Assembly: GCF_964355755.1 (NCBI RefSeq)
Contig: NC_092673.1
Span: 18,907,648-18,971,647 of the forward strand
Origin: Antedon mediterranea
Taxonomy: Eukaryota; Animalia; Echinodermata
Length of the DNA: 64,000 nucleotides
Reading direction: 5' to 3'
The notes beneath the pieces are model-generated. The model did not search any database, had not been told where the DNA came from, and saw only the letters and a program-made list of their open reading frames with translations. Of this stretch, positions 1 through 64,000 are shown piece by piece (positions within the stretch are counted from its first letter, which is position 1; each line of letters begins with the position of its first letter). The position numbers were made by a program, and so were the translations under genes.

Positions 1-3000
1 TATTGATAATCTATACATTGTTACAACATGCTGCTATTAGCTGTGATATCTTCATTCCTCTTACCAGTAGTAGTACTATCAGAATCATTATTGATAATCT
101 ATACATTGTTACAACATGCTGCTATTAGCTGTGATATCTTCATTCCTCTTACCAGTAGTAGTACTATCAGAATCATTATTGATAATCTATACATTGTTAC
201 AACATGCTGCTATTAGCTGTGATATCTTCATTCCTCTTACCAGTAGTAGTACTATCAGAATCATTATTGATAATCTATACATTGTTACAACATGCTGTTA
301 TTAGCTGTGATATCTTCATTCCTCTTACCAGTAGTAGTACTATCAGAATCATTATTGATAATCTATACATTGTTACAACATGCTGCTATTGGCTGTGATA
401 TCTTCATTCCTCTACCAGTAGTAGTACTATCAGAATCATTATTGATAATCTATACATTGTTACAACATGCTGCTATTAGCTGTGATATCTTGATTCCTCT
501 TACCAGTAGTAGTACTATCAGAATCATTATTGATAATCTATACATTGTTACAACATGCTGCTATTAGCTGTGATATCTTCATTCCTCTTACCAGTAGTAG
601 TACTATCAGAATCATTATTGATAATCTATACATTGTTACAACATGCTGCTATTAGCTGTGATATCTTCATTCCTCTTACCAGTAGTAGTACTATCAGAAT
701 CATTATTGATAATCTATACATTGTTACAACATGCTGTTATTAGCTGTGATATCTTCATTCCTCTTACCAGTAGTAGTACTATCAGAATCATTATTGATAA
801 TCTATACATTGTTACAACATGCTGTTATTAGCTGTGATATCTTCATTCCTCTTACCAGTAGTAGTACTATCAGAATCATTATTGATAATCTATACATTGT
901 TACAACATGCTGTTATTAGCTGTGATATCTTGATTCCTCTTACCAGTAGTAGTACTATCAGAATCATTATTGATAATCTATACATTGTTACAACATGCTG
1001 CTATTTAGCTGTGATATCTTCATTCCTCTTACCAGTAGTAGTACTATCAGAATCATTATTGATAATCTATACATTGTTACAACATGCTGCTATTTAGCTG
1101 TGATATCTTCATTCCTCTTACCAGTAGTAGTACTATCAGAATCATTATTGATAATCTATACATTGTTACAACATGCTGCTATTTAGCTGTGATATCTTCA
1201 TTCCTCTTACCAGTAGTAGTACTATCAGAATCATTATTGATAATCTATACATTGTTACAACATGCTGCTATTTAGCTGTGATATCTTCATTCCTCTTACC
1301 AGTAGTAGTACTATCAGAATCATTATTGATAATCTATACATTGTTACAACATGCTGCTATTAGCTGTGATATCTTCATTCCTCTTACCAGTAGTAGTACT
1401 ATCAGAATCATTATTGATAATCTATACATTGTTACAACATGCTGTTATTAGCTGTGATATCTTAATTCCTCTTACCAGTAGTAGTACTATCAGAATCATT
1501 ATTGATAATCTATACATTGTTACAACATGCTGCTATTAGCTGTGATATCTTCATTCCTCCTACCAGTAGTAGTACTATCAGAATCATTATTGATAATCTA
1601 TACATTGTTACAACATGCTGTTATTAGCTGTGATATCTTCATTCCTCTTACCAGTAGTAGTACTATCAGAATCATTATTGATAATCTATACATTGTTACA
1701 ACATGCTGCTATTTAGCTGTGATATCTTCATTCCTCTTACCAGTAGTAGTACTATCAGAATCATTATTGATAATCTATACATTGTTACAACATGCTGCTA
1801 TTTAGCTGTGATATCTTCATTCCTCTTACCAGTAGTAGTACTATCAGAATCATTATTGATAATCTATACATTGTTACAACATGCTGCTATTTAGCTGTGA
1901 TATCTTCATTCCTCTTACCAGTAGTAGTACTATCAGAATCATTATTGATAATCTATACATTGTTACAACATGCTGCTATTAGCTGTGATATCTTCATTCC
2001 TCTTACCAGTAGTAGTACTATCAGAATCATTATTGATAATCTATACATTGTTACAACATGCTGTTATTAGCTGTGATATCTTAATTCCTCTTACCAGTAG
2101 TAGTACTATCAGAATCATTATTGATAATCTATACATTGTTACAACATGCTGCTATTAGCTGTGATATCTTCATTCCTCCTACCAGTAGTAGTACTATCAG
2201 AATCATTATTGATAATCTATACATTGTTACAACATGCTGTTATTAGCTGTGATATCTTCATTCCTCTTACCAGTAGTAGTACTATCAGAATCATTATTGA
2301 TAATCTATACATTGTTACAACATGCTGCTATTAGCTGTGATATCTTCATTCCTCTTACCAGTAGTAGTACTATCAGAATCATTATTGATAATCTATACAT
2401 TGTTACAACATGCTGCTATTAGCTGTGATATCTTCATTCCTCTTACCAGTAGTAGTACTATCAGAATCATTATTGATAATCTATACATTGTTACAACATG
2501 CTGCTATTAGCTGTGGTATCCTCATTCCTCTTATCAGTAGTAGTACTATCAGAATCATTATTGATAATCTATACATTGTTACAACATGCTGCTATTAGCT
2601 GTGATATCTTCATTCCTCTTACCAGTAGTAGTACTATCAGAATCATTATTGATAATCTATACATTGTTACAACATGCTGCTATTAGCTGTGATATCTTCA
2701 TTCCTCTTACTAGTAATAGTACTATCAGAATCATTATTGATAATCTATACATTGTTACAACATGCTGCTATTAGCTGTGATATCTTCATTCCTCTTACCA
2801 GTAATAGTACTATCAGAATCATTATTGATAATCTATACATTGTTACAACATGCTGCTATTAGCTGTGATATCTTCATTCCTCTTACCAGTAATAGTACTA
2901 TCAGAATCATTATTGATAATCTATACATTGTTACAACATGCTGCTATTAGCTGTGATATCTTCATTCCTCCTACCAGTAGTAGTACTATCAGAATCATTA

Positions 3001-6000
3001 TTGATAATCTATACATTGTTACAACATGCTGTTATTAGCTGTGATATCTTCATTCCTCTTACCAGTAGTAGTACTATCAGGATCATTATTGATAATCTAT
3101 ACATTGTTACAACATGCTGCTATTTAGCTGTGATATCTTCATTCCTCTTACCAGTAGTAGTACTATCAGAATCATTATTGATAATCTATACATTGTTACA
3201 ACATGCTGCTATTTAGCTGTGATATCTTCATTCCTCTTACCAGTAGTAGTACTATCAGAATCATTATTGATAATCTATACATTGTTACAACATGCTGCTA
3301 TTTAGCTGTGATATCTTCATTCCTCTTACCAGTAGTAGTACTATCAGAATAATTATTGATAATCTATACATTGTTACAACATGCTGCTATTAGCTGTGAT
3401 ATCTTCATTCCTCTTACCAGTAGTAGTATTATCAGAATCATTATTGATAATCTATACATTGTTACAACATGCTGTTATTAGCTGTGATATCTTAATTCCT
3501 CTTACCAGTAGTAGTACTATCATAATCATTATTGATAATCTATACATTGTTACAACATGCTGCTATTAGCTGTGATATCTTCATTCCTCCTACCAGTAGT
3601 AGTACTATCAGAATCATTATTGATAATCTATACATTGTTACAACATGCTGTTATTAGCTGTGATATCTTCATTCCTCTTACCAGTAGTAGTACTATCAGA
3701 ATCATTATTGATAATCTATACATTGTTACAACATGCTGCTATTAGCTGTGATATCTTCATTCCTCTTACCAGTAGTAGTACTATCAGAATCATTATTGAT
3801 AATCTATACATTGTTACAACATGCTGCTATTAGCTGTGATATCTTCATTCCTCTTACCAGTAGTAGTACTATCAGAATCATTATTGATAATCTATACATT
3901 GTTACAACATGCTGCTATTAGCTGTGGTATCCTCATTCCTCTTACCAGTAGTAGTACTATCAGAATCATTATTGATAATCTATACATTGTTACAACATGC
4001 TGCTATTAGCTGTGATATCTTCATTCCTCTTACCAGTAGTAGTACTATCAGAATCATTATTGATAATCTATACATTGTTACAACATGCTGCTATTAGCTG
4101 TGATATCTTCATTCCTCTTACCAGTAGTAGTACTATCAGAATCATTATTGATAATCTATACATTGTTACAACATGCTGCTATTAGCTGTGGTATCCTCAT
4201 TCCTCTTATCAGTAGTAGTACTATCAGAATCATTATTGATAATCTATACATTGTTACAACATGCTGCTATTAGCTGTGATATCTTCATTCCTCTTACCAG
4301 TAGTAGTACTATCAGAATCATTATTGATAATCTATACATTGTTACAACATGCTGCTATTAGCTGTGATATCTTCATTCCTCTTACTAGTAATAGTACTAT
4401 CAGAATCATTATTGATAATCTATACATTGTTACAACATGCTGCTATTAGCTGTGATATCTTCATTCCTCTTACCAGTAATAGTACTATCAGAATCATTAT
4501 TGATAATCTATACATTGTTACAACATGCTGCTATTAGCTGTGATATCTTCATTCCTCTTACCAGTAATAGTACTATCAGAATCATTATTGATAATCTATA
4601 CATTGTTACAACATGCTGCTATTAGCTGTGATATCTTCATTCCTCTTACCAGTAATAGTACTATCAGAATCATTATTGATAATCTATACATTGTTACAAC
4701 ATGCTGCTATTAGCTGTGATATCTTCATTCCTCTTACCAGTAATAGTACTATCAGAATCATTATTGATAATCTATACATTGTTACAACATGCTGCTATTA
4801 GCTGTGATATCTTCATTCCTCTTACCAGTAGTAGTACTATCAGAATCATTATTGATAATCTATACATTGTTACAACATGATGCTATTAGCTGTGATATCT
4901 TCATTCCTCTTACCAGTAGTAGTACTATCAGAATCATTATTGATAATCTATACATTGTTACAACATGCTGCTATTAGCTGTGATATCTTCATTCCTCTTA
5001 CCAGTAGTAGTACTATCAGAATCATTATTGATAATCTATACATTGTTACAACATGCTGCTATTAGCTGTGGTATCTTCATTCCTCTTATCAGTAGTAGTA
5101 CTATCAGAATCATTATTGATAATCTATACATTGTTACAACATGCTGCTATTAGCTGTGGTATCTTCATTCCTCTTATCAGTAGTAGTACTATCAGAATCA
5201 TTATTGATAATCTATACATCGTTACAACATGCTGCTATTTAGCTGTGATATCTTCACTCCTCTTAGTAGTAGTAGTACTATCAGAATCATTATTGATAAT
5301 CTATACATTGTTATAACATGCTGCTATTAGCTGTGATATCTTCATTCCTCTTACCAGTAATAGTACTATCAGAATCATTATTGATAATCTATACATTGTT
5401 ACAACATGCTGCTATTAGCTGTGGTATCCTCATTCCTCTTATCAGTAGTAGTACTATCAGAATCATTATTGATAATCTATACATTGTTACAACATGCTGC
5501 TATTAGCTGTGATATCTTCATTCCTCTTACCAGTAGTAGTACTATCAGAATCATTATTGATAATCTATACATTGTTACAACATGCTGCTATTAGCTGTGA
5601 TATCTTCATTCCTCTTACTAGTAATAGTACTATCAGAATCATTATTGATAATCTATACATTGTTACAACATGCTGCTATTAGCTGTGATATCTTCATTCC
5701 TCTTACCAGTAATAGTACTATCAGAATCATTATTGATAATCTATACATTGTTACAACATGCTGCTATTAGCTGTGATATCTTCATTCCTCTTACCAGTAA
5801 TAGTACTATCAGAATCATTATTGATAATCTATACATTGTTACAACATGCTGCTATTAGCTGTGATATCTTCATTCCTCTTACCAGTAATAGTACTATCAG
5901 AATCATTATTGATAATCTATACATTGTTACAACATGCTGCTATTAGCTGTGATATCTTCATTCCTCTTACCAGTAATAGTACTATCAGAATCATTATTGA

Positions 6001-8881
6001 TAATCTATACATTGTTACAACATGCTGCTATTAGCTGTGATATCTTCATTCCTCTTACCAGTAGTAGTACTATCAGAATCATTATTGATAATCTATACAT
6101 TGTTACAACATGATGCTATTAGCTGTGATATCTTCATTCCTCTTACCAGTAGTAGTACTATCAGAATCATTATTGATAATCTATACATTGTTACAACATG
6201 CTGCTATTAGCTGTGATATCTTCATTCCTCTTACCAGTAGTAGTACTATCAGAATCATTATTGATAATCTATACATTGTTACAACATGCTGCTATTAGCT
6301 GTGGTATCTTCATTCCTCTTATCAGTAGTAGTACTATCAGAATCATTATTGATAATCTATACATTGTTACAACATGCTGCTATTAGCTGTGGTATCTTCA
6401 TTCCTCTTATCAGTAGTAGTACTATCAGAATCATTATTGATAATCTATACATCGTTACAACATGCTGCTATTTAGCTGTGATATCTTCACTCCTCTTAGT
6501 AGTAGTAGTACTATCAGAATCATTATTGATAATCTATACATTGTTATAACATGCTGCTATTAGCTGTGATATCTTCATTCCTCTTACCAGTAATAGTACT
6601 ATCAGAATCATTATTGATAATCTATACATTGTTACAACATGCTGCTATTAGCTGTGATATCTTTATTCCTCTTACCAGTAGTAGTACTATCAGAATCATT
6701 ATTGATAATCTATACATTGTTACAACATGCTGCTATTAGCTGTGATATCTTCATTCCTCTTACCAGTAGTAGTACTATCAGAATCATTATTGATAATCTA
6801 TACATTGTTACAACATGCTGTTATTAGCTGTGATATCTTAATTCCTCTTACCAGTAGTAGTACTATCAGAATCATTATTGATAATCTATACATTGTTACA
6901 ACATGCTGTTATTAGCTGTGATATATTCATTCCTCTTACCAGTAGTAGTACTATCAGAATCATTATTGATAATCTATACATTGTTACAACATGCTGCTAT
7001 TAGCTGTGATATCTTCATTCCTCTTACCAGTAGTAGTACTATCAGAATCATTATTGATAATCTATACATTATTACAACATGCTGCTATTAGCTGTGATAT
7101 CTTCATTCCTCTTACCAGTAGTAGTACTATCAGAATCATTATTGATAATCTATACATTGTTACAACATGCTGCTATTAGCTGTGGTATCTTCATTCCTCT
7201 TATCAGTAGTAGTACTATCAGAATCATTATTGATAATCTATACATTGTTACAACATGCTGCTATTAGCTGTGATATCTTCATTCCTCTTACCAGTAATAG
7301 TACTATCAGAATCATTATTGATAATCTATACATTGTTACAACATGCTGCTATTAGCTGTGATATCTTCATTCCTCTTACCAGTAATAGTACTATCAGAAT
7401 CATTATTGATAATCTATACATTGTTACAACATGCTGCTATTAGCTGTGATATCTTCATTCCTCTTACCAGTAATAGTACTATCAGAATCATTATTGATAA
7501 TCTATACATTGTTACAACATGCTGCTATTAGCTGTGATATCTTCATTCCTCTTACCAGTAATAGTACTATCAGAATCATTATTGATAATCTATACATTGT
7601 TACAACATGCTGCTATTAGCTGTGATATCTTCATTCCTCTTACCAGTAATAGTACTATCAGAATCATTATTGATAATCTATACATTGTTACAACATGCTG
7701 CTATTAGCTGTGATATCTTCATTCCTCTTACCAGTAGTAGTACTATCAGAATCATTATTGATAATCTATACATTGTTACAACATGCTGCTATTAGCTGTG
7801 ATATCTTCATTCCTCTTATCAGTAGTAGTACTATCATAATCATTATTGATAATCTATACATTGTTAAAACATGCTGCTATTAGCTGTGATATCTTCATTC
7901 CTCTTACCAGTAGTAGTACTATCAGAATCATTATTGATAATCTATACATTGTTACAACATGCTGCTATTAGCTGTGATATCTTCATTCCTCTTACCAGTA
8001 GTAGTACTATCAGAATCATTATTGATAATCTATACATTGTTACAACATGCTGCTATTAGCTGTGGTATCTTCATTCCTCTTATCAGTAGTAGTACTATCA
8101 GAATCATTATTGATAATCTATACATTGTTACAACATGCTGCTATTAGCTGTGGTATTTTCATTCCTCTTATCAGTAGTAATACTATCAGAATCATTATTG
8201 ATAATCTATACATTGTTACAACATGCTGCTATTAGCTGTGGTATCTTCATTCCTCTTATCAATAAGTAGTACTATCAGAATCATTATTGATAATCTATAC
8301 ATCGTTACAACATGCTGCTATTTAGCTGTGATATCTTCACTCCTCTTAGTAGTAATAGTACTATCAGAATCATTATTGATAATCTATACATTGTTATAAC
8401 ATGCTGCTATTAGCTGTGATATCTTCATTCCTCTTACCAGTAATAGTACTATCAGAATCATTATTGATAATCTATACATTGTTACAACATGCTGCTATTA
8501 GCTGTGATATCTTCATTCCTCTTACCAGTAGTAGTACTATCAGAATCATTATTGATAATCTATACATTGTTATAACATGCTGCTATTAGCTGTGATATCT
8601 TCATTCCTCTTACCAGTAATAGTACTATCAGAATCATTATTGATAATCTATACATTGTTACAACATGCTGCTATTAGCTGTGATATCTTCATTCCTCTTA
8701 CCAGTAGTAGTACTATCAGAATCATTATTTATAATCTATACATTGTTACAACATGCTGCTATTAGCTGTGATATCTTCATTCCTCTTACCAGTAGTAGTA
8801 CTATCAGAATCATTATTGATAATCTATACATTGTTACAACATGCTGCTATTAGGTGTGATATCTTCATTCCTCTTACCAGT
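1..8881. repeat. 88-bp tandem satellite array, about 100 copies, open at the window start; probably intronic in the upstream paralog
   Basis: Monomer TATTGATAATCTATACATTGTTACAACATGCTGCTATTAGCTGTGATATCTTCATTCCTCTTACCAGTAGTAGTACTATCAGAATCAT repeated head-to-tail, with occasional 87/89-bp variants; ORF starts recur every 88 bp. Confidence 0.99.
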
Positions 8882-9219
8882 AAAATCATTATTTATAATC
8901 TCTACTTAATTAAACACAATTTATGTTAGTGGCGGTTTTAATAAAATAAAAAATAAAATGATGAAGGAAATAACAGAATGTCACAAAACACTTCAATAGT
9001 TTATAAAGTACCTTGTTGCTTTTATGATAACAATTGAACATGAATAATGTGCCACTGTCATACAGTAGAACTATAACTCTAACTGTGTGTAGATTCTGGT
9101 GTCTAAATCATAAATTAGCCAAGTCTTATAATTTTCGTAAGATGGATGTTATACGTTGCAAAATGCTTTTTGGCGGTAAGAGTAATATTTTACCAACAAA
9201 CTATTTTTTTTTGTTTTAG

Positions 9220-11686
9220 CTGAGCATACAAAAACAAAAGGAAGAGAAAGAATTCAAGGTAATTGGCTTAAGATATATTAAACATAACATTTTTAATATG
9301 TAAGTTTTTAACATTTTCGTCGTCGTCAAAGCAAACTCTGATCAAAGCGTGGCTTCTCTAACAGTATTCTGAAACCATCGCCTGTCTTCTGTCATAGAGC
9401 CAAACACATCTGTTATAGTCTTCTTCCATTTGCATCTTCCTCTTCTTCTCTTCCCTGGAATATAAGCCTCCAACACTCTCACTCCGCTTAATGTGACCTA
9501 AATAGCACAATTTCTGCTTTTAACATACTGCAGTAACCAATCATTTGATACACCAAGCTCCTTTCTTATGCTATCATTTGTGCGGTGTTGTTGTCAACCT
9601 CCTCCAATGAGGATCCACTTATTTCTATTAATTTAAAAAGTTACTAGTATTAATTAAACTGTGTTACATGAGCTCAATGTTTGCTGACTTTATTATTTTG
9701 GAAACAAGATAGGGTATAGTGTTTGACTATAGATAGATAGATAGATAGATAGATAGTATTCTTAGCAATGGTATACTAAATTAGAGCAAGACAGGTAAAA
9801 GATGTATGACAAGTAATTTATAAAACATGAAATGTAACAAGAATACGATGCAGTATATGTAATACAGTATAACAAAAACAACCTCAATGTTAGTATTTGA
9901 CACACCTACCCTACACCTAACCAATATCACCTTAAAGTTCATTAATTTGAATTTGGTGTGGCTGGTGAAAACGTTTTGGAGAAATTTGCAATGTTGGTTT
10001 GTTGGCTGGCAAAATGGGTTATTTTAAAAAAAATCTTCTAGCCTCAAAATACCGTGACCGTGTTTTTATTGAAAATGAATACATTGTTTAGATATTTTTG
10101 ATGTAAACATACTTGTTTATTAAAGTAATTAATTTCTGACTTATTTAAGTGTGGTTGATTTTTTAAAAAAGTCATAGTAACTTGTATATAAAATATTAAA
10201 CTTTATTGCAGAAAGAAATTTGTTGAAAGACAAGTTCAATGTGTTAAACTATGATCTCGGTGAAGTCTTTAGGAAGAAGAAGAAAAGATACCTTTTGTTG
10301 AGATGTTGTCTCTTTGAGCACATTGATTTACAGGTTCTTGGCAATACAAATTGTATTGCAAAAGATTTATTTGATGAACTTGATGATAAAGAATATGCTA
10401 CACCTACTGATGTCAGTCTTCTGCTAGAGGTTGCAGAATTATCAGAAATTAGTGAGGCTAAAGATGTTGTAAAACAGTATATGGAGGACAACAATGTTCA
10501 AAATACTGATCAACAACAATTGACCCCACATAGGAAAAGGTTGTGCAGGGCATTGACACAGTTTGACCCAAATGAGTTACATAGGGTTAATGCTTTTTAT
10601 AAGTTGGAATTGCCAACCATTTGGGACATATTATTTGAGCTAGAAAGCAAAGACCAATTACAAGATGAATCAGAAAGAAAGATGTTTGCTAAGCTTCTTG
10701 GACCAAAGCCACAGAAAATACTATGTATGTATTTGTATATAATGTTTCAAAAGCCACGTTAGTTCTTACATGCACAGTATTCTTAAATACACAATTAAAA
10801 TACTAATACCTTAACTTGCATCATCACACTCACACACAGCATTGGAATGTAATATCAGGGAAGAGGTATTATTTATCAATTATAACATGCTTGACAATTT
10901 GCTTTGTGTAATATAAAACGTCTTGTAGTATTATATTATATTTATATTTAAAGTTCTTATATGTGCTCCAAATTCTAAGTCTAGCATTTAACAAATTAAC
11001 AACCAAAATTAAGTGCTGTTTTTATATTCATTTGTATTTTAATTTATCTCAATGACAAATATTTTAATATATACTATATTAATAATATAAATCCAAAGGC
11101 AAATTACTGAAAAAATGACAATGCTGTGGGTATCAGTGGCTGGATCTCAATGGAGATACAAAAATAAAAAGCGAAAAGCTAAATCAAAACGATAAAGTAA
11201 ACAGCCAGAAAAGTTAGCAGAGCTTTCGGGCAACACTAGCCCTTCATCAGTGCAAGTGAAGGAATATATTAATAATATATTTACATTTCAGTAATTTAAT
11301 CAAACTCAAATAAAAATATAAAACTAGAAATTAAATTGCTATAACTCTTATCACCATGTGGTTTAAATCTGTTCAAATGGCATTCATACATAATCATCTA
11401 ATAGCAATAAATCTGAATTATGTTGAGAAATATGATACATTATTTGCTTGAGTGTCTGTGCATCTAACCCTGTAAAAATATTTCATAGAAAAAAATATTA
11501 TCATTATCTAGTTACATTATTCTCTTAATGCCCACTGCATAGAACCATGCCTTTAAAAAGAAGTGCAGTAGATGGATTCATGTCTAGGCTGCATGCTTCT
11601 TATTTTGTCACTATAGGATTACCAAACAATCAATAAAAATGTCAATTGCTACTCACCTGTGTTTTTGTTTGTATTTAGATGAATGA
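9220..11686 (+). CDS. 3' end of upstream paralog: basic linker exon 9220-9258, tandem-DED-like exon 10212-10724, terminal exon 11679-11686 (Y-E-stop)
   Basis: All exons have ag/gt boundaries and join in phase 1. The 10212 exon (ORF 10220) aligns along its length with the 62406 exon, e.g. DLFDELDDKEYATPTDVSLLLEV vs DLLNALDDKGVISPTNVSILLEI. The donor TCAAG/GTAATTG matches the one at 62259. Confidence 0.75.
9317..9590 (-). mobile_element. Degenerate 3' fragment of an RTE-clade LINE
   Basis: Minus strand reads, across a frameshift, KQKLCYLGHIKR...LEAYIPGKRRRGRCKW, matching the RTE C-terminal YFGHIxR...GKRxRGRP..W pattern; short (GAC)n tail. Confidence 0.6.
9728..9756. repeat. (ATAG)n microsatellite
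   Basis: About 7 direct ATAG units. Confidence 0.9.
11217..11253 (-). ncRNA. Minimal type-I hammerhead ribozyme motif of the Penelope-associated kind, inside a dispersed ~160-bp repeat (about 11100-11262)
   Basis: Minus strand GCA-CTGATGA-A-GGGC-TAGTGTT-GCCC-GAAA-GCTC-TGC: stem I GCA/TGC, CUGAUGA core, stem II GGGC/GCCC, GAAA, palindromic AGCT in place of stem III. Confidence 0.75.
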
Positions 11687-12462
11687 GAACAAATGCTGCC
11701 ATCCAAGTGAATACCAACTATACTAATGAGGTAATCAAGCTAGTACCTACCAGTTACCTACAGTAACTATTATATTTATCAACATCCTAACTAGCACTAG
11801 TTAAGTTCCAAGACTGGCATTTAAGTGAGATAATCAAGAGAATAGCAAAGCGAGATAATCTAGCAAGTACAACAAAGCTGTTGGTACAGTGTTCTTAAAG
11901 GCAGAAATAACGGATATTTGTTGATGTTTGTATATACACCCATTTCCCCTTGTTTTTAAGCTGAAAAACAGAAAAAGTTGCATTTTGTCTTGCCAAAGGA
12001 CTTGTCTCCTCCAGTGGGAAGGGGATTTAATGAATATTTATCACATCATTTTCATACTGTTTGTACATTTGGCAAAAAATTGAAACAAAGTTTTGGCCTA
12101 ATAATCGTGATGATAATAATGGATGCTAATAATCATGATCACAGGTTTTGTTTTGATAAATTTAAAATAAATTAATATTAGACGTATATTCCACTATGTA
12201 GAGATAAAATAATCCTGATAATCATAATATTGATAGATATCGAATGATTTTTAAACAATGATGCTAATAATAAGGTTGAAAGTTAATACTTATTAGCACA
12301 ATTTTTTCCATAGGGTTTCACATATAAAGGCTTTGAATTATGGGAAATAAAAGCAAAGTGAAGGCAAATTTATCAACAAAAGAAATTCTCTCTAAAGCTC
12401 TGTCTATGTGATGTGCCCAAATTAAGTAATGATATGCCCAAATATGGTAGTGATATTCTCAT

Positions 12463-12757
12463 ATATGGGCACATCACATTTTTGTATGATATATAATAAT
12501 AGTAATAATTCCAATATTGTCACAAGATTTAAGCTTGGCTTGTTAGTGGTTGCTCTTTTCTTATCCATTTTATATTTGTATGTTTATATATGGTAGTGAT
12601 ATTCCCAAATATGGTGTTGATATGACATCATCGTGTCCATATTATGGGCACATCAAATTTTTTAATGATATATAATAATAGTAATAATTCCAATACTGTC
12701 ACAAGATTTAAGCTTGCTGGTTGATTTTTTCTTATCCATTTTATATTTGTATGTTTT
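12463..12757. repeat. Local direct duplication, offset about 180 bp
   Basis: TATGGGCACATCA...GATATATAATAATAGTAATAATTCCAATA..GTCACAAGATTTAAGCTTG...TTATCCATTTTATATTTGTATGTTT occurs twice. Confidence 0.8.
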
Positions 12758-14915
12758 TAAAAAATTCAGCTATATATGTATGTATCTTTTTGAAAGCCCT
12801 GGCAATTATTTTATGCAAAATTCTTTTTATTCAAACAACTTTAAAATTTGACTTCTTGATTCTTTGAATAATTTATTGTTATGATATTTTAGTGGGCAGG
12901 AATTTCCCAAGAAAAAAGTGTTGCAGTCAAGTTTTGAAAACAACAAAAATGGGAATGAAAAAGACACTGAGAAGTACTCATAAGTAAAATATGTTAAAAT
13001 TAAACCTAATCATAGAAGAAGTAATTTTATTAAAATAACAAAAATTACTTAATAGTAATTTTATTAAAATAACGATACTGGAATATTTACAAGCAGCAAT
13101 ACAAGCAATCATTGTGATTTGTTTATTTTAATTATTTTCATTTTACATAAAGCATAGAGATATTATAGTGAACTACTACAGGTAGTAAAAATAATATCTA
13201 TACATAAAGTGATAAAGCTGTGAGTTTTTCTTGTCAGAGAATAAAAAAGATTCTCTGCTATTTTGTATACATTTGTACATTACAGTGATCCAATATTACA
13301 TAAAATGTGAATAAGATGATTTATTTCTGTATAAAGAAAATTGTAACAATAAATAATTTATATTTTGATTCAATATTTTTCATTCATTGTGTTTTGTGTG
13401 TATAGCAATATAAAGGATTATTTGTGTGTGTTACATTGTCTGCTACATTGATTTTGTAACTGTAAAATACAGTCAACTCTCCCAACCCAAAACATTCATG
13501 AAAACTCTTAACAAGACCATTTTAAAGACCAGAATTTCTTTCTTGCTTTTATAAAATGTTTTAAAGAGATCATAGGCCTACTTTTTAGCTTGGATCAAGT
13601 GTTTCTGGCTTCTTAATGGGAGTTGGCTCTATACTTTAATTAATATAATAGGTGTTACGTTACCAGTTTTCTAGAGAATAAAAATGTCTTTTTCTCTTAT
13701 TTTGCAATTAAAAATGTTCAGCCTTGAAGCTGCTTTTTGTTTCATCTACCCATAATACAAATATAAAACAAATCAATGCAAAAATATAAAAAATACACAG
13801 AGGTAAAATACACTTGAATCTTACTGGAGTCTTGTCTTGTAATCAAATTAATTTATGTTTATATGTATATTGGAAAACCAAACAGGACAAGATAGAAGCA
13901 CAAAATCAAATGTAAAATTGGAAATTATTCTTTATAAAGAAAAGATTATTTTGGAAGAGGTGATGTATTATTATTATCATTACTGTTGAATAAGAAATGT
14001 AGGCCTATTACAATGAAATTGTCACATTGGTGAAATGGATAACAATATTATTATATTGCTATACATTTTAGAGCAATATAATATTTGTATCGATTTTACC
14101 ATGGAGAAATAGTCTTATTAACCTGGAGTTTCCCTTTGATTAGGTTTTTGATGTTACTGTGACTGTGGCCAATGCTCTTCGATTTTGACATCGACCTAAA
14201 ATTCTATAGGTCCATGATATAATAGTCAATAGATTGACTATGATGATATTTAGAGATAAACATTGATTGCGCCCTCAATAAAGTTTAATTTCAACAAAAC
14301 AACATCATAACAAACACGTGTGAGTGTGCTGAAAAAAAAGTAAGTATTTTTCATTAATATTACTTTATTTATTAACTTAACAACGATATTATACGAAATT
14401 GTATTCTTTGATCAGCTTGGTTAAACCTATCTAGGCCTAGTAGTAGTAGGTAATTAGGCCTGGGCCTAGGCTAGCCGGCGCTAGTTCCGTTTCGCACCTG
14501 TCGTTTATTTCGACTCAAAATTGTCGTGAGTACCACACCTTAGAATTAAGTCTCAAAAATACTTTTACGAAGGAGATCACACAAAAAGTAAAAAATGAAT
14601 CCTTTAAATTGATGAATTTACAGACGTGTTTCTCGCACATCGGTTCGTGAATTTCGCATACTCCATCATGTTCAATGTTGTTGTTTCTATGGAGCGCCAA
14701 AAGAGCAGTCATAATAGAGGGCTAAAAACTCAGTAAATTGTGTATATTTAATGCATTTATTGGTGAAAATTACGTTCAATTTTATCATATTTTGTCAATG
14801 TCAATGCAACAAAAATATTACTGTTAATACTGTACATGGTTTTTGCAGGAGCTTTTAGGAATGAAAATCGACAAATTCATCATCATATTACATGTACTGT
14901 AGGGGTATACCTTAA

Positions 14916-15541
14916 AGACCCCTTCCCTGCAATTTTGGACGTTTTTTTGAAAATAATACATATATATCACTTTAAAAACATTAAACCATGTCATTCCTTG
15001 TCTTAAATGTACGTTTTATGGTAAATTATGATAAAAAGTGAGAAACAATGCACTACCTAAGTAGCTCGCGGCGATCGACCTCTCGTGGACGGTCTTAGGC
15101 CTAGCCTAGCTAGGCTTAGTTTTGTAGGCCTAGCTGGTAAACATCGGTAACGTACGAACATCGTACGCTACCTATATACCTAGCCTGACGTTGTATAGTT
15201 GCTGCATTAATTGTCTTTCTATTTTTGCCAGACTCCGTTGATACAAATTGGGGAAAACCCGGTATTTTCGCTGAAAAGTTAGGAGTCTTCCATTTGTTTT
15301 GGCCTCACGATCGATCGAAAAGTGGGCGAATTACAGGTGAAAAACAAAAATATCCATCCGCGCGCAATGCATTTTGGGATTTATAGCGGGCCGCTATAAT
15401 TATTAGAATTGACTTATTTTTCACATTTTTAACCGTTTAAAGACGAAAAAAGTTATCGCAATAGGACCATATAGTATTATTTTTACATTAAATATAGTTT
15501 GTGATCTTAAATTAGATCTAAAAAACGTAGGGAATGGGGCT
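14916..15541. mobile_element. Non-autonomous DNA transposon with TTAA target duplication (Kolobok-like AG...CT termini)
   Basis: TTAA|AGACCCCTTCCCT ... AGGGAATGGGGCT|TTAA; imperfect terminal inverted repeats, no ORF. Confidence 0.7.
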
Positions 15542-15826
15542 TTAATCTAAATAATATGCCTCTTAGTTAGTCTTAGTCTTACTCTTAGGCCTAGGGTTGG
15601 TTGCTATTTGAAAACAGCAAATTATTGAAAGAATTTCATTTAGCTTCGATTTTGTATAGATGACAAATTTCGTTTTTGTAAAAGCACAAGTTAACGGAGT
15701 ACTTACTCGAACGTTTCGATCTCTATCAGAGATCCTTCTCAACTGACTGCGGAGTGTTAATGCAGCTTGGTCATTCTTGACGTCATCTGTTGATGACGTT
15801 GTACGCCTCCGGTTGTAGGTTGGAGG

Positions 15827-17833
15827 TTGAGCCCACGATCCATGCCCATTGACGATCTCATAGTAGCGGCTGAAAAAGCGGCTGATCTCGTCCCCCTGGA
15901 AGAACAAGACACCGTTTTCAGTAAAATTGTAGCTATTGTAAAATCTACCACTCTACCACCTTCAAATTTAACCCCCAAAGAACGAAAGGCCATAAACAAC
16001 TTGAAGAAAGATAAATCTATTCTTATTCTCCCAGCGGATAAAGGTAGATCTACTGTCATCCTAAATACTAATGATTACAAAGATAAAGTGGGAACCATGG
16101 TGAGCGACACTAATGTTTACGAACTGCTAAAACGTAATCCAACACAAAACTATAAACGAAAAGTGGTCAACATCATAGGCAGGTTGTTCAAAGAAAAGAA
16201 AATCAACTACAGAGAGAAAGAATGGCTGTTTCCCACGGCTGAAATTGTACCTAGGTTGTATTGTCTTCCGAAGATACATAAACCAAATTGGCCATTAAGA
16301 CCTATAGTAGATAACATCAACACCGTTTTTTACACCGTTGCACAATTCCTCACCAAAATCCTGGGTCCGCTTGTCGGAAACACAGAACATCATGTAACTT
16401 ACTCAGGAGAGTTGGCGAGTGAACTAAAAGAAATAATAGTCAAACCAAGTGAAACATTTGTCTCGTTTGACGTAGTATCTCTGTTTACAAAAACACCAGT
16501 AGAAGAGGCCCTCAAAGTTGTCGAAAATCGCCTAACAACAGATCCGACACTTCTGGATAGAACTAAACTACATGTGACAGACATAATGGAGCTCCTCGGT
16601 TTAATTGTGAACAAAACCTATTTCTCGTTCAATGGTAACATTTATAGGCAAATACAAGGCATTGCTATGGGAAGCCCAATAAGTCCTATATTGGCGAACT
16701 TGTATCTAGAGTGGCTCGAACATCAAGCCATAAACACGGCACCCACTAACATCAAGCCTGTGTATTGGAAACGATACGTTGATGATGTATTAGCTATCAT
16801 CCCCATAGGTACAGTACATACATTTAACACACATCTTAATAACATCGATATAACTGACAATATAAAGTTCACCACAGAATCGATGACAAACAACACAATA
16901 CCTTTCCTGGACATGCTCATCACACTCAATGACAATGGAACAGTTACCACCTCAGTCTATCGGAAGCCCACTCACACAGACCAATATTTACATTTCAACT
17001 CACATCATCCACTCGAACACAAACTGGGGCTTATAAACACGCTTGTGGACAGAGCTGAGAAGGTAGTGGGAGATATGGATTTGAGGAAAGTTGAGATGGA
17101 TAACATCAAGAAAGCGTTACACAACTGCCAGTATCCAGAGTGGTCCTTCCAGAGAGTTATGGAAAACCGAAAAAGAAAAAAGAACAAAGGACACGAACCA
17201 CAGAAGGAAAAGATCAAGATGCGAGGTAGCATAGGAATCCCCTATGTAAAAGGAATGGCAGAAAGAATACGACGCACTCTCTCCTATCACAATGTCGGAA
17301 CCTATTTCCTACCCCAAAATAAAATCAAGAATAGCCTCGTCCACCCAAAAGATAAAATCGAGAAGATGGATACATGTGGAGTAATCTACGAAGTCACCTG
17401 CCGCAACTGTCCACAAGTTTACATTGGGGAAACAGGGAGGGCATTACAAACACGAATTAATGATCACAAAAAAGATGTTACAACAAACACGGGGGGAGTA
17501 ATGACTAGGGCCTCCAGAACATCCACATCTTCGATCATACACAAATCTGCCATTACAGAACATGTCATAAAACACAATCATGTACCGAACTGGGAGGCTA
17601 CCATCTTAACCAAAGAGCCTAAACGCAAAGACAGACAGATTAGAGAATCATTACATATAAGGAGAAATAAAGAGAAGACCATGAACCGGGACACTGGAGC
17701 CCACGAACTCTCGCATTTGTACAATGATTTGATAGACACATCACCTGGCCGAGCCCCGCACAACCTCCAACCTACAACCGGAGGCGTACAACGTCATCAA
17801 CAGATGACGTCAAGAATGACCAAGCTGCATTAA
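15827..17833 (+). CDS. Penelope-like reverse transcriptase with GIY-YIG endonuclease; N-terminally truncated but otherwise open (668 aa)
   Basis: PADKG, LPKIHK..PLRPIV, SFDVVSLFT, GIAMGSPISP, RYVDD, PFLD, YRKPTHTDQYL; C-terminal GVIYEVTCRNCPQVYIGETGR...R..H endonuclease motif. Confidence 0.95.
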   Translation: MSPRSMPIDDLIVAAEKAADLVPLEEQDTVFSKIVAIVKSTTLPPSNLTPKERKAINNLKKDKSILILPADKGRSTVILNTNDYKDKVGTMVSDTNVYELLKRNPTQNYKRKVVNIIGRLFKEKKINYREKEWLFPTAEIVPRLYCLPKIHKPNWPLRPIVDNINTVFYTVAQFLTKILGPLVGNTEHHVTYSGELASELKEIIVKPSETFVSFDVVSLFTKTPVEEALKVVENRLTTDPTLLDRTKLHVTDIMELLGLIVNKTYFSFNGNIYRQIQGIAMGSPISPILANLYLEWLEHQAINTAPTNIKPVYWKRYVDDVLAIIPIGTVHTFNTHLNNIDITDNIKFTTESMTNNTIPFLDMLITLNDNGTVTTSVYRKPTHTDQYLHFNSHHPLEHKLGLINTLVDRAEKVVGDMDLRKVEMDNIKKALHNCQYPEWSFQRVMENRKRKKNKGHEPQKEKIKMRGSIGIPYVKGMAERIRRTLSYHNVGTYFLPQNKIKNSLVHPKDKIEKMDTCGVIYEVTCRNCPQVYIGETGRALQTRINDHKKDVTTNTGGVMTRASRTSTSSIIHKSAITEHVIKHNHVPNWEATILTKEPKRKDRQIRESLHIRRNKEKTMNRDTGAHELSHLYNDLIDTSPGRAPHNLQPTTGGVQRHQQMTSRMTKLH

Positions 17834-17840
17834 CACTCCG

Positions 17841-17885
17841 CAGTCAGTTGAGAAGGATCTCTGATAGAGATCGAAACGTTCGAGT
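17841..17885 (+). ncRNA. Hammerhead-like motif in the Penelope pseudo-LTR; mirror copy at about 15705-15749 on the minus strand
   Basis: TTGAGAA (U3/A8 covariant core), G, perfect hairpin GATCTCT-GAT-AGAGATC, GAAACGTT; stem I pairing is weak. Confidence 0.5.
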
Positions 17886-18367
17886 AAGTACTCCGTTAAC
17901 TTGTGCTTTTACAAAAACGAAATTTGTCATCTAAGCAAATTATTAGCAGTAAAATGTTACAGCATTTTTATTGACAAAATATATTAAAATTAAACGTGTA
18001 TTTCAATAATAAATGCATTAAAAGAAGACGCATTCCACTGAGGTTTTAACCATCTATTGTTGTTGCTCTTTTGGCGCTCCATAGAAACGAAAATATTGAA
18101 CTTCGAGTATGCTAAATTCGCGGCGAACGGTATGCGAGAAACATGTCTGTAAAATCATCAATTTAAGGATTTATTTGTTACTTTTTATGTGATTCTTCTT
18201 CATAAAAGTACTTATGTGGCCCAATTTTAAGGTGTGGTATTCACAATAAGTTGCTTAACAATTTGGAGTCAAAAGGAAGTTGAAATAAAAACAGGTGCGA
18301 AACGGAACTAGCGCCGGCTAGCCTAGCTAGTACTACACTAGGCCTAGTACTAGGCCTAGTAGTAGTG

Positions 18368-19750
18368 GGAAACAGACGATCGGGACCACGGACGATCGGG
18401 CCCATTGTAAGACTATCAGGCCCATTGTAAGACTATCAGGCCCAAAGCGTGAGACGATCGGGCCCAAAGCGTGAGACGATCGGGCCCAACAATGTTTTAA
18501 GACGATCGGGACCAGAAACGATCGGGACCAGGGACCAGAGTCTAGAGACAATCGGGCCCAACAAACAAGACGATCGGGCACGTCTTATTTTGGTCGCAAT
18601 TAAACCAACTTTTGGAATTTTTTATGGCGCGCGTCAGTATAGCTATGCATTTATTATCATATCTGTCATGTTTTTTATTTCGATTGGGTTTTATTGAGTC
18701 GCGCCATTTTGTATTTGCCGCACTAAATACATTTTCGTGATTATTATGCACTTGTCAATTGTATGACGCACTATACGACCCCCGGAAGAGGTAATCATTT
18801 TAATATAATGTTATGTGTGGTAGGAGATGAGACGAGTAAACCTTCCTGTGCGCCTCTTGTTCTTCAGCACGTGATTTTGTTTACCGTGACAATCCAGGGA
18901 TTCCCCTTAAAATAAAACGTAGCATGTTACGGAATAAACATCAAAGCAGTAACAGTTGCCTGCCAAACGTGGAAACGTTTGGATTTATAATATTTTCACT
19001 AAATAAGGTTCTCTGTCATTATAATTTCAGTAAATTAAAAGCAAATAAAAAGTTTGTATGGTTTGTACAGTAAATTAACATCTGGTTAATTTCTGCATGT
19101 ACACTTTTGTGGGTAAATCGTATTCTCATATCCATAGTGTCAATATGCTACGGTAGATTCGTCTTTCCTCAATCAACAGTATTATTTTATAATATTGGTT
19201 TTTAAAACATGTACTCTGGTATTCAACTTGTATTGTAGGCGTATTATTGGTAATAAATACGGTACTCTGTTACTGATTATAAACTATTTTAACTAATATT
19301 TCAGATTTTTTTTTCAGGAACAACATTTTTTACAATGATTTTCAGCCCACATTCACAAACATCTTGCAACCTGTAAAATAGATTGAAAACAAACATTATA
19401 TACATTAGGCCTAAATTAACATTCATCCTTACGTAACAAATATTGACCAATTACAACCGCAAAAGCGTATCAGCGACGCTCCATACTGAATACCAGATGT
19501 TGATGTTTATCGGAACCAAAATAAAACATGATCGATTTTACCATATCGAACACAAGACTATCGGGCCCTGCGCTAAGACGATCGGGCCCAGCGAATGAGA
19601 CGATCAGGACCAAAATGGTTCCTAACACATGAGACGATCGGGCCAACGCATGAGACGATCGGGCCCAACGCTGAAGACGATTGGGACCACATTTTCTGGG
19701 CCTGATCATCTTGGGCTCGATCGTCCATGGTCCCGATCATCTGATAACCC
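18368..19750. mobile_element. Non-autonomous element with terminal inverted repeats and subterminal AGACGATCGGGCCC arrays
   Basis: CAGACGATCGGGACCACGGACGATCGGGCCCA near 18373 vs TGGGCTCGATCGTCCATGGTCCCGATCATCTG ending at 19743; motif clusters at 18373-18580 and 19555-19690. Confidence 0.7.
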
Positions 19751-19768
19751 TATCAGATGCTACAAGAA

Positions 19769-20438
19769 CCCGGGGGGGGGTCACTCTTAAATATTTTCAT
19801 ACGGGGAGGTGCCGCATTTACGGGTATATTTTCGAGGGCCTGGTAGCACAAGTGTGGGAAATTATGGAGAGTTGGTAGCACAAGTGTGGGAAATGACAGG
19901 GTGAAATTAGTAGTTTAAGTCCCTGGCCTGCTCACCCGTGTCAAAACGTCACGATTTATCGCCAAATTTTGCAGGTATTTTAGCATAATGGATGCTATAA
20001 GCCCGGCTATATTAAGCCCATCGCTAAATACCTTTGAATAGGCCTAGAGTTTTCGCATCAGCAGAAAGAACACGAAACATAGCCTAGGACAAAATCATTC
20101 AACTGTGACCACTCTTGACTCTTGATATCGTCGCCATGTACCGCGCGGACGAGCGATAAACTTGTCAATTTGTCAAAACACGTTCGTGATTTTGCCATGA
20201 ACGGTCTCTTTGGCCGGCCATGCGCAGATCATGCCGGGAACCAGTACAAATATTGCCCCCTCTATGGCGTGGCCTTGTTTTTGCCGTCTTTTTAGAGAAA
20301 ACTGGTTTTTTATTTGGTAAATGGTAGTTCAAGTCCGTAGTATTTTTCAGTAAAACAGGTAGCGCAAGTGCCTCATGTCTTGAAGTGGCTGCTCCACCCC
20401 CCCGTTTGGTTAATATACAAGTGACCCCCCCCCCCGGG
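19769..20438. mobile_element. MITE with CCC-polyG-TCACT terminal inverted repeats and an 8-bp target duplication
   Basis: TACAAGAA|CCCGGGGGGGGGTCACT ... AGTGAC(C)nGGG|TCCAAGAA (duplication matches 7/8). Confidence 0.8.
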
Positions 20439-20616
20439 TCCAAGAACAAAGGAAAATTGTTTAATGTTACTGTATTAATAAGATTTTGAAGGGCACGTCT
20501 GTAATTTCATATCCTACTCATGAAAATTTATCTGATTTTTTCTATATTTTTGATAAGATTGCTAAAATACGAAATGAACTTTCCAAAACGCACTGTTCTT
20601 TACCTCCGCCAATTAT

Positions 20617-20870
20617 TGGAGAGTGATGGTGTAATGGTAATATTGGACTAGCATGTGATAGGCATGGGTTCGAGGTTATCTATACCATACTAATTGCATC
20701 CTTAGGCAAGGTGCTTTACTCTCAGTGCCTCATCCTTTGGATGGGATGTAAAGCCGTTGGTCCCGTGTACTTAACAGTGCACGTTAAAGAACTTGGTACA
20801 CTATTCGAAAAGAGTAAGAGATCGTCTCCCGGTGTGCTGATCTAGTAGGCGCTGCACTGCTGGCTGGCCT
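20617..20870 (+). mobile_element. tRNA-derived SINE with a Deu-domain-like core
   Basis: A-box-like TGGTGTAATGG and B-box GGTTCGA, then TCCTTAGGCAAGG and GGATGGGATGTAAAGCCGTTGGTCC...GTTAAAGAA...AAGAGTAAG...CCCGGTGT resembling the DeuSINE core. Confidence 0.6.
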
Positions 20871-21024
20871 ACCAGAAGTTTTAAGTTATTTTATTATGTT
20901 ATTTTTTGTAAGGTGCCAGAAAATGCACCAGATTCAGTTATCTTAGCGTTAACCAGAAGTTATTGTTTTATTTTACAGCATGACCACCCGGGCACCGGCC
21001 CTGGCCTTATAAAATCGGGGGAAG

Positions 21025-21323
21025 TGTAGTGAAATACCCCTCCGCTTAATGGTTCGGTCCACCGAGTGACCCGAGGTCATGTGTGCCGTCCCGGAGAGAC
21101 CTGCGCTTGGACGACATAGGATACACACGGAATATAGACACCGCACATCGGAAGTACACTGAGTGTTTTACCGTGTTCGATATCAAGACAAGAGACAGCA
21201 TACCGTAGTATTTACTGTTGACAAAGGTTGGGTGATGAACTCCCAGGAGACCAGCCCACAACGACAGGTAAGCCACACACTACTTTCTGCTAGTCTGATT
21301 ATATTCTCGGCCGTTTTACAACA
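21025..21323 (+). repeat. Gypsy LTR, 299 bp
   Basis: Starts TGTAGTGAAA and ends TTTTACAACA (8/10 inverted match, TG...CA); directly followed by the PBS. Confidence 0.75.
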
Positions 21324-21324
21324 T

Positions 21325-21338
21325 TGGCGCTGCGAGCA
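21325..21338 (+). promoter_or_regulatory. Primer-binding site, probably tRNA-Ser
   Basis: TGGCGCTGCGAGCA is complementary to ...TGCTCGCAGCG-CCA, resembling the 3' end of metazoan tRNA-Ser(CGA); one base after the LTR end. Confidence 0.7.
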
Positions 21339-22050
21339 AAAACGTAAGCGATTAACGCCAAGTTAATTAGTTTTGGCATAGAGTTCGTTCCCACACCTGT
21401 GGGGCGACAACGGTTCAAATTTCCCGCTGCATTTTCACAATTCCGCACGGTGTAGACTCACCGCGATTAGTGAATTTAATAAAGTGCACGGATTTTTGTT
21501 CGACTCTGTAGGCGCTACTTGCACTGCGTTATTGTTTTTGTAACGTAACTTCATCAAGTGAAACCCATTGAGAAGTTAGACTTACAATACAGAAGAATTA
21601 TAAATTGAGTATTGTTTTGTTGTGGTTCTGTTGATATAGTAAAAAGGTGAACTATAGTAGAAAGAGTTATTTCAGTTGTTTTTAGTTCAAACGTTGTGGA
21701 AACTGATTCAACGGGCGACTCCTCCATTGTGTGTTCTTTTGAGTTCCTAAGACACCTGTGGGCGGATTCCGCACATTCCATTAGTCTCATTTGCATATCG
21801 TTTTGTGTTTAGCAACTGTGATACATTTAATTTACTTTTGTCTTTCAGAAATAGAGTTTATTTTGAAACTTTTGTTTATTACGATATTTTACCATTACAT
21901 TTTACGTATACTCTTTGTAAATTGGGATACATTTCCTGTGGGGTAGAATAGGTATAATCAGCAGTCAATATATACAATTTGAATCCCTATTGATATAACA
22001 CTCTGGTTTGACCTTGAATTGTTATTTAGAGTGCATTTGAGTACATAAAT

Positions 22051-22656
22051 ATGCCTCCAAAAGCCAGACTGATATCTATAAATTTCTGCGACGTTACAGA
22101 CTTACTCCTGGTGCCTGGTATAGGTGCTGCACGTGCTCAGAAATTATTAGACTGGAGAGGTCGTTATGGGAATATCACCCCGGTTAACATTGGGGATATA
22201 AAGGGTTTGGGGAAAACCAAATTTTCCAGATGGTTCGACTTCACCCCAAATCCTAAGCGGGGAGGGATTATCACCACAATGAACGCTGTGACATACTTAG
22301 TGGATGCACGGAACGAAACTAGGGCGGCCAGTTTAAATCCCGCGGGGGACGGGGACTCCACGGTTCACCGTGAGCCTCGGGGAGATGAACGGGACCGATC
22401 GTACTTCCCTGCCAACCCGGGACCGGGACACGAATTTAGATCCCCTACACTCCCGGATGTCCCCTTACGTTCCGAGGTTGGGGGAGACCGCCCTCTTTGC
22501 GATGGCAATGGTGCACCATTTAACCCGTTTGTAGGTAGCCCGGAGGGAGTTGTCCCATCCCATATGCCCGGTCAATACTCCTATGTGGATTCTTGGGGGA
22601 ACCGGAATATCGGGACACCACCCCTCCTACACTTTCATCTCACGGTACACGGGTAA
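22051..22656 (+). CDS. ORF at the start of the gag region with a ComEA-like double helix-hairpin-helix; out of frame with downstream gag
   Basis: ISINFCDVTDLLLVPGIGAARAQKLLDWRGRYG...IKGLGK fits the HhH pattern (ININ....L..LPGIG...A..I...R...G, second hhGhG); true ATG; overlaps ORF 22593. Confidence 0.75.
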   Translation: MPPKARLISINFCDVTDLLLVPGIGAARAQKLLDWRGRYGNITPVNIGDIKGLGKTKFSRWFDFTPNPKRGGIITTMNAVTYLVDARNETRAASLNPAGDGDSTVHREPRGDERDRSYFPANPGPGHEFRSPTLPDVPLRSEVGGDRPLCDGNGAPFNPFVGSPEGVVPSHMPGQYSYVDSWGNRNIGTPPLLHFHLTVHG

Positions 22657-24104
22657 CATCTACTGTTAGTCCTGGAATTACGCCTGTGTATTCTAGGGCC
22701 CAGGCTACTCCTCAGGCTGAACAGAATGTGAGGGGTAACACTCCCGCGGTTACTGCTAGCACCACGTCAGCGTATACCCGGCCGCACACTCCCGTTTCTC
22801 ATAGGCCCCAATACTATAATAACAGAGGGGGTCACCCACCAGCAAGGCCGTCATCTAGAGAGGTACCTCAGAGACGCCAGGTTGATTGGGCGTATGGAAA
22901 CAATGACCGTATGTATTACGGTGGCAGCGAGAGTGAGGGAGAAAATGCCCAACCATCATTTCACACCGACCACGATGAATTCTTAGCGTCTTTCAGAGAG
23001 TTCTTACGGTTCACCGAGCGTAGGGCTCCTAGACGACAACAACAACAACAACCACATTTTAGGTCAAAAGACATTCCTAAAAATCTGTCGTTTAGCGGGA
23101 GGGACAATTGGGTTTTATTTAAGCAGCGGTTCCTCAACTATGCTGACGAATATGGCCTCAGCGATAGGGGAATGCGCGACGCTTTTCAATGGTGCGTTAC
23201 AGGTATTGCGGCTGATTACTTCATTAACCTAACTCATATGAACCAAGATTTATCTTTCAGGCATATTATAGGGGCTTTCGACGAGCGCTTCAAGGCTGAG
23301 GAATTACCTAAGGTCTTGCAAGTGAAGTTGGAGGCGGCCAGTCAACAGGAAGGTGAATCCATTGAAGATTGGAGCGACAGAGTACTCACCCTAACGAGGA
23401 AAGCTTTCTGTGAACTTCCTAAAGACTGGATTCATCGGAGAGCAGTCGTGAAATTTTGCTTGGGTTGTCCCGATGCCGAGGCCGGTCAGTATATTCTACA
23501 CCAGAATCATACTACTTTGGTGAGAGCACTGGCAGCCTACGAAAAATACATTGGTTTTAGGGAACTTTGCAATCGAGGAAGAAAGGGGCGACCGAGGGAG
23601 CAGGTGAGGCCGCACGTGCGATTTGCAACTGTGCCTGACCACCGGCATCACCGGTCGCCGCCCTCGTATACAATAGAGTCTTCTGAGAGTGGGGAGGAGG
23701 TAGAGGTTCGGCAGGTTGGAAAGGGTTGGACTCGCCCGGCGAGCCTCGAGAAACCTGTTGTTCCTGGGCCTGCGGACAGGAAGGATCAATACGATCGCAA
23801 GGGTCCTCCACGGCCGACTCCACCTCGCACCGAGACCAGGATGAAAGCGGTCGAACGACAAGTGGGGCAGTTGAACACGAACGTCGACCAGTTGACGACC
23901 AACGTCGGCCATTTGATGACCAGGTTCGACAGTCTATTAACGGCCTTGCATCCAACACCACCATCGCCGGGTAGACGGTACTCAACCTCGCCCCCGAGAG
24001 TGTGTTTTGAGTGTCGAGAACCGGGTCATTTCAGAAAGGACTGTCCTAAGTTAGCCCGACAAGTTCGACAGATGGAGTCGGAAGGTGACCAGTCGTCAAA
24101 CTAG
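22593..24104 (+). CDS. gag: Gypsy gag (capsid-like region and zinc knuckle)
   Basis: FSGRDNWVLFKQRF and QQEGESIEDW capsid motifs, coiled coil, CFECREPGHFRKDC (CX2CX4HX4C). Confidence 0.9.
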   Translation: MGEPEYRDTTPPTLSSHGTRVTSTVSPGITPVYSRAQATPQAEQNVRGNTPAVTASTTSAYTRPHTPVSHRPQYYNNRGGHPPARPSSREVPQRRQVDWAYGNNDRMYYGGSESEGENAQPSFHTDHDEFLASFREFLRFTERRAPRRQQQQQPHFRSKDIPKNLSFSGRDNWVLFKQRFLNYADEYGLSDRGMRDAFQWCVTGIAADYFINLTHMNQDLSFRHIIGAFDERFKAEELPKVLQVKLEAASQQEGESIEDWSDRVLTLTRKAFCELPKDWIHRRAVVKFCLGCPDAEAGQYILHQNHTTLVRALAAYEKYIGFRELCNRGRKGRPREQVRPHVRFATVPDHRHHRSPPSYTIESSESGEEVEVRQVGKGWTRPASLEKPVVPGPADRKDQYDRKGPPRPTPPRTETRMKAVERQVGQLNTNVDQLTTNVGHLMTRFDSLLTALHPTPPSPGRRYSTSPPRVCFECREPGHFRKDCPKLARQVRQMESEGDQSSN

Positions 24105-24289
24105 ACCAGGTTGGAAGCCGTCCGGGCTCAGGTCTTGTAACAGGTAACAGAGGTAAGTATAAGGGTAGTAAGAATAATGGTAAGGATAATAAGAGTATTG
24201 ACAATCCCCGTGATAATGGTGATAAAATTAATAGAAATATTAGTCACATTAACACGGGTCAAGATAATACTAATAATTCTTTCATTACT

Positions 24290-26147
24290 ATGAGTAATCT
24301 TTCAGAGACAACGCTGCGATCAGACCTGCTCCCAGGTGGTGGAGACCCACCCGTGGGCACTACTTCGACGACCAACGAATCGTTGGAACCTCGGGGTGCT
24401 GCGGGGTGGACTCGGCCAGTGGAAGTAGCCGGCACCGCAGACGAAACGGAAGAACCAATCGTTACCAACCGAGTACGATCCAACCGAGCCTTATACACCA
24501 CCGTCTACGTGAATCAGACTGAAGTAACAGCTGTTGTGGACACGGTTGCGGACCGGACAATACTCTCGGATAACGTATATTCTCGTTTAGTTCCTAAACC
24601 ACCGATTGTGGCCAAGCTTAACTTTACCCTAGCGGGTAGAGGGACATCGATGCCTGGTTACAAGGTGGGACCTATTCATTTTAGGCTAGGGTCGGAATCC
24701 TACACCGAATTTCTCTATGTAGCACCGATTCACGATGAAATGCTGTTAGGTCAGGATTTTCTGGTAAAAAATGGGGCCATGATGGACTGCGGACAACTGC
24801 TGTTAACTGTCTCTCTGCGGGGAAATCAAAAACCCGAACCCCCGAGAACCGCTCGTGTTCTTGTTGCAAAGCGTAGGGTGATACCACCTCACTCTGTAAC
24901 GCACGTCCAATGTCAACTTTCACCTAACTATTTACCTTTACCAGATTTCTTTATAGATCCAGAGATCAACGCTTCTGTGCCAATTCCAGCTACCACACAT
25001 CGAGGCCTGCGTATTCCGCACCTGTGCGTGGTCAACACATCGGACATGTACGTCACCCTGAAACAGGGACGGAACATTGCAACAGCCACAGAAGTAGATC
25101 AGGTGGAGGAGGATGGAAAAGCCAACGCTGCCGATGTATGTTCCGCAGCCAGTCATGATAAACCTGTCTCGTCGGCAGTACCCATGCATCTGGTGGACAT
25201 GCTAGAAGCGTCCCGTGCTGATCTCTCCGACTCCGAATTCGCACAATTGTCTTCTCTTATCATTTAACATCAAGAAGCCTTCGCTTCGCATCAGTTCGAT
25301 ATTGGTACGTTCAAAGATATTGAGCACACCATAGATACGGGCAAGGCTCCGGCTATCAAGCAACGGCTCCGGCCAACGCCGATTCGCTTTGCTGGCGAAG
25401 AGGAGAAGGAGATAAAAAAGATGCTCCAAGCTGGAGTGATTCAACCCTCCATCTCAGAGTGGGCATCACCACCAGTCCTGGTGCGGAAGCGTGACGGCTC
25501 CGTGCGCTTCTGCATAGACTATCGAGCACTGAATAACATCACCATCAAGGATGCCTATCCGTTGCCGTTAGTAAGGGACTGCATAGATACGTTGTCTGGA
25601 AACATCTGGTTCTCCAAGCTTGACGCCCTCTGGGGATACTGGCAGATCCCGATGAAGGAGGAGGACCAGAAGAAAACTGCGTTCATTACCAAGCATGGTT
25701 TGTATGAATTTGTCAAAATGCCATTTGGTCTTTCAAACTGCCCGGCTACGTTTTCCCGTGCCATGGGGTTAGTGCTACGAGGTTTGGTATGGGACGTCGT
25801 ACTAGCATTTCTGGACGATATCGTCGTGCTGGGAAAAACCTTTGAAGATCACCTGAACAACTTGACCACTGTCCTGGGGAGATTTAGGAATGCTAACCTT
25901 AAACTAAAACCCAAAAAGTGTGTTTTTTTTCAGAGAAAGGTAGAATTTCTTGGACGCATCGTCGGTGACAACTCTTTCACAGTTTCCGACACAAATGTGG
26001 AAGCCGTCCAGAACTGGCCCACGCCAACCAACCTGCGAGAAGTACAACAGTTTCTTGGTCTGGCTAACTACCACCGGGAATTCATCAATTCTTTCGCCAA
26101 CCTGGCTGTCCCGTTGTACCGTCTGACTGAGAAGGGAGTCCAATTTG
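24290..26147 (+). pseudogene. pol: Gypsy pol (aspartic protease and RT), disrupted and truncated
   Basis: AVVDTVAD (DTGA-like) and LLGQDFL protease motifs; in-frame TAA at 25265-25267; SEWASPPVLVRKRDGSVRFCIDYRALN, MPFGLSNCPATF, AFLDD, VEFLG, FLGLANY. Confidence 0.9.
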
Positions 26148-26149
26148 TA

Positions 26150-26760
26150 CCTTTCATCTGCTTTTGACACTGTTGATCATAACATCCTTCTTTGTCGCCT
26201 TTCAGATTACTATGGAGTGTCTAATAGATTGGTTTCGATCTTATCTGACTGGCCGGACCCAGTGCGTAGAAATCAATGATACTAGATCTGCTCCTAAGAG
26301 CCTTGAATACGGAGTTCCACAGGGTTCCATCCTTGGGCCCTTGCTTTTTTCTCTGTATATTTCCCCTCTCACTGAAATTATTAAAGAATACAATTTACAC
26401 GATCACCTATATGCTGATGTCGATGTCGATTTTAGTCCTTCTGAATCTCACGATATAACGACTTGAAAGTTGTCTGTCTCTCTAAAATATCATCCTGGCT
26501 ATCAGTATCATCCAACATGCTCTTGCTTAACAATTCTGAAACCGAATTTATCATTTTTCCACCAAACACATACGTTCCAAATTCAATATTCCCTCGATTT
26601 CTTTTAATTCCTGTACAATTTTTCCATCACCTTTTGTTAAAAATCTTGGGGTTTATTTTGATGGAGAATAACCTTCAACAAACATATAAGTCATGTTTAA
26701 TTACAAAAATACTAACTTCCATCTACGTAACATTGCTTGCATTCGAAATCTATCTGCTAT
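26150..26760 (+). mobile_element. Degenerate CR1/L2-type LINE RT fragment
   Basis: [17 protein letters not shown] at about 26151, [44 protein letters not shown]; several frameshifts. Confidence 0.8.
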
Positions 26761-28434
26761 GCCATGCTTTTGATAATTTTGAACTAGGGCTAGGCAGTGC
26801 CATTGTTAACCCACTCACAGTTCATCCTCATTATCACTTTGGTAATAGTAGTGTACAATGATTGACAGAGTATTGACATATTTCATTTTATTATCACTCT
26901 GTGTAAATATAACCAAAATGGTAATAGTACAGAAAGTTATAAACTGCTGTGTGTTCTATTTATTATCTTTGTTGAACATTAGAATACAATGTTAATATTA
27001 AATCTATGGTAAAGATTATCTATAAACAATTGTATAACAGGAACTCAATAATCAAAACAAACAAATCATTAATAACAATTTCTACCCTGGTTTTCTGTAT
27101 AAGTGTTATAATGAACTTGTAAAAAATATATTTAGATTATAAAGATAATAAATGTTTGCTAAAGTATTCTGACTGTATATAGACCCTGAACCAGACCAGA
27201 TCAAATGTGAGATAACAAATTACCTATCAGAGGTCCCTGTAGCCCATTCAAATAAAACCAATTTTGACAAATATAGTCAGGGCCAGACACAGGATTTTAT
27301 TTGGGTGGATGCGGATTAATATATTTTGGACCATTTTCATAATATTGAGTGAAGACGATAAGACCCTAAAGTGTGGACCTTTTGCAATTTGGGGTGGGGG
27401 GTGTGCGTCATTCCCTCCAACCCCCCGCCCCGCGTACGACCCTGATAGTGACCCATGAAACCCAAAAAAGAGAGCACATCAACCAGATCTAACATGGGAT
27501 ACCACATAAGACTAAATTAAGGTATTGTGAATACCTGTTTTAACACCCACTTAGCGTATGTGGACTTGTATCAGAATGGATGACACAATTGCAGCAAATG
27601 CATAACTAACCAATTAGTTAATGATATGACTAGAAACCTACTTAAACAAATTAATTTCAAAAAAATAAAAGTTACAGTTATTTGGCTAAAAAATATAATT
27701 TGTTATAAACTAGAAATCTAGCTAGTCAACAGCAAAGTAAAAGATTAGGTCTCTTTAGAATACAGTGTGTGGTATTATGTTTGGACACTAAGAAAACCAA
27801 GTTTTTATGGAAAATCTTTATAGCCTAAATACTTCTGGGGAATCCACGCAAACTTCAGAAGTTTAGAAGAAAATAAAGTGCAAAGGCTTTGCCACTATGG
27901 CTATGTCGAAAAAAACCCTTATGACATTTTCTTTAAAGAAATTTAATTTCTTAATTGTAGAAACAAACCCATTTTGAGTAAGAAATAGAAAAATGTGAAA
28001 CTAGAGAAATAAAAGAGGATAAATTATGTTTTTTAATAATTTTTCTGTATAACATACTAAATTTTTGACAATTTCATAGCTAAAACAATTTTTATCAGAG
28101 ATTTTTCTTATGAAAAAAAGTAATTGTTCAGTAGGAGTTGATCAGGAATTGTGTTTCATTTCAGAATCCTTTTAGCCATGTTTGTTTTTGTACTTGAGAA
28201 AAATGTTATGCAGATTGTCAACAAGCTTACATTGAGAAAAACAAGGGGCCTGATTATTATTATAAGTGACCGTTGTGTGTTTCTGTTTGCCTGTTGCCCC
28301 TAGATACAGCCAAACAAATCCTATCAAAATCATTATCGTCAGTTTAATATTAACTTTGTATTTAAACAAAAGATAAAGTAAAAATCATCTGATTGTTTGA
28401 AACATGTATAAAGGTTATAGAAATGTTTGGTTAT

Positions 28435-30102
28435 TACTTTATGATCTATTTATTAATAGACTAAAATGCACTGCTTCCCCAGGGCTGTTAGTCAGGGTAT
28501 TTGTGTGGGGTATTGTACTACCTTACTTTATGATCCATTTATTAATAGACTAAAATGCACTGCTTCCCCAGGGCTGTTAGTCAGGGTATTTGTGTGGGGT
28601 ATTGTACTACCTTACTTTATGATCCATTTATTAATAGACTAAAATGCACTGCTTTCCCAGGGCTGTTAGACAGGGTATTTGTGTGGGGTATTGTACTACC
28701 TTACTTTATGATCCATTTATTAATAGACTAAAATGCACTGCTTCCCCAGGGCTGTTAGACAGGGTATTTGTGTGGGGTATTGTACTACCTTACTTTATGA
28801 TCCATTTATTAATAGACTAAAATGCACTGCTTCCCCAGGGCTGTTAGTCAGGGTATTTGTGTGGGGTATTGTACTACCTTACTTTATGATCCATTTATTA
28901 ATAGACTAAAATGCACTGCTTCCCCAGGGCTGTTAGTCAGGGTATTTGTGTGGGGTATTGTACTACCTTACTTTATGATCCATTTATTAATAGACTAAAA
29001 TGCACTTCTTCCCCAGGGCTGTTAGTCAGGGTATTTGTGTGGGTATTGTACTACCTTACTTTATGATCCATTTATTAATAGACTAAAATGCACTGCTTCC
29101 CCAGGGCTGTTACAGTAGTGTTAGTCAAGGGTATTTGTGTGGGGTATTGTACTACCTTACTTTATGATCCATTTATTAATAGACTAAAATGCACTGCTTC
29201 CCCAGGGCTGTTAGTCAGAGTATTTGTGTGGGGTATTGTAATACCTTCTTTATGATCCATTTATTAATAGACTAAAATGCACTGCTTCCCCAGGGCTGTT
29301 AGTCAGGGTATTTGTGTGGGGTATTGTACTACCTTACTTTATGATCCATTTATTAATAGAGTAAAATGCATTGCTTCCCCAGGGCTGTTTAGTCAGGGTA
29401 TTTGTGTGGGGTATTGTACTACCTTACTTTATGATCCATTTATTAATAGACTAAAATGCACTGCTTCCCCAGGGCTGTTAGTCAGGGTATTTGTGTGGGG
29501 TATTGTACTACCTTACTTTATGATCCATTTATTAATAGACTAAAATGCACTGCTTCCCCAGGGCTGTTAGTCAGGGTATTTGTGTGGGGTATTGTAATAC
29601 CTTCTTTATGATCCATTTATTAATAGACTAAAATGCACTGCTTCCTCAGGGCTGTTAGTCAGGGTATTTGTGTGGGGTATTGTACTACCTTACTTTATGA
29701 TCCATTTATTAATAGACTAAAATGCACTGCTTCCCCAGGGCTGTTAGTCAGGGTATTTGTGTGGGGTATTGTACTACCTTACTTTATGATCCATTTATTA
29801 ATAGACTATTAAATGCACTGCTTCCCCAGGGCTGTTAGTCAGGGTATTTGTGTGGGGTATTGTACTACCTTACTTTATGATCGATTTATTAATAGACTAA
29901 AATGCACTGCTTCCCCAGGGCTGTTAGTCAGGGTATTTGTGTGGGGTATTGTACTACCTTACTTTATGATCCATTTATTAATAGACTAAAATGCACTGCT
30001 TCCCCTGGGCTGTTAGTCAGGGTATTTGTGTGGGGTATTGTACTACCTTACTTTATGATCCATTTATTAATAGACTAAAATGCACTGCTTCCCCAGGGCT
30101 GT
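28435..30102. repeat. 89-bp tandem minisatellite, about 18-19 copies
   Basis: Unit ATGATCCATTTATTAATAGACTAAAATGCACTGCTTCCCCAGGGCTGTTAGTCAGGGTATTTGTGTGGGGTATTGTACTACCTTACTTT. Confidence 0.98.
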
Positions 30103-30293
30103 AATAGTCCGTAATCAAAATACACAATATTATCCTAAAGCACAACATATTATGAATTTGCACTTTTTTTATAAAGCTAACATTATATTATTATTGATAA
30201 TTTGTGAATCTTTATTTTACATGTTATACTATTCCTTTACATTTACCTACTCAACGTGCGAGGTTTCCTTTAAATTGAGTAAATGGCTCCGCC

Positions 30294-30525
30294 CATAATA
30301 ATAATAATATCCTGGAGCTAGTAATCAGCACAAAGTTGTGTCTTGATCTAACCGGGTAGTATACCCATTTATACACCTGGGTGGAGAGAGGCAAACATAA
30401 GTAAAGTATCTTGCCTAAGAATACAAGAAATGCGGCAGAGTTGGATTCGAACCGCGATCTCACGATCAGTAGTCCAACGTCCAACACACTGCGCCACACA
30501 CCCTTACACACACTGCGCCACACAC
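30294..30525 (-). mobile_element. tRNA-derived SINE (Meta-type-like core) with a short duplication at its head
   Basis: Minus strand GTGGCGCAGTG (A box), GGTTCGAATCC (B box), TTCTTAGGCAAGATACTTTAC, GCCTCTCTCCACCCAGGTGTATAAATGGGTA, (TAT)n tail. Confidence 0.75.
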
Positions 30526-30680
30526 CCTTAATGTCTCATGTTCGTTTGCATTGGTCGAATAGGAATTGGGGGGGGGGGGGGGATCGCCCGAACCCCAAAA
30601 ACCTTCCTACTATCTTCCTAATATACTATCTTTGTTTATATGAAGTTTGCAAACAATAGATAGGTAAACATGACATTTCT

Positions 30681-30920
30681 ATTAAATAGGCTAGCATGCA
30701 AGACTGATTAGGAAGTCATGTGACGCACAGAAGCAGTGAAAGAGGTGTTGGTAATTTGCATGACAATAAACACTAGTAGTAGCGTCCTTTGAGGTGAAAC
30801 TGCGCAGTCGGACTGATGGACCAATGGATGCAGGATTGTTTCCAGACATGTGTAATCCTCAAGAGTCACTTTAAGGGTACCAACAATTCTGTTGTTCAGA
30901 TTCAGTTGTAGTGAGTTTTT
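30681..30920 (+). other. Copy 1 of a duplicated non-coding block (copy 2 at 38638-38875) ending in a GTGAGT donor; possible 5'UTR exon or promoter
   Basis: ATTAAATAGGCTAG..ATGCAAGACTGA...GAAGTCA.GTGA.GCACA...GGTGTTGGTA.TTTGCAT.ACAATAAACAC...TAGCGTCC...TTTCCAGACA...GTGAGTT in both copies. Confidence 0.45.
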
Positions 30921-32826
30921 ATATTTTATTTATTTTTGTTAATATTTCATATAGGCATGCAGTAAAATTGACTTACACCAGTAGCCAGCTAGTAACAATT
31001 TAAAACTTTGGTTTAGTAGTTGATTTCCAAATGGAGGATGTCGGATTTTTGTCATGGAAGAAAATATTTGAAAAGTCTAGTAATTTAGATTTCATTACTA
31101 CTCTGGGGTGGATCTAGACATTTTTGAGAGGGGTGGGATGGGGGGTCCCACAAGAAAAGGGCACTTCCGGGACTGAGTATTTGAGCCACATGCGAAGCAA
31201 ATTTTGTTAAATCAATCCATCGATCAAAATTCATGTATTTAACCTTATGACACCTTAAGAATATTTGGCTTGTTGTGTCTTTTTGTTTACATTTTCTCTC
31301 CCTTACGACGCACAATTTAGTATTTGAAACGATCTCCTTTACTACCCCTCATGCGGCTCCTGATCGGCAGCCACCTGCACCTGTAAAATTTTTTGCTTAT
31401 ATTCATGATACTTCTTTATATTGGAAAATAAAAACTGAAACTGAAAATTTAGGGGGGGGGGGGTGGGGTCCGCCCTTGCTACTACTATTCAACCTGTTAG
31501 TGGTGGTTTCATCGCTGTTGGTTGTGAACTGAATAAAATAAATAAAATAAAATAAGTGTATCTTTACCATTTGATTGGCTCATTCCATACCACACATACA
31601 GTATCATGCATTATTTTCTTCAATTTCAATGACTGAGGTACTATTGCATGATGATTAACTTAACTTTAATATTTTAAATTAATCAGTATTCTAAATTTTT
31701 TTATTTTTCATTCTTCAGGACATTTTAATTTAAATTAATAATTAATTTAAACATAATTATGAGTTAGAAATTCTAAAGTTCTGTACTTTGAGCTAAGAGT
31801 GTATTAATGAGTACAAGTCCCACAATCTCCCTTTTGATGATTGGATGATATTTTGTATTTTTTTAATGCATTAATACATTTTTATGGTTGTGAGACTGTT
31901 TGACAACTGTTTAAATTGAAGTTTGCTGCAATATTAGGAGAAATATTTTGTGCAGTAATTAAGGTTAATTGCAAATAATTTCACCTGATTCCTTCCCACC
32001 ATGCATTGTGCAATGCCGTTCCTCGTGATATCAAGCTATTTGTCATAAACCTTATTTAAGTTGAAAGGTTACTCCACAAATTTACTAATAAATATTATAA
32101 CCATTGTACTTATGATTATAAGACAGATGACTGGTAAACCTAAATTTGTAATTTGAAAAATCCAGGGTGCTGATAAATAATGATTTGCTGTGTTTATCTG
32201 GGTCTGTTACCCCTAGCAACAATATATTCTGCCAAAGCCCATTTCAAAATGTGTGATCAATAGATGGTTCATAAATTATATAGTATGTAGAATATTAACA
32301 AAATTGTTGACCAAATAACTGATACGTTTTTCTGATACTCACAATTGCCTAGAGGGATGTTTTTGCTCTTTTTTGGGGGTGTTAAGTATAGCGGCCAAAC
32401 TGAATGGCAGCCATTTGTTGTGTATTAATTAAAGAAAAGTTATAATTGCCGTTTGGGAAAATGAATCCACAAAACAATGTTTCCAGTTGTCAATCAATTA
32501 TTATGAACAAAATAAGAGACCATGGCCAGTTTTTATCAACTTGGTGATAAACTTAGATTTTACAATCGTACAATGTACACAATAGGCTTTAACAAATAAC
32601 AGTTTAAAAGTCTAAAGTTTGATATGCTGTAATGTTAGTATACAGGTCATCTTCATGCAGTAACGTAGCATTTAATGCAAAGGTTTCTGTCTGATGGGAT
32701 TATGTTTTTTACCTGACGTAAGTATGAAATACATTCAATGCTGCTGAATTAGCTTTTCAGTATGTATACACTTTCACCAGTTTAATGTTCAACAGTCTGA
32801 AACTGAATTCCATTTGTATTTCCAGT

Positions 32827-33031
32827 AGGCCAGACCCGTTGCCAGGGAGGTTTTTGGGGTTCGGGCGATCCCCCCCCCCCCCAATTTTGCACGAACCGAC
32901 AAGGGGGACCTGGACCCCGACAAGGAGGCCCTTGGCGGCCCCCTGGCCTCCAGCCTACAGTTGCTCGCTTCGCTCGCAAAATATTTGGTGTCAAGAAAAC
33001 CCCCCTCTGATGCATTCTAGCTACGGGCCTG
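32827..33031. mobile_element. Short GC-rich MITE-like insertion
   Basis: CAGACCCGTTGC ... GCTACGGGCCTG inverted termini around a GC-rich interior in AT-rich DNA. Confidence 0.5.
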
Positions 33032-33724
33032 TAGCGGTCCTTTAACAGAGGTAGTCCCTTTTAAATATTAAAGGTGGTCGCTAACAAGGGTGGTTGCTTA
33101 CGATCAGAGTGCTAAGTTTTGAAAGCCGATCACTTACGAGAGGTGGATAGACTGACGGCAAGTAGAGAAATACATTTGCACATGATTTAGACATTTAGGT
33201 TTGTAAAATATATAATATTTTATTAGCTGGCGATATTAACTACATTAGCTGTGAGGCAATTTTCGTTACTACATTACATGTTGAGTTGTACATTAGTATA
33301 ATGTTGATTTTTATTTAATAAATAAGCTGTTGGTGTTTCTACATCATTAGCTAGTTCTAGGTTTTATTATATGGGTGGATTTGACTTTTCTACACTAGCA
33401 GTTTTGAACAGGGCCTACTGTATTAGTTTAAATGGAATGCTACAAGTTGTATTATTTTTTTTTAATTTATCGTTTTGTGTACTAAAGTGGCAGCATAATC
33501 AGTATTTATTTTTACCAGATGTCCAGCAAGGGTAATGTCCCAATTGGTAATTGCCACAATTGTCAGGTCAACCTCAAAACAGCGGCTCTCGGGACCGGGA
33601 GAGTTGTATGATTTGTTTTTATTATTATTTTTTTTTTGAATGCGCCTTGAGCACTCTGTGGTATGTGCGCTATAAAAATCCTGTTATTATTATTTGTTAT
33701 TATTATTTCACCTTTTAGTCGTGT

Positions 33725-34685
33725 CTGTCTTACAGTAAAGTGATCTTTAATTGGAAGAGGACCAGTACAATTACTTGTTTTTAATCACATGATTATAAAC
33801 TATTTATTCCTCTTGTCTGTGCTCGTACAAAATAATAAAATGGTCGCTAATTGGAAGTGTCTTAAAGTAAAGTGATCTTTAATTGGAAGAGGACCAGTAC
33901 AATTACTTGTTTTTTATCACATGATTATAAACTATTTATTCCTCTTGTCTGTACTCATACAAAATAATAAAACGGTCGCTAAATGGAAGTGTTTAAATTG
34001 AAGTGATCTTTAATTGGAAGAGGACCAGTACAATTACTTGTTTTTTATCACATGATTATAAACTATTTCTTCTTCTTGTCTTTATTCATACAAAATAATA
34101 TACAGTAACGGTCGCTAATTGGAAGTGTCTTAAACTGAAGTGATCTTTAATTGGAAGAGGACCAGTACATTTACTTAATTTTGTCACATAATTAAACTAT
34201 TAATTATTTTTGCCTTTACTCATACCAATTAATAAAAATGGTCACTAATTTGAGGTGTCTTAAAGTAAAGTGATCTTTAATTGGAAGCGGACCAGTCAGT
34301 ACAGTTACTTAATTTTGTCACATAATTAAAACTATTAATTATTATTGTCTTTATTCATACCAATTAATAAAATGGTCGCTAATTGGAGGTGTTTTAAGTA
34401 AAGTGGTCCTTTATTGAAAGAGGTCCAGTACAATTACTTGTTTTTTGTCACATAATTAATAACTATATATTCTTCTTGCTTTATTAATACTAAATAATAT
34501 AATGGTAGCTAATTGGAGGTGTTTTAGGTAAAGTGATTTTTAATTGGAAGAGGAACACTTCATTTACTTGTTTTTGTCACATACTTATCAATTATTTATT
34601 CTTCTTGTCTTTTCACATACCATATAATATAATGGTCCCTAATTGGAGGTGTTGAGGTGTTTAGGCAAAGCGATCTTTAATTAGA
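33725..34685. repeat. Diverged ~130-bp tandem repeat, about 7-8 copies
   Basis: AAGTGATCTTTAATTGGAAGAGGACCAGTACAATTACTT...GGTCGCTAATTGGA recurs near 33737, 33868, 34000, 34137, 34267, 34399, 34529 and 34666. Confidence 0.9.
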
Positions 34686-36317
34686 AAAAAAAAAATTGTT
34701 TGGCATCATTAAGTATTATTGGTTATTAAAAGAAGACAAGACAAGTGCAGGCGTGATAAAAACAACCACCTATCATAAAACGTATGATACAGTATTTAAT
34801 AGTGGACGCATTTCAATCCATGGGTCAGACATTATTAAACGGGCCGGACAGCATTAAATTGTTGAAAAACGCCCACGAACCCGTTGAAACATGCAACTGG
34901 ACACTATCCAATGCTGAAAAGTGTCCACCCGGACACTTTTGAATGCTGGACACAATTCAATCTTACACCGGCACTGATCCATGACTGTATTTGAAATCGG
35001 TCGCGTTTCCAATCAGTCGCATATGGCATGCCAAATGTGCCTTATGTATATTTTCTTTTGTTTTTTCCTCCAGGGTCATACCGTATGCGCGATATGATTC
35101 TAGCAAGACAATGATGATTAGGTTTAAAAAAGGTGGTACAAAACATTTTTTGGGGTTTGAGAGGCTTTCCATTGGTACACCAAAGAGCCGTAAAAAATGA
35201 ATTCATAAAAAATTCAATATATGTTATGTACCCAATATATCGTTTATTATTGTTCTGAAAAAATGGTAAATAATAATGATATACATTCAAAAAATTTATA
35301 AATTAACATATTTCTCGTTTTCGGCATGAAATTTAACTGAAAATATTTGAATCTAATATTAAATTATTATTATAATATTCTAGAATGTGTTAACGTTAGT
35401 AAAAAGATAAATATATTGGCACATGCCGTTTCATACATATAATGCTAATTGATCGATCATCTACAGTAATATTTGGGCAACTATTAATCTTTGTTATGGA
35501 TGATTTTACCAATATACAGAAACAATTTTATTGCATTACCGGTAAATATTTTTTCTTTACTGTAGTTTAAAATGTATGTACAGTATAGTGATTCATTTGA
35601 TCATGTTTGAAAGAGTTGGTGTCAGTTTATTTCAAAATGTTAGCATAACTCAATGTCGATGACCTATTACAATATAGTACACTCTCCCTCCCCTGAAATT
35701 GACATTTAACAAGTATATATAACTTTACTTATTTAATTTAACTTTACAATCAATTGTGTCAATAATTAATGCATTTTAAGTTAAAGGCCAAAACTCGAAT
35801 AGCGAAAGCTGATTTGTTTTATGTCTTTTTTGTCATAATTGTTAATGAAGTTTTTATATTATATTATGAGAGTGACAAATAAAGTATTTACACAAATATA
35901 TATTTTGGCCTTATGTGTACAATATAAATTTTAAAAAAGATTTTCCAAGTTTAAACACTCAAATCGCCAGCATTACAAAGAATCTACAATTTCTTTTTAA
36001 AGAATTGTAGCCAATTTTTAAAAAATGTCCTAAATACTGTAGGGTAGTTTTTGCAGTTTAATTTAAGCATGACAGATTTGCTCCTGTATACTGAAATCCA
36101 TTAAAGATATATTGATTGTCACCCGGAAAATATATATTTTTCTTGAATATGCAATTTTAATGTCATAATAGTTATTCACTTTGACCAAAAATTGGAGCGA
36201 AAATAAAACTATTTACCTGAAAATAATGCAAACAATAGTCAAATTATCAGACAATGGGTTGAAGCTGCAGAATTCCCTATTAAAAGTGTGATTTATTAAT
36301 CTTCATTTTTCATGTTT

Positions 36318-36580
36318 TTGGGGGACAATATATCCAGTACCATGTGGACCCCTGTTGGGGGACAATATATATCCAGTACCATGTGGACCCCTGTTGCGGG
36401 ACAATATATCCAGTACCATGTGGATCCCTGTTGGGGGACAATATATCCAGTACCATGAGGACCCCTGTTGGGGGACAATATATCCAGTACCATGTGGACC
36501 CCTGTTGGAGGACAATATATCCAGTACCATGTGGACCCCTGTTGGGGGACAATATATCCAGTACAGTGGACCCCTGTTGA
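36318..36580. repeat. ~37-bp minisatellite, about 7 copies
   Basis: TGGGGGACAATATATCCAGTACCATGTGGACCCCTGT repeated. Confidence 0.95.
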
Positions 36581-38637
36581 ATAAATTTGAACCTGGTAAA
36601 CTTAAGAACAACAATAATTAATGTTTAAATTTAAGCAACAACAAAATAAAGCTTATTGACTGAATTTAATACAAAAAAGTAAATTAAATTAAATACCGTA
36701 CATGTTTTTTTTGTTCATAGGGGTTGTTAAAGGTGATATACATTTTATATAAGGGCACACTCCATACTAATGGGGAATTTAGGTGTAAGTTTCATTTTGA
36801 TTGTTTCAGAAACGGTAATGGTAACATGCATCATATAGTGAACAGACTTTTGTTATTATATCAATTTTTAATAATTTAGTTCGCTCGCGTACCATCTAGG
36901 TCGTTCCCACAGATGGTTCTCGAATACACAGTAATTTCAGCGTAACAAAACTGGCGATTTCAAATGTACGTACCGCAGGACTATAGGCCTATACATTGTC
37001 GTTTACAGAAACAAATAAATAGACACGATGATTTATGTAGTCAACTAAAATTAGCACCCTGGGAATTACTTCCGAAGGAGAAACTTATCACAAAATGAGT
37101 CCAAGTTTTTGATTTGGACTCATTTAAAGAAACCCAATTTGTGTTTTGTATGTAACATTAGGGTTGAGGGATGGGAAAGCGGATAGGTACAAAGAGGAAC
37201 AATTTTTAAATATATTCTTTATCCACTCAGTAACGAAATATTTTTTTCATGTTTTATAGGCCTATAAATAATATACCTCTAAATACAGTAAAACATTTGC
37301 GATTTAATACTTTTTTTATTTTATTTATTTATTTATTTCTTTTAAATATTCATTGTACACTAATTTTCCCCGTGTATGGCAAGAGATTCCTAATTATATT
37401 AGAGAACATTCTTTATTTAGTTTAGTTAAAACTGTCACTGTCATAATCGATTGAAATATTAAAGTACCATGTCACGATACACCACTACGACGTTTATATT
37501 TGGTAATTATTAATTAATACAAACGTTGAGAAAGAACTGTCAGTATAAAGTTTATTTGTATATAATAATGTGTTTATATATCTAACAGTAGAGCCTATCC
37601 ACAATCTCGCAAGTTTATTCTCAAAGGGCCCATATATTTACCTACCGTATGTGTTAAACCAAGGGCTCATAAATTTACCTACAGTACTTGTGTTAAACCA
37701 AACTCTGGCAGACTGAGAGATTGGGATGTTCCATTCATCGCAAATCAATAGATTTGTATAATCGTATATTAAATCTATCAAAATAGTATTTTTTAAAGAA
37801 AATCGGCCTGTCTTCAACATTATGATGGTGTACTCTAGCTGTTCAACCGGTTTTCAGCTATTAAAAACAATTATCGTAGGAGGAGATAGGAAAATGCGAA
37901 GCCTCCTCGCATTTTTGTGGCGGGTATTTTTCAAGACGGACATCCATTATACAGTGTATACCACGGTCGGAAAACACCCCTATTTGGGGCAAATCTTGGA
38001 ACCTAAATTCGTTTTAACCGTCAATAACTTATTATCTAACTTAATTTAATTAGTAAACAGGGTTACATCAGGTGGTTAAAATCAGTACCGAAAGTACGAA
38101 CCAACTTTATATACCATCGAGTAAAAATTATAGAAGTAAGGCGCGATTTACCGAATTTTGCCCTTACGTAAATTTATATATAGATAATTCAGAATAAAGA
38201 TAACACTGGTCAACAACAAATATTTCACTATCGCCCATCATCCGCCTAATTTTAATGGTGTGCCCACATCCATAAGAGGATTTGTTGGAAAGCAGAATTA
38301 GAAATGGGTTAGATGGGTATCACTGAAATATTTGTGAAAAATTGTAATGTTGTTTTACTACACCAACAACATAAGAACCTTCATTCATGAATATAAACAT
38401 TTGATAATATCAAATGAAGGAAATAAAAAAGATTACGTTGTTTCTTTTCCTCCATGGTATATCACAGTGTGCCTTCTCTTAGTCTTATTGATTGGATTGA
38501 ATCAACTTGACTGGATATCCAGATGCCAATTGTGTAGTAAAATGATTTCATATGCTCTAGTTAACATTGTCTTTACAAAAGGTTGTTCTTGGTTAATATG
38601 AAGTATATAGAAACTGAATAACACAGTTCATATTCTC

Positions 38638-38875
38638 ATTAAATAGGCTAGTCATGCAAGACTGACTGAAGAAGTCAGGTGATGCACATAACGTGGCATA
38701 GAGGGTGTTGGTACTTTGCATAACAATAAACACCTGTTAGCGTCCATTGATGTAGAGCTGTACAATCGCATTGCTAGACTAGTAGTAGTAGTGGATGGAG
38801 GATTCTTTTCCAGACAAATGATATCATTTTATGTTAACCTACAATTATTTATGAATTCATTAGTGTGAGTTATAT
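38638..38875 (+). other. Copy 2 of the duplicated non-coding block; candidate first (5'UTR) exon of the kinase-ROCO gene
   Basis: Similar to 30681-30920; ends in GTGAGT about 2.6 kb upstream of the acceptor of the kinase exon. Confidence 0.4.
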
Positions 38876-41246
38876 ATTTTTTCATTTCTTGATAGTAATT
38901 TTACTTTTAAGCTAGTAGAGCTCTTTGTATGAAGGTTTAAACATGGACCTATAAAATAACAGCTCCATGAGTTAAAGCTAATCGGTAATAATACAATACA
39001 CTAGCAGATACCCGTCCAATGGTTTTAAGTTGTGGGAATCAAAGAGATTACAGTCATATAGTACAATGCAGTATGCACAAATCTATAAATGGATGTATAG
39101 TGTGAAGAGGTACATTATACAGCATTTTAGAAGGAAGATAAAATTAATAGAAATACTCTATTCTTTATATTTCAGTGTCTATTTTGTTTTAATTCTAAAA
39201 GCAAGTAACTTTAAATACAAACTAGATTTAAACTCGTCACGGTGACAAGTTAGGCTATCGCGCAACGCATCATAACATGCACATGCTATTTATTAGGCTT
39301 AGTCTACAGTAGGCTGCACCACAACGATTGTATAAACAGCATAGCATTGATCAAAATCGTTCAATATGCGTCAACATATAGGCATTGTAAACGGTTTAGT
39401 TGACGGTTTAGTTTTATTTTACGTACATTTATTTAATTGTTTGAATTTGATGACTTTTACGCGATATGCGCTCTATTGAATGTGATGAACTGTGTTGAAA
39501 AAGATAATAATCCAATTTTTAAAATTCAGATGGCCATATGATGACGTCTAACATCCGAGAGGTAAATATTCTGTATTAATTCATATCTACAACATATCTG
39601 CTTACATTATTACGTTAAACAAAATTGGGGTCACCGTTGATCCTGAGGAGCTATAATAGATTCAAAATAGGTATAATTTTGCACAAATTTGCATAAAATT
39701 ACCTATTTTCAAGCGCATGATCTTTAAAGTTTGATGTGCACATGTGTCATTATTTTACATTCATAATTGATTAAAAATGAAAAAAAGTGCATAAAAAATG
39801 AAAAAAAATGCATTATAAAAAGTATAAAGAACAATAATCAAGTGAAAATACGGTGTTTATAAAGCTACGTACAGGCTAAGTGCGCAGCTTTTGCCGTTTT
39901 TTAGATCTGCGAGACACAAAAAATGAGCAGAAAATATGAAATTTTTGACAATAACAATAGGCTATCGCTCTACAGAGAGCAATAACCTATTTGCAGAATC
40001 ATCGCAACATTAGTGCTCACTGTAAAATGAATGTTTGAAAAACATGCAGTCACAAAATAAAACAGAATCTCAGTAATATATTAATTTTTAATATACATCT
40101 GTATCTTTGTTCTTGTTTTGTTTGTGTAAATATATTAAAATAACAGATGTTTATTATTGTATTGATTGATTAATAATACAGGTAATAATGTTTTGTAAAA
40201 GCTTCGAAAGTATGTTAATATTATTTCTGATTGGAGAACAGTGACTTAGTTGAATCTGGTTGAATATTCTTGCAGTCTCCTGTTGTTCAGTTGAATGACC
40301 TGATTTGTGGTGGTAAAAATGATTGGTGATTTAAGTCTTTAAGATGAACAACAATGTATGTTTTCTGGTGGTGTCTGGTAGTGTGTAGGCCTAAATTAAA
40401 GAAGTAAATATGATTTATCTTCCTTGTTTGTACCTCCTTCCTAAACACCACGAAAATAAATACCATAAAACAAACAATTAAAAATAACAAAACATAATGT
40501 TAGCATAATGTACTTTACAATATTTCATATCATAACCCTACACAGGAAGCTAATGGAATTAGAAGCCTCTCTTAGTCAAGCATTATGTGGGCCTAAAAGT
40601 GGGCTGAATTGTCTCATTACACCTGGGCCAAATCATCCCGCATTCAGCTATTGCCTATATAGCAGCTTAGGATTAGTAATTGGTAAGAAACATAACCTAG
40701 CCTAGTGTTATCACTGCATTTGGTGTTTGAAAAAATGGAAAAAGGGTGCTCAATCTCTCCTTTGGCAGGCGCGATGTGCATGAGGTAGAAACTGACCACC
40801 CGTTCATTTGAAATGGTACACAACATGTAGCACTGCCGCTACACTGACTGCAGCTGCGCTGATCGCATGTGCTCTCGATATATTGCAAATGATTTGAGTG
40901 ACCTAATTGTGACATAGGAAAATGGCCCAGAATTACCGAATTTTGCCTAAATTGGCCTAAAAACACATTTTTTGTACAAATTTTCTGTTCTAATATAGCT
41001 TAATGAATTAAAAGGTGCCCCAGCTTGAACTTTGCTAGTATTGGATGGACGGTTTAGGAGGAGATAGAGGAACAAATTTAATTACAATATAAAAATATAA
41101 TCTGTAGTTTTTAAGCAATGGGCAATACAAACATTCTGTTTTATAGTGTACAACACCAGTTTGGTGATAAAAGATAAGGATAAGAGATATTGAGAGAATT
41201 TTGAGTAAAGTATATTCAGTTATTTGGAACTTTGTTAAATGAAAGG

Positions 41247-41390
41247 GAAAATTACTGAAAACATCACAATCAATGGTTGGATCTCAATGGTGTATACAAA
41301 AAAAATATGAGCAAAAAGCTAAATCAAAACGATGGATTAAAACAGCCAGAAAGGAATTGCAGAGCTTTCGGGTAGCACTAATCCTTTTTC
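41247..41390 (-). repeat. Second, degenerate copy of the hammerhead-bearing dispersed repeat at 11100-11262
   Basis: Shares AAATTACTGAAAA..TGGATCTCAATGG..AAAAGCTAAATCAAAACGAT..AACAGCCAGAAA..GCAGAGCTTTCGGG; the TCATCAG core complement is missing. Confidence 0.75.
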
Positions 41391-41540
41391 TTTGATTGAA
41401 TTCGATTTGAAGGAAGTATAACAAAGAAGGAACAGTCTGGTGAAGAGAGAAAGTAGAAAACAATGAAGATAACTTGCATATAAAATAATGTATATCATAT
41501 GTTTATTTGTCTTTGCAGATCTCCACTTTGAGCAACAATA

Positions 41541-42428
41541 ATGGCAAGTAATGAAACAGTGTTAAACCCATATCCTACGATTTTAGAGATACCATGTAAT
41601 GATATTGAATTTGGAGAACTTATTGGAAGGGGTTCAACGTGCAGTGTGTTGAAAGGGGTTTGGAAAACTAAAAAAGATGTGCCAGTTGCAATTAAACGTC
41701 TCAACCATTTTCGAGAAATGGAAATTGTTACATTACGAAAAATTAAAGCTGACGAAGAAAAAAAACACATTGGTAGAAAGTTCATAATAGAGATTCTAGG
41801 GGTTAGTAAGAAGGATCATATGGATTGTATTGTAATGGAATATGTAGCAAATGGGTCATTATATGATTATTTAGGCCAGAAAAAACGAGAACAGCAGCAA
41901 CCTCTTGGGAATGACCAATTTTTCAACTGGACCCAGCAAGGTGCTCTTGCAATACAGTATCTTCATGAACTTGATATAATTCATCGAGATATCAAATCGC
42001 CAAATGTTTTAATTACTGATAAATATAATTTTAAACTTTGTGACTTTGGAATTTCCTGCATAAGTAATGAAACACTTTCAACAACATGTAGTGGGTCTCT
42101 TCCATGGATGGCTCCTGAAAGTTGTAAGGCTTTGTTTGAAAACTTTAGTTCAAAGATAAAGGTATCAAAGCGTTCAGACATATACTCTTATGGTGTTGTG
42201 ATATGGGAAATGTGGACTTGTAAAAAACCAAATGATGTGATGAAAGTTGATGGTATGTACCCGTTAGATGAAGGAACACCATCTAAGTTAAAGGATATGC
42301 TGCATAGTTGCTGGGATGTGGACAGAGGAAAAAGGCCAAGTATTCCAGATATACTAGAAACTATGGAGGAATTGGCTATTACAATGGAGGAATTGGCTAT
42401 TACAATGGAGGTTAAAGATTTTAAAGAG
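41541..42428 (+). CDS. Exon encoding the whole TKL-group (MLK/RIPK-like) kinase domain
   Basis: IGRGSTCSV, VAIK, MEY...GSL, HRDIKSPN, DFG, GSLPWMAPE, SDIYSYGVVIWEM, CW...RPS; acceptor TTGCAG ending at 41518 and donor GAG/GTATGT at 42428. Confidence 0.95.
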
Positions 42429-45400
42429 GTATGTTTCCTACAATCAAATTCAGTATCGTTTCACTCCAGCTGGACTAGAGATTTTTTCCCAATGAGAAAT
42501 ACAAACTTGTCAAATCTAGTTCACCCAAATCCTGTGTATTGGAAATGCAATTACTAGCTAATGCAAGTGATCCTTGCCTACTTAAGATCCCCTTAGTCAA
42601 ACTTAAAACTTCTGAACACTTCTTATTCTTATTATGATGACAGTCCACATAAATAGTATTTCTCTCCTTGAACATTATATTTCTTTATACAAACTGATTA
42701 GCTCTGATTTTTGATCATTTTCTCTGTAATTGTACTGTACTGTACTTGTCTTGTTTTTGTTATTTATTTATAAAAATGTTTTTTTTGTGTTTATATGGTC
42801 ATCTCGTGACAAGTACTTCTTGACATGTACTTCTAGTACTATAACTACTGCTTGCTTTCAGCTCCTAAATGAGTCATCCTCTTGGGACGTAGCGGGCTAA
42901 AGCAGCAGCGTGAAAAACATTGTTTTGATGAAATATAAAGTGCGTCTTATACATCAACGATAAAAAAATACTGATATTTTACTCTCAGTTAGGGAGTGCG
43001 TCTTATACACAGGTGCGACTTATACACCGAAATATACGGTATACTATTCCCCACAATATACTCCGATTGTTTATGGATATATTTAATTTGATCTTTAATA
43101 ATTTGCAAGATAATTTTTATTATGCTACTGTACCTCCACACGCGTGGTCCGGTCCAAAAATAAACAAAAAACTAAAATGGCTATTGCCACCAACGGCCAA
43201 CTTAGTTAAAACCAGGAAGTTGCAAGGTGATGACAACGTGAACCCGGAAATTACTTCTACCGCGTACGGTTGAAAATCTACCGATGAAATCAATAATTTT
43301 GTTTTAAAACCCTTTATAATATCTTCCTAAGATATAAATATGGAACAATATCGTAATAGTGAGAACTAATGTTATTAAATCTACGTTTCGGGAGGTAGGT
43401 ATTCAAGGCGGAGATTTGTCTTGAAGTTTTCCATTGTGCTTGCCTATGTCAGAATTAGTAAGCATAATTTATATAGATTCATAATAAACGAAACAAAAGA
43501 GTATAATAATGAATGGATAAGCTGCTTTAAAAAAGAGGTACTTTTAATTTTCTTATAGTCAGTAGAAGAGTATATTCCATCTGCTATTACTGCTCATGGT
43601 ACAGATGTTAAGGAAGCATATAATGAAGCATTGACTGAGGGATCTGACAAAATCAATCTTGGAATGCTTAAAGTAATTGGACAGGAAGGTGTGGGGAAAA
43701 CTTGCCTCATTAATGCCTGTCTTGGAAAAAAGTAATACATAGTTTAGGACAGTGAAATTGACAATATAAACTTTCCATCATTTCCGGCCTGTTAGATGTA
43801 CAATGAGTGGGAGTATGGAATGCAGCAGGGGCACAGGGGCAGATCCGGCAAATTGTAATGCAAAAGATAAGACATCAAATTGAGCTCAGCCCTTCATTTC
43901 ACTATTTTTAAGATTGATGATACAATTTTTGTCGCAATGTGAAAGAAGTAAATTGATGATACAAATTTTGATTTGCGATGTGAAGGAATTGCATCGATGA
44001 TATGAATTTTGTCACGATGTCCATGAAATGAATTGAGTAAAAAATATGCTGATGAAAAGTGATGAACAGATGCTTAATAATCATTACCATTAATACAGTA
44101 GTTAGATCAGATTGCCCAACCAATTTCTAACAATTAGGCCTATGCTACAATGGCTACTTGGTAGGGCTGGTTTATGAGGATCCACTATCAAGGCTAGCCC
44201 TCCAAGGCCTATTCCCTTTTAAGTCCGGCATAGCATAATATAATTCATATATACAAACATAATAGGCATATAATATTATTATTTTGTTCTTACGGTGAGG
44301 TTATAGCCCTGGGGTTTGTCGTTTTTATGTCCGTTTTAAGAAAATAAATAAAACACAAAGTTATGATAATATGAATGAGACATATGGAGAGGAGAGGTCC
44401 AGTACCAATGCTTTGTTAACCTTGTGGGGTTGACCCAGCAGAGATCGAGAGGATGACATATGCCGCCAATAGTTTTTACATTTCATTCAAATCTCGACAA
44501 AATTTGTATCACTCAACGCAAATTTATCCAATGCATTTTATTCACATATACACGAATCATAGTTACGTAAACAGCGTTCTATACGGGAGTGTTTTTTACA
44601 TTGAAAAAAGATAAAAATGGTATTTTAATTTTATTGATATTGCAGCGCAATTAAATAGCAATAACTGAATACAATTTATTAAAATATATCAACCATCTTA
44701 AATTGATTGAATTAACTAATCAATCAGTTTTTGTATTTATAAATCATAAATAAAGGTTAGAAATGTTTTGATTATTACATTATTATTATAAGTATGTATA
44801 TTTATTTATTTATTGTTCTTTATTGGTTTTCAATTACTCTATTTACTTTCAGATTTGAGAAAGACCATAACATTACAGATGGCATAGAAGTTATAAGGAC
44901 AGCAAGCAAAACATGGAATGAGGCTAAAGCTGATAGTGGTAAACATGAATACATTTAGCACTGTTGTCATTTATCTCCATTATAATAAACACAAACAGTC
45001 TCATATCCTCAAATACGCTATAAAAAATATGATATAAAATAATATACTGTAGTAGATAAAATACTGTATTTTAACCTGTTTCCGCTATAAGTAATTTTTT
45101 GGTGGTCCTGTTAAAATATTTTACCCAAACTGCCTTTCATGAGTTGCAATTCTTATTGACCTATGTAATAATAATAACTTTATTGTTTCTCTTTTATAAC
45201 AGAGGCACAATTCTCAAGAGATGTGCAACAACAAAAAATTAATATGGACTTATCTTAATACACAATCAAATACAAACATTATAAAATATTATTACATTAA
45301 AAAGTATATAAACATTAGGTTATAAAAATACATTCAATACATTTGAGTGAAAAGTAAAAGATTGTGTTATGGAAGGATATTATAAATTTTGTTGCGTTCT

Positions 45401-48400
45401 TTCCTTGCAGTTGTTAAAAATAATTTACAATATTTGTCCAAAGAGGTTACTTGCTAAAATAGTTAATATTGGTTATACATTGGATTTGATATTCTTCATG
45501 AATTTCTAGGTCGTCAAAAAAAAGGTGATATTTAAGTTCAGGTGAGCTTGACGTGAATAAGTCCCATATTTTATGCAAATCATTGTGGTATAGATCTTCT
45601 TTAAGTTGTTTAAATATTGAGTTTCTAATATTTATTTATCTAGTACAATTGAATACAAAATGATAAATTGTTTCTTTTTCACCACAATTACATAACAAAC
45701 ATGATCCTAAATTTTGTGGTGACCAAGCTTCCTTTCTTCCTTCGAGTGGTAATGAGTTAGAACGAGCTTTGAATTTTAGACTTGATGCATGTATACTAAG
45801 CATATTTTATCAATAAATGGAGTAAAGAATGTTGTAATTTTGCCAGGCCTTTCTACGACTCTTTTTCACCCACAAAAAAAAACCAGATTAATATAACTAA
45901 TTGTAACTTTAAATAGTTTATTAATAGGCAAAGGATTCATAAACAAGTTTATAATATGCATATGTTAGGTAAAAATGCACAATCGGCATCTTCTATCAAC
46001 TGGCAATGAGTCGCCAAGATGCGTCCTTTCTCCTGTATTGTTCAGCATATATACAAATGAGTTTAAAATTAAATTTGATGACTGCTGTTTAATTAAGTAT
46101 GCCGATGACAGTGTTATAACTGGATCTATTAGGATAATAATTAATTTAAAAAAAACTATAGACAGTCAATAAATGACTTTGCCACATCGTGTGGTAATAA
46201 CATCCTAACCTTAAATACAGATAAAACTAAAGAGATCATTTTTTACTTTAGACGCTCCAAAAGAACACTTCCAATTGCCATAACTACCAATGAACAAAAT
46301 ATTGAAATGGTCGAGGAATTTAAGTATCTTGGTGTTGAGCTTAATTAAAACCTTAACTGGGAAGCCAACTGCTTACGCGTCGTGACGTTTGCTCCCAAAC
46401 CCTTCCCATCATGCGTCGCCCACGGTATTTGCGATAAACCTTATTACAAAAAGAGCAAGCCAGAGAATTTTTTTCCTCCGAAACTTAAAAGCTTCAATAT
46501 CAGATGTGAAATTCTTAACCCTTTTTTGATAGCGTTATTAGAAGTGTTCTTTTATTTGGCTCAATTGTCTGGTTCTCGAATCTAACTCAAAGGGTAAAAA
46601 ACAAACTAAAATGGTAGAGTGGGCCAGTAAAATAATCGGCATTAGCCTTGAACCTCTTATGTCTCCAAATGAAAGGGACATCCTAAAAACTGTCAATAAA
46701 ATTTGTCAAGATCCCGATCACCCTGTAAATAAATTCTTTAAGCTTAGCCAAACTGGTAGACGGATCACTCTGAATCACAACACTAAACTAAATAGCAAGT
46801 TTGATCTCTGTAATTTGTTGTTTTTTTTGTTTTTTTATATATTTGTATATCGTTTGTATATTGTATGTATATCAAATGTAAATCAACCAACCAAATTTTA
46901 TTTGTACCTTGTTGTAAAAATGACAATAAATACTATTGTATCGTATCGTATAGTAGAATGGGGAACCTAATGTTACAAAAATGAATTATATGAGATTTTA
47001 ATGCTCAAATTGAGTGCGGAATTGATTTGGAATCCTTAGAACTATTAGACTTCATTGCAATTGGTGGCAATTTTTCCAGACCCTAATTTGCCTGCCATCG
47101 TGGAGCCTATTTTGGACCAATATGAACATACTTTTGCCAAATCATACAATATCATGACAAATAGATTTGACAATTTGTATTAATAGCACTGATGGCGGCC
47201 ATTGGATTCCAAGATTGATGCCATTAAAATTGATTTGAATCCTTATGACTATCAAAGCAATCTAACCACATACTACATTACCTTAAATAGTACTAGTAGA
47301 ATGAATTCCAATTTAGGACAATTTGTTCAACCGCATTATGAAATGAGTTGATAGTTCAGGGTATAGTCACGTATCTATATATTTTTTTCTCTACAGGTAA
47401 TCCTTCAAAACAGTATACAAAAATGGTCAAGAATAAATTGAGAGAAAGGAAAACTGTAAACGTAAGTCACTATAGTGTAATTGAAACATAAAATGAATAA
47501 AATAGTATCCACATGGATGTTCTACTAATACAAACCTGTCATTTAAGCTTCTTTTGTAAATGAACCAATGAGACATATGACTATTGAGCAGCAGTTTTAA
47601 TTATAAAAAAAAACATTTTTTTTTTTTCAATTCTTTTATAATTTGGTTTTGAAAGTTTTCTTCTGTTAAACGTAGATTATTTAAGTTTTGATAAACATTT
47701 AAATCTTTTATATCCGTTTACTCTTTTTTTATTTCAAGTGTCATGATGATAAACCACTTACATATGATTCCAATTACAAAAATGATGATTACAGAAATGA
47801 TGACGACAACAATGATGATTACAGAAATAATGGTGTGTAACTCCCTTTCTAATTTTGTTGATATCGTTGTCAATAATGAATAAATAAGTCCTAAAAGTAT
47901 GAGTCATATTCATATATCATCGCTATTTGAAATAATCAATTAGATTGTGTTTAAAAAAAATTTATTTTCCAATTTAAAGTAACTAAACTATTACTATGTA
48001 ATATAGTTTTTATGTGATCATATTTATATTTAACAATTATGTTGACAGTCAATTTTTTGTCGAAGTGAATAACTATTATGTGACATTAAAATGGCATATT
48101 CAACAAAAAATGTGTTCTAGAGTTGACCAGCCGATTCTGTAAGACCTTGAAAAATAGTCATTAGGGACTTTACGGAACAGGACGGGAAGCCACAGAATGC
48201 TAATGAATAATTTATAACTTTTTGTGGACAATAAAGTTGCCATTTTCCCGTTTACGGAGAATGACTAGAAATAATGTACATATAACCTTAAATATACAGT
48301 TCAAATTACACTTAAACATGGAATTTTTAAAACTCTAAATAATATTTGAATTTAATTTAATTGTTTAACGTTAAAAGCAATACATTTTGTGCGGTGTTTG

Positions 48401-51400
48401 AATGCGAGACCTCTAGCTAGGAAGGCTATGCTGTATCACCAGAGCCAAGCGATTCAGAAGGGCCATGCGCTGCGAGGCAGGGGAGGGAGAGAGATACTGC
48501 CGGTTGTCGTCTTTGCACAAGGGTATGTAACTAATAAAACAGCTGTGTCGCCTGTATATGATTTTACATTCTAGCGAACACAGGATGTCCGTTGTCTTCC
48601 CCTAACTGTCCTGTTTTGGCTGGGGGTGGCAGATGCCAAAATAAGCATGCTTGAATTTTACTTGTGTTTATGATAACCAACAAAATTTGTTTCCACTACA
48701 GGTACTGCTACAGCAGCTGAAGCTATTCCAATTGATATAGATAAACAGTTAGATAAAGATGTAATTCAGGATATTGTGCAAAATAAGGAGACGACTTTGG
48801 AAGAAACATTCAACATCTGGGACCATGGGGGACAATTGATATACCATGGTATACATCGTGTAAGGCTGATTCAAACCTATGGAATTATGCTTTCGTATCG
48901 TACGTGGCGTACAACTTCATGTCTGAACCAGGAAAAGATTAGTGAAAGCCACCTCTTTATGACACTGACCTTTCGTTCGTTCTGAAGGTACAAGATTAGT
49001 GTACAGATGCTTATGATACGATCAATGATTCTGACCTCCAACCAATCAAATTTACTCTTGCATGCCAGATGTTGGCTAAATCTGTTTCACTTCAGTTTGT
49101 AACAAAAGCGTTAATCAATTCAAAACACTTTGCTGTTTCTAACTACTGTGAAGTAGCTTTGTGTCTAGAGGTATGAATGCCAGGCTAGTGATGTGGAGGT
49201 CGTGGATTCGAGTCCCACCCAAGAATTACTTAAATACAAATTATGACAGAGTGGGGAAAATTATCTAACCAATTGCTAAGTATAATATGACCTTGCTTGC
49301 GATACGAAAGCATTTCTCCATGTGTCTGAACCTACCCTTAATTTCAAAATATGTAGTAGAACAGAACATTGATATTTTATTGAATAAGATCTGGATAAGA
49401 TCTTTACTTCAAAAACATTAAACTCCACATCAGCCAGTTAAAAGGAAATGTTACTAACATAACTGTATGGCTATGGTACAGTATGGTATGCCTTTCTTGC
49501 CTATTCAGTAATCACAAATTTCTTTCCATGGTAACTGCTTATATAATTGTTAATATTAAACATTTTCCATGCCTATATTCCAACAAAACAAATCAAGTAT
49601 TTTCAGTAACTCTTAGTTCTTGATTTTTGTTTTCTATCATCACTGATTGTAGCCACAATATTATATGAATTTGTTATAGAGAATTGCTCTGATAAAAGGA
49701 TTAACAGAAATAGATTTTAGATAGTTTTTATTTATATTAGGGTCCACCTACAAATTCAAATAATATTAACGAATATTAATCAGCCAATATTTAAATAAAA
49801 AAATAATTTTTGCAGATCTTCATGACATCACGATCACTTTACATTGTAGTGTTTGATCTCAGTAAACCCTTGGATGATCTTGCTACTTTCATTAATTCTA
49901 CTGGAGTAAGTATTTCTAGAGCATGGCGGCAGTAAGGTATTGTGATTGAACAAGTCTTCTAATTTATAAAAACAAAAACAGTTTGACTATTATAAAAGAT
50001 TTTATTTCATACCTTCCAGATAAGATGTAGTAATGAACATTTTTTTTAAACTAACCATTTCAAGTTTAACTTTAAGATGTTTTGAAGTGTTCTTATAATT
50101 TTTTTTTCAGAGAACATGTCAACATCATTGGACCAATCTCCAGTTCATATTATCTTACATCCTGTCAGTTTATTCTCATAGTCGTATTGTGGAAGAGGAT
50201 GAGGAGAATGAAGTTGACAAACCAACTATCCTTATTGTGGGTACACATAAGGGGAAGCTTGGCTGGACTGAAGAACAGCAAAATGATGAGGTTAATACTT
50301 CTTTTGTTTCTGTATTATTATAAATAGCCACAACCAAAGATACATTGCAGTTGTAACTGTTTTTAAATATTACTTCAAATAAATTACAAAATTGACACAT
50401 TCTTATTATGAAATAGGCGTAAACTATTTTAAAATTATTTACAAACAGGCAGAAAAGGTGTTTAAAATTATTCGAGATGTTCTTAAAACAAAACAATATG
50501 GAAATCATGTCTACCACAAATATTTTGCCATTGAAAACAGTCAACCAACCACAGATAAGAGCTTTGGTTATCTCAAACAAGTTATTGATAAACTTATGAA
50601 AGCATTAGAACAGCCTTTTCCTTTAAAGTGGATGCGTTTTCGATGTGATCTACATGATCTAAGAGGAAAAAAACAGCCCTCCTTTTCTTTGTGTCCTTTA
50701 AAAGAGGTAAATGTTATTTGTTTTGTTTGGTTCTTTTTTTCAGAAAAGAACATTTTTGGAAATATTAAGTCGCAAGTATCTATCAAGTATCTAAAAAAAA
50801 ATTAACGTTTCTAAATATAAGTACCCTTTAATTAAAAAATGTCCATAGCCTACTGTAGCCAATTAGATTACAATATCCAACATCATATTTTCATCTCAGA
50901 TATTTGCTGCCATTGTTTTATTTATAAATTGTGTGTTTGAAAATACTGAGGTAATTAGCCATTGAAATTCAATATTTCAAACTATGTTTTCATGTAATAC
51001 CCACATGTTACAAAAATAAATATGATTTCATATTTTGTTATTTAATTCTGAATAATACTAATTATTATTTCTTTTAGATCAAAATTCTGACAAGTAAGAA
51101 TGGTATTGTTGACGAAAAAAACAAATCAGTCCTGCTTAACTTGTATGATCTTGGTGAAATTGTTTACATGCCTGACAACAAATTATTAAGGGATAAAGTC
51201 ATGCTAGATCCGTTGAGGCTGGTTGAAATTGTCACCAAATTTGTAACTGTAGTTTCCCCAAAATATCCCGTAAGTAGACTCATGTAATGTCTTGCATTGT
51301 AAAAACATGTTACCGTAGTATAATTACTCCTGTTCTGTGTAATTTATTATTCCTTAGCAACAAATTTGCCTTTAGTAATATTTGATAGAGATGCTTAACA

Positions 51401-54400
51401 TTTTCTATAGATAAAATAAAAAGTATGCTGTAAGGCATCATTTGCAATTTACTGTAATTTTTTTACAAGTTTTAATTATTTCACTTTTAATATTCTGCTT
51501 TCAATCTATTATAATTGAAGCACTATAAAAGTGAATAGCACAGCAGCAAACTAACTTGGAGTAATTTCACAGTTTAACCCTTTCACTGCGTGTATTACCG
51601 GGTATAAACATGTCTTTGAACTCCATATAAGCATCATTACCGGGTACACTATATTTTTGATAAACTTAAATATATTTGCAATGTTTTAAAACTATTTTCC
51701 TGCACTACATGCAACCTCTATATTTTTTTATATCGTCGTATCGTACCATTTTCTTACTCCAAACCGTAGACCAACCTTTTACCCACCACAAAAATATTTA
51801 CAAAATTATCTCATTTAGTATGTTTTTGCAATTTATTAAAAATCACCTGTCTCTCAATGTTATGCACAGTGAAAGGGTTAAACCACGATACTGTATTATA
51901 CCAACATATGGTTCATCTATATTCTATTCTGTATCTATTTCCGTCATCCTCACAACTGTTATAAACACAAAATATGATGCATAATTGATAGTTGGTGTTT
52001 TTTTTAGTCCGCTAAATATAGAAGATCTTTTGATAAACTTGACAAAGGCATACTGGAAGAAGACTTGTTGCGAAAATTATGGAAAGATAGTAAAGTTGAC
52101 AACGGAAAGAATTTTGAGTTCCTTGTAGCACTGATGATTCAATTAGGTTTCATTTGTGAGAGGAAGACAACCAGCAGACACGATGTGGCAAGTACATCTT
52201 GTTTCTTTAAGCTTTCATTTTATACATGTAAGATTTGGGAGAAAAAGTATTATTTTAATAGTTTGGATTTTTAATGTTCAAAGTTTAAATAAACTTTCTA
52301 ATGAAAATGTCTACATGACAGAGTATCTTTAGTTTGCTTTAAATAATTTAAATGGCATTGTTACAAATTAACAATTTCAGAAATCAGTTGGAAAACAATC
52401 CTTTTTTGTGCCACTGCGACTTGCTATCAAGACAAGACAAGTGGGACAATTACCTGATGATTCACAATCTATCAGCAGGCCTATCTATTACGACTTTGAG
52501 GGATATCTGCCAGACGTGTTGTTTCCGTATTTAATTATTGAATTCCTTAACAAATTTCAAAAGGAAGGAGTTGACCCAATACTCGCATGTAATTATGCAG
52601 AACTTTACCTCAACGAAAATCATCATGTGATTTTGTCTCTTGACAAATTTATTACTAAGAAGGATGAGCGAAAGTTCTTGTTAAAGGTAATAAATAATCT
52701 CTATAATGAATGTTCAATATATATCACTAAATTATGAAAGTTAAATATTGTTGCTTAGTCTTTCCCAGAATTTACTTTAAATGCATCTAAATTTTGATAA
52801 CAAAGCATCACATCTATTTTTACTTTCTAGATGGCTATTAAAAGAACAGATTCTTTTGACGAAACGAGTAAAGAGGAACCTTCAGCTGAAGCATGTAAAT
52901 TGGTATGTTATGTTACCAGTTATATTATATATCTGTTTGGACGTACTTTATCAAAATACACATAGAACAATTGAGGAGAAATTTACACATGTTTCTTTAA
53001 ACTATGCTTTTAGATCAGTAAATATGTTAAAAATCTGTTGCAAATTCTCTAACTGTGTCTCTCCAGATAGGTATAGGTAGGTTTCCTTAAAAGCTTCACA
53101 ATGTATAGTGATTGGTACCAAGGATATCAAATTCTACTAGGAAAAATGTAAAATCATTTGAATTTCATTCACTGGATATAACTTATAATTTATCAAAAGT
53201 TACATCTATGTTTTCTTTTCTTTTTTTAATTGAATTGAAAAAAATATAATCCCAATAAAGTTTTCAGATTTACACCATAAATCTGAAAACATTGCCTAAC
53301 TTTGTGAGCTACTGCATCATTGATGCTTTCATATTTGCTGGTGTGTGTCTTAAATTGTTATCAATCAACATTAAATTTATATCTTTAGGTTTTGTCAACA
53401 GTTGAGAAGTCATTCGAGCATTCTAAAGATGGTGGTAGAAGGGGGATTCCATTCAAGAGATGCATTCCTTGTCAGTGTAGTGATCAATTAGACAAGAAGC
53501 ATTTTCAAATTCTTGAAGATTTCACATGTGGAAAGTTGATGTGCACCGAAACTGGCAAGTCTGTTACGATGGATGTCACATGTTACAAGCGGCTGTTTGG
53601 ATGTAAGAGTCATTAAATTTATTTATTTTTATTAAGTACATTTTCATTAATACGCTACTTCTTCATGAAGGACTCTCACTCATCCCTACAGTACAGGAAA
53701 CTGAAAAAAGGGCTATTTCTGTTCTATAAACAACTTGTGATCTATTTGTGCAAAAAGTGACATGTTTAAATAATTATAGAATAGAAAAAGAGGATACTGT
53801 ACCTTATTTGAAAATAGACATATTTGATAATACTCTTCCAGTAGTAGTACAACATAATCATTATTGATAATCTATACATTGTTACAACATGCTGCTATTA
53901 GCTGTGATATCTTCATCCCTCTTACCAGTAGTAGTACTATCAGAATCATTATTGATAATCTATACATTGTTACAACATGCTCCTATTAGCTGTGATATCT
54001 TCATTCCTCTTACCAGTAGTAGTACTATCAGAATCATTATTGATAATCTATACATTGTTACAACATGCTGCTATTAGCTGTGATATCTTCATTCCTCTTA
54101 CCAGTAATAGTACTATCAGAATCATTATTGATAATCTATACATTGTTACAACATGCTGCTATTAGCTGTGATATCTTTATTCCTCTTAGTAGTAGTAGTA
54201 CTATCAGAATCATTATGGATAATCTATACATTGTTACAACATGCTGCTATTAGCTGTGATATCTTCATTCCTCTTACCAGTAGTAGTACTATCAGAATCA
54301 TTATTGATAATCTATACATTGTTACAACATGCTGCTATTAGCTGTGATATCTTCATTCCTCTTACCAGTAATAGTACTATCAGAATCATTATTGATAATC

Positions 54401-57400
54401 TGTACATTGTTACAACATGCTGCTATTAGCTGTGATATCTTCATTCCTCTTACCAGTAGTAGTACTATCAGAATGATTATTGATAATCTATACATTGTTA
54501 TAACATGCTGCTATTAGCTGTGATATCTTCATTCCTCTTACCAGTAGTACTGTAGTAGTATCAGAATCATTCTTGATAATCTATACATTGTTACAACATG
54601 CTGCTATTAGCTGTGATATCTTCATTCCTCTTACCAGTAGTAGTACTATCAGAATCATTATTGATAATCTATACATTGTTACAACATGCTGCTATTAGCT
54701 GTGATATCTTCATTCCTCTTACCAGTAGTACTGTAGTAGTATCAGAATCATTATTGATAATCTATACATTGTTACAACATGCTGCTATTAGCTGTGATAT
54801 CTTCATTCCTCTTACCAGTAGTAGTACTATCAGAATCATTATTGATAATCTATACATTGTTACAACATGCTGTTATTAGCTGTGATATCTTCATTCCTCT
54901 TACCAGTAGTAGTACTATCAGAATCATTATTGATAATCTATACATTGTTACAACATGCTGCTATTAGCTGTGATATCTTCATTCCTCTTACCAGTAGTAG
55001 TAGTACTATCAGAATCATTATTGATAATCTATACATTGTTACAACATGCTGCTATTAGCTGTGATACCTTCATTCCTCTTACCAGTAGTAGTACTATCAG
55101 AATCATTATTGATAATCTATACATTGTTACAACATGCTGCTATTAGCTGTGATATCTTCATTCCTCTTACCAGTAGTAGTACTATCATAATCATTATTGA
55201 TAATCTATACATTGTTACAACATGCTGCTATTAGCTGTGATACCTTCATTCCTCTTACCAGTAGTAGTACTATCAGAATCATTATTGATAATCTATACAT
55301 TGTTACAACATGCTGCTATTAGCTGTGATATCTTCATTCCTCTTACCAGTAGTAGTACTATCAGAATCATTATTGATAATCTATACATTGTTACAACATG
55401 CTGCTATTAGCTGTGATATCTTCATTCCTCTTACCAGTAGTAGTAGGCTACTATCAGAATCATTATTGATAATCTATACATTGTTACAACATGCTGCTAT
55501 TAGCTGTGATATCTTCATTCCTCTTACCAGTAGTAGTACTATCAGAATCATTATTGATAATCTATACATTGTTACAACATGTTGCTATTAGCTGTGATAT
55601 CTTCATTCCTCTTACCAGTAGTAGTACTATCAGAATCATTATTGATAATCTATACATTGTTACAACATGCTGCTATTGGCTGTGATATCTTCATTCCTCA
55701 TACCAGTAGTAGTACTATCAGAATCATTATTGATAATCTATACATTGTTACAACATGTTGCTATTAGCTGTGATATCTTCATTCCTCTTACCAGTAGTAG
55801 TACTATCAGAATCATTATTGATAATCTATACATTGTTACAACATGCTGCTATTAGCTGTGATATCTTCATTCCTCTTACCAGTAGTAGTACTATCAGAAT
55901 CATTATTGATAATCTATACATTGTTACAACATGCTGTTATTAGCTGTGATATCTTCATTCCTCTTACCAGTAGTAGTACTATCAGAATCATTATTGATAA
56001 TCTATACATTGTTACAACATGCTGCTATTAGCTGTGATATCTTCATTCCTCTTACCAGTAGTAGTACTATCATAATCATTATTGATAATCTATACATTGT
56101 TACAACATGCTGCTATTAGCTGTGATACCTTCATTCCTCTTACCAGTAGTAGTACTATCAGAATCATTATTGATAATCTATACATTGTTACAACATGCTG
56201 CTATTAGCTGTGATATCTTCATTCCTCTTACCAGTAGTAGTACTATCAGAATCATTATTGATAATCTATACATTGTTACAACATGCTGCTATTAGCTGTG
56301 ATATCTTCATTCCTCTTACCAGTAGTAGTAGGCTACTATCAGAATCATTATTGATAATCTATACATTGTTACAACATGCTGCTATTAGCTGTGATATCTT
56401 CATTCCTCTTACCAGTAGTAGTACTATCAGAATCATTATTGATAATCTATACATTGTTACAACATGTTGCTATTAGCTGTGATATCTTCATTCCTCTTAC
56501 CAGTAGTAGTACTATCAGAATCATTATTGATAATCTATACATTGTTACAACATGCTGCTATTGGCTGTGATATCTTCATTCCTCATACCAGTAGTAGTAC
56601 TATCAGAATCATTATTGATAATCTATACATTGTTACAACATGTTGCTATTAGCTGTGATATCTTCATTCCTCTTACCAGTAGTAGTACTATCAGAATCAT
56701 TATTGATAATCTATACATTGTTACAACATGCTGCTATTAGCTGTGATATCTTCATTCCTCTTACCAGTAGTAGTACTATCAGAATCATTATTGATAATCT
56801 ATACATTGTTACAAAATGCTGTTATTAGCTGTGATATCTTCATTCCTCTTACCAGTAGTAGTACTATCAGAATCATTATTGATAATCTATACATTGTTAC
56901 AACATGCTGCTATTAGCTGTGATATCTTCATTCCTCTTACCAGTAGTAGTTCTATCAGAATCATTATTGATAATCTATACATTGTTACAACATGCTGCTA
57001 TTAGCTGTGATATCTTCATTCCTCTTACCAGTAGTAGTACTATCAGAATCATTATTGATAATCTATACATTGTTACAACATGCTGTTATTAGCTGTGATA
57101 TCTTCATTCCTCTTACCAGTAGTAGTACTATCAGAATCATTATTGATAATCTATACATTGTTACAACATGCTGCTATTAGCTGTGATATCTTCATTCCTC
57201 TTACCAGTAGTAGTTCTATCAGAATCATTATTGATAATCTATACATTGTTACAACATGCTGCTATTAGCTGTGATATCTTCATTCCTCTTACCAGTAGTA
57301 GTACTATCAGAATCATTATTGATAATCTATACATTGTTACAACATGCTGCTATTAGCTGTGATATCTTCATTCCTCTTACCAGTAGTACTGTAGTAGTAT

Positions 57401-60400
57401 CAGAATCATTATTGATAATCTATACATTGTTTACAACATGCTGCTATTAGCTGTGTTATCTTCATTCCTCTTGTAGTACTATCAGAATCATTATTGATAA
57501 TCTATACATTGTTACAACATGTTGCTATTAGCTGTGATATCTTTATTCCTCTTACCAGTAGTAATACTATCATAATCATAATAATCTATACATTGTTTAC
57601 AACATGCTGCTATTAGCTGTGATATCTTCATTCTTCTTACCAGTAGTAGTACTATCAGAATCATTATTGATAATCTATACATTGTTACAACATGCTGCTA
57701 TTAGCTGTGATATCTTCATTCCTCTTACCAGTAGTAGTACTATTAGAATCATTATTGATAATCTATACATTGTTACAACATGCTGCTATTAGCTGTGATA
57801 TCTTCATTCCTCTTACCAGTAGTAGTACTATCAGAATCATTATTGATAATCTATACATTGTTACAACATGCTGCTATTAGCTGTGATATATTCATTCCTC
57901 TTAATACCAGTAGTAGTACTATCAGAATCATTATTGATACTCTATACATTGTTACAACATGCTGCTATTAGCTGTGATATCTTCATTCCTCTTACCAGTA
58001 GTAGTACAACATAATCATTATTGATAATCTATACATTGTTACAACATGCTGCTATTAGCTGTGATATCTTCATTCCTCTTACCAGTAGTAGTACTATCAG
58101 AATCATTATTGATAATCTATACATTGTTACAACATGCTGCTATTAGCTGTGATATCTTCATTCTTCTTACCAGTAGTAGTACTATCAGAATCATTATTGA
58201 TAATCTATACATTGTTACAACATGCTGCTATTAGCTGTGTTATCTTCATTCCTCTTACTAGTAGTAGTACTATCAGAATCATTATTGATAATCTATACAT
58301 TGTTACAACATGTTGCTATTAGCTGTGATATCTTCATTCCTCTTACCAGTAGTAGTACTATCAGAATCATTCTTGATAATCTATACATTGTTACAACATG
58401 CTGCTATTAGCTGTGATATCTTCATTCCTCTTACCAGTAGTAGTACTATTAGAATCATTATTGATAATCTATACATTGTTACAACATGCTGCTATTAGCT
58501 GTGATATCTTCATTCCTTTTACCAGTAGTAGTACTATCAGAATCATTATTGATAATCTATACATTGTTACAACATGCTGCTATTAGCTGTGATATCTTCA
58601 TTCCTCTTACCAGTAGTAGTACTATCAGAATCATTATTGATAATCTATACATTGTTACAACATGCTGCTATTAGCTGTGATATCTTCATTCCTCTTACCA
58701 GTAGTAGTACTATCAGAATCATTATTGATAATCTATACATTGTTACAACATGCTGCTATTAGCTGTGATATCTTCATTCCTCTTACCAGTAGTAGTACTA
58801 TCAGAATCATTATTGATAATCTATACATTGTTACAACATGCTGCTATTAGCTGTGATATCTTCATTCCTCTTACCAGTAGTAGTACTATCAGAATCATTA
58901 TTGATAATCTATACATTGTTACAACATGCTGCTATTAGCTGTGATATCTTCATTCCTCTTACCAGTTATAGTAGTAGTATCAGAATCATAATAATCTATA
59001 CATTGTTCACAACATGCTGCTATTAGCTGTGATATCTTCATTCCTCTTACCAGTAGTAGTACTATCAGAATCATTATTGATAATCTATACATTGTTACAA
59101 CATGCTGCTATTAGCTGTGATATCTTCATTCCTCTTACCAGTAGTAGTACTATCAGAATCATTATTGATAATCTATACATTGTTACAACATGCTGCTATT
59201 AGCTGTGATATCTTCATTCTTCTTACCAGTAGTAGTACTATCAGAATCATTATTGATAATCTATACATTGTTACAACATGCTGCTATTAGCTGTGTTATC
59301 TTCATTCCTCTTACCAGTAGTAGTACTATTAGAATCATTATTGATAATCTATACATTGTTACAACATGCTGCTATTAGCTGTGATATCTTCATTCCTCTT
59401 ACCAGTAGTAGTACTATCAGAATCATTATTGATAATCTATACATTGTTACAACATGCTGCTATTAGCTGTGATATCTTCATTCCTCTTACCAGTAGTAGT
59501 ACTATCAGAATCATTATTGATAATCTATACATTGTTACAACATGCTGCTATTAGCTGTGATATCTTCATTCCTCTTACCAGTTATAGTAGTAGTATCAGA
59601 ATCATAATAATCTATACATTGTTACAACATGCTGCTATTAGCTGTGATATCTTCATTCCTCTTACCAGTAGTAGTACTATCAGAATCATTATTGATAATC
59701 TATACATTGTTACAACATGCTGCTATTAGCTGTGATATCTTCATTCTTCTTACCAGTAGTAGTACTATCAGAATCATTATTGATAATCTATACATTGTTA
59801 CAACATGCTGCTATTAGCTGTGTTATCTTCATTCCTCTTACTAGTAGTAGTACTATCAGAATCATTATTGATAATCTATACATTGTTACAACATGTTGCT
59901 ATTAGGTGTGATATCTTCATTCCTCTTACCAGTAGTAGTACTATCAGAATAATTCTTGATAATCTATACATTGTTACAACATGCTGCTATTAGCTGTGAT
60001 ATCTTCATTCCTCTTACCAGTAGTAGTACTATCAGAATCATTATTGATAATCTATACATTGTTACAACATGCTGCTATTAGCTGTGATATCTTCATTCTT
60101 CTTACCAGTAGTAGTACTATCAGAATCATTATTGATAATCTATACATTGTTACAACATGCTGCTATTAGCTGTGATATCTTCATTCCTCTTACCAGTAGT
60201 AGTACTATCAGAATGATTATTGATAATCTATACATTGTTACAACATGCTGCTATTAGCTGTGATATCTTCATTCCTCTTACCAGTAGTAGTACTATCAAA
60301 ATCATTATTGATAATCTATACATTGTTACAACATGTTGCTATTAGGTGTGATATCTTCATTCCTCTTACCAGTAGTAGTACTATCAGAATCATTCTTGAT

Positions 60401-63103
60401 AATCTATACATTGTTACAACATGCTGCTATTAGCTGTGATATCTTCATTCCTCTTACCAGTAGTAGTACTATCAGAATCATTATTGATAATCTATACATT
60501 GTTACAACATGCTGCTATTAGCTGTGATATCTTCATTCTTCTTACCAGTAGTAGTACTATCAGAATCATTATTGATAATCTATACATTGTTACAACATGC
60601 TGCTATTAGCTGTGATATCTTCATTCCTCTTACCAGTAGTAGTACTATCAGAATGATTATTGATAATCTATACATTGTTACAACATGCTGCTATTAGCTG
60701 TGATATCTTCATTCCTCTTACCAGTAGTAGTACTATCAGAATCATTATTGATAATCTATACATTGTTACAACATGCTGCTATTAGCTGTGATATCTTCAT
60801 TCCTCTTACCAGTAGTAGTACTATCATAATCATTATTGATAATCTATACATTGTTACAACATGCTGTTATTAGCTGTGATATCTTCATTCCTCTTACCAG
60901 TAGTAGTACTATCAGAATCATTATTGATAATCTATACATTGTTACAACATGCTGCTATTAGCTGTGATATCTTTATTCCTCTTACCAGTAGTAGTACTAT
61001 CAGAATCATTATTGATAATCTATACATTGTTACAACATGCTGCTATTAGCTGTGATATCTTCATTCCTCTTACCAGTAGTAGTACTATCGGAATCATTAT
61101 TGATAATCTATACATTGTTATAACATGCTGCTATTAGCTGTGATATCTTCATTCCTCTTACCAGTAGTAGTACTATCAGAATCATTATTGATAATCTATA
61201 CATTGTTACAACATGCTGCTATTAGCTGTGATATCTTCATTCCTCTTACCAGTAGTAGTACTATCAATCATTATTGATAATCTATACATTGTTACAACAT
61301 GCTGCTATTAGCTGTGATATCTTCATTCCTCTTACCAGTAGTAGTACTATCAGAATCATTATTGATAATATATATATTGTTATAACATGTTGCTATTAGC
61401 TGTGATATCTTCATTCCTCCTACCAATTTATAATTTATTTAATAATGTCAAGATAGTTAAAATTCAAACAAATGTTAATGTTGGAGGTTCAATGTTTAAA
61501 TAGGCCATATATTTATAAAAACATATTCTTATATTTTAATAGGTAATATATAATTTTATCTTTCAAAAACTTGTTTGTGTATTAATAGTTTTAAGTATTA
61601 AAATATTTTTTTTAATGAAAATACTTACGTGGATAAGGTTTGGATTATCACTACAATGCAAGAACGTAGACACAACATAAGTAATTTGACCAATGACAAG
61701 TGAAGGATTGAATAGGTCTCATATTAGCTGTGTATTGCAACCTATATCCTTGTATTGCATCCATGTGAGATGCTCAAGTGATTATAGTTAAACAATGTAT
61801 GCAGTGGAACTGTCAATATTCCATGTGAGACTATAGTTAAACAATGTATGCAGTGGAACTGTCAATATTCCATGTGAGACTATAGTTAAACAATGTATGC
61901 AGTGGAACTGTCAATATTCCACCACAGACTGTACAACGGCATTGCATTATGTACTATAAACATTTTCCAATAGTAAATGTACATCTTATTTTGATCATTT
62001 TTAGGCAGTAGTGATGAGGACCAAAATGAAGGCACATCATCCAGTCACCAATCTCAGCCAAGAGAAGGTAAGTTACTAGTAGATAAAGATTATGATATGA
62101 AAAAGTCTCTCAACCTATGAAAACACATGGTGTATTGCTAACTTGACGGCCTAACAAGGGTGTCCACTTACAGGATGTTCAACGGTACAATTAATATTTT
62201 TTTTTTATTTGCAGATGAATTTGGCCCATCGGAAAGAAAAAAAAGAAAAAAAGATCAAGGTAATTGATTGAAATATATATCGAATAATAAGTAGAGTGAA
62301 TATAGAAAATAAAAACAATTTAAATATTTCAAACTAGTTTTGATCAAAATTGGGGGAAAGAATAATGATCATCGTCAAACTAATTTTCTGTCATTTTATT
62401 TGCAGGAAACACAATGGCAGATTCTGAATCTTTGAACAGATTTCGAGACCTTAAATCTGATCTTAATAGATCCTTTGATGATGAAAGATACTATATGATA
62501 AGATTCCTCTTATTTGATGACTTAAGGTTATGTTATGTTACAAATCCAGATTTTATTGGACATGACTTACTCAATGCACTTGACGACAAAGGTGTAATCT
62601 CACCAACTAATGTTAGCATTCTTTTGGAGATTACAAAGCTATCGGAAATCAAGAAAGCTGAAGATATTGTAATACAATATATGAAAGACAACAAAGTTCA
62701 GGACAGGTCTGATACAAAATTGTCATCTTACAGAAAGCGACTGTTTACAGCTATGTTAGATATTCACTCAGATGCATTCAAAAGAATTATTTCAAACTAT
62801 GGATTGAGAAAACATAACTTCTCCAATGTTTGGGATGCAGTTCTCCATCTGGAGATTGAGGCAGAATTAGCAGATGATCCAGACAAAATAAAAAGTTTTG
62901 CTCGTCATCTAGGCCAAAAAGCAAGAGACATACTACTTGGTAATGATATGTTAATAACTTCTTATTTAAGAGTTTATTGACTCGTTCATTCTTTAACCTG
63001 TTTACATTATAATTTAACCAAAATTAAATTTGGTTTAATTTTAATCATTAAAATTAGTAATGTCATTAACTGGTTATTTATAGGCAATAGTGAGAAGAAA
63101 TAA
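41541..63103 (+). CDS. Multi-exon ROCO-family gene: TKL kinase - Roc GTPase - COR - linker - tandem DED-like, about 1,200 aa. Exons: 41541-42428, 43559-43731, 44853-44938, 47397-47461, 47739-47832, 48702-48859, 49816-49905, 50111-50290, 50449-50706, 51078-51269, 52008-52187, 52381-52686, 52831-52902, 53389-53602, 62005-62067, 62215-62259, 62406-62939, 63084-63103
   Basis: Exons joined by hand at AG/GT sites (one possibly GC) with matching phases give a continuous frame with kinase, Roc G1-G5, COR and DED-like motifs in order; the last exon is uncertain. Confidence 0.8.
43559..50706 (+). CDS. Roc GTPase domain exons and start of COR
   Basis: AYNEALTEG..KVIGQEGVGKT (G1), TDGIE (G2), IWDHGGQLIYHGIHRIFMT (G3), LYIVVFDLS, ILIVGTHKG (G4), FAIENS (G5), then PLKWMRF. 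Confidence 0.88.
45167..45860 (-). mobile_element. 3' fragment of a non-LTR retrotransposon (intronic)
   Basis: Minus strand LKFKARSNSLPL...CLLCNCGEKETIYHFVFNC (CCHC finger typical of LINE C-termini), then AATAAA and a (TTA)n tail. Confidence 0.7.
45975..46945 (+). mobile_element. Degenerate LINE RT fragment (intronic)
   Basis: SPRCVLSPVLFSIYTN, IKYADD, LTLNTDKTKEIIF, FKYLGV; AATAAA and a (TATCG)n tail near 46926-46950. Confidence 0.75.
49150..49225 (+). mobile_element. tRNA-like SINE head (intronic)
   Basis: TGTGTCTAGAGG (A-box-like) and GATTCGAGTCCC (B-box-like); no complete cloverleaf. Confidence 0.4.
51078..53602 (+). CDS. COR domain exons
   Basis: LLNLYDLGEIVYMP...LRDKVMLDPLRLVE, KGILEEDLLRKLW, LMIQLGFI, FFVPLRL, LPDVLFPYLI, C-terminal CIPCQC...H...C. 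Confidence 0.8.
51578..51877. mobile_element. piggyBac-like MITE (intronic)
   Basis: TTAA|CCCTTTCACTG ... CAGTGAAAGGG|TTAA. Confidence 0.85.
53830..61425. repeat. 88-bp tandem satellite array, about 86 copies, inside the intron between the last COR exon and the linker/DED exons
   Basis: Same monomer and orientation as 1-8881; lies between the donor after 53602 and the acceptor before 62005. Confidence 0.99.
61782..61921. repeat. 49-bp tandem repeat, about 3 copies
   Basis: TATAGTTAAACAATGTATGCAGTGGAACTGTCAATATTCCATGTGAGAC repeated. Confidence 0.9.
62406..62939 (+). CDS. Exon encoding a tandem death-effector-domain-like pair
   Basis: FRDLKSDL...MIRFLL...DLLNALDDKGVISPTNVSILLEI...IVIQY fits DED1; LSSYRKRLF...WDAVLHLE resembles the caspase-8/cFLIP DED2 start (ISxYRxxL); phase 1-1 exon. 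Confidence 0.72.
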
Positions 63104-63312
63104 GACAGCATCATCAAGTCACCAATGTGAACCAAGTGAAGGTAAATTATTCATAAATATTATGCAAGATTGGGAGATAAACATAAAAATTACATGATTT
63201 TAGTATGATTATTGACAAGATGATAATGACCAAGTAGTAATGAGGATTACTATGAAATTTATGATTTAAAACACAATGAATATATTATGTTGATTATTAG
63301 TATAGGAAGAAC

Positions 63313-63330
63313 ATAATAATAATAATAATA

Positions 63331-63362
<32 letters not shown>

Positions 63363-63391
63363 TAATAATAATAATAATAATAATATAATAA
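63313..63391. repeat. (AAT)n microsatellite
   Basis: About 25 slightly interrupted AAT units. Confidence 0.95.
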
Positions 63392-64000
63392 GAATGAGTA
63401 GTTTTGTTTTATACTATAGTTGTTTCTAAAAACTGATTATAGATATAGAAAATCATTGAATTATAATTATTATATTATATCATTATTCAAACAATGATTA
63501 TGATTATTAAACAATAATTATAAAAATGCTGAATTTATTACTTAAAATTGGAAATGATTTTGTGTTTTTTCATGAATTTTTATTCATAAATCTTATCTAC
63601 TTAATTTATTTCCTGAAATTGGAAATGATTTTGTGGTGTTTCATGAATTATACTGCAATCATATTCAAATAATGATTATGATTTCAACAATGATTATGAT
63701 GCTAATCTACAGAATTTATTACATTGGAAAATATTGCTGTGTTTTATGAATTTATATTTATTATTCATAATCTTAAAACAACAATTACAATTTCCACAGT
63801 AATCATAAAGTGTTATAATAAATTTATTGATACTGTTTTTCATTTGTATAGATCTTTGAAAAGGTATATCCATGCAAACACGGGCAATACGACTGTGTTC
63901 AGGATCTGTGAAATCAAATCAACGAGGTATCTGCTGTGATGGATGTGACTCATGGTACCACATTAAATGTGCGAATATCTCTATTAAAGAATACAATCGC

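Follow-up and report, generated by a model that had tools for sequence, protein, structure and literature searches.

Why should one and the same satellite lie upstream of the effector exons of two genes when those exons have themselves diverged strongly, and does the satellite help to join such exons to new partners? The question is raised by a 64,000-nt stretch of DNA from the crinoid Antedon mediterranea (hereafter, the window), in which two long arrays of an 88-bp unit, A and B, each lie 5′ of an exon for tandem death-effector domains (DEDs). An earlier note on this DNA had read the arrays as a recombination hinge that swaps DED modules between kinase-Roc-COR cores. The monomers of both arrays, the related proteins of the same species, and public sequence contigs were compared with that proposal in mind.

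Two arrays and the genes around them

The arrays and the exons of the two genes, A and B, are as follows.

1–8882, + strand: satellite array A, 88-bp unit, 100.8 copies by Tandem Repeats Finder, at least 100 monomers, cut by the window start
8883–8912, + strand: degenerate part of a monomer bordering array A on its 3′ side, 76% identical to the preceding unit
9073–9175, + strand: 3′ remnant of a membrane-hairpin exon, score 82 against P0001 (maximum 44 in 1000 shuffles)
9220–9258, + strand: gene A linker exon, phase 1-1, homologous to L2 of gene B with a score above 500/500 shuffles
10212–10724, + strand: gene A tandem-DED-like exon, 66% identical to the tail of P0017
41541–42428, + strand: gene B kinase exon, PF07714 E 7e-45
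43559–50706, + strand: gene B Roc exons, eight predicted
51078–53602, + strand: gene B COR exons, five predicted, 90–92% identical to six A. mediterranea proteins
53833–61425, + strand: satellite array B, period 88, 86.1 copies by Tandem Repeats Finder, inside the 8402-nt phase-1 intron after COR
62005–62067, + strand: gene B linker exon L1, phase 1-1
62215–62259, + strand: gene B linker exon L2, phase 1-1, homologous to the gene A linker
62406–62939, + strand: gene B tandem DED exon, 534 nt, predicted caspase-8-like fold
63084–63103, + strand: gene B last coding exon with the stop codon, a shifted paralog of L1; P0050 has the same ending

Gene B is open throughout its 18 predicted exons, which run from the kinase through Roc, COR, two linkers, and the tandem DED to the stop exon, and its product would comprise about 1205–1216 aa, the range reflecting two alternative paths at one intron. 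Compared singly with Pfam, its exons scored below the cut-offs for both Roc (E 0.079) and COR-A (E 7e-5). The COR exons show 90–91% identity to proteins for which Roc and COR-A domains are precomputed, in the Roc-then-COR order expected of Roco proteins, and the exon at 43559 encodes a P-loop-like motif, GQEGVGKT. All four introns 3′ of COR are in phase 1. Judged by its sequence, gene B reads as an intact Roco gene that carries array B in the phase-1 intron after COR. Its 534-nt exon stayed below the cut-off of the Pfam DED profile; the predicted model (pLDDT 94.9) found its best structural matches in the caspase-8 tandem DED (E 6e-4, TM 0.68–0.72), and we assign the exon a predicted caspase-8/cFLIP-type double DED fold. 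For these Roco genes, we infer an immune or cell-death role from the domains alone. A 21-bp in-frame tandem duplication lies at the end of the kinase exon (42363–42411), and at 52188–52387 the donor at the relatives' position is apparently missing, with a GC donor or a shifted GT/AG pair preserving the frame. The terminal exon (63084–63141) is a paralog of L1 (0/500 shuffles reach the score) that now forms the end of the protein.

Gene A is represented by its 3′ part. Its tandem-DED-like exon, assigned by homology to that of gene B, is 37% identical to the latter (63/169), in good agreement with the one-third that the earlier note had estimated by eye, and is preceded by one linker exon as against two in gene B. 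The best match to the gene A tail is P0017, a Roc-COR-linker-DED protein, and the closest tails (P0017 and P0023) come after COR; in P0001, moreover, the membrane-hairpin exon comes immediately after COR. Array A is therefore likely to lie in the first intron after COR, with the upstream part of gene A outside the window, a placement reached by comparison because the window begins inside the array. The claim that the satellite fills the equivalent intron of two paralogs thus stands for gene B and is probable for gene A, whereas the claim that each array lies directly 5′ of a linker and a DED exon needs correction in gene A, where the hairpin remnant intervenes. The end of this remnant is like the last COR exon, its hydrophobic 5′ part is gone, its donor at 9176 lies only 44 nt before the next acceptor, and public contigs show loose ends at 9092, within it; gene A may be damaged. 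Derivation of the 88-bp monomer from a membrane-hairpin exon was considered and rejected, as 105–305 of 500 shuffles equaled the score for each of seven hairpins.

Mobile elements and further repeats occupy other parts of the window. At 14466–18326, an open reading frame with reverse transcriptase (RT) and GIY-YIG regions (15797–17833), which we take to be Penelope-like, is accompanied by a 176-bp inverted repeat and nested between inverted arms of approximately 280 bp that are 80% alike. A truncated element, presumably Gypsy-type, with gag-, protease-, and RT-like frames and a zinc knuckle (22030–26450) abuts a second RT-like fragment. Outside gene B, a frameshifted PHD-finger fragment (63852–64000, E 5e-8) is likely of retroelement origin. 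The region is rich in local satellites, with further tandem arrays at 28434–30102 (89 bp), 33730–34653 (130 bp), 36318–36579 (37 bp), and 61783–61921 (49 bp).

Monomers, flanks, and array-less introns

Tandem Repeats Finder and monomer cutting bore out the statement that the arrays share one consensus and one orientation: both are on the same strand, and their modal 88-mer is identical, accounting for 26/100 monomers of A and 23/85 of B. The monomers are homogenized, with approximately 1.2 changes per monomer, in the manner of concerted evolution, and the mean pairwise difference is scarcely greater between the arrays (2.37) than within A (2.24) or B (2.26). The two arrays nevertheless differ in composition. 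Among variants occurring at least three times, 8 of the 13 in array A and 11 of the 15 in array B are private. Repeated blocks extend to 14 monomers in A and 9 in B as against a maximum of 2 monomers for blocks common to both, and the longest exact stretch is 297 nt from A to B compared with 1233 nt within A and 862 nt within B. Fst between the arrays was 0.049, a value reached by 0/2000 permutations of monomers that are not themselves independent, and the variants of array A recur along its whole length to the window edge. Past the edge of array A and array B, no other 88-bp monomers were found in the 64-kb window.

Since private variants prevail and no multi-monomer block is common to both, the sequences point to two distinct arrays, derived from a single recent source and expanded independently since then. 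The earlier view that gene conversion or unequal crossover keeps the arrays alike is therefore retained as to a young common source and abandoned as to continuing exchange, of which the longest common run of 2 monomers and the mostly private variants give no recent trace between A and B. The faint similarity once noted between the 3′ flanks did not hold up, because 184/500 shuffles reached the alignment score (92/500 for the first 120 nt) and the motif cited from the flank of B is a piece of the local 49-bp tandem repeat, present in three copies. These comparisons support a common ancestor of the arrays far younger than that of their flanks. Within the window, the array pair is the sole long homology 3′ of COR, extending over 7–9 kb at approximately 97% identity. 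Each unit holds one AGCT and one TAGTACTA palindrome. Transposon hallmarks (terminal inverted repeats, target duplication, and common ends) were absent from both flanks of array B and from the A/B 3′ flanks, which are the ends that the window contains, the 5′ end of array A lying outside it; the flanks of array B match over 9–11 nt only.

Ten public runs contain part of the window, at most 0.34 of its words, in short contigs throughout; one of them, X10, was left out as cross-species evidence owing to its low depth and 10 contigs. The COR intron preceding the array occurs in several copies among these contigs. One contig of run X4 links satellite sequence to the COR intron (depth 180, as compared with 82 in the intron before it). 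That COR-intron flank, present in run X6 at depth 596 versus 154, leaves the window at 53852 and goes on like the L1 acceptor region at approximately 61952; because the flank runs straight to L1-type acceptor sequence, the array is absent in that form. An origin of this junction as a clean microhomology deletion was dropped, as it joins 53852 to sequence that is only like that at 61952. X6 has this array-less intron and yet the highest monomer depth: 509,663, as compared with 44,325 in X4 and 25,805 in X1, where unique contigs have depths of 154, 82, and 9, respectively. These values suggest hundreds to thousands of monomers as an order of magnitude only, since depth is not copy number, and the excess over unique contigs makes arrays A and B likely to be a minority of all monomers, with the remainder at unplaced loci.

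The junctions of the satellite, by comparison, are few. With the monomer plus the array A flank as the stretch compared, 7, 3, 15, and 15 contigs overlapped it only in part, and the listing showed 22 of the 45 loose ends; given at most 15 such contigs per run, we regard junctions as few, in records that are filtered and in which identical junctions collapse. Three foreign satellite flanks taken from contigs did not occur in the 64-kb window. One X1 contig is identical to the array A flank at 8952–9300, although X1 is possibly not independent of the window. Among the matches listed, none bridged array A to its flank, a gap that proves nothing in such contigs. A run presumed to be of RNA left the linker exon uncovered, which says nothing for or against expression.

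Core and tail relationships among Roco proteins

The closest proteins to genes A and B come from A. mediterranea and are mostly encoded on one 36-Mb contig. Core and tail identities were obtained from 23 sequences with a complete COR end, which are predicted RefSeq models without genomic context and may skip linker exons or stem from mis-joins. Seven X-type cores, including that of gene B, are 90–99% identical, yet are followed by five different first segments after COR; their tails are 24–80% identical in 20/21 pairs and 99% identical in one. P0013 and P0015, for example, are 99% identical in the core and 27% in the tail. The reverse pattern was seen in six pairs, with tails at 78–85% and cores at 69–70%.

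Core and tail trees were built from gene B and the 13/34 proteins having both parts, with P0015, proteins with other tails, and Anneissia rows excluded. AU tests, on groups chosen after inspection of the data, rejected core clades on the tail tree (p 0.026, 0.033, and 0.039) and one tail group on the core tree (p 9e-8). A breakpoint scan covered 495 nonindependent triplets of 11 sequences, with linkers omitted and any column allowed as a breakpoint. The strongest switches fall at the COR/tail boundary, e.g., 131:14 and then 8:47 (p 8e-25). Strong reversals number 103, of which 30 straddle this boundary, 59 break within one or the other of the two exons next to it, and 14 break farther inside the core. 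Identities, AU tests, and triplet breakpoints thus agree that core and tail are incongruent among the A. mediterranea proteins, as the earlier note had anticipated for trees built on either side of the array, and they support the swapping of death-effector tails between Roc-COR cores at the COR/tail boundary.

The position of individual switches is less uniform. From the first residue past its X-type COR end, P0013 has the linkers of P0005, so that this break falls in the array's intron. P0013 and P0015, by contrast, have the first linker in common and differ after it, and their switch lies outside the array intron. Nearest relatives compared exon by exon also change inside Roc. In gene B, the nearest relative of the Roc exons changes from exon to exon across satellite-free introns, and the core appears to be a mosaic; its first Roc exons (43559–49905) are 67–80% identical to X-type genes, with one 97% identical to P0018, and later exons are at 89–96%. 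The idea of the array as the hinge for DED modules is accordingly kept for swaps at the boundary and weakened by the switches that fall after the first linker or inside the core and by the array-less intron of X6.

The same tandem-DED module recurs among P0035, P0036, P0067, and P0080, where it is present in four copies in a single protein and elsewhere follows kinases or a region other than COR; by sequence it appears to be widely shuffled. The kinase exon of gene B has a single match at E 1e-60 or better, P0010 (76%), a very large GTPase-like protein that is not Roco; because its best match lies there, the kinase module may also travel between GTPase classes.

A candidate hinge, its alternatives, and known systems

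The reading that we prefer, with a probability of about 0.5, is that a "core plus array" unit moves with the array at its 3′ end, the array thereby being one hinge, though not the sole one, that joins cores to new tails. Germline ectopic recombination between Roco cores would start in their common core homology, and the recombining core would carry along the 5′ part of the post-COR intron plus the array. The exchange would end in another array, by unequal crossover or conversion, or alternatively by template switching at the array's end, which would explain why the 3′ flanks are unrelated and why the membrane-hairpin exon that follows array A is cut. Because phase-1 introns are symmetric, the recombinant products would remain in frame. 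In favor of such a hinge, the difference between the arrays is about that within them while their 3′ flanks fail to align, the strongest core/tail switches fall at the boundary where array B lies, and the X4 contig joins the COR intron to the satellite. Against it stand the private variants, the switch after the first linker, the 14/103 breaks in the core, and the array-less form in X6. In that capacity, the satellite may ease the tail swaps. A bolder version makes the array a dedicated switch element under selection within a cluster of invertebrate immune genes, where it would occupy the post-COR intron of many paralogs and act in the germline (possibly also somatically); this seems doubtful. 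If it were true, kinase-Roc-COR cores would trade their death-effector tails at a rate far beyond what sequence divergence would permit, and the array would parallel antibody switch regions or the 70-bp repeats of trypanosomes.

The main alternative, which we consider possible although we lean away from it, is that tails swap in the linker zone through symmetric phase-1 introns and short homologies, while the array merely hitchhikes with duplicated or converted cores and expands locally with no effect on the swap rate. The P0013/P0015 switch after the first linker, the mosaicism of cores at satellite-free sites, the array-less form in X6 at depth 596 versus 154, and the private variants of both arrays would all be expected if this were so; it sits less well with the P0013/P0005 break, which falls in the array's own intron, and with the 7–9 kb at approximately 97%, apart from which the window has no long homology 3′ of COR. 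It is distinctly improbable that a satellite family spread independently of Roco genes and reached this neighborhood twice, whether through circular DNA or by spreading locally. Such spread is known (PMC7403614, in the portion consulted), monomers exceed unique contigs in depth by a factor of hundreds to thousands, and the three tested flanks have no match in the window, but junction contigs are few per run, the two arrays have one orientation and are each located shortly 5′ of linker and DED exons homologous to those of the other gene, and the window holds no other monomer.

That a mis-join through the satellite brought array A and an unrelated tail together, or made a second copy of array B, is highly unlikely: the contigs listed include no bridge from array A to its flank, but the variant sets of A and B differ, those of A recur up to the window edge, an X1 contig matches 8952–9300 without a difference, and P0017 has the same COR-linker-tail order. 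Least probable of all, and to our minds nearly negligible, is a somatic, class-switch-like deletion between arrays by which immune cells would acquire a different tail. What brings it to mind are long repeats of one orientation that precede effector exons and hold one AGCT and one TAGTACTA palindrome in each unit; a downstream constant-region unit, however, lacks the full core that gene B owns, the variant blocks are compatible with unequal exchange in the germline, and these data show no somatic products. The preferred reading, of an array that travels with the core and serves as one hinge among others, can be set beside several known systems, described here from portions of the papers cited.

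Brown-algal LRR-ROCO genes likewise form expanded Roco families with exon shuffling, but it is their N-terminal LRR exons that are shuffled, whereas whole C-terminal effector tails change here (PMC3341825 and PMC11378527, in part). The word "satellite" occurs 0 times in the main texts of these two papers; their supplements, like that of the SpTrf paper, could hold details of intron repeats. In the LRR genes of Tetrahymena with 90-bp exons, intron repeats have been proposed to mediate ectopic recombination of phase-compatible exons; there, a retrotransposon supplies the repeat and LRR exons are shuffled one by one, as against an 88-bp array and effector tails here (PMC6564038, in part). The euchromatic 1.688 and Rsp-like satellites of Drosophila resemble the present arrays in expanding locally by unequal exchange and spreading between loci, and in spreading Rsp-like arrays one end junction is shared and the other is variable; they are not tied to a domain boundary of a gene family in the portion of PMC7403614 consulted, where "intron" occurs 0 times. 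The portion of PMC7919458 consulted held nothing relevant, and among titles and the beginnings of abstracts no paper was found that deals with an array of this kind or with the swapping of Roco tails in crinoids.

In other systems, a repeat lies 5′ of the cassettes or exons concerned. The trypanosome 70-bp repeats form an array 5′ of divergent cassettes that gives the homology for swapping, in a tested, mitotic process that moves a silent archive into one expression site (PMC4858185, in part), whereas the present arrays are intronic and their exchange would probably be germline. Immunoglobulin switch regions, too, are repetitive regions of 1–10 kb located 5′ of effector exons, but they serve programmed somatic deletion, and their downstream units lack any 5′ gene part (PMC2442634, in part). 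In the window, a long repeat lies 5′ of both tails (2/2), with an array-less form in X6, and because gene B has a complete kinase-Roc-COR, the array departs from switch regions in one of their defining features.

A further parallel is that of the KIR and sea urchin SpTrf (Sp185/333) clusters, where immune genes are likewise clustered and common repeats, including minisatellites in the first intron of KIR genes, have been suggested as the driving force of domain shuffling and of changes in copy number, as well as of conversion and crossing over (PMC5103432, in part). Those repeats are short or flank the genes; here, the 88-bp array is multi-kb in length and marks a single domain boundary in a gene for an intracellular GTPase. 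The present comparisons document Roco cores with mix-and-match death-effector tails in crinoids, and the locus offers a sharp swap boundary, locus-specific variants able to record crossovers, and coexisting array-bearing and array-less forms as natural controls. Repeat-driven domain shuffling in immune clusters has often been proposed, by mechanisms that the consulted part of PMC5103432 itself calls untested, and this array locus makes the idea testable.

Follow-up and report, generated by a model that had tools for sequence, protein, structure and literature searches.

The kinase of DAPK1 is of the CAMK class, and the protein also carries a calmodulin-binding segment, ankyrin repeats and a single C-terminal death domain. 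Its kinase lies at the extreme N-terminus before Roc-COR, and kinase activity is not lowered by the loss of nucleotide binding (PMC4104024, section 6). The order in LRRK1, LRRK2 and the Dictyostelium Roco kinases is LRRs, Roc, COR and then the kinase (PMC4104024; PMC11378527). Expanded sets of death-fold ROCO proteins with CARD, death, TPR, LRR and AAA domains are described in Trichoplax (PMC4104024, section 5) and exon-shuffled ROCOs, with LRR only, in brown algae (PMC11378527, section 10). Bacterial AP-GTPase-COR systems carry variable ends on a Roc-COR core and an immune role has been proposed for them (PMC8195603). Most of ROCO biology is drawn from LRRK2 and DAPK1, and how Roc-COR controls a kinase on either side of it is a matter of debate.

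The window analysed here is a stretch of 64,000 nucleotides from the feather star Antedon mediterranea (contig NC_092673.1); all coordinates refer to it.

Gene model and predicted domains

The model was obtained by joining 18 exons between 41541 and 63103, which gave 3,618 nt corresponding to 1,205 codons and a stop (63101-63103), with no internal stops; the 18 phase-compatible exons in one frame described in an earlier note were thus recovered. The splicing is predicted. All 17 splice pairs are usable, 16 introns being GT-AG and intron 11 being modelled as GC-AG, with an alternative GT donor (52192/52388) that also preserves the frame. The GC content is 0.36 in exons versus 0.31 in introns. 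The features are as follows.

41541..42428, forward strand: coding part of exon 1, encoding the TKL kinase domain in full, residues 1-296, phase-0 donor (AF2 pLDDT 87.8)
42429..43558, forward strand: intron 1 (1,130 nt), inferred fusion junction; ends unique, middle made of high-copy repeats
43559..43731, forward strand: exon 2, encoding the alpha0 helix of Roc and the P-loop (G1), residues 297-354; 67% identity to the closest relatives
44853..44938, forward strand: exon 3, Roc G2 (T362); 82% to P0136
47397..47461, forward strand: exon 4, start of the G2-G3 insert; 82% to P0131
47739..47832, forward strand: exon 5, acidic low-complexity insert, required by phase and the least certain exon; 52% to P0138
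48702..48859, forward strand: exon 6, Roc G3 (Roc E = 0.015); 75% to relatives
49816..49905, forward strand: exon 7, Roc; 97% to P0135
50111..50290, forward strand: exon 8, Roc G4 (THKG, Asp absent); 95% to P0127
50449..50706, forward strand: exon 9, with the G5 region of Roc and the first part of COR-A; 94% to P0132
51078..51269, forward strand: exon 10, COR-A (PF16095, E = 7e-5); 94% to relatives
52008..52187, forward strand: exon 11, COR, GC donor modelled; 92% to P0131
52381..52686, forward strand: exon 12, COR; 94% to P0127
52831..52902, forward strand: exon 13, COR; 100% to P0131 and P0127
53389..53602, forward strand: exon 14, end of COR, cysteine-rich; 90% to P0124
53833..61425, no strand assigned: 86 copies of an 88-bp satellite within intron 14, which separates the GTPase core from the effector end
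62005..62067, forward strand: exon 15, linker, phase 1-1; 86% to P0132
62215..62259, forward strand: exon 16, basic linker, phase 1-1; 60% to P0124
62406..62939, forward strand: exon 17, both DEDs of the tandem encoded by a single phase 1-1 exon, residues 1022-1199 (AF2 pLDDT 89.8)
63084..63103, forward strand: exon 18 (coding part), stop; the exon extends to a donor at 63142

Because each of exons 7-14 shows 89-100% identity to proteins of Antedon mediterranea and P0130 aligns over model residues 304-1205 (75% identity), the predicted single-frame, 18-exon kinase-Roc-COR-tandem DED structure is not a chance product. Upstream of the exon 1 ATG lie an acceptor AG (41517-41518) and an in-frame stop; the exon 1 donor ranks third of 647 GT sites, a 21-bp in-frame duplication is found at the exon end and 43558 is the top-scoring AG of intron 1. 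In one sample contigs run across 42330-42895 and 43347-43601, and the repeat middle of intron 1 is spanned by no contig. Contigs of five sequencing runs were used: X2-X5 cover introns as DNA would and X1, a guessed RNA run, makes up a small share. None of the joints listed in these contigs matches any of the 17 introns, which carries no weight either way on expression. Exons 1 and 2 are covered more deeply by contigs than unique intron is, but contig depth gives no copy number. The terminal stop overlaps the frame-shifted remnant of a longer exon and is judged to be old because it is common to five A. mediterranea paralogs.

The kinase exon matches PF07714 (PK_Tyr_Ser-Thr; E = 7e-45). VAIK (49-52), HRD (148-150), DFG (168-170), APE (191-193) and the alphaC Glu are all kept, and K52, D150, N155, D168 and E193 are invariant across the 40 kinases compared. 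The domain was assigned to the TKL class by Pfam and PDB matches, its closest solved relatives being ZAK/MAP3K20 and TAK1; RIPK2 stood at Foldseek rank 28, among near-ties, and the trees contained no RIPK row. Across helix alphaG the kinase is 8-14 residues short: E223-W258 comprises 36 residues (35 in P0001) versus 44-50 in the other 38 kinases, and in the predicted model the region is a 3-residue turn only. The earlier description of a catalytically intact TKL kinase therefore stands for the four motifs and the class, but most of the docking helix is absent. Recent decay was ruled out as the cause of this deletion, which is common to P0001 (XP_071948948.1) and P0171 (XP_033106209.1).

In Roc, G1 (GQEGVGKT, 337-344), G2 (T362) and G3 (DHGG, 476-479) were aligned to bacterial Roco, whereas G4, with the sequence THKG, is missing its customary Asp, so that the G1-G5 series claimed previously was found only in part. 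The last G4 residue varies across the clade: among 57 Roc stretches Gly occurs 19 times, Asp 14, Glu 8 and Asn 7 times. Single-exon Pfam matches are weak (Roc, E = 0.015-0.079; COR-A, E = 7e-5), and the close relative P0130 exceeds the Pfam cut-offs for both domains; this and the exon 10 match uphold the proposed COR domain. COR follows Roc directly, the arrangement by which ROCO proteins are recognized, and the top PDB matches are Roco structures.

The predicted fold of exon 17 superposes on the caspase-8 tandem DED 4zbw with Z = 15.3 (r.m.s.d. 2.5, 154 aligned residues, 17% identity), versus Z = 8.9 for the best death domain, and the top structural matches among 48,161 chains were caspase-8, cFLIP and vFLIP. 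The Foldseek E value is 4.7e-4 and the Pfam DED match is weak (E = 0.008). The tandem DED-like pair suggested earlier withstood this fold check, and two DEDs packed as one unit of the caspase-8/cFLIP type are predicted. The stop comes six codons after exon 17, with no caspase or caspase-like domain following. A three-copy prediction of the tandem DED complex, in which the alignment was not used, gave a score of 0.00, which speaks neither for nor against assembly.

Ancestry of the kinase and of the Roc-COR core

The kinase forms a 100/100 clade with those of P0001 (kinase-VLIG; 76% identity) and P0171 (an Anneissia kinase-death domain protein; 61%). P0171 resembles RIPK1 in one respect only, a kinase followed by a death domain. 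Similarity among the three kinases stops right behind the exon-terminal VKDF motif, beyond which a linker is common to P0001 and P0171, not to the present protein; both P0001 and P0171 are automatic gene models whose intron positions were taken from similarity end points. A tblastn search of the window for the linker, death domain and VLIG part of these proteins found none of them (best E = 1.4), which leaves exon 2 as the closest exon able to pair with the kinase exon. Fast evolution of the present kinase alone was rejected, the end branches being 0.14 versus 0.11.

The Roc-COR core forms a 100/100 clade with P0127, P0130, P0131 and P0132 at about 90% identity, and a kinase is modelled in none of the four. 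The N-terminal slot of the relatives holds ANK, Macro, TAZ/KIX, DED, Death or kinase. A kinase-free form of the gene is possible because three relatives (P0133, P0134 and P0157) are modelled from a Met just before G1. Judged by these comparisons, the gene is a chimera in which the kinase and the Roc-COR core have separate ancestry; the kinase, as modelled, is one portable exon present on other scaffolds too, and was probably borrowed from a kinase-death-domain gene.

The kinase of XP_071959976.1 (P0141) belongs to another subfamily (33% identity), and its common origin with the present kinase was rejected (AU p = 1.8e-37, the group having been named after a quick tree). The ESM Atlas gave for P0141 leads below 0.9 only. 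In the predicted proteins the DAPK-like kinase-first order has arisen twice in crinoid ROCOs, because this second ROCO (kinase-Roc-COR-DD-DD) took an unrelated kinase.

All 28 close relatives are crinoid, in agreement with the lineage-expanded family put forward in the earlier note. The second paralog that it placed nearby was traced as a four-exon tail, but its Roc-COR lies outside the window.

1..8882, no strand assigned: a second array of the 88-bp satellite, lying in the upstream paralog and truncated by the window edge (about 101 copies)
9093..11686, forward strand: tail of the upstream paralog, with exons 9093-9175, 9220-9258, 10212-10724 (tandem DED) and 11679-11686 (stop)

The four exons of the tail join into 213 open codons and a stop, with 37% identity to the tandem DED described above and 65% to P0134/P0140. 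Satellite identity between the two arrays is 97.9%, equal to that within arrays.

Proposed function and competing readings

The explanation that we tentatively place first, at somewhat short of even confidence, is that of an exon-shuffled chimeric ROCO in which a kinase exon is spliced onto a Roc-COR-tandem DED core, the product being an oligomerization-gated immune or cell-death signalling kinase. The kinase would derive from a kinase-linker-death-domain gene and would have entered the variable N-terminal slot of the family via a phase-0 intron. By analogy with ROCO, RIPK and caspase-8 proteins, nucleotide-dependent Roc-COR pairing and DED stacking would bring kinases together for trans-activation, and the tandem DED might recruit FADD-like or caspase-8/cFLIP-like partners.

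Several observations count against this explanation. The splice between exons 1 and 2 was placed from sequence alone; intron 1 contains two AATAAA, in AT-rich DNA, and in unspliced exon 1 the kinase frame reads on for 42 codons to a stop. Most of alphaG is absent (in the relatives too), G4 lacks Asp and the kinase of DAPK1 is no less active without nucleotide binding, as described in the cited section of PMC4104024.

The main rival to the oligomerization-gated kinase is an integrated bait, which we consider unlikely overall. The fusion would be real and the kinase would mimic a host TKL/MAP3K, pathogen contact causing Roc-COR to free the tandem DED for cell death. Such a role would suit a slot otherwise filled by sensor-like modules (ANK, Macro, TAZ/KIX) and the presence of the same kinase on a second immune-type GTPase (VLIG). 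The sequence comparison supports copying of the kinase from a host kinase gene; that a pathogen targets it is hypothetical. Compared with P0001, the activation segment (62%), the post-APE loop (59%) and the alphaG region (54%) are least alike and the beta1-3, alphaC and alphaF regions are 90-93% identical; activation loops are, however, variable in most kinase families, and the catalytic residues are all intact in the three homologues. Of the exon 1 contig differences listed, 24 of 27 change the amino acid, but these are the best-supported entries of a longer list (614 + 464 more) in which paralogs are mixed, and the figures are raw counts. The literature search, moreover, turned up no paper on animal kinase decoys.

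Two neighbouring genes, with the kinase exon as a stranded copy or separate short gene and the Roc-COR-tandem DED gene having its own start, make an improbable reading. The absence of a kinase from the models of the four closest Roc-COR relatives, the relatives starting just before G1, the stand-alone kinases of a sister subfamily (P0173 and P0179) and the unspanned repeats of intron 1 would be expected from it, but not the strong donor of matching phase at the homologous exon end or a best acceptor just 1.1 kb off, with no other partner exon in the window; an independent kinase-first ROCO is also known (XP_071959976.1). A young near-neutral chimera with little or no function, formed by recombination in a repeat-rich tandem cluster, is likewise given a low probability: it would account for the mosaic ancestry of the exons, the satellite and transposon load, the 21-bp duplication and the stop overlapping the exon remnant, but hardly for 1,205 codons without stop or frameshift despite divergence from the closest relatives of 24% (kinase) and 40% (tandem DED), or for a terminal stop of the age given above.

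A wider and rather doubtful reading is that feather stars possess an NLR-like GTPase receptor kit, in which a portable kinase exon on Roc-COR-tandem DED or VLIG would be the bait guarding host TKL/MAP3K signalling and would fire a caspase-8-type DED filament, the homogenized intronic satellite aiding swaps of the effector end. If true, this would be a case of a kinase decoy integrated into a ROCO scaffold in an animal. Returning to the predicted chimeric ROCO, the gene directly couples a ROCO with two DEDs of the caspase-8 type, a further sign that echinoderm ROCO GTPases may be modular intracellular immune receptors. In these models unrelated kinases have come to stand first on two occasions within a single crinoid group, and in a brittle-star relative the kinase lies after COR. 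The near-identical cores with and without a kinase form natural pairs for testing the effect of the switch on a newly added kinase.

Comparison with known systems

A search of the literature found no paper on kinase-Roc-COR-tandem DED proteins or crinoid ROCOs; most subscription papers and Figure 2 of PMC11378527, where about forty animal ROCO domain combinations may include this one, were outside its scope. Kinase and tandem DED occur together in none of the 65 Roc/COR proteins retrieved. Orthology to DAPK1 or LRRK was rejected, the kinase class or the order being wrong.

In the predicted spliced model the kinase is N-terminal to Roc-COR, the DAPK-like domain order that had been claimed. The N-terminal kinase before Roc-COR and the C-terminal death-fold domain are shared with DAPK1, whereas here a TKL kinase abuts Roc, with no room for ankyrin repeats, and a tandem DED closes the protein; the likeness of order is convergent. 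LRRK1, LRRK2 and the Dictyostelium Roco kinases similarly combine Roc-COR with a TKL-class kinase, and the present Roc resembles LRRK2 and bacterial Roco structures, but the protein is without LRR or WD40 and its kinase is nearest to ZAK and TAK1. The Trichoplax, brown-algal and bacterial ROCO sets share lineage-specific expansion, clustering, variable ends and a proposed immune role, and no kinase-Roc-COR-DED protein is named in the sections cited above. The two-DED fold is that of caspase-8, cFLIP and vFLIP, but is C-terminal here and has no caspase domain.

The same kinase module, alphaG deletion and end point are found in XP_071948948.1 and XP_033106209.1, which differ in that their common linker comes next, leading to a VLIG/URGCP GTPase in the first and to a single death domain in the second. 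A kinase-first ROCO with a death-fold end is already known in RefSeq from Antedon mediterranea: the uncharacterized XP_071959976.1 has a TKL kinase directly before a Roc-COR of the same crinoid clade, but has HKD/DVG for HRD/DFG, belongs to another Roc-COR branch and ends in two death domains in place of DEDs.

Gene model and domains

The focal gene, drawn from a reading of the window and a splice-site listing, comprises 18 exons (41541 to 63103, + strand). As the earlier note had proposed, the exons join in one frame, which runs uninterrupted for 1,205 codons to a stop. Sixteen introns are GT-AG; intron 11 is GC-AG in the model, and a GT donor there would also preserve the frame.

Domains of the focal gene
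Exon 1 (888 nt): complete kinase domain (PF07714, E 7e-45)
Exons 2-9: Roc, with an insert of ~100 residues between G2 and G3
Exons 9-14: COR
Exon 17: C-terminal module (tandem DED)

Each of exons 7-14 matches Antedon mediterranea proteins at 89-100% identity, so chance does not explain the model. The core (the Roc-COR part) has 28 close relatives, every one from a crinoid, 24 from A. mediterranea (18 on a single contig) and four from Anneissia japonica, which supports the suggested lineage-expanded family. At 63099-63141 the stop codon is overlapped by a shifted frame matching a linker of the retrieved protein P0122, in which the linker runs on into a further DED-containing module. Because five A. 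mediterranea paralogs terminate at the same stop position, a third module was probably removed by an old frameshift. A donor lies at 63142, 38 nt 3' of the stop.

The kinase retains VAIK, HRD, DFG and APE, and K52, D150, N155, D168 and E193 are invariant in an alignment of 40 kinases, so the catalytic motifs listed in the earlier note are confirmed. The TKL class is supported as well: by sequence, its best solved relatives are ZAK/MAP3K20 and TAK1, ranked after one EGFR chain. The predicted structure is confident (pLDDT 87.8), yet atypical in form: E223-W258 spans 36 residues, compared with 35 in the kinase-VLIG protein XP_071948948.1 (P0001) and 44-50 in 38 of the 39 other kinases aligned, so that most of helix alphaG is gone, and insertions follow alphaC and APE. 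A 21-bp in-frame tandem duplication at the exon end (42363-42411) extends the last helix and is missing in P0001 and in the kinase-death-domain protein XP_033106209.1 (P0171).

Roc motifs G1, G2 and G3 are clear, and G4 is THKG with the usual Asp replaced, as in 19 of 57 retrieved Roc stretches; of the G1-G5 set claimed earlier, G1-G3 hold and G4 is atypical. Exon 17 gave a weak Pfam match to DED (E 0.008). Its predicted structure (pLDDT 89.8) was closest, among 48,161 chains, to the caspase-8 tandem DED (Z 15.3, rmsd 2.5, 154 residues), with further caspase-8 and vFLIP/cFLIP structures next in rank; no death domain scored above Z 8.9. Foldseek agreed, and the fold of the model bears out the tandem DED named in the earlier note.

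Ancestry and genomic surroundings

The Roc-COR tree used 22 rows, each aligned over 400 residues or more (eight shorter matches were excluded). The focal core formed a 100/100 clade with its closest relatives P0127, P0130, P0131 and P0132 (~90% identity). A kinase is modelled in none of these four, two of which are truncated before G1, and their C-terminal ends are merely 36-55% identical to the focal one. The focal kinase is 76% identical to that of XP_071948948.1, a fusion to a VLIG/URGCP GTPase encoded on the A. mediterranea contig that also bears the ROCO cluster, and 61% identical to that of XP_033106209.1 (Anneissia; kinase and one death domain). The three kinases form a 100/100 clade, have the alphaG deletion in common and diverge precisely where exon 1 ends, beyond which the two relatives possess a common linker. 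Judged by sequence, the focal gene is a chimera with separate ancestries for kinase and core. We infer that a kinase-linker-death-domain gene donated the kinase exon, which would have been transferred at least twice. Among exon-1 variants in contigs of the same organism, 16 of the 24 amino-acid-changing differences listed correspond to the P0001 residue, implying a second close kinase copy. Literature searches found no paper on the kinase-VLIG/URGCP very large GTPase fusion.

Other elements of the window
1-8882 and 53833-61425: 88-bp satellite
9093-11686: four exons of the upstream paralog
15797-17830 (+): ORF of a Penelope-type retroelement (678 aa; GIY-YIG and reverse transcriptase), with matching terminal sequence on the opposite strand at 15760-15830 and 17750-17830
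22030-26164 (+): fragmented Gypsy-like LTR retroelement (helix-hairpin-helix, gag with zinc knuckle, protease, reverse transcriptase); a helix-hairpin-helix ORF preceding gag is unusual
28434-30102 (89 bp), 33730-34653 (130 bp) and 36318-36579 (37 bp): minisatellites between the two paralogs
63878-63997 (+): Cys/His-rich frame, which we take to resemble a PHD finger; probably part of a retroelement (ORF1) or of the next gene

A second paralog nearby had been claimed; the window holds only its open tail, with a tandem DED. Its exon 9093-9175 matches the segment of the retrieved protein P0121 after two hydrophobic, likely membrane-spanning helices, so a membrane anchor between COR and tandem DED is possible in this paralog. 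In both genes the satellite occupies an intron upstream of the DED exon. It is homogenised between the arrays (97.9% identity between genes, 97.9-98.1% within arrays), while the adjoining tandem DEDs are just 37% identical. As a lead only, this likeness suggests recent exchange between the genes and a possible route for end swapping; the satellite is perhaps genome-wide.

Possible mechanism and rival readings

Anatomy and ancestry alone are demonstrated for the focal gene. Death-fold-tailed kinases such as RIP kinases are activated by clustering, and by analogy the focal kinase would be switched on in this way. The tandem DEDs would stack with FADD and caspase-8, to go by the titles of the matched structures, and the Roc-COR units would pair in a nucleotide-dependent manner, as in a model cited in PMC4104024 (section 6). 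The simplest reading, held tentatively at somewhat under even odds, is that a kinase moved between clustering scaffolds, ROCO assembly activating it and recruiting DED partners. GTP control could run in either direction, since disrupting nucleotide binding does not cost DAPK1 its activity (PMC4104024, section 6).

The main rival, that the kinase serves as bait, is rather unlikely. In its favour, the slot that the kinase occupies is filled elsewhere by sensor-like modules. Identity to P0001 is 90-93% in the beta1-3, alphaC and alphaF regions and drops to 54-62% in the activation segment, the post-APE loop and the alphaG region; activation loops, however, are variable in any case.

That the kinase exon and Roc-COR-tandem DED are separate genes is improbable, and a predicted fusion by splicing of kinase to Roc in one gene is strongly favoured. 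Donor 42429 ranked third of 647 GT sites in a matrix derived from the remaining 16 focal introns, acceptor 43558 surpassed all other AGs in intron 1, and both are phase 0. Nothing in the window matched the linker, the death domain or the VLIG part to which the kinase is joined in its relatives. Just before the same Roc helix, relatives of the core carry ANK, Macro, TAZ/KIX, DED, Death or kinase modules. Against the splice, three relatives' models start just before G1, intron 1 contains two AATAAA motifs and the unspliced kinase frame stops 42 codons into it. Contigs from one sample, possibly the assembly's own source, span both ends of intron 1 and not its repeat-rich middle. A near-neutral chimera is as improbable as separate genes.

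Comparison with known systems

A profile covering kinase and Roc-COR was searched against 1.84 billion representatives; many multi-kinase proteins were among the best 150 of 1,928 matches (E up to 1e-30), so these do not amount to a census, and 20 of 20 otherwise unlabelled matches with taxonomy checked were echinoderm. Roc or COR was present in 65 of 297 retrieved proteins (G1 in 33). Of these 65, 21 carried a tandem DED (in-house profile), two a kinase and none both. One of the two, XP_071959976.1, is kinase-Roc-COR-DD-DD; its kinase is 33% identical to the focal kinase and groups with stand-alone kinases encoded on the same contig as itself, and a sister relation of the two was rejected (AU p 1.8e-37). 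The other, from a brittle star, has its kinase after COR. Further echinoderm ROCOs (P0282, P0187, P0211, P0217, P0265) include four tandem-DED pairs before Roc, DED-Macro-Roc-COR-Death, Roc-COR-HEPN and Macro-Roc-COR.

No paper on the kinase-Roc-COR-tandem-DED architecture was found in literature searches, the forty-combination figure of PMC11378527 lying outside their scope. In the parts available, PMC4104024 defines ROCOs, describes the kinase of DAPK1 as N-terminal and lists for Trichoplax 17 ROCOs, which have CARD and death domains; PMC11378527 gives up to forty domain combinations for animal ROCOs, with N-terminal kinase and death domains 'in different organisms'. Excerpts of PMC8195603 and PMC9334734 describe variable ends in bacterial AP-GTPase-COR proteins and TIR-ROCO proteins in Aplysia, respectively; the part of PMC6321704 available does not mention ROCO.

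A kinase-first, death-fold-last relative is already known in RefSeq (XP_071959976.1). The focal order is unseen elsewhere in the proteins compared, yet it is one product of an end-shuffling family. The focal protein is a ROCO by membership; DAPK1 or LRRK membership was rejected. By analogy, the predicted protein would come closest in its working to a death-fold kinase of the DAPK1/RIPK type, set on a ROCO scaffold.
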